Notes under the pieces: generated by a model
Database searches by the model: none
Seen by the model: the letters and a program-made list of their open reading frames with translations, nothing else
What the model was told of the DNA's origin: nothing
DNA from: Squalus acanthias
Lineage: Eukaryota
Reading direction: 5' to 3'
NCBI GenBank assembly: GCA_030390025.1
Contig: CM059431.1
Location: 156,614,001 to 156,678,000, forward strand
DNA length: 64,000 bases
In this document: positions 1 through 64,000 of the stretch, piece after piece
Layout of the letters: the number at the start of each line of letters is the position of its first letter
Position numbering within the stretch: the first letter of the stretch is position 1
Program-made: the position numbers and the translations under genes

Positions 1-99
1 TGGAACATTCTCTGGTCGAAGGGGATAAACCTTAGCTTCTACAATACATTATTGTGAATCTGACAGACGTTGATGGTGATTCACAGACAATCTGGAATT

Positions 100-870
100 C
101 TGCTAGGTGTGCATGTGGCTCCACAGTTGATCGGTATTCTTCCAGGTACTGCTGGGGTTTCACAGTGTGTTAGGATTCTACCAGGTGACTATGTGGATTC
201 AGAGTGTATCAGCATCCGTCCAGGTGTGTATGGGTTTTCACAGCATATCAGGACCCTTATATGTGTGTATGGGTTTTCAGATAATCATGATCCTGCCAGG
301 TGTGTCTGGGGTTTCACAGTGTATCAGGATCCTGCCAGGTGTGTACCAGGTTTCACAGTGTATTCGGTTCCTGCCAGGTGTGTATTGGGTTTCCCAGTTT
401 ATCGGTATCCTGCCAGGTGTGCAAGGGTTTCATAGTGTATCGGGATCCTGACAGGTGTGTGTGGGTTTTCTCATTGCATCAGGATCCTTCCAGGTGTGTA
501 TGGGATTTCACAGTGTATCGGGATCCTGCCAGGTGTGCAAGGGTTTCACAGTGTATCAGGATCTTACCAGGTGTGAAGGTGGTTTCAAAGTTTTTCAGGA
601 TCCTGCCATGTGTGTATGGGATTTCACAGTGCATCAGGATCCTGTCTGGTGTGCAAAGGCTTCGCAGTGTATCAGGATCCTGCCAGGTGTGTATGGTGTT
701 CAACTGTGTATCAGGATCCCGTCAGGTGTGTATGGGATTTCATAAGATAACTGATACCTGCAAGAAATGTATGGGGTTTTAGTGTATATTAGGATTCTGA
801 CAGTTGTGTATGAAGATTCGGATTCTATCGAACCCTGCCAGGTTTGTATGGGGTCTCACTGTTTATCAGA
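100..870. repeat. Degenerate 39-bp minisatellite (consensus ~CAGTGTATCAGGATCCTGCCAGGTGTGTATGGGGTTTCA)
   Basis: CCAGGTGTG recurs at ~296, 335, 374, 413 (39-bp period); same unit at ~15.9-17.6 kb and ~44.5-44.8 kb. Confidence 0.9.
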
Positions 871-874
871 ACCC

Positions 875-1186
875 AATCATTTTCTGCCCCTGCCAAAATA
901 CAGAAACGGCTATTATCAAAATCACAAAATACATCTTTTGTGACTGTAGCAAATGTAAACTATCTCTCCTTGTTCTTCTCGACCTGTCTGCAGCCTTTGA
1001 CACTGTTGACCTCTCCTTATAAAACGCCTCTCCACCGTCGTCCAGCTGGGTGGGACTGCACTCGACCGATAACATTCTTATCTCTCTAATCGAAGACAGA
1101 GAAACACCTGCAATGGCTGTTCTTCCCGCTCCCGCACCGTTACCTCTGGTGCAGCCCCCTCCCAGGGATTTATCGCTGGCCCCCTC
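875..1186 (+). mobile_element. L2-clade LINE reverse transcriptase fragment
   Basis: Encodes TETAIIKI...LLVLLDLSAAFDTVD, a typical L2/CR1-group RT motif; degenerate. Confidence 0.7.
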
Positions 1187-2390
1187 CTCATAGAGTCATA
1201 GATTCATAACGGCACAGAACGAGGCCGTTCGGCCCATCGAGACCGTGCCGTCTCTCTGTATATCAATTCATTCACTCCCATTACCCCGCTCTATCCCCAT
1301 GGCCCTGCAAGCTTATTTCCCTCAAGTGCCGATCAAATTTACCCTGAAAAACATTGAGTGTCTCCGCTTCCAACACTTCCGTCGGCAACGATTTCCAGGC
1401 CCTCACCAATCGCTGTGTAAAAAAGTTTTTCCCACATCACCCCTGTAACTCATGCCCACAACCTTGAATCTGTGTCCCCTAGTCCTTGTATCCACTAATA
1501 GTTGAAACAGCCTTTTCCCGTCTAACCTATCCAAAACCGTCATAATCTTGTACACCTCCAACAAATCAACTCTTTCCTCCTTTGCTCTAATGAAAACAAA
1601 TCCAACTTTTCCAACCTGTCCTTGTAGCTCACATACCCCTTCCCCGGAACCATTCTAGTAAATCTCTTCTGCACCCTCTCAAGGGCATTCACATCCTTCA
1701 TAATGTGAGGTGAACAGAACTGGACACAATACTCCAGTTGTGGCAGGACCAGCGCTTTATAAAGATTCAGCATAACTTCTTTACTTTGTACTGAATACCT
1801 CTGTTTATGAAGAGCAAGATTCCATGTACTTTGTACACAACTCTCTCAATATGTCCCGCCACCTTCAGGGACCAATTCACATTAACTCCCAGGTCCTTCT
1901 ATCCCTGCACACTCTTAAAAATTGTGCCATTAAGTATATATTGCCTCTCTCTGTGTCTTCTGCCACAATACATCACCTCACACTTTTCTGTATCAAATTC
2001 CATCTACCACTTCTCTGCGCATTCTGCAAGCCTTTCCAGGTCCTGTTTCAGTCGATTGGTATCATCATCACTTTTTGCCACACCCGAAGTTTGATGTCAT
2101 CGGCAAATTTAGAAATTCTGCTTTGTATTCCAGTATCCAGGTCATTTATATATATTTAAAAAAGCAGTGGCCCCAGCACTGACCTTTGGGGAACACCACT
2201 GTCTCCCAGCCTCCAGTCTGAAAAACAGCCATTTACAATAACTCGCTGTTTTCTGTCCTTAAGCCAATTCCTTATTCAACCTGCCACTGACCCACATATT
2301 CCATGAGCCTCAATTTTGGTAACCATCCTTCCATATGGTATTTTGTCAAACGCCTTCCGCAAATCCATGTAAACAACTGCTCCTTTTATC
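1187..2390 (-). mobile_element. 5'-truncated CR1 LINE (RT C-terminus and 3' UTR)
   Basis: Minus-strand YKALVLPQLEYCVQF..ERVQKRFTRM and LRKAFDKIPY motifs; microsatellite tail at ~1187-1210. Confidence 0.9.
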
Positions 2391-2407
2391 TGCTCCGCTC
2401 TCGCTTT

Positions 2408-2659
2408 GCTCCCTCCAGGTCCGCTCCTTCCGATCTCAGAAGTGGGAATGTTCGCTGATGATTGCACAGTGTTCAGTTCCATTCGCTACTGCTCAGATAA
2501 TGAAGCAGTCTATGTCCGCATGCAGCAAGACCTGGACGACATTCAGGCTTGCCATAAGTGGCAAGTAATATTCACGCCACACAAGTTCCAGGCAATGACT
2601 ATCTCCAACAGGATTGCATCTAACCTCCGCCACTTGGCATTCAATGGCATTAACATCTT
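2408..2659 (+). mobile_element. Older LINE (CR1/L2 group) RT fragment, 5' part, interrupted by the CR1 at 2660-5541
   Basis: MFADDCTVF (YADD-like) motif; sequence resumes at 5542 after a repeated ACATCTT. Confidence 0.7.
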
Positions 2660-5541
2660 AGTCATAGAGTCATAGACATAGAGTTATACAGCACAGAAAT
2701 AGGGCCTTCGGCCCATCGTGACCGCGCCGGCCATCTATTCTAATCCCATTTTCCAGCATTGGTCCGTAGCCTTGTATGCTACGTCGTTTCATGTGCTCAT
2801 CTAAATGCTTCTTCAATGTTGTGAGATTTCCTGCCTCTAAGATCCTTTCAGGCAGTGAGTTCCAGATTCCAACTACGCTCTGGGTGAAAAAGTTTCTCCT
2901 TAAATCCCTTCTAAACCTCCTGCCCCTTACCTTGAAACTATGTCCCCTGGTTAGTGCCACCTCTACAAAGGGGAAAAGTTCCTTTCTATCTACCCTATCT
3001 ATGGCCAACATAATTTTGTACAACTTAATCAAGTCCCCTCTCAGAATTCTCTGCTTTGAGGAAAACAACCCCAACCTGTCCAGTCTCTCTTCATAGCTGA
3101 AGCGCTCCAGCCCAGGTAACATCCTGGTGAATATGCTCTGCATAATTTCCAATGCAATCACATCATTCCTATAGTGGGTGGACCAGAACGGCAAAAAGTC
3201 TACCAGCTGTGGTCTAACTAGCGCTTTGTACAGCTCCATCGTTTTCATTCTGCACTTATATTATATGCCTCGACTAATGAAGGCAAGTATCCCATTTAAC
3301 TTTTTAACCAACTTATCTACCTGTCCTTCTGCCTTCAGGGATCTATGTACATACACCACAATGTCCCTCTGATCCTCTGTCCTTCCTAGGATCCTACCAT
3401 TCATTGTGTATTCCCTTGCCTTGTTAGTCCTCCCAAAATGCATCACCTCACGCTTTTCAGGGTTTAATTCCGTTTGACACTGCTGTGCCTATCTGACCAA
3501 CCCGTCTATATTGTCCCGAAGCCTGAGGCTTCCCTCCTCGCTCTTTACCACCCCACCAATTTTTGTGTAATCTGTGAACTTACTGATCATACCTCCAACA
3601 TTCATATCTAAGTCATTAATGTACTCTACAAACAGCAAAGGACCCAGCACCGATACCTGTGGTGCACCACTGGACACAGGTTTCCAGTCACAAAAACAAC
3701 CTTCAACCATCGCCTCCTGCCACTAAGTCAATTTTGGAACCAATGTGCCAAATTGCCCTGGATCCCATGGGCTGATACCTTCTTGACCACTCTCCCATGC
3801 GGGACTTTCTCAAAAGCCTTACTGATGTCCATGTAAACTATATCAACTGCATTACCCTCATCCATACACCTAGTCACCCCCTCGAAAAATTGAATCAAAT
3901 TGGTCAGAAATGATCTCCCCCTGACAAAGCCAAAGCTGACTATCCTTGATTAATCCTTGCCTCTCCAATGGAGACTAATTCTGTCCCTCAGAATTGTTTC
4001 CAATAATTCCCCTACCACTAATGTTAGGCTCACTGGTCTGTAATTCCCTGGCTTATCCCTACTATCCTTCTTGAATAATGGCACTACGTTAGCTGTAATC
4101 TAGTCCTCTGGCACCTCCCCTGTGGCCAGAGAGGTTCAGAAAATTTGTGACAGAGCCCCAGCAATCTCCTCCCTTGCCTCACACAGCAGTGTGGGATACA
4201 TCTCTTCTCGGCCTGGGGGTTTATCCACTTTTAAGCTCGCTAAAACCGCGAGTACCTTCTCCCTCTCAATACTAATTTGTTCAAGTATATCAGAATACCC
4301 CTGCCTGATTTATATGCCTACATCGTCATTCTCCATCATGAATACAGATGCAAAATATTAATTTAAAACCTTAACCACATATTCCGGCTTTACACACAGA
4401 TTTCCACGTTGGTCCATAATGGGCCCTATTCTTTCCCTGGGTATCCTCTTGCCCTTAATATACTTATAAAATACCTTGGGATTTTCCTTTATTATGCTCA
4501 CCAGTGTTTTTTCATGCGTCCTCTAGGCTCTCCTATTTTGTTTTTACATACCCCCTTCACTTTCTATACTCCTCTAGGGCTTCCACTGTTTTAAGTCCTT
4601 TGTATCTGCCAAAATCCACCTTTTTTTTCCTAATCCATTCTTGAATATCCCTAGACATCCAGGGTTCCCTGGGCTTGTTGGTCCCACCTTTGACCTTTAC
4701 GGGAACATGTTGGCATTGTACTATCTCTACTTCCTTTCTCAAAGACTCCCACTGCTCTGATGTGGATTTTCCTAAAAGTAGCTGATCCCAGTCCACTTTG
4801 GCCAGATCATGCCTTATCATATTTAAATCGGCCTTCCCCCAATTAGAACCTTTATTTCCGGACCATCTTTGTCCTTTTCCATGATTACCTTGAATCTCAC
4901 CGAATTATGGTCACTGTCAACAAAATACTCTCGTACTGACACTTCTACCACTTGCCCGGCTACATTCCCTAAAAATAGTTCCAGTACTTCCCCCTCCCTT
5001 GGAGAACTATCTACATGCTGGCTCAAAAAGCTCTCCTGGATGCACTTTAAGAAATCGTACCCTCTAAGCCTTTCACACTCTGACTATCCCAGTTAATATT
5101 GGGGAAGTTGAAATCCCCTACTATTAATACCCTATTATTTCTACACTTCTCTGAGATTTGGCTACATATCTGTTCCTCTATCTCCCCCTGACTCTTTGGG
5201 GGCCTATAGTGCACTCCCAGCAAAGTGTTTGCCCCCTTTCTATTTTTAAGTTCCACCCATATGGCCTCATTAGGGGAAACTGCTTAGATATCATCCTTCC
5301 TTTAAACTTTAACTGACACCTTGATTAATATTGCGACAACCCCTCATCTTTTACTCCCCCCTCTGTCTCGCCAGAAGATTCTATAACCCGGAATACTGAG
5401 CTTCTAGTCCTGCCCCTCCCTCAACCATGTCGCTGTGATAGCAATAATATCATACTCCCATGTGATCATCAAGGCCTTCAATTTCTCTGCATTACTCGCA
5501 AGACTCCTTGCATTAAAATAAATGCCAGTCAGCCTTGCCAT
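2660..5541 (-). mobile_element. CR1 LINE ORF2 (APE endonuclease and RT), degenerate, 5'-truncated
   Basis: Fragments with VHYRPP, IVGDFNFP, DSDHN, GPLLF and RPQL motifs; tail at 2660; ACATCTT on both sides (2653-2659, 5542-5548) as a probable target duplication. Confidence 0.92.
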
Positions 5542-6215
5542 ACATCTTGGGAGTAAACATTTTCCAGAAACTTAACTTGACCAGCCCCTTACATTTGTGG
5601 CTACAAGTGCAGGGTAGAGGCCGGCTATTCTGCGGTGAGGGTCTCACCTAAAGCCACAAGTCAGGAGTGTGATGGAATACTCTTGAATTGCCTGGATGAG
5701 TGCAGCTGGTACAACACTGAAGAAACTCGACAGAACCAGTACGAAGCAGCCCGCTTGATCGGCACTCTATCCAACACCTTAAACGTTCACTCCCTCCATC
5801 ACCGGCACACCGTGTCTGAAGTGTATACCAACCAAAAGATGCACTGGAGCTCGCCAGGGATTCTTCGACAGTACCTCCCAAAACCAGCGACCTTCACTAC
5901 CGAGAAGGACAACGGCAGCAGTCGCATGGGAACCCCATCACCTGCAAGTTTCCCTCCAAGTCACACAACATTCGGACTTAGAAATATATCGTCATTTCTT
6001 TATGGTCGCTCGGACAAAACATGTCGTCATTCCTTCATCGTCGCTGGGACAAAATCCTTGAACTCCCTCCATAACAGCACTGTGGGTGAAGCTTCACCAC
6101 ACTGATTGCAGTTGCTCAAAAGGCGGCTCACCACCACCTTCGCAAGGGCAGTTAGGGGTTTACAATAAATGATGGCCTTACCAGTGAGGCCCACATCCCA
6201 GTAGCGAATGAAAAA
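5542..6215 (+). mobile_element. 3' part of the older LINE begun at 2408
   Basis: Continuation after ACATCTT; RT C-terminal remnants (AARLIG, HSLHHR); ends in an A-rich stretch. Confidence 0.65.
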
Positions 6216-6239
6216 AATGTAATTGTGTATCTAGATGGG

Positions 6240-7000
6240 GTATGCAAAGCGTCAGAGTAATCTGGTCTATTGAGCCAGCAGAGGAACAGATTCCCCTGCT
6301 GCAATTGGGCCTGTAGAGTCTGAACGTACCTTGGCAGAGGGTCACAGTAGCTTGTCTATTTCATCTGTAGATGGTTGGAGTGCCGTAGGTTATGTAGAGA
6401 ACCAGAATATCTTGGGATATTGGGCCTGCAGAGGGTCAGAGTACCCAGCAATTATGAACCTGCAGAGGCTCAGACTCCCGTCATCCACAGAGCATCAGTG
6501 GGCCCTCGGCAACGGGAAGGTAGAGGCGGGATTTATCCTGCAGAGGTTCAGCATACCTGCTGCAATTGGGACTGAAGAAGCTCAGATTAGCTTGGGCCAT
6601 GGGCCTGCTAGGGGAGAAGTGTACCCTGGGCAATCGAGCCTGCAGAGGCGCAAACTACCATGAAGTATTGTGTGTGTAGAGTTTGTGAGGACTCTGGGCT
6701 ATGTGACGGTCAGATTTGCCTGGGCTATGGAAAGGGTCAGAGTGCCCAGGGATATTCAGAGGATCAGAGTTCCCTCAGCTATTGGTTTTGTCGAGGATCA
6801 GAGTACCATGAGCAATATAGAGGTTCAGATGCCATGGAATCATGGGTCTGTAGAGGTATAGAGTAGCTGTGCTATTGGGCCAACACAGTATCAGAGTACC
6901 CTAGGCTATTGATCCTGCAGTGGGTCCGAATTCGCTGCGCTATTGGGCCTACAGCGGCTCAGAGCTATTGAGCCTACAGAGAAAACGTGTACCCTGGACT
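6240..7000. repeat. Degenerate ~34-bp minisatellite (~GCTATTGGGCCTGCAGAGGGTCAGAGTACCCTGG)
   Basis: CTATT recurs at ~6872, 6906, 6940; GGGCCTGCAGAGG/CAGAGTACC motifs repeat throughout. Confidence 0.8.
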
Positions 7001-7439
7001 ATGCAACGTTAGTTGGCACCCAGGATGGAGAGGCACCAGAGTTTGCAGGTGCGCCCCATTTGTAGAGGGGCTATCAATCAGCCATGCCTCCCTCTCCTGA
7101 TCACTATCTCGTGGCCACTGCTTAAAACTACAATTGAGTTTCTGTCTTTGCTGAATCCATCGTCTCGAATTTACTCTCCCTCACAGAACATGTGGTGTAA
7201 TCTAACACTAAAGAACACAAGGAAGAGGGACTGCACGTGTTTCAGCTTCAGTTGGATCCGGGCCATTTGGTGAAAGACTAACCTTCTGAGTGTACGGGAG
7301 GTAACTACGTAAAGTTGTATATGTGTACATTTTGTCCCGCTTTTGGTGAGTGTCCATCTTTCCAGAGACTTCAGGACATTGTCGACGCCGGCACTCCAGT
7401 GTACTGTCCAGAACATTGGACACATCTCCCCAGCTCTTC

Positions 7440-7570
7440 TTTCAAATTTTGTCATTGGATCATTTAAATCCAGCTGAGAAGGGAGACGTGGCTTTGATTT
7501 AATGTCTAATCCAAGAGATGGCACCTCAGACAGTGCAGCGCACCCTCAGTTCTGCGCTGAAGTGACAGCA
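7440..7570 (-). mobile_element. Ancient SINE fragment resembling the Deu-domain (DeuSINE/SacSINE-like)
   Basis: GATGGCACCTCAGACAGTGCAGCGCACCCTCAGT resembles, from memory, the reverse complement of the Deu-domain core. Confidence 0.45.
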
Positions 7571-8479
7571 AATATACATCGCACCCCGTCTGTAACCTTA
7601 TCTCCAACTTGCCACAATATTACCGTGAAGAACTCGCCTCTGAGTTACTTATACAATTTAACTCACAAACGTACAGCCCGTATCTACTAGACACTTCGTG
7701 AAACTCGGGAAGACGCTCCACCTGTGACTCATGTTTCTCACTGTCAGACCTGCAGGATGTCGCCAAAATCAGTTTATTTACACTTTATTTGTGTCGTGAG
7801 CATTCCAGCACTGCCGATTGAATGACATCATTCTGAGCAGTGCAATCCATAATCCCTTTCTAACTTGCATAAATAAATCAGTACACGCACATGTAATTCA
7901 GTCTCCAGTTTATTTTATTATTATTTTAATAATTCGTGTATTAGATGTTTTTGTAATACATTAAAAATTCTTATGTCTCTATGCAGGTACATTATACATT
8001 CTGATGTCCACATTTCTGTTTGACGCTGTGGCTATCTTTCTTAAGCTTTAATTACACCCTCTGCCCAGTGGAGGCGCTGCAGAACCTCCCGATTACATTG
8101 TCCAACTCCATGATCCATGGCATCAGTGAATTCTATCTCTCTGCAAGCTAAATTATCTATATTTGTGTTATGATGTATAAAATGTAATATAAAATCTAAA
8201 TATTAATATACAAATAAGTCGAATGCACGCCTTTGAAATTGGGACTGAATTAAATCTTTCCACCACTGGTAATAACACCTGTTTACTTCAGGAATTCGAC
8301 TTCACGACAACATTCTTGCCTCTGTGTCACAAGGTGCAGAGTTTCATCACCAATCGCAGCGAGCTGAGACCTGAGCTCCGGCTCTGAATTCTGTGATAAC
8401 ATCCAGCGGGATACTCCTCATTGAACAGTAGAACCATTACCGGCACCTGCTGTCATAAAAAAATGGGAGCATTGGCTAT

Positions 8480-8830
8480 CTTCTAAAACTGTTGAACTCA
8501 GTGTTGAGTCCGGAAAGTGGCAAAGTGCATAATCAAAAGATGATGTGCTATTCCTCGAGCTTCTGATTTTCTTCATTGCCCGTGTACAAAGAGGTCACTG
8601 TGAGATGGATAATTAAAATGGCAAGCGACCGGAAGCTCAGGGTCACACTCACGGAGTGAACAGGTGTGTTCACCAAAGCGATTACTGATTGTGCACTTGG
8701 TCTCCCCACTGTAGCGGAGACCAAATTCTGAACAGGGAATACAGTGTAATGCAGTGAAAGAAGTGCTTGTATATCGCTGTTGAACCTGGAAGGATTATTT
8801 GGTTCACTTGGCAGTGGTAAGGGAAGAAAT
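8480..8830 (-). mobile_element. Old Penelope-like element, GIY-YIG endonuclease remnant
   Basis: Minus strand reads SFQVQQRYTSTS..LHCIPCSEFGLRYSGETKCTISNRFGEH, matching the PLE GIY-YIG pattern (VYCIxC..LYIGETKR..RFxEH). Confidence 0.65.
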
Positions 8831-8967
8831 GCATTTACTGAGCTTAATTATGTTGTTTGTTCTCTCTGGAGCACGTCCCGACAACCTGTTTAAAAATGCA
8901 ACTGATTCTGTAGTTTATCACCTAATTAATATATTTGCACAAAACATTCTTCATGAAAAGCAATTCT

Positions 8968-9055
8968 TTATTCTGTAATTACAGTCAAATGATCCGATAC
9001 ATTGACCGACTTCAGAATTTTCAGTCCTTCTGCAGATAATTGATTGTTTGTCAAA
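8968..9055 (-). CDS. NLR terminal LRR exon (S/LTNNQLSAEGLKILKSVNVSDHLTVITE*)
   Basis: Acceptor tttttcag at 9056-9057, LxxNxL LRR motif, TAA at 8968-8970. Confidence 0.8.
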
Positions 9056-9299
9056 CTGAAAAATATTAAAATAACGAAAAAATTATTAGCAATCAGGAGT
9101 GGATTCTTCCGTTCACTGTCAGCACTGATATTATTAAATTCATTCGAAATAAATGTGTTTAATCATTTAAGGAGATAAATTCTCCACAATAAAATGATTT
9201 CATTTTTCCCATATCAAGTCCATTCCAATTAAAATACCGAAAATGCATTTTACACGTGAAAGAAGATTTAATTAATCAATAGATAACCCGGAAACTCAC

Positions 9300-9491
9300 C
9301 TGATTTCCTTGAGATTAGCTCTACTCTTGATGAGACGGCGCATTGACGGAACAGAATCGTCAGTCAGTCTGTTGGCCTGATCGTCATCCTGTTTGTCATT
9401 ACTCAGATCCAGTTTCATCAGTGAACCGTTTGCACGGAGGGCAGAGACCAGATTTTTCATGCAATCATCTGTGAGATCGTTAGCTTTTAAC
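9300..9491 (-). CDS. NLR LRR exon, 192 bp (LKANDLTDDCMKNLVSALRANGSLMKLDLSN...NRLTDDSV...LKEI)
   Basis: ttgcag acceptor, AG|gtgagt donor, phase 2-2, RI-like LRR consensus. Confidence 0.9.
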
Positions 9492-9759
9492 CTGCAATGA
9501 TAGAAAAATAAACAGAAATTATATAAAACGTGCAAACATTAATATATACATCACTTGCTAATAATTACTGTGAAATTCCATTATCGCATGCAGAAAACTT
9601 TTTATGAAAAATGAATGTTTTTCCTGTTTCTAAATAATTTCCGTCTTAATGTAAATTAAATAGTGAGCTGCCTGAACATCAGCCACACACTAAATAGAAT
9701 TATTATAGATAAATAACTTTCTAGTTGTGCTGTTCGATATTTTAAACATAATTACTCAC

Positions 9760-9846
9760 TCCAGTCGCCGTATTTTACAATAATTTTTCTTCAGAACGGC
9801 AGAGAGCCGTTTCACTCCCGAATCTCCCAGTTTATTCTCATTGAGT
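9760..9846 (-). CDS. NLR LRR exon, 87 bp (LNENKLGDSGVKRLSAVLKKNYCKIRRLE)
   Basis: tttag acceptor, GA|gtgagt donor, phase 2-2, classic LGDSGVK RI-like LRR; too short for the ORF track. Confidence 0.9.
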
Positions 9847-10719
9847 CTAAACACAAATAAACAATATCTGTAATTAACAGGTAGCAATGCAACAGATAGG
9901 AAATATTCGTAATTAAATAATGCATTTAACGTGGGACGCTTTGGGCATCCAAGACGCGAATATAAGACCCGTAATTCAAATTCAATTCTATGACTTGCTT
10001 TAAATTATTGAGATATAGCGCATGCGGTCAAATCAGTGACGATCACAAAGTATAATTGTTTTACCGGAAGTTACTCTATTGCCCCTGGTCATGATTTAGC
10101 CATAGATTATAAAATTATTTCTTTTAAAGTAGGCACTGAGTGGTTGGAAGATTAAATGCTGCAAATCGTAGTCTGTAACGAAGAGGAATCCACGACATAT
10201 GTCTCTCACAAGACGATTCTCTTCATTAAAAGGCGAATTTAAGGTAAAATTGGAGACCGTCCCTTTGATCTTGTCTCTATTTTAGGAAAGTTATCTATTT
10301 GATACATTGAGGTTCACAAATGCTCTTAAATCATCCACAAGTCTATTGGAGAATCCACTGATGGGGATTGTAACAGATCGCTCGAATGTGCATCAGAGCA
10401 GGTGGAATGACATTGCCTCTCACTTTTCTTCCCTCCGGACCTCTGATGATGCCTTGGCACAGCAGTACGGCTGCAGAGAGTACTCAGAATTTGAGGAATC
10501 GCTGACGCGAACTCACATCTAACTGTCTCACTTGGCATCATTGAGCTTAACAACAACATTATTGTTTCGGCAAATCTGATATGATCGAGGAACTGGGAAA
10601 TTTAGAAAAGTACAGTTAAATCTCGGTTATAAATTATTCAAACTGCAAAATATAACAATGTTGTTTGTTTACAGTTTAAAATAAAACAGATATTATGTCA
10701 CTGACAATGTGCCAGTGGC

Positions 10720-11020
10720 ACAAGGGTCAGCAAGCAGAGGACATCGATTTAAGGTAATTGGCTAAAAAGCAGGAGGTGACATGAGGAAAAACATTTATGG
10801 AGCGAGTTGTTGTGATCTGGAATGCCCTGCCTGAAAGACTGGTGGGATCACATTCAGTAGTAGCTTTCCAAAGTGAATTATATAAATACTTGAAACGGAT
10901 TAGTATGCAGGTCTATGGGGAAATACAGGGAGGGGGACTAATTGGATAGCTCTTTCGAAAAACCGGCACTAGCACGATGGGTTCTACGGCCTCCTTCTAT
11001 GCTGTACGATTCTGTGAATC
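10720..11020 (+). mobile_element. CR1 3' end fragment
   Basis: RGHRFK / WNALP-type remnants and a CR1 3' UTR with tail. Confidence 0.75.
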
Positions 11021-11149
11021 TGTGAAATGGCGTAGTTTCCCCAATATATCATGATTAAAGGGTAGGGGAATATATCTTCCTGATTAAACGGATTCTCCGG
11101 TTGTTGCAAAGAGTGCGATGGATTCCAATGTAAAATTGCCAACGTCCAA

Positions 11150-12405
11150 TCTACATAGATACATAGAACAGTACAGCACAGTACAGGCCCTTCGGGCCTC
11201 GATGTTGTGCCGAGCATTGTCCGAGACCAAGATCAATCTATCACACTCCCTATCACTCTGGTGTGCTCCTTGTGCTTATCCAATAACCGCTTGAAAGTTC
11301 CTAAAGTGTCCGACTCCACTATCACAGCAGGCAGTCCATTCCACACCCCAACCACTCTCTGAGTAAAGAATCTACCTCGGACATCCCTTCTATATCTCCC
11401 CCCATGCACCTTATAGTTATGCCCCCTTGTAACAGCTGCCTCTACCCGAGGAAATAGTCTCTGAACATCCACTCTATCTATCCCCCTCATCATCTTATAA
11501 ACCTCTATTAAGTCGCCTCTCATCCTCCTCCGCTCTAAAGAGAAAAGCCCCAACTCCCTCAATCTTTCCTCATAAGACCTCCCCCCCCAAACCAGGCAGC
11601 ATCCTGGTAAATCTCCTTTGCACTCTTTCCAATGCTTCCACGTCCTTCCTATAGTGAGGTGACCAGAACTGCACACAATATTCCAAATGTGGTCTCACCA
11701 AGGTCCTGTACAGTTGCAGCATAACCTCACGGTTCTTAAACTCAAACCCTCTGTTAATAAACGCTAACACACCATAGGCCTTCTTTACTGCTCTATCCAC
11801 TTGAGTGGCAACCTTCAGAGATCTGTGGATATTAACCACCAGATCCCTCTGCTCCTCCACGTTCCTCAGAACCCTGCCGTTGACCCTGTAATCATTATTC
11901 AAATTTGCCCTACCAAAATGAATCACCTCGCACTTATCAGGGTTAAATTCCATCTGCCATTTTTCGGCCCAGCTCTGCATCCTATCAATGTCTCTTTGCA
12001 GCCTACAACTGCCCTCCACCTCATCCACTGCTCCACCAATCTTGGTGTCATCAGCAAATTTACTGATCTACCCTTCAGTCCCCTCCTCCAAGTCATTGAT
12101 AAAAATCACAAACAGCAGAGGACCCAGCACCGACCCCTGTGGCACACCGCTGGTAACTGGTCTCCAGTCCGAAAATGTTCCATCCACCACCACCCTCTGC
12201 CTTCTATGAGATAGCCAGTTACTTATCCAATCGGCCAAATTTCCCTCTATCCCACAACTCCTTACTTTCTTCATGAGACGACCATGGGGAACCTTATCAA
12301 ATGCCTTACTAAAATCCATGTATACGACATCAACTGCTCTACCTTCATCTACACATTTAGTTACCTCCTCAAAGAATTCAATCAAATTTGTTAGGCAAGA
12401 TCTAA
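11150..12405 (-). mobile_element. Relatively young 5'-truncated CR1 LINE in an NLR intron
   Basis: [35 protein letters not shown] motifs; few disruptions. Confidence 0.95.
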
Positions 12406-12620
12406 TTAAATGAGCAGCGCAGCAATTTTAGGTATTACCCGAACAGACACTCCGGTGCCGTGTCTAACGGTTCAATTTAGCACAGCAGAGAGTGGAATGA
12501 GTGAATGTGTTCATTAATTCATCGAATTCAATGTATGTTGTTGCTTTTACCTAAAATTATCCCACGTGCCATTAAAACAGTAGTTGTTTATAATGCTATT
12601 TAACGTATTCGGTGAATTAC

Positions 12621-14339
12621 CTGAGCATTTTACATTTGTGTAGCACGAGCTCCAACTGATGGATGCCTTCAACTTGTATTCAACAGGTACTAAGATTAAA
12701 CTCTTCAATCTGTTCAACGGCCATTAGTGCGTTTGACAGAACCGCACAGTCAGAAGGTTTAAGAGGGAACTGTGCGAATTTGATTGTCATTATCGATGTT
12801 ATTGCGGCCTTCATCAGTTGTATGTCTCCAAATTCATGAAAATAATGCAATATTTTAAGAATGTTCTTTGGCTTTGCCCATCTTCCATGCCCTGAACACA
12901 AATTCGGACATTTTCTGTGAGCCAATCCGAAACACACGTGGGTGCCTCAGATGGAAATTCCCCCAATTTTCTTTTAAGCTGATCAGTTGAATTCCGTGAG
13001 GATAGACCGACAAGAAACCGTGAAAATGTCTTAAATCAGTCGTCAGTGCACACGTGCCATTCTGTGAGCAATCGTGTCAGATCATTTCCTGGTGTAATTG
13101 GATATTTCATCAGTGCAGCGACAAAGTCCCGCAAAACGGAATGAGTGAATGTGTCGACAACACTACACAGATCATTGTCTCGAATTTCTATCATAAACGC
13201 CGAGATAACATTGGAAAGTTCCAGCCTGTGGCGATTGATTTGTTCTTTCTTGAACACAACGTTTTTGTTGCAAAGTCCCTTGTACGCTAACTCGCCCAGT
13301 TTGAGCACCGTATCGCGAGAGGTCTTCGTCTCACAGCCGCATCTCTCCAAAAGGATTGTGACGTACGCAGAGAACACCCGTGTGCTGGTTATGACGAAAA
13401 ATGTTCTCCCCCGCGCTCCTTGTGCCCGTCGTGACTCGAATAATGAAGCGAGGATCGAGCAGTACAGAGGATTATAGCACATGGTGTGCAATGTCTCATT
13501 CTGCTCAATGTACTCAATTACATCTGTCGCAAACTGCTCATCTCCAAAATAAAGGCGAAAGTACTGTTTTATTTTCTCAGAGGTGAAACTCAGGATTTCC
13601 GCTGTTGGAATTATGTTGGCCTTTTCCAGATACCCCAGTTTCCACGGACGGCTTGTGATCAGTACTGAGCAACCTCTGAGCAGCTCTCCCTGTATGAGAC
13701 AGCGCACGATGTCTGACACATCACAGCAGCACTCAGGACCGAAACACTGATATTGGGGTTCGTTGTTTCTCTGAAGATCTGTGAAATCGATGGGTTGCCG
13801 AAATTCATCTAAATCATCAAACATGAACAATATTTTTTCGGGTTTTTTCCACAAAAGTTCCAACTCAATTTCGAAATCGGGGTAGGAATCCAGGATCAGG
13901 CTATTTAGACATGTTTTTCCTTTTATTAAATTCAGTTGTTGAACTTTAAAAGGGAAGACAAATTTAAACTCTTGGTATATCTTCACTGCGGCCCAATCAT
14001 GGATTATCTTCTGCATCATGGTGCTTTTCCCAATCCCCGGGGCCCCAATTACCGCAGTTGTCCCCGACCTGCCTGATTCAGCGAAACTCAACAGTTGATC
14101 CAGCTGAATCACCTCCAGTTCATTTTCGATGTTTTCCCTCTGTAATTCTTCACGCTCTCTACCTCGGGCCTGCAGTTCATTTCCCACCAGTCTCCGCTCA
14201 CGCAGGGAATGACCAATCGTTACATTAGTATATTTTTCATCCAGAAAATATCTTCGGGATCTTTCTTTCTCTACAGTGGTTTTGACTGTTATTTTCTCGT
14301 TCTGTTTGCGGAGAGTGTCTTTGTGCTGTCGTTCTATCT
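12621..14339 (-). pseudogene. NLR NACHT exon (FISNA-like region, NACHT, helical domains, first LRR)
   Basis: Starts IERQHKDTLR; Walker A GAPGIGKS, Walker B ILFMFDDLDEF, sensor-1 VLITSRP, CYNPLYC, FTHSVLRDFVAA; after the stop at 13036 homology continues (FSRFLVGLSS; ILHYFHE; KPSDCAVLS; LHKCKMLR) to an AG|gtaatt donor. Confidence 0.93.
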
Positions 14340-14649
14340 CTTGAATATGAACAAAGTCATTGGTGTCGTCATTGTAATTCAGGAGAAATATATTTAACAG
14401 ATCAGTGCTATGAAGGAGATAATAAACTTCAAGAAATATAAAAAAAACAATTTGTCTCAGGAATGAGTGATCCCTTAATTATTTTACACTTTGCTGCCCA
14501 GGCCCTCATAGAATAAAAACAAATTAAATTTCTGAAGTGCCAGGAAAATGTAGCATGAAGCAAGCTTGAGGAATGTGGGCCGTTTGCTGTTGGATTTTGA
14601 GCTCCAATAATGAAAAATTCGAAACTTCGATATAAATTGCAAAGTAAAT

Positions 14650-15045
14650 GTTGCTGCTATTTTATGTCCACAGGCCAGCTGGGTTATGAACGACTCCTGG
14701 TTTCGTCGTGTAACAAACGATGTTGGGGAACCGCGGGTCTGGGCAGGAAAGGAGTACCTTCATTACATTCTAACCCCGGGGATTGCATTTGTTCTGATTC
14801 TGCTGCTCAATGCTTTAACCGTTAGAAACATTTTAGTGGCCAGGGGAGCCAGCAGAAGTCTACGGGGTCAGAGCAGTGGGGAAAATCGCAGAGACCCAGA
14901 GATGGAGAGCCGAATGAAATCCGTCATTTTACTGTTTGTTAGGTTTGGAAATTTCAAATTCTTATGATCAGTCTTTATGGTGTCTTATATTTGGTGGCTA
15001 ATCTGTTTTTTTGCGTATCAGTCTGTATTACTACCTAGTTTTTTT
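14650..15045 (+). pseudogene. Fragment (TM5-ICL3-TM6) of a GPR139-like rhodopsin-family GPCR
   Basis: LHYILTPGIAFVLILLLNALTVRNILVA...GENRRDPEMESRMKSVILLF resembles the shark GPR139-like family; internal stop at 14965-14967; no TM1-4 recognised. Confidence 0.75.
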
Positions 15046-15894
15046 TTAAGAAGTTTGCTATTCTTTTCTTTATATATCTGCACACACACAAAAGTATTTA
15101 CAAGTATATATACAAAAAATACAGATGTAAACATACATTGGTATCAAAATATGAATTTACCATTTTTTGAAGCGCAGTGGAGATTTCTTAAACCCACAAA
15201 TACTGGTAATGCCCATGGTGAATCCTCCGCTCCAAATAGGTAAACACATTATGAGGCCACAGCAGGACAAAAACGGCATCAAGTCAGGCCGGCCGGTATT
15301 CAGTTCTATTGGTAAATGAAAGGCAACATCGGACCGAGCCCATAACGGGCGGCAGATGTAACACCGGACGTTTTACTTCCCCGCCCAATTCAATTTGCAT
15401 CCACATGATGTTAAACTAACCAATTTCACAATAAGTCAGAACCAGTCAGCTTGCCTACATGCACTGCCACGTTGATGAATGAAAAATTGAATTTCGATAC
15501 GTTTACTAAAATATGGCATGTAAATTGTGCGATATCAATAACGTTTTGCGAAACAAGTCGAAATAATCCGTACTGACCTCATTCTATGTTATGTCATTGT
15601 TTGGTTATGTTGTAATTTTAGAGTTGTCAAATATAAGTGATACGGGCTGAAATTGGACATGGGTGGGGGACGCAATAAAACCTGTTATTGCATCGACCGC
15701 CTGTTATAAGCTCCGCCCAATATTCAAATCCATTGACTTTAATAGAACCGATAATCAGGCGTGTGTTCGAAGTATTTCAACAAGCTTTCTACCCTAAAAT
15801 CCAGTATGAGCTTCAGTGTCAAATTATGTTTGCAACTCGGGATGGTTTACTTCGTTAATGGCGCTATTTAAATACAAGTTGTTGTTGATCTCAG

Positions 15895-17575
15895 GTGCGT
15901 ATGCGGATTTACAGCGTATCAGGATCCTCACATTTGTGTTCAATGATTAACAGCGTGTCTACATTCATCCATTTTAAGAGAGTATCAGGATCCTGCCGGG
16001 TGTGTATAGTATTTCTTTGTGTTTCGGGATCCTGCCAGGTTGTGTATCGGGATTCACAGTGTAACAGGATCCTGCCAGGTGTGTATGGGTTTTCACAGTG
16101 TATCGGGTTCCTGCCAGGTGTGTATTCGGATTCACAGTGTGTGAGGTTAATGACAGGTGTTAATGGGGTTTCAAACTAAATCAGGATCCTTCAAGTTATG
16201 TCATAGAGTCATAAACTCATAGAGTCATAACGGCAGAGAAGGTGGCCATTCGTCCCATGGAGTTCCTGCTGGCTCTCTGTAGAGCGAACCACTCAGTCTC
16301 ATTCCCCCGCTCTATTCCCTTAGCCTTGCAAGTTTATTTCCCTCAAGTGCCTATCGAGTCTCCCCTTGAAAACATTGAGTGTGTCCGCTTCCAACATTTC
16401 CGTCGGCAGCGAGTTCCAGGTCCTCACCACTCGCTGCGTAAAAAAAGTATTTCCTCACGTGCCACCTGCCTCTCTTGCCCGAGACCTTAAATCTGTGTCC
16501 CCTAGTCCTTGTACCATCAACTAGTTGGAACAGCTTTTCCCCGTCTAGCCTATCCATACCCGGCATAATCTTGTACACCTCAATCAAATATGTATGCAGT
16601 TTCACTGTATATCGTGATATGCCAGTTGCGTGTGGCCTTCCAAAGCGTATCCGGCTCCTGTTAGGAATGTATGGGGTATCACATTTTGTCGGTTTCAATT
16701 GTGGTATTTACGTTTTTAACAGTTTGTCAGGATCCTACCAATTGTATATACGTATTCGCAGTTTATCAGGATTCTACTGGTGATGTTCATGGATTCAAAG
16801 CGTATAAGGATCCTGTCTGGTGTATTTGGGGTTTCAGATTGTAACGAGATTCTGCGAAATATATATGGGTTTTTAAATTATTTTCTGATTCCGCCACATG
16901 TGTAAGGGTTTATACAGAATATATGGAATCCTGCTAGGTGTGTATATGTTTCCCAGTGTATAGGTATCGTGCCAGTTTTTTTATGGGGTTTCACAGTGTA
17001 ACAGGATCCTACCACGTGTACGTATGTGGTTTCACAGTGTAACAGAATCCTAACTGGTGTGTATGGGATTTCAAAGTATTTCAGGATTTGGAAGATAGGC
17101 AATCGGTTTTTTAATATTCACATTTCTGCTTGATGTCTATTGGGTTTCACAGTTTATTGTTTCCTGCTAGGTTTATATTGTTGTTCAAAGTGCATCAACA
17201 TACTACCTGGCAGGGTTTGGTGTTCGCCAGTGTATCGGGATCCTGCATCGTGTGTATGGGGATTCACAGTGTATCGGGATCCTGCCTTGTGGGATTCAGA
17301 GTGTATCGGGATCCTGCCAGGTGTGTAAGTTGTTCACAATATATCAGGAACCGCCACGTCTGTATAGGGTTTCACAATGTGTGAGGTTATTGAAAGTGTT
17401 GACGGGGTTTCAAAGTACATCTGGATCCTTCAAGATATGTTTGCGATTTCACTTTACTCGTGATATGACATTTGCTTGTGGGCTTTCAAAGTGCATTATG
17501 ATCCTGCCAGGAATTTATGGCTTTTAACATTTTGTCGGTATCATTTCAGTTATCTACGGGTTTAGCTGTGTACAG
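15895..17575. repeat. 39-bp minisatellite array (same family as 100-870), interrupted by a CR1 3' fragment
   Basis: Repeated GGATCCTGCCAGGTGTGTATGGG units. Confidence 0.85.
16200..16590 (-). mobile_element. CR1 3' end inserted in the minisatellite
   Basis: LIEVYKIM..RTRGHRFK motif and (TCATAGAG)n tail. Confidence 0.85.
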
Positions 17576-17599
17576 AGAATGATTTAATAATGTGGGCTT

Positions 17600-20500
17600 G
17601 AACAGAGTGTTTTATTGGGGAAATTGAAAAGGAGGAACTCGGAGAAGAGGGGGAAGGAGTTGTTGGTTTTTTGCCGACACTACTGGTAGTTCTCTATGTT
17701 AAAGGTAGATATTTAATTTCAGTACCGTAACTTAATCTAAATCAAGCAAGTCGTCAAGCAACTACACGGTAAACTAAGTTACCTAACTACAAATTAAATT
17801 ACATTTTGTTAAATAGAACAAGGTCATATATTGATGGCAGTGTAGGCGGCATTCCCCAACTGATGCATGTGGGCGTTTGAGGAGAGCATTGTGATCCCGC
17901 ATAACCACGTTTGCAGTAAGTGCCTGCATCGTGAGGAACCTCAACTCAGAGTTTTTGAGCGGGAGTCTGAGGTGCATAAATTGTGTGGCATCAGGGATGG
18001 GCAGAGTTATCTGGACACTTTGATCCAGAAGGTAATCGCACACCTTAGGTGTGGTACAGGTCTGGTTAGTGGTCAGGGACAGGAGGGTGTGACTGCATTT
18101 CAGGCAGGTAAGGGGATCTCACATGCAGTGCTGGAGAAGCCTCAGCCTTTGCCCTTGTCCAACAGGTATGAGGATCTTGCTGCCTGTGTGGATGAGGGAA
18201 AAACCTGCAGGATGGATTAGCAAACTGACCATGGCACCATGGTGCAGGTGGACATTCAACTGGGGTGGAGTGAAAATGAATGTAGTTGTGCTAGGCGACA
18301 GAAAACTGAAGGGGATAGATACTGTTTTCTTCAGCCACGACGAGAGTTACGAAGTTTGTCTTGCCTGACCGGTGCCAGGGTTAAATGCATCTCCTCGCGG
18401 CTGGAGAACAACTTGGAGTGGAAGGGGGAGGATGCAGTTGGTTTGGTCCATGTAGGAGCCATTCACATAGATGTAACTAGGAATGAGGTATTGCTGGAAC
18501 ATTATGAGGAGCTAGGATCCAAATTTAAATGCAGCAAGTCAAAGCTAATAATCTTTGAAACTTAGCATAGGGACAAACAGATTCGAGGTTTAAATGCGTG
18601 GCTCAAAGAGTGGTGTGGGAAGAAGGGTTTTCAGTTCTTGGGGCACTGGTACCAGTACTGGGGAAAGACTTTGCTGTTTCGTTGGAATGGGTTCCACTTA
18701 CACTGGGCTGGGACCAATGTCCTGATTAACCGAATAACTACGCAGTAGACAGGGTTTTAAACTAATGAAGCGGCGTGGAAGATTCAGGAAGAGTAAATTT
18801 AAAAGCGGCGACAGTTTTGGTAAATATACGCACAGTGCATCAGGAAGGGTCAGAGAGAGTAATAAAGTAATACGGCATCAGCGATCAAGGAAACATCAGG
18901 GAAGATTAGAAATAAGTCAAATCCAAAGGCACTATATCTGAAGGCACGAAGCATTTGCAATAAAATAGATGAATTATTAGCGCAGATGGATATTAACAGT
19001 TTTGATCTAATATCCATAATGAAGACGTGGTTGCAAAGTGGCCAAGGTTGAGAACGAAATATTCCTGGATACTTATCTTTTAGAATAGATAGGCAACATG
19101 GAAAAGGAGCAGGAGTCGCCCTGATAATAAAGGATGGCGTAAAGACTGCAGAGAATAGGATCTTAGCAAAGAAAATCAAGAAGTTAGAACCAGTTTGGGT
19201 GGAGATAAGAAACAGCAAGTGGCAGAATACATTGGTGGAAATTGTTTAAGGGCCCCCAAACGGTAGTTATAACGAAGGGAAGGGTATGATCCAGAAAATT
19301 AGAGGAAGCATGCAACAAGGGTAATAAAGTGATCATGGGGGACTGTTATCTATATATAGACTGGGCAAACCAAATTTACAGTAATAGTGTGGAAGTCGAA
19401 TTTTTGAATGTATGAATAGGGAGTTTTCTACAACACTGGCCAAGCGGGCGGAGGGCTGCGATTTGGAAAAATCTGCGCCTCGACCAGAGGGCTCCCGGGA
19501 GGCGCAGAATTCCGCTGCTGTGCCTCTTCAAACTAGCGGTGTGCAGGGCACGCATATCCCAGAGGCGCAGGTGGTTCGCAGCTTCGCTGGGATCACGTTT
19601 GCCATGGTGAGCCAATCAGAGCAGGGAATCTCCATTCATAGATTTGAAAGGAAGACCTGTCAAATTTATGAATACAGATCAGCTCCAAAACATGAGTAAA
19701 ACTTCAAATACTTTTTTTTTAAAGTCACATTTTTAAATTGACTATAAATTACAGAAATTAATTATTTCAGACAAAAATTACAATTTTTGAAAAAAATTAT
19801 TAAAGTTTTTAACGGGGCTAAAAAGAAACGTAACTTTCTTTAAAGTATTTTAAAAAGATAAACCTGTGGAAATATAGTTTTTTTTTACTTTCTTAAACTA
19901 TTAGCCTAGTAAAAGCAGGACTTGCGTCTGCTTTTCTCGCGCAGCTATTCCCGACATACCTGGACTGAAGCAACTGTGGAAAAAAAACGGAAGATTCTGC
20001 CGTACGCGCTGCCTATCCAGCGCACGCGTTTGACCTGTGAAGCTCTTTCCACAGAGAACGGAAGTTCTGGTTTCCAGCGCATGCGCGGTGCATGAGTAAA
20101 CCGGCACTTCCGTTGGCCCTGCGGGTGAGTGCACAGCTCGTACACACCCGTAGGAAACGGAATTTCTAGGCCATTATGTTGAGGAACCAACTAGGGAACA
20201 GATTAGTTTAGATCTAATATTGTGCTATGAGAATAGGTTAATTAATAACCTTGGAGTAAAGGGGACTTTAGGGAAGAATGAGCTTAACATAATGAGAATT
20301 TTATATTGTCTTTGAAAGTGATTACATAAATCCAAAACTAGGGTCTTAAATCTAAACAAATCAAACTGCTTATGTATTATGGGCGAGTTGGCCAAGGTAG
20401 ATTGGGAAAATGCATTAAAAGATATGACAGTGGACGTACAATGGCTAGCATTTAAAGAATTATTACATAATTTACAACAAATATACATTCCTTTAAGGCA

Positions 20501-21800
20501 AACAAAAACCCACAAGGAAAGTGTCCAACCGTGGTTAACAAGAGAAGTTAAAGATAATATTACATCAAAGGAAGAGGCTTATAATGTAACCAAAAGAGTA
20601 GTAAGCCTGAGGATTGGGAGGATTTTAGAATTCAGCATAGAAGTACCAAGAAATTGACTAAGAAATGGAAATAGAGTATGACAGTAAATTAGCGTGAGAT
20701 ATAAAAACAGGCTGTAAAAGCTTCTATAGTTGTGTTAAAAATAGCAAAGCTTAGCGAAATTAAATGTGAGTCCTTTACACGCTGTGACAGGATCAATTAC
20801 AATGTGGAATAAGGAAATGGCAGAGAAATTAAAAAAATACTTTGTGTCTGTCTTCAGGGAAGTAGACGAAAAAAACTTCCCAAAAATACTGCAGAACCAA
20901 GCATCTAGCAAGATGAGGAACTGAAAGAAATTAGGATTAGTAAAAAAAAAGTACTGCAGAAATGAAGAGGACTGATTGCCGATGGCCTGATGGCCTACAT
21001 CTCAGGGTTTTCAAAGAGTTGGCAATAGAGATCGTGGATGCATTGGTTGTCATTTTCCAAAATTCCATAGGTTGTGAAACGTTTCCCATGGATTGGAAGG
21101 TAGCAAATGTAACCCCACTATTTAAGAAAGGAGGGAGAGAGAAAACGTGGAAATACAGACCAGTTAACCTAACATCAGTAGTGGGGAAAATGCTAGAATC
21201 TATCATTAAGGTCGTGGTAATAGGGCACTTATGAAACTATAATAGAATTGGGCAGATTCAGCAGGGATTTATGAAAGGGAAATCGTGTTTGATGAATCTG
21301 TTACAGTTTTTTGTGGTTATAACTAACAGAATCGATAAGGGTGAACCAGTGGATATGTTGCATTTGTTTTTTGAGAAGATATTCGATAAGGTGCCACAGC
21401 GGAGGTTATTAAACAAAATTAGTGCTCATGGATTGGGGGCAATATACTAGCATGGATTGAGGAGTGGTTAACGGACCGAAAAAAGAAATCAGGAATAAAC
21501 GGGTCATTTTCGGGTTGGCAGGCTGTACCTATGGGGTACCGCAAGTATCAGTGTTTGGGCCTCAGCTATTCATAATCTACATCAATGAATTGGATGAGGG
21601 GACCAAATGTAATATATCCAAGTTTGCTGATGATACAAAACTAGGTGGGGATGTAAGTTGTGAGGAAGATACAAGGTGCCTTCAAGGGGATATAGATAGG
21701 CTAAGAGAGTGTGCAAGGAATTTCAAATGGCACATAATGTGGAGAAATGAGAAGTTATTCACTTTAGTTGGGAAAATAGAAAAGCAGAGAATCTTTTGAA
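17600..21800 (+). mobile_element. Old near full-length CR1 (ORF1 zinc finger/esterase remnant and ORF2 APE-RT), interrupted by a MITE
   Basis: MWAF..HVCSKC, LPLSNRYE, CLTGARV, LVHVG ORF1 remnants; WKVANVTPLFKKG and FADDTKL ORF2 motifs; many stops. Confidence 0.85.
19438..20172. mobile_element. Non-autonomous DNA transposon (Harbinger/PIF-like MITE)
   Basis: GGCC termini, interrupts CR1 endonuclease sequence, internal similarity to 32466-33228. Confidence 0.65.
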
Positions 21801-22227
21801 TCGTGGAAGATTATTCACAGTGGCAGAAGGTTGGGAGTGGTGTTCCACAAGCATCAGTGCTGGGACAAATGCTGCTCACAATTTTTATTAATAATTTATA
21901 CTTTGAAATCTTATACACATTTTCTCAATTTACGGATGACGCCAAATAGCATGATGGGTTAGGGGGGGCTGTATAGTCAATACTGAGGAGGACTACAACA
22001 AGTTACAGGTGGACATTAATAAACTTGCACAAAGGGCATATAATTGGCAAATAAAGTTCAACACATATAAATGTGAGGTATTACATTTTGGTAGGAAGAA
22101 TAGCAAGGTCACATATAACTTAGAGTGTGCGAGTCTGAGTGAGGTGGAGGAACAAAGGCTTCTCAGAGTACAAGTACACACAATACTAAAACTTGCGACA
22201 CAGGTTAGCAACACCATAAAAAAGCAA

Positions 22228-22620
22228 TGATGCGGAGATGCCGGTGTTGCACTGGGGTGGACAAAAATGAGAAGTCGCACAACACCAGGTTATAGTCCAA
22301 CAGTTTTATTTGAAATCACAAGCTTTCGGAGCTTACGTGGCCCCTTCCTCAGGTGAAGTAAAGAGATACAGAATCGCCAAAGCATATATAGATAGAGAAC
22401 AATGCATGTGTTACTAACAAAAGCGGACGACTACATTTAAATCATCCTGACTGTAGTGTTCTGCTTTTGTAAGTAACACATGCATTGTTCTCTATCTATA
22501 TATGCTTTGGCGATTCTGTATCTCTTTACTTCACCTGAGGAAGGGGCCACGTAAGCTCCGAAAGCTTGTGATTTCAAATAAAACTGTTGGACTATAACCT
22601 GGTGTTGTGCGACTTCTCAT
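22228..22620. mobile_element. Palindromic Penelope-like terminal insertion
   Basis: 22267-22415 is the exact reverse complement of 22472-22620; PLE-type end sequence; CATAAAAAA(G)CAA on both flanks. Confidence 0.85.
22531..22571 (+). ncRNA. Minimal type I hammerhead ribozyme motif (PLE-associated); mirror copy at 22316-22356 on the minus strand
   Basis: TCAC-CTGAGGA-(A)GGGGC/GCTCC stem II-GAAA-GCTT-GTGA fits the CUGANGA..GAAA core with palindromic AGCT stem III. Confidence 0.65.
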
Positions 22621-23444
22621 AAAAAACAAACCCAGTTCTATGGTTAATTTCTAGAAGAATACAAATGAAAAGTGGGGAAGTTATGCTTAACCTGTACCGA
22701 ACCTTCGTCAGATCACACTAAGAGTACTGTGTACAGTTTTGGTCGCCATATTACAAAAAGGATATAGATGAACTGGAGAGTGTGCAGAGTACATTTACAT
22801 GGATGATACCAGAAGCGCGAGGGTATATATATCAGGAAAGGATGAACAGGCTGGGTCTCTTTTCTCTTGAAAAAAGAAGGCTGAGGGGTGACCTAATAGA
22901 TGTCTTTAAAATGATGAAATGTTTTGATCGAGTGGATACAGAGAGAATGTTTCCACTTTTGGGGAATTGCAGAACTAGAGGTCATCAATATGAGATAGTC
23001 ACCAAGAAATCCAATAGGGAATTCAGAAGAAACTTCTTTACCCAAAGGGTGGTGAGAATGTGGAACTCGCGACCACAGGGAGTGGTTGAAGCAAAAAGTA
23101 CAGCTGCATTTAAGGGGAGGCTGGACAAGAATATGAGAGAGCGGGGAGGATTATACTTTCAGGTTTTAGTGAGGGAAAATGGGAGGACGCTCGATGGAGC
23201 ATAAAGGACAACACGGACTGGTTGGGAAGAATCGCCTGTTTCTGTGCCGTATATCCTATGTAACCGCATATAACTATAAAAATAAGAAGCTGCCATATTT
23301 GGGAGTGCAGTGGAGCTTTATTACACGCACGAAAATCAGGAATATGCATGTTGAAACCTTCGCTTCTAATAGGTAAACACTTTATAGGAACAGAGCAGCA
23401 CACACTTCAATCCGCCATGTAGTCAGTTCTATTGAAGTCAATCG

Positions 23445-23880
23445 TAGAATCATAGAATCATAGAATCTTAGAAGATAGGAGCAGGAGTTGGCCACTCGTC
23501 CCCTCCAGCCTGCTCCGCCATTCAATGCGATCATGGCTGATCATCCAAATTCAGTACCCTGTCCCTGCTTTCTCCCCATATCCCTTGACCCGTTTTAGCC
23601 TTAAGAAATATATCCAAGTCCTTCTTCAATCTATTTAATGAATTGGCCTCTACTGCCTTCTATGGCAGAGAATTCCACAGGTTCACCACTCTCTGGTTGA
23701 AGAAATTCCACCTCATTTTTGTCCTAAATGTCTTACCCCTTATCCTTAGACTGTGACCACTGTTTCAGGACTCCCCGACCATCGGGAACATCCTTCCTGC
23801 ATCTAGTTTGTCCTGTCATGTCAGAATTTTATAAGTTTCAATGAGATCCCCTCTCATTCTTCTAAACTCCAGCGAGTATA
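23445..23880 (-). mobile_element. CR1 3' end
   Basis: (ATCATAGA)n tail and CR1 3' UTR; similar to the 3' end of 56193-59062. Confidence 0.85.
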
Positions 23881-23889
23881 AATATTCAT

Positions 23890-25515
23890 CATAACGTCCT
23901 TCCTGTTGTATTCTATGCCTCTATTTACGAAGCTCAGGATACTTTATATATTTAACTGCTTTCTCAACCTGCCAACTTCAACGATTTGCGTACATGCACA
24001 CCCAGGTCTCCCTGCTGATTCACCCCCTTTAGAATTGTGCCCTTTAGTTTATATTGCCTTTCCTCGTTATTCCTCCCACAATGTATCAAGTGGCACGTTT
24101 CTGTGTTAAATTTCAGCTGTAAGGAGAACACCATTCCAGCAGCCTATCTCTGTCATCTTGAATTATATCACTACTCTCCTCAATGTTCAATATACTTTCA
24201 AGTTGCGTGCCATCAGCAAATCTTGAAATTGTGCACGGTACAACCAAGTCCAAGTCATGAACATATCTATCCAGAAAAGCAGTGTTCCTAGTACCGACTC
24301 CTGAGAAATACCACTGTATACCTTCCTCCAGTCCGCATAACAACTTTTGTCCTAAATGTCTTACCCCTTATCCTTAGACTGTGACCACTGTTTCAGGACT
24401 CCCCGACCATCGGGAACATCCTTCGGGTGGGGCCGGGTTCGGGTCGGGTGGGGCCGGGTTCGGGTGGGGTCAGTTCGGGTGGGGCCGGGGTCGGGTGGGG
24501 TCAGTTCGGGTGGTGTCGGGTGGGGCCGGGTTCGGGTCGGGTGGAGCCGGTGTCGGGTGGGGCCGCGGTCGGGGTCGGGGTCGGGTGGGGCCGCGGTCTG
24601 GTGGGGCCGGGGGTGGGGCCGGGGTCGGTGGCGGGTCGGGCGGGGCCACTGCTCTCTGTTTTCTGCCACTTAGTAAATTTCATATCCATGCTTCCACTGC
24701 CACTTTTATTCCGTTTGTTTCGACATTGTTGACAAGCCTATTATATTGCAATTTTTCAAACGCATTTGGAAGTCCATGATCACCACATCAACCGCATTGC
24801 CCTCACCACCTTCTCTGTTACTGCATCAGAAAACTCCACCAATTTAGTTAAACACGGTTTGCCTTTGCCATTCCGTGCTTACTTTCCTCAATCAATCCAC
24901 ACTTGTCCAAGTGATTGTTAGTTTTGTCCCAGATTATCTTTTCTAAAAGTTTCCCCACTACCGATGTTAAACTGAATGATCTGTAGTTGCTGGGTTTAAC
25001 CTTAAACACTTTTTGGAACAAGGGTGTAAAATTCCAGTACTTCTGTCCTCTGGCACCACCACCGTATCTCAGGAGAATCAGAAGATTATGGCCAGTAACT
25101 CCGCAATTTCCACCCTTACCGCCCTTAGTATCCTAGGATGCATCCCATCTGGTCCTGGTAACTTCTCAACTTTAAGTTTAGACAGCCTTTCGGGTACCTC
25201 CTCTTTATCAAATTTATATTCCATCCAGTATCTCAACTACCTCCGCTTTCACTTTGACTTTGCCAGCATCTTCTTTCTTGGTGAAGACAGATGCAATGTA
25301 CACATTTAGTACCTTCGCCATGCCCTGTGCCTCCATACGTAGGTGTCCTTTTCGGTCCCTCATCGACCCACTCATACACTTACCACACGTTTCCTATTTA
25401 TATGCCTATAGAAGACTTCTGGATTCCCTTCCATGTTAGCTGCCAGTCTATTTTCATAGTCTATCTATGCCTCTCTTATATCGGTTTTTCCTTCCCGTCT
25501 TAAATTTCTATCTTC
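23890..25515 (-). mobile_element. Old CR1 RT fragment (paralogous copy at ~45110-47220)
   Basis: ISRFADGTQL-type remnants; shares its right junction sequence with the copy ending at ~47220. Confidence 0.75.
24425..24647 (+). repeat. G-rich low-complexity tandem repeat (GGGTGGGGCCGGGTTC-like)
   Basis: Dense runs of 3-5 G separated by 1-4 nt. Confidence 0.9.
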
Positions 25516-25532
25516 AGTTGCGATACAGCCCG

Positions 25533-25726
25533 TGTCGTAAGAATGAGCCTTACGCGTGGTGAATTTAAAGTAAGCTTTAATCTACTAAAAATGTGCTACA
25601 TACAAAAGATTTCTTACTCTATGCCTCTCCAGGATCCAACTAATCAGTCCAGTATTTATCCTGGACTAATCACAGGAAGTGATGCAATAAAGTTCGAGTC
25701 ACAGGAAGCTGTATTGTGTTACCACA
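25533..25726 (-). repeat. 3' LTR (194 bp)
   Basis: Direct repeat of 29783-29952; adjacent polypurine tract. Confidence 0.93.
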
Positions 25727-28700
25727 TTCTCCCCCCCCCCAAAAGATTAGGAGGCCGGGATGCTCCCTCCATTTCGTAGCCGCTGGACGAGGGAGAGCCG
25801 CACCCGTTTGGGTTCTCATTGCGGTAGAGGGCCCCTAGCCCGTTTACCCGCCGCGGGCCGTGGACCAGAGTCCGAGTGATCCAGCCCGCTCTGTGAGGGG
25901 TCAGGACGATCCTGACTGTGTACTGGTGCCCGAACGGGTGTCGGCCAGGGCTGTGGCAGATCCGTTTCCGAGCGTACGGTACGGGGTGGATCGTGGCTCC
26001 GCGTGCGAGCCCCGACGGGCTCCTAGTCAGTCTGCCCCAGGTCGGCACGCTGGAGTGAGGTACAAGCAGGCGTCAGATCCAGATCGTGTTGAGAGGCACC
26101 TGGCGAGCCCAGAGATGTGCCTGGTACAATATCATCCCCTGGTGTCCCTCTATGTTTCGGCGGGCAGGGAGCCAGATCCCGCAATGACACGGTAGATTCC
26201 CGACCGTCAGGATACCGAATATAGGCGTAGGTAGGGTTGACGTCAGTGAGCTCAACTTCATCTACCAGGGGGTCATTCTTAGATGCCCGGATATATCTTC
26301 GGAGTAGCACTGGTCCCGGTGCAGTCAGCCACGACGGGAGAGATATCCAATAGGATGAGCGATGCTGAAATCGGAAGAACCGTTCATGAGGCGTCGTATT
26401 TGTGGCGGTCGAAAGGAGGGACCGTGTGGAGTGTAATGCGTCTGGAAGTACTGCTTCCCATTGCTGGTTGGGTAGGCCCCGAGATCTCAAAGCCAGATGT
26501 ACCGCATTCCAGATGATAGCGTTAAAACGCTCGACTTGCCCATTCCCGACCGGATGATAAGGCGTCGTTCTGCTGGCAGCAATACCCCGTTCCGAGAGAT
26601 AGGCCTTGAGTTCTCCTGACATAAAAGAAGGGCCCCGATCCGAATGAACATAGGATGCCATGCCACAGAAAGCAAATACCTGCTCAAGGCAGCTGATAAC
26701 CGTGGCCGTCAGCATATTGGGGCAGGGAAAGGCAAACGGAAAACGGGAATACTCATCGACCATGGTCAACAGATTAGTTTTGCGAGTTGAAGAGGGCAAC
26801 GGCCCCTTAAAATCGATGCTAAGCCGTTGCATTGACTGGGTAGCATGTATGAGTATACCACCCGAGGAGCGGAAAAACTGAGGTTTCAATTCCGCACAGA
26901 CTCTGCAGTCCGAGCACATCTTCTTTACATCCCCAGCAGAGAATGGGAGATTTCGGGACCGCACGAAGTGTAGCATGCGAGTAACGCCCGGATGACACAA
27001 ACTATCATGGATGTCTACGAGCGTAGAGGGTGCCATGGCGGAGCAGAATGCTCGTGAGAGGGTATCCGGAGCCACATTCTCCTTGCCAGGTCGATAGTGG
27101 ATGGTGTAACCAAAAGAGGCCAATTCCAGCCGCCAAAGCTGGATTTTATTATTTTTAATGTTGGTCCGTTTTCGATTATCGAGCATGAAGGCGACCGATC
27201 GCTGGTCCGTGATTAAGGTAAAGTGCTGGCGAGCTAGGAGATGACTCCACTTCCGTACTGCCTCTATGATGGCTGTAGCTTCTTTCTCGACTGGAGGATA
27301 ATGTAGCTCAGCCCCTTGAAAAGTCCTGGACAAAAATGCCACCGGACGACCTTCCTGATTCAGAGTGGCCGAGATCGCCACCTCCGAGGCATCACACTCA
27401 ACAACAAAAGGAAGACTCTCATCGATGGAGTGAAGAGCCGCTTTCTCCAACTGTTTTTTCAGGAGGTTAAAGGTTGCAACAGTCGCTGTGTCTAGTGGGA
27501 ATGTGCTGGCCTTCAGTAGAGGTTGGATTCAGTCCGAGAAGTTAGGAATCCATTTAGCATAGTATGCAAACAGGCCGAGGGTCCGGCACTAGGAGGCCGG
27601 ATTCTTAGGTGGCGGGAGTTCTTGGAGTGGGCGACGCCTTTCAGGGTCAGGTTTAATGATGCCATTGCCCACACAATAGCCAAGGATGTTGATGGTTGGT
27701 TGTGACTCAATGGATTTAGCCGCATTTCATGTCAAATTACGGTGCTGGAGTGCATCCCAAAATCGTTGGAGATTGGCGTCATGTTCCCGCTGATTTCGAC
27801 CTGCGACAGTAATATTGTCCAGATAAGGAAACGTATCCATCAAGTCTTCCTGTTTGACCAGGTCATCCATTGCTCGCTGGAAGACAGCCACTCCATTAGT
27901 GACCCCAAAGGGGAGGCGACGAAATTGATACAGCCGTCCATTGGCTTCAAAGGCCGTATACTGCTTGTCTGAGACCTTCAAGGGTACCTGATGATAGGCA
28001 CTTTTCAGATCATATGTTGAGAACACCGTGTACTCAGCCAGTTTATTAACCATATCATCGATGCGCGGCAATGGGTATGCGTCCAAGTCCGTATATTGAT
28101 TGATGGTCTGTGAATAGTCAATGCACAGCCGTTTCTTGTGAGTTTGTAGAGGGTTCTTAACAATAACGACCTGGGCGCGCCATGGCGACGAACAAGGCTC
28201 GATGATATCCTCTGCTAAAAGCCGAGAAATCTCAGCCGCAATAAAAGACTGGTCTTCCTGACTGAAACGTCATGACTTTGTTATAATCGGTTTGCATCGA
28301 GGAGGGATACTGGTAAACAGTGAGGGTTCATCCAGTGAAGCTGCTGACAATGCACAGAACGGTAATCGAGGTCGTATATTAGAAATAGTGAGTTCAGGTT
28401 TGGATCTGCCGAACTCAATGGTGAGCTTCTTATGCTGCTTTTGAAAATCCAGCCCTAAGATAAGATCACTACATAAATCCTTGAGCACCGAAAGCCGGGT
28501 GGAGGGATACCTGTGACCATTAAGTGTTATTTCAACCATACAAAAGCCAGAAATTCTGGTATTAAATGATGACTGAGCCATCGCAATTGCCTGGTACGAT
28601 GGGAAAACATGTAGCTTTAACTCTGCAACAATCTGTTCCCTAATGAAACTATCAGTGCTACCTGAGTCAATTAAGGCATCTAAAGTATGTCCATTAATTG

Positions 28701-29782
28701 ATGCTTTTGTAGCTGCATGGAATAGGTTATGAGGACAAGCAGCTGTAATTGGTGTCGTTTCAAAAAGAGTGGCTGAAACTCTAGGTGTGTTTCTTCGAGA
28801 GGAAACCCGAGAGGAAGCACGATAGATGTTAGCCGGAACATCTTGATAGGCCCTTACCGGGGCAGTTCGGTAGGACTTAGCTTGATAAGCCCTCGTAGAG
28901 GCACTTGATAGGCAAACCTTTGCAAAATTACCCTTTTTGTTGCAATGACTGCAAAACGCATTGCGAGCAGGGCTGAATTTCCGAGGGTGAAACTCATCAC
29001 CACAAAAGAAGCATTTCTTAGATTGCCAAGAGGCTGCCACAGTGGGGTCATCATCCTCTTCATCAGTGAAGTCATCAGATTGATCGTCAGGGATGAGGAC
29101 CTCCCTAATAGAGTTCACCTGTGGCCTCTTAAATTGCCTGACTGTAGTTAAGGCAGTAGACCGAGGTCTGGGCACTGTATAAAGGTCTGCATTTCTTTTT
29201 TGCCAGATCTAGAGAGCAAGCCATGTCATAATCTCTCTGAAGCTCAAGTGTCTTACTTTCCAGTAGACGCTGGCGTATAAATGGGGAGGCAAGCCCGCAG
29301 ATGAAAGCATCACGGATCAGTTCTTCACGGTACAGCTCAGCTCAGGCCGCCTGAAAGTTACAGTCCATACTAAGTCTGCGAAGCTCTTGGAGGAATTTAT
29401 CAATGGATTCCTCCGGCCCTTGTTGGGCTGTAGCTAGTAGATGTCTGGCATAGACCTCATTCGGTGTCGTAGTATATAGTCTCTTAAGCGTCCGAATTGC
29501 CTCCTCGTAACTGCCCCATTCCTCCACATACTGAAATACATTCGGGGTGACACAGTTGATGAGTATCCGCAACTTTGAGTCATCATCAACCTTGCAATAC
29601 TCAAGAAAATTGTCAAACGTGCGATACCAGTGTTTCCACACCTTACCGGCTGCTGGGGTGTTTGAGTCCAAGTCAAGACGCGATGGTTTAAGGATGTTTT
29701 CCATGATGGGTGATTCCCTGGATCCTTCGTTCCAAGTTCGTCCAAAAAGTTTGAGTGCGACGTTTTCAAAAGTTGATTAAAT

Positions 29783-29952
29783 TGTCGTAAGAATGAGCCT
29801 TACGCGTGGTGAACTTAAAGTAAGCTTTAATCAAATAAAAAGGTGCTACATACAGAAGAGTTCTTACTCTATGCCTCTCCAGGATCCAACTAATCAGTCC
29901 AGTATTTATCCTGGACTAATCGAGTCACACGAAGCTGTATTGTGTTACCACA
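29783..29952 (-). repeat. 5' LTR (170 bp; lacks a 24-bp segment present in the 3' LTR)
   Basis: By-eye alignment shows about 7 substitutions and one 24-bp indel versus 25533-25726. Confidence 0.93.
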
Positions 29953-30218
29953 GCCCGTTTTTCGGTGATCATTTAATGCAGGCCGTATCTCGTCGATTGC
30001 CTATTATACACTGCGCCTGATTAAAAGTGAATTCAACTGATTTTCGAAAGTGTTTTATGACGGTCAGAAAATGCTATTGCCCCTGTTTTGTTTAACTGCC
30101 CATGTAGAAATTAATCCTCACAGACTTTAATTTAAAATAAAGTAATTGCAATAAATAATAAACGATTTCTCTTAGAGTATTCACCATCTTTTTAAAGTTA
30201 GATTTGTACACCACCTAC

Positions 30219-30417
30219 CTTTCAGGTCATTTTGAACCTCTGTACCACTGCTCTGTATCTCTGGCAATGTCGCTTTCAGCTTGGGTTTCGGATCCTGCAG
30301 TTGAAGAAATATGTTCCACATTCTTTTTTGCGCCCGAGCTCCCTTTTCTGCCACAATACTGACAATTTGTCGTGAAGCATCCCTTCTGCGGTCTCTTTCA
30401 ACAAGTTTTTGGATTCT
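30219..30417 (-). CDS. NLR exon, second half of the death-fold/CARD-like domain (RIQKLVERDRRRDASRQIVSIVAEKGARAQKRMWNIFLQLQDPKPKLKATLPEIQSSGTEVQNDLK)
   Basis: ttttag acceptor, G|gtaggt donor, phase 0-1, open frame absent from the ORF track; EKG.RA...MW..F..PKL...EIQ pattern of shark NLR N-termini; joins in frame to the NACHT exon. Confidence 0.85.
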
Positions 30418-32465
30418 CTAAAAAATATATTGCAGTCATATTGAGCCATGAAATGTAAATAATCAGATAAGTAACCTATTTTCACTTACTCCTTCTCTTT
30501 ATGAGAAGAATGAATAGAAAAGTTCACTATCGGGTGACCAGAAGCTGGGCCATACAGGTACAGTTTAAGGAGCTTCTAAAAGGAGGAGAGAGTGGTAGGT
30601 AGCCAGAGAGGATTAGCGAAGGAACTTCAGAGCTTAGGGCCGAAGCAGCTGAAGGCACTGTGAATAAAATAGGGGATGCGGAAAAGGCCAGAATTGGCTA
30701 AAACACAATGATTATCGATGGTTGTGGGGCTGGAGGAGTTTGCAGAGATAGAGAGGAGCAGCGTTAAGTCATCCAGGGAAATTGTATTTTCTCAGCTGAC
30801 AGAGTAATACGGTAAGGTGCTGATTAAAAGGGGAAACGTTACGTTTGCAGGAATAGGATTCGACCAAAATTAGGGATTATTGGTTGTTAATAACAGTAAT
30901 ATATTGTAATGCTAACGATGTGGTTTCAGAAACTCAAATTGCATTAATTGAAAACCATAAAGTTGTGTTTGAAATTAGTGCTGGTCAGAAGCACGAAATG
31001 GGCTGATAGCGAATCGGTGGCCCACTTTATGCCGCGTCCGATTTTCTTTCTAGTAACTTCCATGAGCCTTGAATTCTCTCTAAGTATCAGCTTCATTAAT
31101 CGAAACAGTTGCATAAACTTATCAGTCACTCCGTCATGCACTATATGAACATTGTGGTTTTCTTCTCTATGCAGCTGTTTCCTTTGATTAACTGCTTTAG
31201 TTGAGGTTTTTATGAAATGTGATCATTGTCTCTAATTCTATAACCTGCCATTTATTCATTTCTTACATTTTGAACGTGTTGGCTTCTGTTTTATATTCTT
31301 TATGTTTCCTTGGTTTGTTTTATATAATCAGCCCTGCAACCCCAGAATTATTTTAAAATATAATTTTTAATTCATATTCTATGCACGTCCAAGATATTCT
31401 AGTTTGTTCTTCACCTGTTTTATTTTCGTGTAATGTGTGTATCTTGTATGACAATATTCTCCTATTGGCAGGTTCCTTTTGCGTCAACGCGACTTTTTCT
31501 GATCATTAACCTGCCAATATATCTGGGCTAGTGTTTTAGTTTCGTTGTAATTAGTTTTATTCCTCTAAAATGTATATTGCTTTGATTGAACCGTTATCTT
31601 TTACGATTCATATGAATCCAAATGATATAATATTTTCCTAGATGTTCTACTACTGTTACCTCACCTCTAGCCCCACCCGCTTCTAGAAAATGTTCCGATA
31701 CTCATTCTTTTCATGTTGTCCTAAAACCGTAGCAATCTAAACAACGTAAGCTATAGGCTGCAAATACCTTGCCCTTTCTACCACACTTATCTTATTTCTA
31801 TCCTTTGGATATTAAAGTCACCAATCAATCTGTTACTGTTATTGCTACACTTTCACCAACGTTTCATTATTTATATTATCTATGCATTGCCCAAGATTCG
31901 ATGAATGATAATAGCACCTTATTATTCTGTAACCCCAAATGTATAGATTAATTTTGCGAAGCATTGCTTATACTAGTCCTGAGTTCCCGTGCTCCAATTG
32001 AATATTTTAGTAATTCCTTCTCCCTGTTTTTTTAAAAAACTTCATTCCCCATTAATGTTTAGTAACATGACACTTTAGCTCCTAATCTTGCCCTTACATA
32101 AGCCAGATTGCTATTAATATCTGTGCATCATAATTTATAGCATATCCCCAGAAAACCTAGGCCTTCAACTAACCAGCTATATTTGGAATAGTTTGTATAT
32201 ACATGTGTTAGGCAATTGTAGGAGGAATTCGGAAAAGCGAGCATGTGGACATTAGAGAGAGTCCATAGATTGTATTTATGGAATGGATCATTATGGCAGT
32301 CTTGACGGCAGAGGATTTTGAACGAGGAGAGGCCAGTATTAGTGACGACACTTAGCAGTGAGCCAAAGACGATGCAGGACCAAAGCTGGCAGGAATCAAG
32401 GCATTAGTTTGCATATCCAATAGAATGGATGAATGTTGCGAGTCCTTGTTGATACGTGAGATAAT

Positions 32466-33228
32466 GGCCCAGAAATTAAACAGTGAGGGTTTTAGCAGGG
32501 GTAAGGATTTCCCGCGATATCGCACTCCGCGCCTACCTTTTTGCACCGGGCCCACACGAACTTCAGTTTGAAAGGCTCTCTCTCTTGGAACCGTGCAGTG
32601 CTTGCGTGAACCAGAGACGCAATTAGTTCGTGCAAGCTCTGGGATCACGTGATTCAGTTAGAGCCAATGGCAGCACACCATCTTTCATTCATAGTTTTGA
32701 CAGGAAGACCTGTCAAAGCTATGAATACTACACCCCCCCAAAAGAACAGCTAAACCTCAATTAAATTTAAAAAATGCCATCACATTAATAAAATAAGTAT
32801 AGTTAAATAAATTAAGCACTTTAAACAAAAAATTAAATTTTTGAAAAAATTTAATATCTTTTTAAAAGATATAAAAATAAACTTACCTTTCTTTAAAGTC
32901 TCTAAAAAAGATAAACCTATTGAAAAATATTTTTAAAAACACTTAATTAACTACTTACCTTGTTAAAAGGGGGTCCTACGCCTGCTTTCTGTATGTGTAA
33001 AATCTTCACCACTTACCTGCGCGTTCAAAGCTGAAAAAATAACTAAGTGCACTGCGAGCGCACAGCCTGTAGCGCGCACGCTGTTCACTTAGGAACCGTC
33101 ACCGTTTCAACTCACGAAGTGCTGGTTTCCCGCGCATGCGCAGTGCATACAGGAAACCGGCAATTCTTGATCTAATACGCAAGAGTGCACAGTGCGTACT
33201 GTCGCGTATTAGGTTTAATTTTCGGGCC
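32466..33228. mobile_element. Harbinger/PIF-like MITE
   Basis: TIRs GGCCCAGAAATTAAAC / GTTTAATTTTCGGGCC, 3-bp TSD AAT, AT-rich centre, no ORF. Confidence 0.75.
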
Positions 33229-33859
33229 AATGCAGATTGTGAGAGGTTAGAAATTAAGAAAGTGTTTAGTTCGATGTAAATATTGTGACAGGGAATGTGC
33301 TAGAAAATCAGAGTGAGGCAGCCATGCTGTGATGTGCAAAGTTGCAGAGAAATCGAAGCAACGATTTGGATACGTTCACTAGAACTCTCTAGAGATCCGC
33401 GCCACCGACAGTGGCTCAAACCAATAAGATGGTTCACTGGAAAAACAGGACTGCTTTGATAGAGAATAAAGGGAAACTCAAGGGCTTTAATGCGACAGTT
33501 TAGCTTTTATACATCAGTAAATGTCTTCCGGTGAGATTAGAATTATGTCGCTATTACAAGTTTTATCTAACTCCAGAATTTCCTTTGGGGCTGAGCTGAG
33601 GACGCATGATGGTTACGCTGCTACTAAATTATTAAATTATTAATTTCGATTCGTCTGGGCTTGGCCCTTGCCATCCTGTAATTTGGGGTAATTGATCAAG
33701 TGATACGAAAGCCTCTATGTCCGCTTTCCGAAACTTCAATAAACCAATCCCATGCAGAAATATGGGCACTGAATTACCTTAACAGCGAGACGTTTCACAG
33801 TGAATTATCAGACCTGGTTTTAGTCCTGGCCCCCAGGTTGTTGATTGTGGCCGATTCGC

Positions 33860-34150
33860 CGATGGTAATGGCATTAAATATCAAGGGGTGCTGATGTGAC
33901 TCTCTCTTGTTCGAGATGTTCATTGCCTGGCACTTGATGTTGCGCAAATGTTACTTGCCACTTACCGGCCAAACCTAGATGTTGTCCAGGTATTGCTTCA
34001 TACGGGGACAGACTGCTTCATCATTGTTGGAATTGCGAATGGAGCTGATCACTGTGCAATCATTAGTGATCAGCCCCAATTCTGATCTTATGATAGATGG
34101 CCATTGAAGAAGCACTTACCGATAATCGGGCCTTGGACGCTGCCAAGAAG
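33860..34150 (-). mobile_element. LINE RT fragment, same family as 2408-2659
   Basis: Reverse-complement similarity to 2450-2600 (GATTGCACAGTG, GAAGCAGTC, CCTGGACAACATC). Confidence 0.6.
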
Positions 34151-34402
34151 CAAACATAATTATGCCATGAGATGATGTTCTCTCATTGCTTAATGCATTT
34201 TTTGAAGATTAAAGAACAAATTAGTTTACCAGAGATATATTTCAGAGGAGTACTTCAAATATTGTTTTCATTGGCATCGAACTCAATTTCAGCGTCACTA
34301 TTGAGTACGGCTTATATCGATGGGTTGCACGAAATACAATTAATCAAACTCTGACTCATGACTCATTTAACACTATAAGATTTCACCATATGTGTTGCAT
34401 AC

Positions 34403-34563
34403 CTCATGATCAGCTTCAGTAAAAACTTCTCCATCAAAAAGCTTCTGACTAACAGCCTCCACGTTTTCTTCAATTGCATGCTCTAGTCTCTGATGGCAGC
34501 TCTCGATAATTCTCCGCAGCTGGAAATCCGTGTCGCTCTGCAGCATCAGTAAGGTTTTAGTAT
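34403..34563 (-). CDS. NLR exon, first half of the death-fold/CARD-like domain (DTKTLLMLQSDTDFQLRRIIESCHQRLEHAIEENVEAVSQKLFDGEVFTEADHE)
   Basis: ttcag acceptor, GAG|gtatgc donor, phase 1-0; DFQL...RLE.AIEE.VE pattern of shark NLR N-termini. Confidence 0.85.
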
Positions 34564-35953
34564 CTGAATTTAATGTCAAGTTGTAAATGAGAACAGATTA
34601 AAATACTGAGCCCGCTATTAAACAATGAATTATCTGGACCAACTGATATAGCAACAGCTTTTATTAAGGCCTTTCAAGCAGTGATAACGCCAGTGGCGCC
34701 TCACAGAGGGGGAATTAAGAATCAATGCTGTCTCTTTTTGGTATAGTTCGGAGGAACGACCCAGGACTTGCAACATTTGGAGATTGGTTAAACTAAGTAA
34801 GAAGTAGAAAGAGGGTTGTCCTTAGGAATGGAGTCAGTGGGATTGACGTCTTTGCCTGGAGTGCAGAGCAGAAGAACCGATATACTAGAGACCACAGCGA
34901 AGGAGAAGTGTGTAACAGAGGGGTTGTTAACAAGACTGTAGGGTTAAGATGGGCGGGTCAGTAGATTTTGTTGAAGATCACTAGGACCATTTCACACATG
35001 ATCAGTTTGGGAGAAGAAGTTAATGTAAGTCAGTGACTAAGTATTTTACGGATGAATGGAACTGAGGGTGAATTTGAATTTATGCAATGGAGCTGTGGAA
35101 AAGCTGGAGCTCGGCACAAATGTCGTTTGAGGTATCCATTCTAAATCTCTCAAAAGCATCGATAAAGTACCAGCAAATTTTCATATGGAGTGCGTGGTCA
35201 GAAAATTAATCTATAATTGTTCCTGACGGTGATCTGAGACTCCAGTTTGAATTAATGCCTTGGAATCAGCAGATGCTGTTGAGCAATTAGACATAGACGG
35301 GCCTTTCACATGTTTGCTTGAAGAGCAAATAAATAATGTACAAATATTGGAAGTATGAAACATTAAATGCAACTTCATTCGTCCTTCTGTTTTTCCTTCT
35401 TTATTTCAAGGAAAATTAAATTTTGAAACAGGAACTGAGAAATGGAAAAATTGTGAAGCAAAAAGGCAGTCACAATAATCTTTACGATAATCAATACACT
35501 GAGTACAGGAAACAAAACATTGGGAAATTGTTTTCATTATCAATAGAAAATACTTACACAAAAACAGATACTTTAGCTTAGAAATGACTGCAGCAAGTAC
35601 AGTTCCACAATTAAATGTACCCGAGCATAAAACATCAAAGGAATGGGGCGAGGAGGGTGTTGGAGAAAGTCGTGAGAGGTAGCTCTGCTAAATAAATACA
35701 ATACCTCATCAACAACAACATAAACATTTATATGGCACCTTTAACGTTAAAAAAATATTGCAAGGCGCCTGAAGGAAGTTTTAATGAGGCGTGAACACAT
35801 ACATTCAGGCCGAAGAAAGTAATTGTAAGGGTTTAGGATGAATAACATTATTTGTAATCAAAAAAGTGCGTTTTAAGTAGACACTTAAGTAATTAACCGG
35901 GGTATAGAGGCGGAGGCATTGAGGGAAGGAATAACAGAGTGCGGGGTATGTAC

Positions 35954-36193
35954 CTCTTTCTCCACCGAAAATGTAACTCTCTTCTTCATTATTAGTATTT
36001 CCTGCATCACCAGTGCCCGGTATAGTGCCCGCATTGTTTGCCGCATCAAACTGTGCGTGATCTGTTCTGCGATGAGATCTCCGCTTTGCACACCAAAAAG
36101 TCACAACGATTACTAATACTTCCAGCAGTATTGCACCGATGAATGCGAGGGGAATTGTGAATGGTTCGTCCATTATTGCAGTCTCGTCAATCA
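35954..36193 (-). CDS. Candidate NLR N-terminal exon encoding one transmembrane helix (MDEPFTIPLAFIGAILLEVLVIVVTFWCAKRRSHRR...)
   Basis: tttacag acceptor, AG|gtacat donor, 240 bp open, phase 1 end matches the next exon; ~23 mostly hydrophobic residues followed by a basic cluster; both splice sites conserved in the paralog at 52130-52346. Confidence 0.65.
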
Positions 36194-36628
36194 CTGTAAA
36201 TCATAGTACAGGTTTTGAGCTGTTGTTATTCAAGTATTCATTGACAGTCCAAACAATCTAAACCAATTTTAAAAGCTGCAGATGATTTAACTTTCGTTTA
36301 TTGGTTGCGTATCGCATTGTTCAGTTTTCTTTTTAATATCCTCTGCTGTTTTCAATGTTTTTCTTTGGCAGGTAATCGCAATCTTGTGCATTTCTACACT
36401 TTGCCTAAATAACGGGTTTATACGGTGTCGCCTAGAGGTTTAGCAGAGAAGAATGCGAACTGTGGCTGGGCTGACTGTTCACTTATTTCCATCTATTAGT
36501 TCATAAGTTAGCATTATTCTCACACAACAATAAACAATCTGTAACATATTCCAGCCAATACTTATTAGGATATCGCCATTTAGTTCTGCTTTTGGATTCT
36601 GATCCGTTAGGATTTTCCTGTTATAATT

Positions 36629-36639
36629 GAAAACGAAAC
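36629..36639. promoter_or_regulatory. ISRE/IRF-binding motif candidate GAAAACGAAAC
   Basis: Fits GAAANNGAAA; the paralog keeps the consensus (GAAATCGAAAC, 52782-52792). Confidence 0.4.
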
Positions 36640-37310
36640 AATTCAGTGCTGCAGCAGCTTCCTTCTGCTGCAAGGTTGGTCTGCTTAGAGGCAGGAGCTG
36701 CATTTTCCCAAGATTATTCCTACAAGAGTTTGATGTACTTTTAGAGAGATGTGCTTGCATCTGATTCCCCACTAAGTACCCACTAATTCTAATTAACTTT
36801 TTTTTATATAACTGCTGGTTGAAATATCTGAACAATTGATTAAAATATTGAATTAGCCAGAAGCGATTCTGAAATCGGCTATTAAAATTAAGTCTCTTCA
36901 GTGAAATTTGAAGCCTTTTAAACGTATAATTAGCAATCATCGTGGTTTAATTGTGCATTTTTATTTTGAGACTAAATACACTATTATATTTAATCCGCGG
37001 CTGTAGCAGCAGATTAAACAAACTGTTCAGACGGCTAAACCATTTCATTCGATTACACTACTACTTATGAATCAATATCCGTATTTCAAATGTACGAATT
37101 GAAAAGTTATCACAACAAACAACGCCGATCCTGTCAAAAGAAGGATCATGTTTATCATAAAGTAAAGGGATTGGAGTAATTGAGGAGTAGGGGAATAACT
37201 TGGCTCCGAATGCCTGGAAGCTGAAGACAAACTTTAAAATACGCTGCAGATAATCACTCTAAAATAAAGAATTAATGTTGCAGATATGAATCATCTTTAA
37301 ATCACTTTGC

Positions 37311-37350
37311 CTGTCAGGTACTTATTGGAATTTCTCATTGTTAGATGTAC
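37311..37350 (-). other. Possible 40-bp upstream micro-exon containing an ATG (MRNSNKYLT)
   Basis: Strong acceptor ttctgtttcag conserved in the paralog (53465-53506); donor is GC here and GT in the paralog; phase 1 end would join the TM exon in frame. Confidence 0.35.
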
Positions 37351-37619
37351 CTGAAACAGAATACAGAAAGTAGCATCCTTTGCAATCAGATACTAGATTA
37401 AGCTTTTACCGCTGGCAAGGTTATTCAGTCACTCCGTTCATGCTCCAGCACCTTTTCACGACAAAGCTGTTCTTCAATAAACCACGCTCCTCATTATTCC
37501 GTTTGTCTTTTCAACCCAACTGCGAGCTGATCAACGCCATCTTCATTCACAATTCGTTTTACTTCCTTACTCTCCTTCGTCCAGATTTCTGCCCACATCA
37601 TCTTATTTACTTTTTGACA

Positions 37620-37752
37620 TGACAGCAAAATACTGCGGATGCTGGAAATCCGAAATAACAACAGAAAACGCTGGAAAAACTCAGCAGGCCAGGCAGCATC
37701 CGTGGAGAGAGAAACAGAGTTAACGTTTCAGGTCGAAGACGTGAAACGTTAC
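37620..37752 (-). mobile_element. Penelope-like terminal fragment (second family)
   Basis: Reverse-complement similarity to 43500-43570; TTTTGACAT on both flanks; absent at the paralogous site ~53770. Confidence 0.7.
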
Positions 37753-37846
37753 ATTTTGACATTCTGTGCTTCACTCCCTCCTTATAAGTCACGCTGTTTT
37801 TGCTTTTCCCTTCTTTCTCCCCGTCGGATTGGATGCTTCCTCTTGA

Positions 37847-40800
37847 CTGTGGGCAATGGGCCTATAAAAGGCTCCAGAGACCAGGTAAGGCGTACCAGTC
37901 TCCGAACTCGGAGGGAAAAATAATCGAAGTGTTTCGTCAACAAAAAACAGGTAAGTGATTGGTTGGTGAGTATTTCTCTCTTTTTAAGCTTAAATTCTGT
38001 GGTGTTAAATTTCTATGGTCTCTGTGGTGTAGTGGGGACAGTTGGTAAATAAAGCGCCCTAGAGTATATCTGTAACTGGGGTATTGAATACATTTTTAAT
38101 TTAATTAAAGGAGTAGTTCATGACAGGTGAGATCAGCCCCGTGTTATACTCCTCTTGCTCCATGTGGGAATTCAGGGACGCTGCCAGTGTCCCTGGGGAC
38201 CACGTGTGCGAGAAATGCATCCAGCTGCAGCTACTTGCAGACCGCATTGCGGCGCTCGAGCTGCGGGTGGATGAGTTTTGGATCATTCGTGATGCTGAGA
38301 GGGTCGTGGATAGCACGTTTAACGAGTTGGTCACGCCGATGGGTAGGGCTGCATAGGCAGAAGGGAAACGGGTAACCATCAGGCGGAGCAGCAGAGGCAG
38401 TCAGGGAGTACAGGGAACCCCTGCGGTCATCCCCCTTTCAAACAGGTATACCGATGTGGATACTGTTGAGGGGGATGACTCACCAGGGGAGAGCGGCAGC
38501 AGCCAACTTCCTGGCACCAGGGTTGCTTCTGCTGCTCAGAAAGGGAGGAAAAATAGTGGGAGAGCAATAGTGGTAGGGGATTCTATCGTAAGTGGAACAG
38601 ATAGGCGTTTCTTTGGCCGTAAAAGTGACTCCAGGATGGTTTGTTGCCTCCCTGGGGCCAGGGTCATGGATGTCACTGAGCGGCTACAAGGCATTCTTAA
38701 GGGGGAGGGGGAGCAGTCAGAGGTCGTGGTTCACATTTGGACCAACGACATAGGTAGGAAGGGGGATGAGGTCCTGCATCAAGAATTTAGGGAGCTAGGC
38801 AGCAGATTAAAGAGCAGGACCTCAAATGTTGTAATCTCTGGATTACTCCCAGTGCCACGTGCTAGTCAGTATAGGAATAGGAGGATAGATCAGATGAATG
38901 CGTGGCTAAAGAGTTGGTGCAGGAGGGAGGGTTTTAGTTTCCTGGATCACTGGGCCTGCTTCTGGGGAAGGTGGGACTTGTACAAGTCGGACGGTTTGCA
39001 CCTGAACCAGAGCGGGACAAATATCCTTGCGGGGAGGTTTGCTAGCACTGTTGGTGGGGGGTTTAAACTAAATTGGCAGGGGGATGGGATTCAGAGTGGA
39101 GCTACAATAGGGGGTGATATACAGTCAAATATAGAGAAAAAAACAAGTCAGCTTGGAAGACAGGGCAAACATGTAAGAGCAAGGCTCGAAGGCATCTATT
39201 TTAATGCAAGGAATCTAGCGAATAAGGTGGATGAACTGAAGGTGTTGATAAACACATGGGAGTATGATATTGTTGCCAACACGGAGACATGGTTGAGGAG
39301 GGGCAAGACTGGCAGCTCAATATTCCGGGGTACAGAATCTTCAGGCGAGACAGAGGGGGAGGTATAAGAGGAGGGGGTGTCGCAATATTAATTAAGGAAT
39401 CAATTACTGCCATAAGGAGGGTTGATATATTAGCAGGTTCCTCCAATGAGGCTATATGGGTGGAGCTTAAAAACAAAAAGGGGGCAAGCGCTTTGCTGGG
39501 AGCGAACTTAAGGCCCCCAAACAGTCAGAGGGAGATAGAGGAACAGATATTTAGGCAAATCTCAGAGAAATGTGCAAATAATAGGGTAATAATAATGGGG
39601 GATATCAACTTCCCCATTATTAACTGGGATAGTCAGAGTGTGAAAGGCTCAGAGGGTTCAAAATTCTTAAAGTGCATCCAGGAGAGCTTTTTGAGCCAGC
39701 ATGTAGAAAGTCCTCCAAGAGAGAGAACGGTACTGGACCTAATTCTAGGGAATGTGGCCGGCCAAGTGGAAGAAGTGCTAGTACGTGAGTACTTTGGTGA
39801 CAGTGACCATAATACGGTGAGATTTAAGGTGGTCATGGAAAAGGAAAGGGATGGGCCGGAAATAAAGTTTCTAAATTGGGGGAAGGCCGATTTTAATAGG
39901 ATAAGGCAGGATCTGGCCAAAAGGGACTGTGATCAGCTGCTTGTAGGAAAATCCGCATCGGAGCAATGGGATTCTTTCAGAAGGGAGATTGAGATCATAC
40001 AATGGCAGCATATTCCCGTAAAGATCAAGGGTGGTTCCAAAAACCGCAGGGAACCTTGGATGTCAGGGGATATACGAGAATGGTGCGGAAAAAAAAGGAG
40101 GGCTTTTGGCAGATACAAACTGCTAAAGACGGAGAAAGCACTAGAGGAGTACAAAAACTGCAGGGGGATACTTAAAAAAGAAATTAGGAGATCAAAGAGG
40201 GGCCATGAAATAACACTGGCAGCAAAATAAAAGAAAATCCTAAGATGTTTTATAAGTATATTAAGGGTAAGAGGATAACTAGGGAAAAAATAGTGCCCAT
40301 TAGGGACAAAAGTGGCAATCTGTGTGTGGAGCCGGAAGATGTAGGTAGGGTTCTAAATGAATATTTTGCATCTGTTTTCACTATGGAGAAGGACGATGCA
40401 GACATAAAATTAGGGTAGGGGGATTGTGATATACTCGAACATTTTAACATCGAGAGGGAGGGGGTATTGGCGGTTTTAGCAGGTGAAAAAATGGATAAAT
40501 CCCCAGGTCCGGAAGAAATTATCCCAGGCTGCTGTGTGAGGCAAAGGAGGAGATTGCGGGGGCTCTAACACATATATTCAGAAATGAGAAGACGCACAAC
40601 ACCAGTTTATAGTCCAACAGATTTATTTGAAATCACAAGCTTTCGGAGCTGCTGCTACTTCGTCGGGTGAACCTCTCTGGCCACAGGGGATGTGCCAGAG
40701 GACTGGAGAACCGCTAATGTAGTACCATTATTCAAGAAAGTGAGTATTGAAAAACCGGGGAACAACAGGCTTATCAGCCTAACATCAGTGGTAGGAAAAT

Positions 40801-42157
40801 TATTGGAAACATTTCTGAGGGACAAAATCAGTCTCCACTTGGAGAGGCAAGGATTAATCAGGGTTAGCCAACATGGCTTTGTCAAGGGAAGATCATGTCT
40901 GACTAATTTGATTGAATTTTTTGAGGGGGTGACTAGGTGTGTGGATGAGGGTAACGAAGTGGATGTGGTATACATGGATTTCAGTAAGGCCTTCGATAAA
41001 GTCCCGCACAGGACACTGGTCAAGAAGGTAAGAGCCCATGGAATCCAGGGTGCCTTAGCACATTGGATACAGAACTGGCTCAGTGGCAGAAGGCAGAGGG
41101 TGATGGTCGAAGGTTGTTTTTGTGACTGGAAGCCTGTGGTCAGTGGGGTACCACAGGGATCGGTGCTGGGTCCCTTGCTGTTTGTGGTCTACATTAACGG
41201 CTTGGATATGAATTTAAATGGTATGATCAGTAAGTTCGCGGATGATATAAAAAATTGGTATTGTGGTAAATAGCGAGGAGGGTAGCCTCAGTCTGCAGGA
41301 CGATATAGATGGGTTGGACAGATGGGCGGAATAGTGGCAAATGGAATTTAATCCGGAAAAGTGCGAGGTGATGCACTTTGGAGGGCCTAACAAGGCAAGG
41401 GAATACACAATGAATGGTAAGACCTAGGCAAGACGGAGGGTCAGAGGGATCTTGGTGTGCAAGTACACAGATCCCTGAAGGTGGCGGAACAGGTGTATAA
41501 GGTGGTAAAAAAGGCATATGGGATACTTGCATTCATTAGCCGAGGCATAGTATATAAGAGCAAGGAGGTTATGACGGAGCTGTATAAAACACTGGTTAGG
41601 CCACATTTGGAATACTGTGTGCAGTTCTGGTCGCTACACTACAGGAAGGATGTGATCGCTTTGGAGAGGGTGCAGAGGAGATACGCCAGAATGTTGCCCG
41701 GGCTGGAGTGCTTCAGCTATCAAGAGAGACTGGGCAGATTGGGTTTGTTTTCCTTGGAGCAGATGAGGCTGAGGGGGGACATGATTGAGGTGTACAAAAT
41801 GATGAGGGGCATAGATAGGATGGATACTAAGGAGCTTTTTCCCATAGTAGATGGGTCTATAACAAGGGGGCATAGATTCAAGGTAAAGCGCGGGAGGTTT
41901 AGAAGGGATTTGAGACAGAACGTTTTCACCCAGAGGGTGGTTGGAGTCTTGGAACTCACTGCCTGAAAGGGTTGTGGAGGCAGGAACTCTCACAATATTC
42001 AAGACGCATTTGGATGAGCACTTGAAATGCCATTGCATACAAGGCTACGGACCAAATGCTGGAATATGGGATTAGATTAGACAGGGCTTGATGGCCGGCG
42101 CGGACACGATGGGCCGAAGGGCCTCTATCCCTGCTGTATAACTCTATGACTCTATGA
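37847..42157 (+). mobile_element. Essentially full-length CR1 LINE (5' UTR, ORF1 zinc finger/coiled coil/SGNH esterase, ORF2 APE-RT), inactivated
   Basis: ORF1 CSSCSMW..CEKC, IVVGDSIV, VVVHIWTND, DGLHLN; ORF2 ETWL, GDINFP, SDHN, DFSKAFD, FADD; (CTCTATGA)n tail; empty site in the paralog at ~53860. Confidence 0.95.
40582..40670 (-). mobile_element. Penelope terminal fragment inserted in CR1 ORF2
   Basis: Close match to 22267-22356, including a degenerate hammerhead. Confidence 0.8.
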
Positions 42158-43269
42158 CCTTCCTCACTTAACCGGGTACCTGCTGTGATTTAACTGAGCT
42201 TAATTTGTCAGCTAATAAAATTAATCTCGTCTCTTTATTGACAGGAATGTTGCATGGGCCGTCTACTGGGGTGGCCGAATCAATAACCACCGCCTGACAA
42301 ATTTCTACGCATTAGTTCCCCTTAGCGCCAAGATCAAGCAGGTGGCTAAAAATGAAAGACAAACCATTTAACCTCTAAATGAATGACCAAGAGGGTTAGC
42401 AAGTTGGATTGTGAATTTATCCCGCGCAACATGAGCCGATATCCACTCGAAATTTCTTCCCACATTTCCGCTAGTCTCTTGCTCAAACGGAAATTGGATT
42501 TGGTCATGTGCCCCCTTGACCGTGGCATTCTAATAGCGAGTGAACTGTGCCAGTACACTCGTGGAGTAATTTTAGCTTTTCCCGATCGTGTAAGACGGGC
42601 GATAATTGCTCGGAGATAAACCTCTGGATATCGAAAATCGTCCGTTTTACACTAGTTCCAAAAACTAAAGTTAACCCCAACAGTTACAGAAGGATTCATC
42701 CCGTTATGAGAATTCACATGGGATGTTGAAAACGTGTCATAGACTTCGCCAGGTGGCAATATGTAGCTTGATAGAATTTGAAAGCTATCATAATACTGTA
42801 GCATTCACGGACAGTCTTGTTTATCCCTCAGCCTCGGTTTCCGGGTTCGCTAACACAGTTTTTTTTCTGGCAGAGTCGGAACAAATAAAGCAAAATGATG
42901 GATATGCAGAAATAGCAGGGATGTGGGACTACTTGTCTAGCTCTTCTTTTCTGCCGGCAGAGAAACGATGGGTCGAATGGCCTTCTTCGATGTTAAGATT
43001 CTGTACAGCGATTTACCTCCATTTTTTAACAGCAGTAGGCGATTCAGAATCTCGAGCACGTTCTGACGTTCAATGAGATCTTTGCTTATCTGTATATTAA
43101 CTCAAGAAAATCGCCTTTGTTCTGTATCGATTAATAGCCTTTGCTAGCAAAACTCTATCGAACTCACGTTTAATATTATGTGGTCTCTATTTGCAACAAC
43201 AAACTTCTGATTGTACCATTGGAGAACAAGATCTTATTTTTCCATTTTTTTTCTGTCTCTCACATGGCA

Positions 43270-44440
43270 GTTTTAGATCATTCTGCCATTGCCTTTTACA
43301 CTTGATCTCGAGTCATCTTTTTTTCTTAACTTGTCCGATTACCATTTGCTTTTGCCTTGCACCATCATCCCTTTTGTCTCTTAATCTCTCCTGCCTTCCA
43401 TCCTATCACAGAACTTCCCTTCTGTTCTATCCTCACCTCCCCCCTTTCCCTGCTCCTACATTTGCTTAAAAAGCTGTTCCCTCTCCAGCCTTTTCCAGTT
43501 CGGACGAAGGGTCATCGACCTGAAAATTTAACTCTGTGTTTCTACTCCACAGATGCTGCGTGACCTGCTGTGTATAGGTTGCTGTGGGAGTCAGTGGGCT
43601 TGTAGTGAATGTTTATCAAAAGCCTATCCCCAGAAATGGGGACGGAGAAGTCAAGGAAGGGAAGGGAAGATTCGGAGATGGACCATGTGAAGGTGAGGGA
43701 AGGGCGGAAATTGGAAGTAAAGTGAATGAAATTATCTAGTTCAGGTCGAGAGCAGGAAACGGCACTGATACAGTCATCGATGGACCAGAAAAAGAGGTGA
43801 GGGAGGGGACCTGAGCAGGACTGGAACAAAGAATGTTCCACATATCCCATAAACAGGCAGGCATAGCTAGGGCTCATGCGGATTCCCATAGCAACACCTT
43901 TAATTTGGAGGAAGTGACTGGAGTCAAAGGAGAAGTTGTTTAAAGTGAGAACAAGTTCAGCCAGGCGGAGGAGGGTGGTGGTCGATGGGGACTGGTTGGG
44001 CCTCTGTTCAAGGAAGAAACGGAGCGCACTCAGGCAGTCCTGGTGGGGGATGGATGTGTAGAGGGATTGGACGTCCATTGTGAAAAGGAGACGGTTGGGG
44101 CCAGGAAACTGGAAACTGTTAAATTGACGGAGGGCGGCGGAAGAGTCGCGAATGTAGGTGGGAAAAGACTGGACAAGGGGAGAAAAAATAGAGTCGAGAT
44201 AGGAAGAGACAAGTTCCGTGGGGCAAGAACAGGCTGAAACGATGGGTCTACCAGGGCAGTCCTACTTGTGGATCTTGGGAAGGAGGTAGAAGCGGGCTGT
44301 GCGAGGTTGGGGGTCTATGAGGTTCCAGCCTTTTCCAGTTCGGATGAAGGGTCATCGACCTGAAAATTTAACTCAGTGTTTCTATTCCACAGATACTGCC
44401 TAGCCTGCTGTGTATATCCAGCTTTTTTTGTTTTTTATCT
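43270..44440. mobile_element. Penelope-like element: minus-strand RT fragment between plus-strand direct repeats
   Basis: RT motifs MDVQSLYTSIPH, QIKGVAMG, IDD, LPFLD, HYKPTD (43577-44323); ~93-bp direct repeats at ~43484-43576 and ~44324-44416. Confidence 0.88.
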
Positions 44441-44499
44441 CTGGATTACTAGTCGAGCAACTTAAAAACTATGCTACCGTTCCCATGGAGATGTGTAGG

Positions 44500-44800
44500 G
44501 AGATTAGAGTTGTATCGGGATCCTGTCAAATTTGAATGGTGATAGAATTTATTGGGATCATGCCAGATTAGTCTCGGAGAGTTAGTGTAACAACTTTCAG
44601 TCAGATGAGCACAGTGAATCAGAGCCTAACTGGATACCTCCATATATGTACGTGGATTCACAGTTTATCAGCAACCTGTCAGCATGGGGTTTCACAGTGT
44701 ATCAGCATACTGCATGTTCAGCATGGACCTTCGAAGTTTGTCGGGTACCGGCCAGGTGTGTATGCTGTTTCACGGTGTAACGGGATGCTCCAGCTGGTCA
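44500..44800. repeat. Degenerate copy of the 39-bp minisatellite
   Basis: GTATCGGGATCCTG, GGGGTTTCACAGTGTATCAG, GCCAGGTGTGTATG units. Confidence 0.6.
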
Positions 44801-44845
44801 CACAAACGTATCTTTATATTTAGACATATACTTGAAGATAAATGC

Positions 44846-44879
<34 letters not shown>

Positions 44880-44885
44880 ATATAT
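44846..44885. repeat. (TA)n microsatellite
   Basis: Directly visible. Confidence 0.95.
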
Positions 44886-45109
44886 GCATTATCAAAGTAA
44901 GAAGTTGCCATATTTGGGAGTGCAGTGGAGCTGTATTACACCCACAAAAAGCAGGAATGTGCATGTTGGATTCTCCGCTTCAAAAAGGTAAACACATTAT
45001 CGGACAAGAGCAGAACACAAATCGCACAAACGTCAACCCTACCGCTATTGTGTTATGTTGAAATCGATGAAAGGGCTCATCAGACCGAGCGCTTAATGGA
45101 CAGCAGAGA

Positions 45110-47220
45110 ATCCTAGAACAGTTACAGCAAAGAAGGAGAACATTTGTCCCTTCGACCATGTGCCGGATCTCCGGAAGTGCACTTCAGCTAGTCCCACTCC
45201 CCAGCCGTTTCCCCGTAGCTCTGCATATTTTATATTACTTCAGGTACTTACCCAATTCCCTTTTGACATCCACGCTTGAGTCTGCCTCCAACATCCTTTC
45301 ATGTAGCGCATTAGAGATTCTAACCACTTGTTGCATAAAAAAAGATTTTCCTCATGTCGCCCTTGGTACTTCTGCCCATAACCTTAAATCTGTGATCTCT
45401 GGTTCGCGACACTTCCGCCAATGGGAACACTTTCTCTCTCTCTCTCTCTCTATTCTGTCCAGACCTCTCATGATTTTGAACACTTGTATCAAATCTCCTC
45501 TAAACCTTCTCTACTCTAAGGAGAACAGAACCAGCTTCTCCAGTCAACCCACATAACCAAAGTCCCTCATCTCTGGAAACATTCTTGTAAATTTTTTCTG
45601 CACTCTCTCTAAGGCCTTCACATTCTTCCTAAAATGCGGTGTCCAGAATTGGACACAATTTTGCAGTTGTGGTCGAGGCAGTGTTTATTAAAGGTTCATT
45701 ATAACTTCCTTGCTTTTGTTCTCTACCCCTCTATTTATGAAGCACAGTCTCCCGTAACCGTTTTAGCCATTTTCTCAACCAGCCCTGATACCTTCAACGA
45801 TTTGTGTACATATACCCCCAGGTAACTCTCATCATGTAGCCCGTTTAGAATTGTGCCCTTTATTTTATATTACCTCTCCTCGTTCTTCCTACCAAAATGT
45901 ATCATTTCGCACATTAATGCGTAAAATTTCTTCTGCCACGTGTCCGCCCATTCCAACAGCCTTTCTATGTCCTCTTGAAGTCTTTCACTACTTCTCTCAC
46001 TGTTCAGTATACTTCCAAGTATTGTGTGATCTGCAAATGCTGAAATTGTGCCAGGTACATCCACGTCCAAATCATAACTCTATGTCAATAAAAGCAGTGG
46101 TCCTAGTACCGACCCAAGGGGAACACCTTCCCCCAGTCCGAAAAACAACCGTTCCCCAATACCATCTGTTTCCTGTCACTTAGCCAATTTCGTATCAAAC
46201 CTGCCACTGTCCCTTTCATTACATGGGTTTCAACTTTGCTGTCTAGCCTATTAAGTGGCACTTTATCAAACGTCTTCCGAAAGTCCATTTACGCCACGTC
46301 AACCGCATTGCACTCTCCAGCAACCCCTACCCTCTCTGTTACCGCATCATTTTTTTTAAGTTAGTAAAACACGAGTTGCCTTTGACAAATCCCTGCTGAC
46401 TTTCTATAATCAATCCAAACTTGTCCAAGTGACAGTTAATTTTTCCCATTTTTCGTTTCTAAAATCTTCCCCATAACCGAGGTTAAACTGAATATTCTGT
46501 ATTTGCTGGGTTTATCCTTACACACTATTTTGAACAAGGGTGTAACATTTGCAATGTACCTGTCCTCTGGCAACACCCCCGTATATAAGGATCATTGGAA
46601 GATTATGGCTAGTATCTCCACAATTTTCACCCTTACTTCCGTCAGAATCCTAAAACGTATCCCATTCGATCAGCCAGCCTTTCTAGTACCTCCCCTTTAT
46701 CAATTTTTATCCCATCTATTATTGCAACTACCTCCTATTTCACTATGACGTTGACAGCATCTTCTTCCTTGGTAAAGTCAGATGCAAAGTATTCATTTAG
46801 TAAATCAGCCATGCTCTCTGTCTGCATGTGTAGGTCTCTACCACAGAAGGCAGTTGATGCCAATTCATTAAATATACTCAAGAAGGAGTTAGATATATTT
46901 CTTCACGCTAAAGGGGTCACGTGATATGGGTAGAAAGCAGGGACAGGGTACTGAATTTGAATGATCAGCCATGATCTCATTAAATGGCGCAGTAGTCTCG
47001 AGCGGCCGAATGGTCTACTCCTGCTCCTATCTTCTATGTTTCTGTTTCGATGTCTGATTTTTGGTCCCTAGTCGGCCCCACCCCTTCTCTTAATACCTGT
47101 TTATTATTTATATGCGTATAGAAGACTTTTGGATTCCCTTTTATGTTAGCTGCCTGTCTATTCTCAGCCTCTCTCTTAGCCCCTCTTATATTATTTTTAT
47201 TTCCCCTCTTAAATTTCTAT
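45110..47220 (-). mobile_element. Old CR1 (RT to 3' end), with a short plus-strand CR1 3' end nested at ~46830-47050
   Basis: MDFRKTFDKVP and ISAFADHT remnants; paralogous to 23890-25515 and 50111-51085. Confidence 0.8.
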
Positions 47221-47500
47221 GTTCAGTAGCGTTACCGCCCGTTTTTGGCGAAGATATACTAAATGCGGTATTGCATCGATCGCCTATTGTACACTTCGCC
47301 CGAATAAACTTGAATAGTACTGAATACCGGGCGTGCTTTGAAAGGTCGGCAAATGCGAATCCACCTGTTTTGTTTACCCACCCATGTAGAATTTCAAACC
47401 TCACAGACTAAATTAAATAAGGTCCTCGCCATAAATAATGCACTTTGTTACTCTGACCGTAAACACGATCTTTTGCAAGTTAGATTTGGACACCACATAC

Positions 47501-47693
47501 CTTTCAGGTCATATTGCACCTCTGTACCACTGTTCTGTATCTCGGACAATGTCGGTTTCAGCTTGTGTTTTTTATCCTGCAGAAATATGTTCCACATTGG
47601 TCTTACTGTCCGAGTTCCTTTCTCTACCACGTTATTGACAATCTGCCGTGAAGCATCGCTTCTGTGCTGTCTTTCAGCAAGGGTTCTGATTCT
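47501..47693 (-). pseudogene. Paralogous death-fold exon (RIRTLAERQHRSDASRQIVNNVVEKGTRTVRPMWNIFLQDKKHKLKPTLSEIQNSGTEVQYDLK)
   Basis: Homologous to 30219-30417; open frame with an in-frame 6-bp deletion and intact splice sites; its partner 161-bp exon is missing. Confidence 0.85.
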
Positions 47694-50110
47694 CTAAAAA
47701 AATGCAATCATATTGAGCCAAGTAACACAATGATCAGAGAAGAGACGTCTTTTCACTTTCTCCCTCTCTTTATGAGATGAATGAACAGAAAATCTCACAA
47801 TCGGGTAAGCAGAAGATTCTTCAAAGTCGTAAGAATTAAGGAGTTTTTAAAGGAGAGGATTAGCGAAGGAATTTCAGAGTTTAGGGCCGAGGCACCTGAA
47901 GGATCTGTTGCCAATGGAGAGGCGAAGAAAATCGGGCATGAGCCAATGCCCAGAATTGGATGAGCACAGAGATCACGGAGAGTTGCAGAGACAGAGAGGA
48001 GCATGGTTGAGCCATCCAGTAAAACTCTCAATTCTCAGCTAATAAATGGAACAGGATAAATTGCTGAATAAAAGGGGGAACGTTAAGTTTGCAGGAATAG
48101 GATTACACCAAAATCAAGTTTTTTTGTTTGTTAGTAACAGTAATAATTTGAAAAGCTCACAAAGTGGTTTCAGAAACTCAAATTGCAGAAATTGAAAAAC
48201 AGAAAAAATGTGTTTGATTTTTGTTTTGTCTAGTAGCACGAAAGGGGCTGATAGCGAATCGGTGGCCCCCTTTACGCCGCGTCCGATTTTCATTCTATTT
48301 ACTTCAATGAGCCTTTCATTCATTCCAAGTATCACCTTCATTCATCGAAATATTAGCTAAAGCTTATCAGTCGCTTCTTTATGTTCTATATGAACCATGT
48401 AGTTTGTATCTCTAACAGCTTTGTCCTTTTATTAACTCTTTTTTGAGGATTTTTGAAATATGATAATTGTCTCTAATTCTGACACCTGCCACTCATTCGT
48501 TTCATACATTTTGACCGTTTACGCTTCTATTTTATAATCTCCATGTTTCCTTGATTTGTTACACATAATCAGACTTAATATCCTATATTTATTGTAAAAT
48601 CTCATTTTCTATGCAGGTCCAAGCAATTCTCGTTTGTGCTGCACCTCTTTTATTCTCGTGTAATGTGTGTATCTTCTATGGCAATCTTCTCCTATCTGGC
48701 AGATTCTCATTGCTTCTCCGTGGCCTTTTCTGATCATTAACGTACCCCTATTTCTGGGCTAGTATTTTAGTTTCGTTAAAATTAGTTTTATTTCTGTTAA
48801 ATATGTATTGCTTTGATTGTCACGTTACCTACTACAGTTCATATGAATCCTAATGATATCTAATTTTCATGGATGTTCCTCTACCCTTAGATCAACTACT
48901 ACTCCCTCCCCGTTTCTAGAAATTAATCCAATACTCATTCGTTACTTGTTTTCCTAAAGCCATATAAATATAAACAGCGTACCGGACAGGCTGCAAATAC
49001 CATGCCTTTTCTGCCACACTTATGTCACTTCTATCCTTTGGATATTTGAAGTCACCAGTCACTCTGTTACTGTTATTGCTGGACTTGATCCATTTTTCTC
49101 TATTTCTCTTCTTCTATCCATTTCCCACTATTCGATGCACGATAATAGCTCCTTTATTAACCTGTAACCCCAAACGTTTAGGTTAATTTTGCGAAACATT
49201 CCTTATATCAGTCTTGTGATCCTGTGCTGCAATTGAATCATTTAACAATACCTTCTCCCTATGTTCTTTAAAACTTGATTTCCCATTAATGTTTAGTAAC
49301 ATGACACTTTAGTTCCGAATCCTGTCTTTACCTGAGCCAGATAAGCTATTAATGTCTGTACAAAAGAATCGATACACTAGAAAACACCGCGAAGGAGAGA
49401 TGTGTAACAGAGTGCATGCTGAGAAGACTGTAGGGATAAGATGGGTCGAGCTGTACATTTATTGGAAGATGAGCAGGATCTTTTCACACATGATCAATGT
49501 GGGATAAGAAGTGAATGTAATTCAGTGACGAAGTCGTTTACGGACCTGTGGTTAATTTGAATTTAAGCAATAGAGCTGTAGACAAGCTGGAGATTATAAC
49601 TTGCTAGGCCCAAAGCTCGTGTGAGGAATCGAGTCTAAAGCTCCCAAAAGCATGGATAACGTAAAAGCAAATATTCATATGGAAGTGCATGTCCAGAAAA
49701 TAACCTATAATTGTTCCTGACAGTGCAGTGAGACTCCAAGGTAGATTTAAAGCCTTGGAATCAGCAGATGCTGTTGAGCAATTAGACATAGTCGTGACTT
49801 TCACATGTTTGCCTGAAGAGCTAATAAACAATTAAAAGAGATTAATAGTATGAAACACTAAATGCAATTTCATTCGTGCTTCCATTTTTCCTTCTTTATT
49901 AAAGGAATACTAAATTGTGAAACAGGAACTGAGAAATGGAAATATTGTGAAGCCAACAGGCAGTCACGCTAAACTTTACGAATATCAATTAAATGAGTAC
50001 TGGAAACAAAACTGTGGGAAAATAGTTTTCATTATCAATAGAAAATAATCACACAAAGACAAATACTTTAGCTTAGACATGACTGTATATAGTACAGCTC
50101 CACAATTAAA

Positions 50111-51085
50111 TCTCCTCTCAACCTTCTCTGCTCTAAACAGAACACAACCAGCTTCTCCAGTCAATCTACTTAACCAAAGTCCCTCATCCCTGGAACCATT
50201 CTTGTAAATCTTTGCTGCACCCTCTCTAAGGACTTCACATTCTTCCTAAAGTGCGGTGCCCAGAATTGGGCACAATACTCCTGTTGAGGTCCAGGCAGTG
50301 TTTAATAAAGGTTCATTGTAACTTCTTTGCTTTTATACTCTATTCTTCTATTTATGAAGCACAGACTCCCGTAAGCATTTTAAAAACTTTCTCAACCAGC
50401 CCTGATAACTTCAAAGATTTGTGTACATATACCCCCAGATCCCTCTGATCATGCAGCCCGTTTAGAAATGTACCCTTTAGTTAATATTGCCTCTCCTCGT
50501 TCTTCCTACCAAGATATATAATTTCGCACGTATCTGCGTTAAATTTCTTCTGCCACGTGTCCTCTTGAAGTCTGTCACTTTTCTTCTCACTGTTCACTAT
50601 ACTTCCAAGTATGGTGTGAGCTGCAAATTTTGAAATTGTGCCCGGTACAGCGAAGTCCAAAACATTGCTGTATATCCAGAAAAGCAGTGGTCCTAGTACC
50701 GAACGCAGGGGAACACCTTCCTCCTCTCCGAAAGACAACCATTCCCCAATACTATCTGTTTATTGTCACTTAGCCAATTTCGTATCGATGCTACCACTGT
50801 CCCTTTTACCCCATGTGTTTCAACTTTGCTGTCAAGCCTATTAAGTGGCACTTTATCAAACGTCTTTTGGAAGTCCATTTACACCACGTCAACCACATCG
50901 CCCTTACGACATCCTCCCCACCGCACCCTCTCTGTTACCGCATCAAACAAATCAATCAAGTTAGTTAAACACGAGATGCCTTTGAAAAATCCGTGCTGAC
51001 TTTCTTTAATAAATCCACACTTGTCCAAGTAACTGCTAATTTTTCACCGTTTTATCGTTTCTGCATAAGTCCCCATTACCGATGT
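50111..51085 (-). mobile_element. CR1 fragment, apparent duplicate of ~45495-46485
   Basis: Shares idiosyncratic variants (MDF.KTFDKVPLNRLDSKVETH) with the 45-46 kb copy. Confidence 0.8.
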
Positions 51086-52129
51086 TGCGGAGCAGAAGAC
51101 CCGATACACTAAAGCCCACAACGAGGGAGAGGTGTGTAACAGAGCGGATGTTAAGAAGACTGTAGGGATAAGGTGGGTGATGCGTAGATTTAGTTGAGAA
51201 TGAGTAGGACCAATTCACACATGATCAATTTGGGATAAGAATTGATTATAAGTCAGTGACCAAGTGGTTTACGGAACTGAGGGAGAATTTGAATTTAAGC
51301 AATAGAGATGTCGATAAGCTGGAGTTTATGACCGGCTAGGCCCAAAGGTCGTTTGAGGAATCGAGAACAAAACTCACAAAATCATGGATAAAGTATAAGC
51401 AAATATTCATATGGAAAGGCATGATCAGAAAAATAACCTATAATTATTCCTGACGGTGATCTGAGACTCCAGGTTACAATTAATGCCTTGGAATCAGCAG
51501 ATGCTGTTGAATAATTAGACATAGTCGGGACTTTCACATGTTTGCCTGATTAGCTAATACATAACATAAAGAGATTAATAGTACGAAACACTAAATGCAA
51601 CTTTATTCGTGCTTCCATTTTTCCTTCTTTATTTTAAGGAAAACTACATAATGCAACAGCAACTGACAAATGGAAATATTTTGAAGCCAACAGGCAGTCA
51701 CACTAAACTTTACGAATATCAATACACCGAGTACAGGAAACAAAACGCTGGGAATTAATTTTCATTATCAATAGAAATTATCAAACAAAGGCTAATACTT
51801 TACCTTAGACATGAATGTAACTAGTACCGTTCCACAATTAAATGAACCCGAGCACAAAACATCAAAAGGCTGGGACGGGGTTCGTGTTGGAGAATGTCGT
51901 GAGAGGTAGCGCTAATAAATAAAGACAATACCTCATCAGCAACAATAACAGCACCTTTAACGTGGTATAAAATAGCCCAAGGCGCCTCAAGGAAGTTTTA
52001 ATGAGGCATGAATACACACATCCTGGCCGAAGAAAGAGATTGTAAGGGTTCAGCTGACGCTTAATGGATTCAGCGGGTTGAGGAGGCGGAGGTGTTTAGT
52101 GAGGGAATAACAGAGTGCGCGGCATGTAC

Positions 52130-52346
52130 CTCTTTCTCCTTTAAAAAAATTAACTGTCTTCTTCACTATTTGTATTTCCTGCATCATTAATGCCCGGACA
52201 AGAGCCCGCATTGTTTTCCTTACCCAGTGGTGTGTAATCATTTATGCGATCATGTGTCGAAGAATCAGGCCCAAAGTCTATTAATGGTCCCAGCAGCATT
52301 ACGAGTATACTGTATCTTCCGAACATTATTGCAGTATCGTCAATCA
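52130..52346 (-). pseudogene. Disabled paralog of the TM exon
   Basis: Homologous to 35954-36193 (IDDTAIM...NNAG.CPG..DAGNTNSEEDS); hydrophobic segment shortened, TAA at 52150-52152, 217 bp breaks phase. Confidence 0.8.
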
Positions 52347-55300
52347 CTGTAAATTATAGAACAACTGTTGAGCTGTTGTTATTCAAGGATTCATTGACAA
52401 TCTAAACAATCTAAACCAATTATAAAAGCTCCAGACGCATTGACTTCCGTTTATCGTTTGCGTACCGCATTGTTCAGTTTACTTTCTAATATCCTCTGCT
52501 GTTTTCACGGTTTTTCTTTGTCAGGTAATCGGAATCGTATGAATTTCTACACTTTGCCTAAATAACGAGTTTATAAGATGTCAACTAAAGGTTTATCAGA
52601 GAACAATGCGAGCTGTGGCTGGGCTGACTGTGCACTTATTTTTATCTATTGGTTCAAAATTTAGCATTATTCTCACACAACAATAAACAATCGGAAATAT
52701 ATTCCAGCTAATACAAATTCGGATATCGTCATTTATTTCTGCTTTTGTGTTCTGAATCGTTATGATTTTCCAGTTCTAATTGAAATCGAAACAATTCACT
52801 GCTGCAGCTGCTAGCTTCTGCTTCAAGTTTGGTCTGCTCAGAGGCAGAAGCTGCATTTTCCCAAGTTATATTCCCACAAGAGTAGGATGTACTTTTAGAG
52901 ATAAGCGCTTGCTCCTGATTCCTCACCAAATACCCACTCATTATAATTAACTTTTTTATATAACTGCTGGTTGAAATATATGAACTATTGATTAAAAAAC
53001 TGAATTAATCGGAAGCGGCTATGAAATCGGCTATTAAATTGAAGTCTCTTCAGTGACACTTAAAGTCTTTTAAACGTGCAATTAGCAATCACTCGTGGTT
53101 TAATTTTACATTGTAATTTTGTGACTAAATATAGTATTATTTTAAAATCCGTGGCTTTACCATCATTTTTACCAACTGTTCAGACGGCTAAACCTTTTTC
53201 ATTCGATTTCCCTATTAGTTATGAATCAATAGCCTAATTTCAAATATACGCATTGAAACGTTATCACAACAAACAACGCCAGTCCTGTCAATGGTGGAAT
53301 CAAGTTTACCATAAAATAACGGGATTAGACTAATTGAGGGGCAGGGAAATAATGTGACTCCGAATGGCTGGAAGCTGAAGAAGAACTTTAAAATACGTTG
53401 CAGATAAACACTCAAAAATGAAGAATTAATGTTGAAGATATGAATCAGATTTTAATTACTTTACCGTGCCTGGTACTTATTGGAATTTCTCATTTTTAGT
53501 TATTGCCTGAAACAGAATAAATAAAGTAGCCTCCTTTGCAATCAGAGACCACATTAGGCTTCTACCGTTGGCAAAGTTATTCAATCATTCCATTCATGCC
53601 CCAGCACCTTTTTCCTGAGTCAGGTGTTCTACAATAAACCACGCTGCTCATTATTCCGTTTGACTTTTCAGCCCAACTACCAGCGGATAAACGCCATCTT
53701 CATTCATAATTCGCTTTACTTCCTTACTCTACTTCCTGCAGGTTTCTGCCCACTTCTTCTTATTTTCTTTTTGACGTTCCATGCTTCACTTCCTTCTTAT
53801 AATTCACATTGCTGTTGCTTTTCCCTCCTTTCTCCCAATCGGCACCGAAGCCTGCTCTTGAAGTTCCTCACTTAACCGGGATCCTTCTGTTATTTAACTG
53901 AACGTAAATTGTCAACTAATAAAAGTAATCTCTTACATTTATTGACAGGAATGTTGCAGGGGCCGTCTACTACGGTCGCCGAATCAATATCCACCTCCTG
54001 ACAAATTACAACGCAATTAGTTCACCTTAGCACCAAGATCAAGCAGGTGGCTAAAAATGAAAGAAAAACAATTTAACATCTAAATGAATGACCAAGAGGG
54101 TTAGCTAGTTGGATTGTGAACTTATCCAGCCTAAACCTTACCGCAACATGAGACGATATCGACTCGAAATTTCTTCCCACGTTTCCGCTAATCTCTTGCT
54201 CAAACAGGGATTGGATTTGGTCATGTACCCACTTGACTGTGGCATTCTAATAGGGAGCGAAATGTGCCAGCACACACTTGGGGTAATTTTAGCTTTTCCC
54301 GATAGTGTTGGACGGGTGATAGTGGCTCGGAGATAAACCTATCGATAACGCATATCGTCCCATTTTACACCAGCGCCAAAAGCTTAACTTACCCCCAATA
54401 GTTATGGATGGATTCTTCCCGTTATCAGAATTAACATGTGATTTTGAAAACGTGTCCTTAGAGACTTTGCCATGTGTCAATATGTAGCTTAGTAGAATTT
54501 ATAATCTATGGTAATAATGTAGTATTCACGGACAGGCTCTGTTATCCCTCTGATCGGTTTCCAGGTCCGCTAACCTGGTTTTGGTTCTGGGACTGTTGGT
54601 ACAAACATAGTAAACGGCAGAATTGTATTAGTTCATTCATTGCATATATGTGGAGAAATAGCAGGGGAGTGGAAATAATTGTCTAGCTCTTCCTATCCGC
54701 CAGGAACGATTGATCGAATTGGGCCTGCGATATTTAGTTTCTATCCATCGATTTACCATCATTTTTGTAACAAGAGTAGACGGTTCAGACCCTTGATCAT
54801 GTTCGCCTTTCAATCTGATAATTGCTTATCCGTATCTTAACTCCATCAAATCACCTTTTTTCCTTATCCATTAATATGATTCACTTGCAAAAATCTATCG
54901 AACTCATGTTTAAAATTAGGATGCATCCATTTGCAACCCCAAATTTCTGATTGAAATATTGGAGAACAAGACCATGTTTCTGATTGGTCACCTTGGAGGA
55001 CAAGACTCACCCAGCAGTTTGTCTGGAATGTGTAATTATATCCTGCCTGCCTGAGTAATCAACTTCTTTGCAATATGTATTTGATCCATTCATTGTGACA
55101 GTCGGGCTCCAGAGCTCACAGTGCTAACACGACTGCTACCAGAGAACAGACAGAGCTCACCCTCCCTGGTTACGAGCTCTCACAGTGTTCACACAGTCAA
55201 GTTCAGATAGGAAGGGGTGAGGACATGGATGGAATTCAACATGAGGATGAACTTTTTGAAATCAAGTTTTTGGTGGACCATGAGCCAATCAATTTTCCAC

Positions 55301-55779
55301 CATTTTTGTGGGCGCGGCTCCTTTAAGTGCTACGCGACTCATTCAAATTATTGCATGAGCGGCCTCTGTGGCAACTGAAAATTGTGATCCAGGCCGAACA
55401 CAGGGAAAACGAGATCCATCTTCCCATCTGGATCATTTTCTTGCTCTCATCCCCGCCCTTTAGAACAGGATCTCATTAATCCCCCTCCTCACATTTCTCA
55501 CAGTGCACCCGACAACAACCTATTGACCTTCCCCCAGACTGGGATCTGCTGACCCGCTTCCCGAGTTCCTGACCTTTACACCCACAACAGGTTCCTGACA
55601 TTCTCTCTCAAAGGTGTTCCTGAAATTCCACCCCCCACCCCCGGCACCCCGCCGAGTTCCTGAAATTCTCTTCCCGCCTGACCTCCACCCCATAATACCG
55701 ACAGAGCTCCTGACCTTTCCTCCATGAGTTCCTGACTTTCGCCCCAACCCCACCAACATCCGATCTTTGATATTATCCA

Positions 55780-55875
55780 CAGGGAGCCGAGGAAAGCCTG
55801 CCAGTTGAAGCTGCAGGCCGCAGCCGCCGCAACGTCTGGTGCGCATGCGCGACTCCTGTGCGGCGGGACTCTTCA
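55780..55875. promoter_or_regulatory. Small CpG-rich patch with an NRF1-type palindrome GCGCATGCGC; candidate promoter
   Basis: Local CpG enrichment outside recognised repeats; GCGCATGCGC at ~55841-55850 and GCGGGA nearby. Confidence 0.35.
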
Positions 55876-56192
55876 ATTCTGAAAAAAGGCACCGTGCATG
55901 AGTGGAGTCTGTGTGTGTGAAGGCGTCTGTGTGTGGGGTGCATTTGTGTGTCTGTCTATGTTAGTTTGCCAGAAGCATGTTCTTCACTTCAAATACTCGA
56001 ATTGACGTGGTATCTGACATTGAAATTGAATACTTCACACTTAAGTTGAACACGAATATTTCTCGTTCATAGGTTAACTTATTTGTAGGTATGAATCAAT
56101 CTAAAATACATTTGTTCAAGTATAGTAACTTGTTGTGATGCACAAACATCGGCGTGGAATAAAATGTTAACAGTAAACTCATTTCCATTGTA

Positions 56193-59062
56193 GATGGTGG
56201 ATGAATTGAATGTGCAAATGGATGTTAACGGATATGATGTGATTGGGATTACAGAGACGTGGCTCCAGAACAATCAAGGCTGGGAACTGAATATCCAGGT
56301 GTATTCAACATTCAGGAAGGATAGAATAAAAGGAAAATGGGGTGGGGTAGCATTGCTGGTTAAAAAGGAGATTAATGCAATAGCTAGGAAGGACATTAGC
56401 TATGAGGATGTGGAATCAATATTGGTTGAGCTGCAGAACACCAAAGGGCAGAAAACGTTAGTGGGGGTTGTGTACAGACCTCCAAACAGTAGTAGTGAGG
56501 TGGGGGTGGGTATGAAACAGGAAATCTGAGGTGCATGTAAAAAAGACGCAGCAGTTATCATGGGTGACTTTAATATGCATATAGATTGGGCTACTCAAAC
56601 TGGAAGCAATACGGTGGAGGAGGATTTCCTGCAGTGTTTAAGGGATGGTTTCCTAAACCAATATGTTGAGGAACCAACTAGAGGGGAGGCCATCCTGGAC
56701 TGGGAGTTGTGTAATGAGGATGGACTAATCAGCAATCTTGTGGTGCGAGGCCCCTTGGGGAAGAGTGACCATAGTATGGTGGAGTTCTACATTAGGATGG
56801 AGAAGGAATCAGTTAATTCCGAGACCATGGCCCAGAACTTAAATAAGGGCAACTTTGAGGGTATGAGGCGTGAATTGGCGAGGTTAGATTGGCAAGCGAT
56901 ATTTAAGGGGTTATCAGTGGAAGGGCAATGGCAGACATTTAGAGATCGCATGGATGAACTACAGCAATTGTACATCCCTGTCTGGCGTAAAAATAAAAAA
57001 GGGAACGTGGCTCAACCATCGCTAACAAGGGAAATCAGGGATAGTATTAAAAGCAAGGAAGTGGAATACAAATTGGCCAGAAGTAGCAGCAAACCCGGGG
57101 ACTGGGAGAACTTTAATACTCAGCAGAGGAGGACGAAGGGTTTGATTAGGGCAGGGAAAATAAAATATGAAAGGAAGCTTGCGGAGAACATTAAAACGGA
57201 CTGCAAAAGCTTCTATAAATATGTAAAAAGAAAGAGGTTAGTAAAAACAAACGTAGGTCCCCTGCAGTCAGAAACAGGGGAAGTCATAATGTGGAACAAA
57301 GAAATGGCAGATCAATTGAACAAGTACTTTGGTTCGGTGTTTACTGTGGAGGACACAAACAACCTTCCGGAAATAAAAGAGATCAAAGAATCTGGTAAGA
57401 GGGAAGAGCTGAGGGAAATCCTTATCAGTCGGGAAAAGGTGTTGGGGAAATTGATGGGACTGAAGGCTGATAAATCAACAAGGCCTGATGGACTGCATCC
57501 CAGAGTACTGAGGGAAGTGGCCTTGGAAATACTGGATGCATTGACGATCATTTGCCAACATTCCTTTGACTCTGGATCAGTTCCGAAGGAGTGGCGGGTG
57601 GCTAATGTAACCCCTCTTTTTAAAAAAGAAGGGAGGGAGAAAGCAGGGAATTATAGACCGGTCAGCCTGACATCGGTGGTGGGTAAAATGATGGAATCAA
57701 TTATTAAAGATGTCATAACAGACCATTTGGAAAGTGGCGACATGATAGGTCCAAGTCAGCATGGATTTGTGATAGGGAAATCAGGCTTGACAAATCTTCT
57801 GGAATTTTTTGAGGATGTTTCCAATAGGGTGGACGGGGTGGAACCAGTAGATGTGGGGTATTTGGACTTTCAGAAGGCCTTCGACAAGGTCCCACACAAG
57901 AGATTGGTGTGCAAAGTTAAAGCACATGGGATTGGGGGTAATGTGATGACGTGGATTGAGAACTGGTTGGCACACAGGAAACAAAGCGTAGGAGTAAATG
58001 GGTACTTTTCAGAATGGCAGGCAGTGACCAGCGGGGTACCGCAGGGTTCGGTGCTGGGGCCCCAGCTGTTTACATTATATATTAATGATTTGGACGAAGG
58101 GATTAATTGTAATATCTCCAAATTTGCGGATGACACTAAATTGGGAGGCAGTGTGAACAATGAGGAGGATGCTAGGAGGCTACATAATGACTTGGACAGG
58201 TTGCGTGAATACGCAAATGTATGGCAGATGAAGTACAATGTGGATAAATGTGAGGTTATCCACTTTGGTGGTAAAAATAGGGAGGCAGACTATTACCTGA
58301 ATGGTGGCAGATTAGGGAAAGGGGAGGTGCAACGAGACCTGGGCGTCATGGTACATCAGTCACTGAAGGTGGGAAGGCAAGTGCAGCAGGCAGTCAAGAA
58401 AGCAAATGGCATGATGGCCTTCATAGCAAGGGGATTTGAGTACAGGAGTAGGGAGGAGATGCTACAGTTGTACAGGGCCTTGGTGCGGCCACACCTGGAG
58501 TATTGTGTGCAGTTTTGGTCTCCGAACTTGAGGAAGGACATTCTTGCTATTGAGGGAGTGCAACGAAGGTTCACTAGATTGATTCCTGGGATGGCCAGAC
58601 TGACATATCAAGAAAGACTGGATCAACAGAACTTGTATCCTCTGGAGTTCAGAAGAACGAGGGGGATCTTATACAGACGTTTAAAATCATGACTGGTTTA
58701 GACAAATTAGATACGGGCAGAATGTTTCCAATGTTAGGGAAAACTAAAAGCAGGGGTCACAGTCTAAGGATAAAGGAGAAGCCATTTAAGACTGAGATGA
58801 GGAGGAACTTCTTCACCCAGAGAGTGGTGAATCTGTGGAATTCTCTACCACAGAAGGTTGTTGAGGCCAGTTCGCTAAATATATTCAAAAGGGAGTTAGA
58901 TATAACACTCACAACTAGGGGGATCAAGGGGTATGGCGAGAAAGCAGGAATGGGGTACTGAGGTATCATGTTCAGCCATGAACGCATTGAATGGCGGTGC
59001 ATGCTCGAAGGACCGAGTGGTCTACTCCTGCACCTATTTTCTATGTTTCTATGTTTCTATGT
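56193..59062 (+). mobile_element. Young 5'-truncated CR1 ORF2 (APE-RT; 710-aa open segment)
   Basis: ITETWL, VYRPP, GDFN, SDH, DFQKAFD, GVPQG, FADD; stop at 56527-56529 and frameshift near 58670; (TTTCTATG)n tail. Confidence 0.96.
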
Positions 59063-59316
59063 AAGTGCCATGCGTAATATAATGTTTAATTGCTAATATT
59101 TAACAGTAACACCGTTATCTGAAAGTTAAATTTGGAATAAGTACAATTAACCTATTCATAACTGTTATCAAATCTAACCATATTTAAAGTAATTGTTTAA
59201 ATGGTGAGAGATTGGGACATGTTGGTGTTCAGAGGGATCTGGGTGTCCTTGTACACGAATCACTGAAAATTCACATGCAAGTACAGCAAGCAATTAGGAA
59301 TACAAATTGTATGTTG

Positions 59317-61560
59317 GATCTGAAGAAATGATGGTGGGTGGAGAAAGCGCAGGAGATCCAGCAGCTAGTCGACAACCACGACTTGCGTGGATTCTTTAGC
59401 GCAGTCAAGACCATCGAAGGTCCAAGCACCCAATGTCCTACCCCACTGCGGGCCAAGAACAGAGAGGTACTCATTCAGGACAGAGAGGCAGTCAGTGGCC
59501 GCTGGAAGGAGCACTTCGAGGATCTCCTGAACCGAGACTCTGTCTTTGACTCGAGTGTCCTCTACTCCATCCCGCAGCATGCTACCCGCCAGCATCGTAG
59601 CACAACCCCAGCCCGGCATGAAATTCAAAAGGCCATCTGACAACTCAAGAACAACAAGGCCACAGGAGCAGAGGAAATCCATGGCGAGGCACTAAAGCAT
59701 GACGGAGAAGCACAACTGGAGCGAATTCATGAATTCATTACTCTTATCTGGAAGAAGGAGAGCATGCCAGAGGACAGCAGAGATGCCGTAATTGTGACCA
59801 CTTTCAAGAAACCTGACAAGTCCAATTGCGGTAATTACAGAGGAGTTTCCCCGCTGTCTGCCACAGGGAAAGTCATCACAAGAATCTTCCTCAATCACCT
59901 TCTTCCAGTCGCAATGCGGATTCCGCCCAATAAGGGGCACAATGGACATGATTTTCACCGAGCGTCAATTACAAGAGAAATGCAGGGAACAGCACCAACC
60001 GCTGAACATGGCATTCTTTGATCTCACAAAAGCCTTCTACACTATTAACATTGAGGGATTATGGACTGTCCTCCTCAAATTCGGTCAGCACCAGGATATA
60101 GTCCAACAGATTTATTTTCAATTCCGAGCTTTCGGAGCTGTTGTCCATTCGTTGTACCTTTACCTGACGAAGGTGCAACAGTTCCGAAAGCTCGTAATTT
60201 TAAATAAATCTGTTGGACGAGAACCTGGTTGTTGTGCGACTTCTCATTTTTGTCCTCAAATTCGGCTGCGCTCAAAAGTTTGTCACCATCCTCCACCAGC
60301 TTCACGACGACATGCAAGCCGTGATCCTGACCAACGGTTCCACCACAGACACAAAGCACGTACGGACCGGGGAAAAGCAAGGCAGTGTCATCACACCAAC
60401 GCTCTTCTCGATCTTTCTTGCAGCAATGCTCCATCTCACCCTCAATAAGCTCCCCGCTGGAGTGGAGGTAATTTACACAACAAACGGATAGCGGTTGAAA
60501 CTCCGTCGCCTCCAGTCCAGATCCAAGGTCGTCCCATCCTCTGTGTTCGAATTACAATATGCAGACGAAGCTTGCATCTGCGCTCACTCAGGGGTCGAAC
60601 TCCAAACCATCGTCAACACCTTCAACAAAGCGTACGTGAGCATGAACCTTACACTAAACATCTGTAAGACAAAGGTCCTCTTCCAACCTGCCTCCGCCAC
60701 ACAGTAATGCCCCCCCGCGTATCAAAATTCACGATAAGGCATTCGACAACGTGGACCATCTTCCATACCTCGGGAGCCTACTGTCAACAATGGCAGACGT
60801 CGATGACGAAGTCCAACACCCCCTTCAGTGTGCCAGTGCAGCCTTCGGTCGCCAAAGGATGAGAGTGTTTGAAACCAGGACCTCAAACCCGGCAGTAAGC
60901 TCATGCTCTACAGAGCAGCAGTGATACGCGCCCTGCTGTGTGCCTCAGAATCATGAACCATAAACAGCAAGCCCCTCAAAGGAGTGGAGAGGTACCACCA
61001 ACGTTGCTTCCGCAAGATCCTGCAAATCCATTGGAAGGATAGGCGCAACAACGTCATTGTTCTCGCTCAGGCCAACATACCCAACATCGAAGCTTTGACC
61101 ATGCTCAATCAGCTCCGATGAACGAGTCACATCGTCTGCATGCCCGATGCGATAATCGCAAAATAAGCGCTGTTCTCGGAGCTCCGACACGGCAAGAGAG
61201 CACCAGGTGGGCAGAGGAAACGCTTCAAGGACACCCTCAAACCCTTCTTAAAAAGTGCACAACCCCACTGACCCCTGGAATTCCCTGGCCCAAGACTGCA
61301 CAAAGTGGAGGTGAAGCATCCGGGATGGCGCCGAACACCTCGAATCTCGTCGGCAGGAGCAAACGGAAGCCAAGCATAAGCAGCGCAAGGAGCGCACATA
61401 AACCCAAGCACCCCAGCCTCCCGCACCTTCAACCACCTTCGGCTCCGCCTGTGACAGAAACTGTAGGTCCCACATTGGACTGATCAGCCACCTGAGAACT
61501 CACTTTTAAAGTGGGAGTAATTCACCCTCGGGTCCGAAGGACTGCCTGAGAAGAAGCAGA
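59317..61560 (+). mobile_element. RTE-clade LINE, 5'-truncated, degenerate
   Basis: RWKEHFEDLLN, CGNYRG, QLQEKCREQHQPL.MAF.DLTKAF, QGSVITPTLF, QYADE; AAG-repeat tail; degenerate target duplication GGAATACAAAT.G.ATG (59297, 61561). Confidence 0.9.
60085..60252. mobile_element. Short palindromic Penelope terminal insertion with a hammerhead motif (~60160-60197)
   Basis: Imperfect inverted arms; CTGACGA..GAAAGCTC; 13-bp TSD TCCTCAAATTCGG (60072-60084, 60253-60265). Confidence 0.82.
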
Positions 61561-62101
61561 GGAATACAAATGGGATGATCGCCTTTATTAAAATAGGATT
61601 TGGGTATAAGAGTAAAGACGTCTTATTGCAATTATATAGGGCCCTGGTGAGACCACCACTGGAGTAGCGCAAACAGTTTTGTTATCCTTACCAAAGGAAG
61701 GATATACTTGCCATGAGGGAGTGCAACGAAGGTTCACCAGACTGATTCCTGGGATGGGGGATAGTCCTCTGAGAGAGATTGAGTAGACCAAGCCTATATT
61801 CTCCAGAGTTTATCAGAATGAGAGGTGATCTCATTGAAACATACAAAATTGTTTATGGGCTTGACAGGGTAGATGCAGGGAGGATCTTTCCCCTGGCTGA
61901 GGAGTCTAGAGCCAGGGGTGACAGTCTCAGAATAAGGGTTCGGCCATTTAGGACTGAGATGAGGAGAAATTTCTTCACTCAGAAGGTGATGAAACTTTGG
62001 AATTCTCGACCCCGGTGTGCTTTGTTGGCTCAGTCATTGAGTATATTCAAGACAGAGATCGATAGATTTTTGGATATTAAGGGAATCATGTGTAACTGGG
62101 A

Positions 62102-62436
62102 TAGGGCAACACGGTGGCATAGTAGGGCAACACGGTGGCATAGTGGTGAGCACTGTTGCCTCACAGCACCAGGAACCCGGGTTCGAATCCGACCTCGGGT
62201 GACTCTCTGTGTGGAGTTGGCACATTCTCCCCTTGTCTGCGTGGGTTTCCTCCGGGTGCTCCGGTTTCCACCCACAGTCCAAAGATGTGTGGGTTAGGTT
62301 GATTTGGCTATGCTGAATTGACCCTTATTGTTACGGGGGATTAAATACGTGGGGTTACGGGGATAGGGTGAAATATGTGTCGGTGCATGCTCGATGGGCC
62401 GAAATGGCCTCTATCTGCACTGTTGTGATTCTGTGA
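62102..62436 (+). mobile_element. tRNA-derived V-SINE (HE1-like) with a CR1-type tail
   Basis: A box TGGCATAGTGG, B box GGTTCGAATCC, V-domain GGGTTTCCTCCGGGTGCTCCGGTTTCC, CR1-like 3' end. Confidence 0.85.
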
Positions 62437-62979
62437 GTGCAAGAAATTGGAGATGAGGTAGAAGACCAGCAATGATCCTATTGAATGGCGGATTGGTCTC
62501 AAGGTCCAAATGGCCCACTCCTGCTCCGATTACTTATGTTCTTATTTTCTTATGTATTTAGTACATATCAACTCTGCTTGATCTTAGATATAATTGAATG
62601 TATTTATAGCACTATCAAATGGCCAAACTGTAGGAAAATGTGTAGTGAGTAATATGTTAATCTATAGAGGTTCATTGTTCAGTGGAACAACTCACAAATT
62701 ATTTTCTAATCAAATAATCCACTTATTTAAACATCACAAGCTGTTCCGCTACATTTTTGACATTTTTTTCGTTGTGTGTGATATCATTATTCTCAAGCTC
62801 ACTAAAAAAACAGTCCGTTACAATACCAACACCAGACAAGTCCTATATTTAAATAAATAACGCAAGTTAACATTTCCAGCTCAGACTTAGGCTCCAGGAG
62901 CATCCCGTAGGCTCAGGCTTCAGCAGAGGGAGTCAAAAACACAGTGAAAATAAGCACCATTGAAGTTATTACTTGAAAT

Positions 62980-64000
62980 TGCATCTCCTGTTTTTGGTGC
63001 GAGAAAGTTCCACACTCCTACCACCCTTTGCGTGAAGTGTTTCTTAACTTCACTCCTGAATGTTCTGGCACTGATTTTCAGGTTATGTTCCCTTTTTCAA
63101 GACTGGCACACCAGCAGAAAAGGTTTCTCTCTATCTACCATATCAACCCCTATCAGGAACCTAAAAAGTTCAATCCTGAACCTCTAAATTACAAGGAAAA
63201 CATGCCTACTGTATGTTATCTCTCACCATAATCCAAACATTGGAGCCCTGGTAATATTCACGTGAATCTGCGCTGCACTCCTTCCAAGGCAAATATATCC
63301 TTTGTAATTTGTGGTGCCCGGAATTGCGGTCCACATGTGGTCTCAGCAGGGCTTTTTTAAAAACTCTCTCAAAATTTCCTCCCCTTAATATTCTAGCCCT
63401 TTGTTCCATTCCATTTGCGTTTCTTATCTTTTTTTGGATCTGAGTACAACATTTTAGTGATCCGTATAAATGTACCCCTCAAACTCTTTGTACCTCGATT
63501 ATTCCTAGATTTGCACCATTTAAATAATACTAGGATTTTTCATTTTTTGTTCCAAAATTGATGACCTCAAATTTACCTGCATTGAAAACCATCTGCCAAC
63601 GTTTTGCCTACTGACTTAATCTACCAAGGCTTCTTTGTAATTATCTGCACCCGCCCACATCATCTATTATGCCAACCAATCGTTGTTTCATCGGCCATCT
63701 TGGATACTGAATCTCTATTGTATTATCGAAGACAAAAATATATATTGTTGATATGTGAGGCCCCAGCATAGATCCATGGCGGACACCACGAGTCACTATC
63801 TTCCAATTTGATTACGTGGCCGTTATTGTTACTTTCTTTCTTCTACCCCTGAACCCATCTAAAAGCTAATTCAATGATCTGCCTTCAAGTCCATGAAATT
63901 GAATTTTAGCTAACAATCTCTTAAGTGGAACCTTATGGAATTCTTTATCGAAGTCCACATGTACTCCATCAATATACTTCCCCATGTCTGCTACTTTAAT
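62980..64000 (-). mobile_element. Old CR1 RT fragment running off the window
   Basis: KALLRPHV, CCTTCCAAGGC and GTGGACTTCGATAAA (DF.K) remnants. Confidence 0.7.

Follow-up and report, generated by a model that had tools for sequence, protein, structure and literature searches.

A recently inactivated copy of a putative membrane-anchored elasmobranch NLR clade in Squalus acanthias

The window, a stretch of 64,000 nucleotides from the Squalus acanthias genome, contains a locus that we read, with a probability of roughly 0.65, as a recently inactivated member of an elasmobranch NLR clade with a single membrane-spanning helix at the N-terminus. The clade is apparently an undescribed variant of the known NLR family. 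Vertebrate NLRs are taught as soluble cytosolic sensors, and recent work indicates that NOD1, NOD2 and NLRP3 must reach membranes via lipidation or basic patches before signalling. If the reading is true, a vertebrate clade whose anchor is encoded in the gene and conserved among sharks and rays would serve as a natural experiment, showing that selection acts on placement at a membrane and not on solubility. It would also provide a simple setting in which to ask which membrane is important. In public annotation, 'NLRP3-like' and 'NLRP12-like' are names that hide a distinct architecture.

The window locus and its copies in the genome

The gene model lies on the minus strand and includes seven exons (36193-35954, 34563-34403, 30417-30219, 14339-12621, 9846-9760, 9491-9300 and 9055-8968). 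The first-pass annotation had described a 240-bp open hydrophobic exon at 35954-36193; the exon (240 nt, phase 1-1) is present there, and its splice sites were confirmed (acceptor tttacag/, donor AGAG/gtacat). The same annotation joined the phase-1 donor to two death-fold exons, a NACHT exon and three LRR exons, with about 888 aa after repair. The model agrees: the helix exon joins via GT-AG, in frame, to two CARD, one NACHT and three LRR exons, and the length from the ATG is 2666 nt, which is 888 codons plus the stop when the missing base is counted. The junctions 35954^34563, 34403^30417 and 30219^14339 each have canonical AG/GT sites and keep the frame.

Pfam and homolog alignment place a linker, NACHT, winged helix, HD2 and the first LRR in the large exon (12621-14339). 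The Pfam NACHT match (E 3.5e-31) was obtained on window positions 13039-14478, and NOD2_WH (1.9e-9) is found on the same exon; the Walker A and Walker B motifs read GAPGIGKST and LFMFDDLDE in the NACHT frame. The LRR exons at 9760-9846 (87 nt) and 9300-9491 (192 nt) showed 55-66% in alignment to the LRR part of the homologs P0004, P0005, P0006 and P0010. When scanned alone these exons gave no Pfam match; P0004 itself matched LRR_6 (1.1e-6), and the AlphaFold model of P0125 has six strand-helix units at 687-850. The last coding exon (8968-9055) ends with ...LTVITE followed by TAA.

CARD exon 1 (34403-34563, 161 nt) shares 46-52% identity with the CARD modules of P0004, P0005 and P0008, and CARD exon 2 lies at 30219-30417 (199 nt). 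The two half-exons, scanned separately and unjoined, gave no Pfam CARD match. The window module is homologous to residues 620-736 of P0008, which pass Pfam CARD (PF00619; 40.4 bits, cut-off 23.9; E 3.1e-10); P0004 stays under this cut-off with 16.7 bits. In the AlphaFold model of P0125, a homolog and not the window protein, the CARD region (53-149) forms a six-helix bundle (53-66, 69-78, 80-100, 106-117, 121-135 and 137-149), with pLDDT in blocks of ten residues of 44 for 51-60 and 64-90 for 61-150. The three best named ESM Atlas clusters were also CARD (score 0.75-0.76), which is taken as a lead only, and a phmmer search of one P0008 module against PDB sequences returned nothing significant. 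Neither a PYD nor an Ig domain was matched by Pfam on the window exons or six homologs, CARD being found in place of PYD. The N-terminal pyrin domain expected from the NCBI names of the relatives (NLRP3, NLRP12) was thus not seen in these sequences. Concatenated models of the P0008 type carry CARDs on both sides of the helix, an arrangement that makes no topological sense.

Two lesions make the window copy a pseudogene. At 13038-13036 the frame is interrupted by a TGA where the C2044 paralog has AGA, and in an A-run near 12856 (approximately 12855-12857) a 1-nt deletion shifts the frame. C2044, on another scaffold, is 96% identical, has the same seven exons, and keeps an uninterrupted 884-aa frame from the homologous ATG. 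No other linked gene was found intact: a frameshift interrupts the R1 copy, and R2 is cut short. Window and C2044 are about 96% identical in exons and introns alike, and thus the pair gives no sign of purifying selection. The hydrophobic exon is only 91.7% identical, and most of its differences change the residue, as judged from the translations.

Four A-type copies, the class of the window exon, and five B-type copies of the hydrophobic exon were found in the genome, against at least 22 close NACHT exons. A and B exons are paralogous copies of one exon, and the B-type exon always lies 3.5-23 kb upstream of the A exon, with CARD exons between them in three of four loci. The window has a decayed B-type copy at 52130-52346 (minus strand), which the first-pass annotation had taken for an upstream paralog with the exon and both splice sites kept. 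The splice sites are indeed kept; however, the copy is 217 nt long with a broken frame, two stops near the 3' end and a hydrophobic run shortened to about 10 residues, and it is a decayed fragment, not a gene. An orphan copy of CARD exon 2 at 47502-47693 (minus strand) has an open frame and AG/GT sites. No CARD exon 1 partner was found between this orphan (47693-47502) and the B exon (52346-52130), and no second NACHT exon within the window.

The hydrophobic exon and its conservation in sharks and rays

The window exon (36193-35954) translates as IDETAIMDEPFTIPLAFIGAILLEVLVIVVTFWCAKRRSHRR..., its ATG lying at 36173. The encoded peptide comprises a short acidic N-terminus, a hydrophobic helix, the basic juxtamembrane stretch KRRSHRR, DHAQF (a degenerate YxxL site) and an acidic EEESY tail. 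The helix comprises 19-22 hydrophobic residues between an acidic N-flank and a basic C-flank. Its most hydrophobic 19-mer, LAFIGAILLEVLVIVVTFW (codons at 36093-36149, minus strand), includes a mid-helix Glu and has a mean Kyte-Doolittle index of 2.59 and a summed Hessa-type score of -1.4. An equally hydrophobic 19-mer occurs in only 2 of 234 stop-free window frames of at least 70 aa, this exon included, so a chance origin is unlikely. In one hydrophobicity scan, 10 of 17 matches were a buried NACHT motif, i.e. false positives. AlphaFold places a helix at 10-27 of P0125 with pLDDT <50.

The flank charges of the window helix are -4 (N) and +4 (C). Across the A-type copies (window, C2044, L003 and L004) the N-flank ranges from -3 to -5, and the 15 residues after the helix carry +4 in all except L004 (-1), where the basic flank is lost; in the orthologs the C-flank is +3 to +5. 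The L003 helix has two acidic residues and a score of 3.6. The asymmetry is that of the positive-inside rule, which would put the NLR body on the cytosolic side. A juxtamembrane Cys, the candidate site of the S-palmitoylation proposed in the first-pass annotation, is present in the window copy, C2044, L003, P0005, P0010, P0002, P0148 and P0152, and absent in L004, P0004 and P0123-P0125.

The first-pass annotation had proposed a chondrichthyan NLR subfamily tethered to a membrane. The relatives support such a subfamily, with a conserved transmembrane-type helix ahead of CARD-NACHT-LRR. Homologs of the window exon encode the transmembrane segment of NLRs that NCBI predicts, all as automatic gene models, in at least nine shark and ray species; helix-bearing models come from Heterodontus, Scyliorhinus, Mustelus, Stegostoma, Chiloscyllium plagiosum, Pristis, Mobula and Narcine. 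The window exon, P0004, P0005 and P0010 share the pattern I-[DE]-x-T-x-x-M-[DE]-E ... helix ... K-[KR]-[KR] ... [RK]-x-D-Y-x-x-L. Of the 120 homologs listed, the 10 closest include 6 with a strong N-terminal hydrophobic 19-mer, and the remaining 110 have none. In the NACHT-only IQ-TREE tree, all 8 helix-bearing rows fall in a clade of 12 (SH-aLRT 100), with 0 of 49 outside, and none of 500 label shuffles was as clustered. The FastTree tree, to which rays were added, groups all 11 such rows in a clade of 19 (support 100); none of the 25 rows outside this clade bears the helix.

The helix is missing in 4 of the 12 and 8 of the 19 clade rows. These members begin with MGNCCG or MGGGSSKKK, starts which we take to resemble acylation motifs; they hint at membrane attachment as a conserved need. 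The missing helices also fit another reading, that the hydrophobic exon lies outside the working protein, as UTR, a rarely used exon or a repeated annotation artefact, and that the clade consists of ordinary cytosolic NLRs. Isoforms that lack the exon are predicted too (P0121 skips it and P0139 starts past it), and the window and C2044 copies show no contrast between exon and intron. We consider this unlikely. Sharks and rays alike conserve the hydrophobic run together with the basic flank and the K-K/R-K...D-Y motif, and do so only in a single NACHT clade; such a helix is also rare by chance. Moreover, six indel events among the nine genomic copies are multiples of three (12, 3, 9, 18, 12 and 24 nt), against one +1. 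The preferred reading is that the exon encodes part of the protein. The analysis shows the exon structure, the frames, the lesions, the homology, the charge asymmetry and the confinement of the helix to one clade; use of the exon in S. acanthias mRNA, membrane insertion, the compartment and signalling are what we infer from the sequence. In three small runs checked for transcripts, only repeats were covered.

Start site, topology and compartment

A type III anchor starting at Met 36173 (ATG at 36171-36173, minus strand, context ATAATGG) had been proposed in the first-pass annotation. Predicted isoforms do start at the homologous Met (Scyliorhinus torazame P0123, P0124 and P0125; Stegostoma tigrinum P0298); other isoforms, however, add a signal-peptide-like exon and an ectodomain. 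A type I topology is equally possible because of this upstream exon, the conserved phase-1 acceptor and the residues before the Met, which are conserved between genera (VIDETAIM, VIEYTTEM and VNEVTEKM). Met 36173 would then be internal, the upstream exon a cleavable signal peptide with a short ectodomain, partly Cys-rich or glycosylated, and the A exon a stop-transfer anchor. A signal-peptide-like N-terminus with an ectodomain of 40-95 aa is predicted in S. torazame P0004, P0122 and P0127 and Mustelus P0005. The same layout is predicted for 9 of 9 Mobula isoforms, for P0010 and other Heterodontus models, and for Stegostoma P0295, where N-x-S/T sites occur in the ectodomain. In all nine genomic copies, no stop interrupts the frame between the acceptor and the ATG. 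The upstream exon may here be a B-type exon, since B exons encode MF(G/V/R)RYS followed by 10-18 hydrophobic residues and share the phase-1 donor, so that B joins A in frame. Against this, A and B are duplicates of one exon with CARD exons mostly intervening, the N-terminal parts of P0004 and P0005 have no match in the S. acanthias genome, and isoforms starting at the Met are predicted as well. The complete type I scenario is held only tentatively, at below even odds.

The helix might instead be a mitochondrial outer-membrane signal anchor, which would place a CARD-NLR beside MAVS-type platforms and not in the secretory pathway. Such anchors (e.g. Tom20) combine a short N-terminus with a helix of moderate hydrophobicity and basic residues on its C-terminal side. 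The moderate hydrophobicity with a mid-helix Glu or Asp, the net +4 past the helix in three of four A-type copies and the 8 residues before it in the Met-start layout are consistent with this. However, the signal-peptide-like N-termini and ectodomain N-x-S/T sites of the relatives point to the secretory pathway, and the argument for mitochondria is built on general targeting rules; we regard it as improbable.

Under the preferred reading of a membrane-anchored NLR, the helix of intact members (e.g. C2044) would insert so that the basic side faces the cytosol and the short acidic side the lumen or the exterior. A start at Met 36173 (type III) and a start in a signal-peptide exon further upstream (type I) give the same result: CARD, NACHT NTPase and short LRR would lie on the cytosolic face of the membrane. 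As in other CARD-type NLRs, a ligand or stress might trigger NACHT oligomerisation, and CARD-CARD contacts might then recruit an adaptor or caspase.

A short ectodomain, a conserved mid-helix acidic residue and a YxxL just inside the membrane also suggest, by analogy, that these NLRs could be true transmembrane signalling subunits, pairing with a surface receptor that carries a basic helix residue, as DAP12 and CD3-type chains pair via an acidic helix residue. The acidic residue lies in LLEV or LLDA in S. acanthias, LLEV in S. torazame P0008, LFEV in Mustelus P0006 and VVDF in Narcine P0168. Extracellular recognition would then be wired directly to an intracellular CARD-NACHT oligomerisation platform. 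We know of no vertebrate NLR that pairs in this way, and the idea is the most speculative and least probable considered here.

Relation to known NLRs

The closest counterparts are S. torazame NCBI models named 'NACHT, LRR and PYD domains-containing protein 12-like' (P0123, P0124 and P0125, XP_072354253-55 and XP_072354259; P0004, XP_072354258). They show the order of the window locus: M-D-E, helix, basic flank, DYAQL (DHAQF in the window), one CARD, NACHT and a short LRR, and P0004 is 50% identical to the window over the NACHT exon. They differ in being predictions with a misleading name and a helix without the mid-membrane acidic residue, whereas the window copy is broken.

NOD1 and NOD2 share with the window locus the CARD-NACHT-LRR design and the NOD2-type winged helix. 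Two reports state that both proteins are brought to the plasma membrane and endosomes through S-acylation by ZDHHC5 (PMC10769251; 10.64898/2026.09.30.755683). Their lipid attachment is reversible and the proteins are soluble; whereas the genetically encoded helix of the shark clade would fix the protein at the membrane. By its NACHT, the window locus lies nearer to the 'NLRP3-like' expansion of sharks than to either NOD protein.

In the literature searched, transmembrane NLRs were found described only in anthozoans and a sea cucumber. Anthozoan NLRs have 3-5 N-terminal transmembrane domains, and according to the actiniarian paper the NLRs of all other metazoans are cytosolic (PMC5094078). The sea cucumber AjNLRC4 and AjNLR-new have Ig domains, one with an extracellular NACHT, and the protein was localised to the cell membrane (PMC13133943). 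These proteins, like the shark clade, join a NACHT to membrane-spanning segments; however, the window locus has one helix and no Ig match, and the invertebrate proteins have no CARD beside the helix. The origins are independent.

A whale shark genome paper noted a novel NLR family (PMC8455134); its available text makes no mention of transmembrane NLRs, the word 'transmembrane' occurring twice, once for 7-TM receptors. This family, the expanded shark 'NLRP3-like' family, is the sister group in the NACHT trees, with 43-47% identity and the same large NACHT and LRR exons; unlike the helix-bearing clade, it showed an N-terminal helix in 0 of 49 and 0 of 25 sampled members.

Gene model and decay of the window copy

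The NLR copy lies on the minus strand at 156.6 Mb of the contig (G000:C7:156.6 Mb) in a genome of 3.7 Gb. The first-pass annotation had joined a 240-nt hydrophobic exon in frame to death-fold, NACHT and LRR exons, and this structure was confirmed with canonical splice sites. The putative membrane-helix (TM) exon at 36193-35954, which translates as IDETAIMDEPFTIPLAFIGAILLEVLVIVVTFWCAKRRSHRRTDHAQFDAANNAGTIPGTGDAGNTNNEEESYIFGGER, has an acceptor ending in tttacag, a donor beginning with gtacat, and phase 1 at both ends. It continues in frame into two CARD half-exons (34563-34403 and 30417-30219), followed by a large NACHT exon of 1719 nt starting at 14339, two LRR exons (9846-9760 and 9491-9300), and the last coding exon (9055-8968), which ends with LTVITE-TAA. 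All introns of the model are GT-AG. The model comprises 2666 nt from the ATG at 36173, or 888 codons with the missing base counted, which agrees with the length previously given for the repaired frame. The large exon matched the Pfam families NACHT (3.5e-31) and NOD2 winged helix (1.9e-9).

The window copy is a pseudogene because of two frame-breaking lesions: a nonsense TGA at 13038-13036 (AGA in the closest paralog) and a 1-nt deletion inside an A-run near 12856. The homopolymer deletion may be an assembly error; the TGA would still stand. The predicted membrane-helix NLR architecture is seen here through a dead copy of a known NLR family. Three small contig sets, whose kind was guessed, were compared with window positions 32401-52400 at 85% likeness and were uninformative on expression; repeats alone were covered, and the depth was about 0 in the bins with the TM exon, CARD exon 1 and the upstream copy of the TM exon.

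Copies of the exons in this genome

Nine near-full copies of the TM exon were found in the genome (from 17 DNA matches and 8 protein matches), and they fall into two types. The four A-type copies (the window, C2044:265458 on another scaffold, C7:155775966 and C7:157340328) have a hydrophobic run of 19-22 residues with a central Glu or Asp; the five B-type copies have MF(G/V/R)RYS followed by a hydrophobic run of 10-18 residues, and four of the five have an A-type copy 3.5-23 kb downstream of them in the same orientation. The indels among the copies are 12, 3, 9, 18, 12 and 24 nt, against a single +1 in the window B copy, and the 24-nt event takes out a donor site. Such a pattern would be expected of a coding exon.

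An upstream paralog had been described as keeping both the exon and its splice sites. The splice sites are indeed kept in this B-type copy (52346-52130); however, it is 217 nt long, with two stops near its end and a short, interrupted hydrophobic run. Downstream of it is a single CARD half-exon (47693-47502), and neither a CARD exon 1 nor a NACHT exon belonging to it was found in the window. A second gene was rejected since the window has no second NACHT exon, and the B copy is a decayed cassette.

An intact copy lies on scaffold C2044, where the same seven exons, all with canonical sites, encode 884 aa without interruption from the homologous ATG. This locus may be a paralog of the window copy or else a divergent haplotype; it is about 96% identical to the window copy in the introns and the NACHT exon, and 91.7% in the TM exon. 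No contrast between exon and intron divergence was seen in the pair, and therefore it carries no selection signal. At a third locus (C7:155.74-155.79 Mb) the exons run B, CARD, A, CARD, NACHT, LRR, and the NACHT exon is frameshifted; the fourth locus is truncated.

Joined, the two CARD half-exons make up a phase 1-1 module of 360 nt. More than 100 copies of the half-exons (110 and 150 matches) are present in same-strand tandem arrays at C7:153.7-159.6 Mb. For example, the NACHT exon at 153,798,536 is immediately preceded by about 13 modules at C7:153,719,776-153,796,574. These modules could be strung into multi-CARD proteins, or could serve as alternative cassettes; among the predicted proteins of relatives (automatic gene models, here with P numbers), P0005 has three CARDs and P0008 has five.

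The putative membrane helix and its distribution among relatives

The putative helix was scored by a simple hydrophobicity scan on Kyte-Doolittle and Hessa-type scales. The best 19-mer of the window is LAFIGAILLEVLVIVVTFW, with a mean Kyte-Doolittle value of 2.59 and a summed Hessa-type score of -1.4; a score of -1.0 was reached by just 2 of 234 stop-free window frames of at least 70 aa. The net charge is -4 in the preceding 15 residues and +4 in the following 15. The remaining A-type copies scored 0.3, 1.3 and 3.6, and one has lost the basic flank. An acidic residue in the middle of the helix (window 36093-36149; LLEV, LLDA, LFEV, VVDF) is common to this genome, Scyliorhinus, Mustelus and Narcine (homologs P0006, P0008 and P0168).

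A search with the NACHT exon returned 201 proteins at E <=1e-30 out of 6098 candidates. The 120 matches listed are all from cartilaginous fishes; among them the ten closest share 48-59% identity, and the rest 42-47%. A strong hydrophobic 19-mer before Walker A was present in six of the ten closest (P0002, P0004, P0005, P0006, P0008 and P0010) and in none of the other 110 listed, of which four have a weak one, including one in a model fused to a 7-TM receptor. The strong segments share homology with the TM exon of the window: IDETAIMDEP...TFWCAKRRSHRRTDHAQF in the window aligns with IEYTTEMDENSP...TFYLTKRKYKPKRDYAQL in P0004, NEVTEKMEKT...CCFMKVKYKRRRSYNEL in P0005 and ...YCWMKKKYVPRTD in P0010. 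Word-indexed searches gave no match of the TM exon to longer proteins, and residues 70-250 of P0004 matched P0004 alone. A profile intended for the TM exon became a whole-NLR profile of 863 positions, used only as a source of NLR representatives; run against 1.84 billion representatives, it yielded five further models, from Pristis pectinata (P0148), Mobula hypostoma (P0152), Narcine bancroftii (P0168), Stegostoma tigrinum (P0164) and Chiloscyllium plagiosum (P0267). Ten of the 17 scan matches among NLR representatives were false positives from a buried NACHT motif.

Phylogenetic trees were reconstructed from the NACHT region only. In the IQ-TREE analysis (quick search, 61 rows, long branches flagged), the window, C2044 and P0002-P0011 formed a clade of 12 (SH-aLRT 100) containing all eight helix-bearing rows, with none among the 49 rows outside; none of 500 label shuffles was as clustered. 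In the FastTree analysis of 44 rows, all 11 helix-bearing rows, three rays included, fell in a 19-row clade with support 100, against 0 of 25 outside; the helix label required 7 changes within that clade, and as few were needed in 6 of 500 shuffles. The predicted helix is thus a trait of a single elasmobranch clade, some models of which have lost it or lack the exon. The main proposal of the first-pass annotation, a membrane-tethered chondrichthyan NLR subfamily, is supported at the sequence level.

In many NLRs (P0216, P0218, P0238, P0250, P0279 and others), a strongly hydrophobic MCxxPxxCWxxC motif occurs about 180 residues past Walker A. It mimics a membrane helix in simple scans, a trap for TM calls in NLRs.

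Topology, death fold and possible function

Isoforms were collected from cluster look-ups of NCBI predictions. The type III layout proposed earlier, with translation from the Met that immediately precedes the helix and no signal peptide, is predicted in P0123, P0124 and P0125 (S. torazame) and P0298 (Stegostoma), which begin with MDEN... or MEESSK...; however, P0004, P0122, P0127, P0005, P0010, P0295 and all nine Mobula isoforms are predicted with a type I layout, with a signal-peptide-like start and an ectodomain of 40-95 residues. Predicted isoforms P0121 and P0139 are without the helix. Neither P0004 nor P0005 had a match in this genome for its signal-peptide and ectodomain regions. Both layouts would keep CARD-NACHT-LRR in the cytosol. 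Concatenated models, among them P0008 with four CARDs before the helix and a CARD and NACHT after it, have an odd topology, and may be merged alternative cassettes.

Scanned separately against Pfam, neither of the two window CARD half-exons matched CARD; they share 39-52% identity with the modules of P0004, P0005 and P0008. Residues 641-711 of P0008 passed as CARD (3.1e-10), and P0004 reached just 0.0075; a phmmer search of one P0008 CARD module against PDB sequences gave nothing significant. The AlphaFold model of a relative, the whole isoform P0125 (39-row alignment, mean pLDDT 78.6), has six helices at residues 53-149, with pLDDT of 44 over 51-60 and 64-90 over 61-150. The model also has a helix at 10-27, of low confidence, and an LRR part of six strand-helix units. 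For its CARD part, the three ESM Atlas clusters ranking highest among those with a name were CARD, at scores that amount to a lead. No pyrin domain was found by Pfam in the window exons and six homologs, and therefore the NCBI names of the relatives do not fit.

On the best reading, this would be a CARD-type NLR anchored in the membrane by its own helix and working from the cytosolic face. NOD1 and NOD2 are reported to reach membranes by S-acylation, whereas the anchor of the window-type NLR would be gene-encoded. A YxxL motif follows the helix in relatives (DYAQL, DYVQL, SYNEL); the window copy has lost it and reads DHAQF. Such a motif would fit endocytic sorting. A rival reading is that the helix might be a Tom20-like mitochondrial anchor. 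Possible membrane motifs of another kind are a lead in clade members of Heterodontus francisci without the helix: P0299 starts with MGNCCG, which resembles a myristoyl/palmitoyl motif, and P0142 and P0300 with MGGGSSKKK, which resembles a myristoyl/basic membrane motif.

Literature searches outside subscription journals returned no description of NLRs that span or are anchored in the membrane, in sharks or in any other vertebrate. Anthozoan NLRs are reported to have 3-5 TM domains (PMC5094078), the sea cucumber has Ig-TM-NACHT proteins (PMC13133943), and a novel expanded NLR family of the whale shark is described with no mention of a membrane anchor (PMC8455134).

Other open frames were observed in the window. 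Within the 16-kb intron that separates CARD exon 2 from the NACHT exon, minus-strand frames of 501, 180, 312 and 144 aa (26023-29776) resemble a retroelement when judged by eye, with stretches like gag, protease, reverse transcriptase and integrase. LINE-like reverse transcriptase frames were seen by eye on the plus strand at 38357-41966 and 56194-58961. The region 24356-24779 is G+C-rich and of low complexity, with several frames open on both strands and repeats such as GWGRVRVG.
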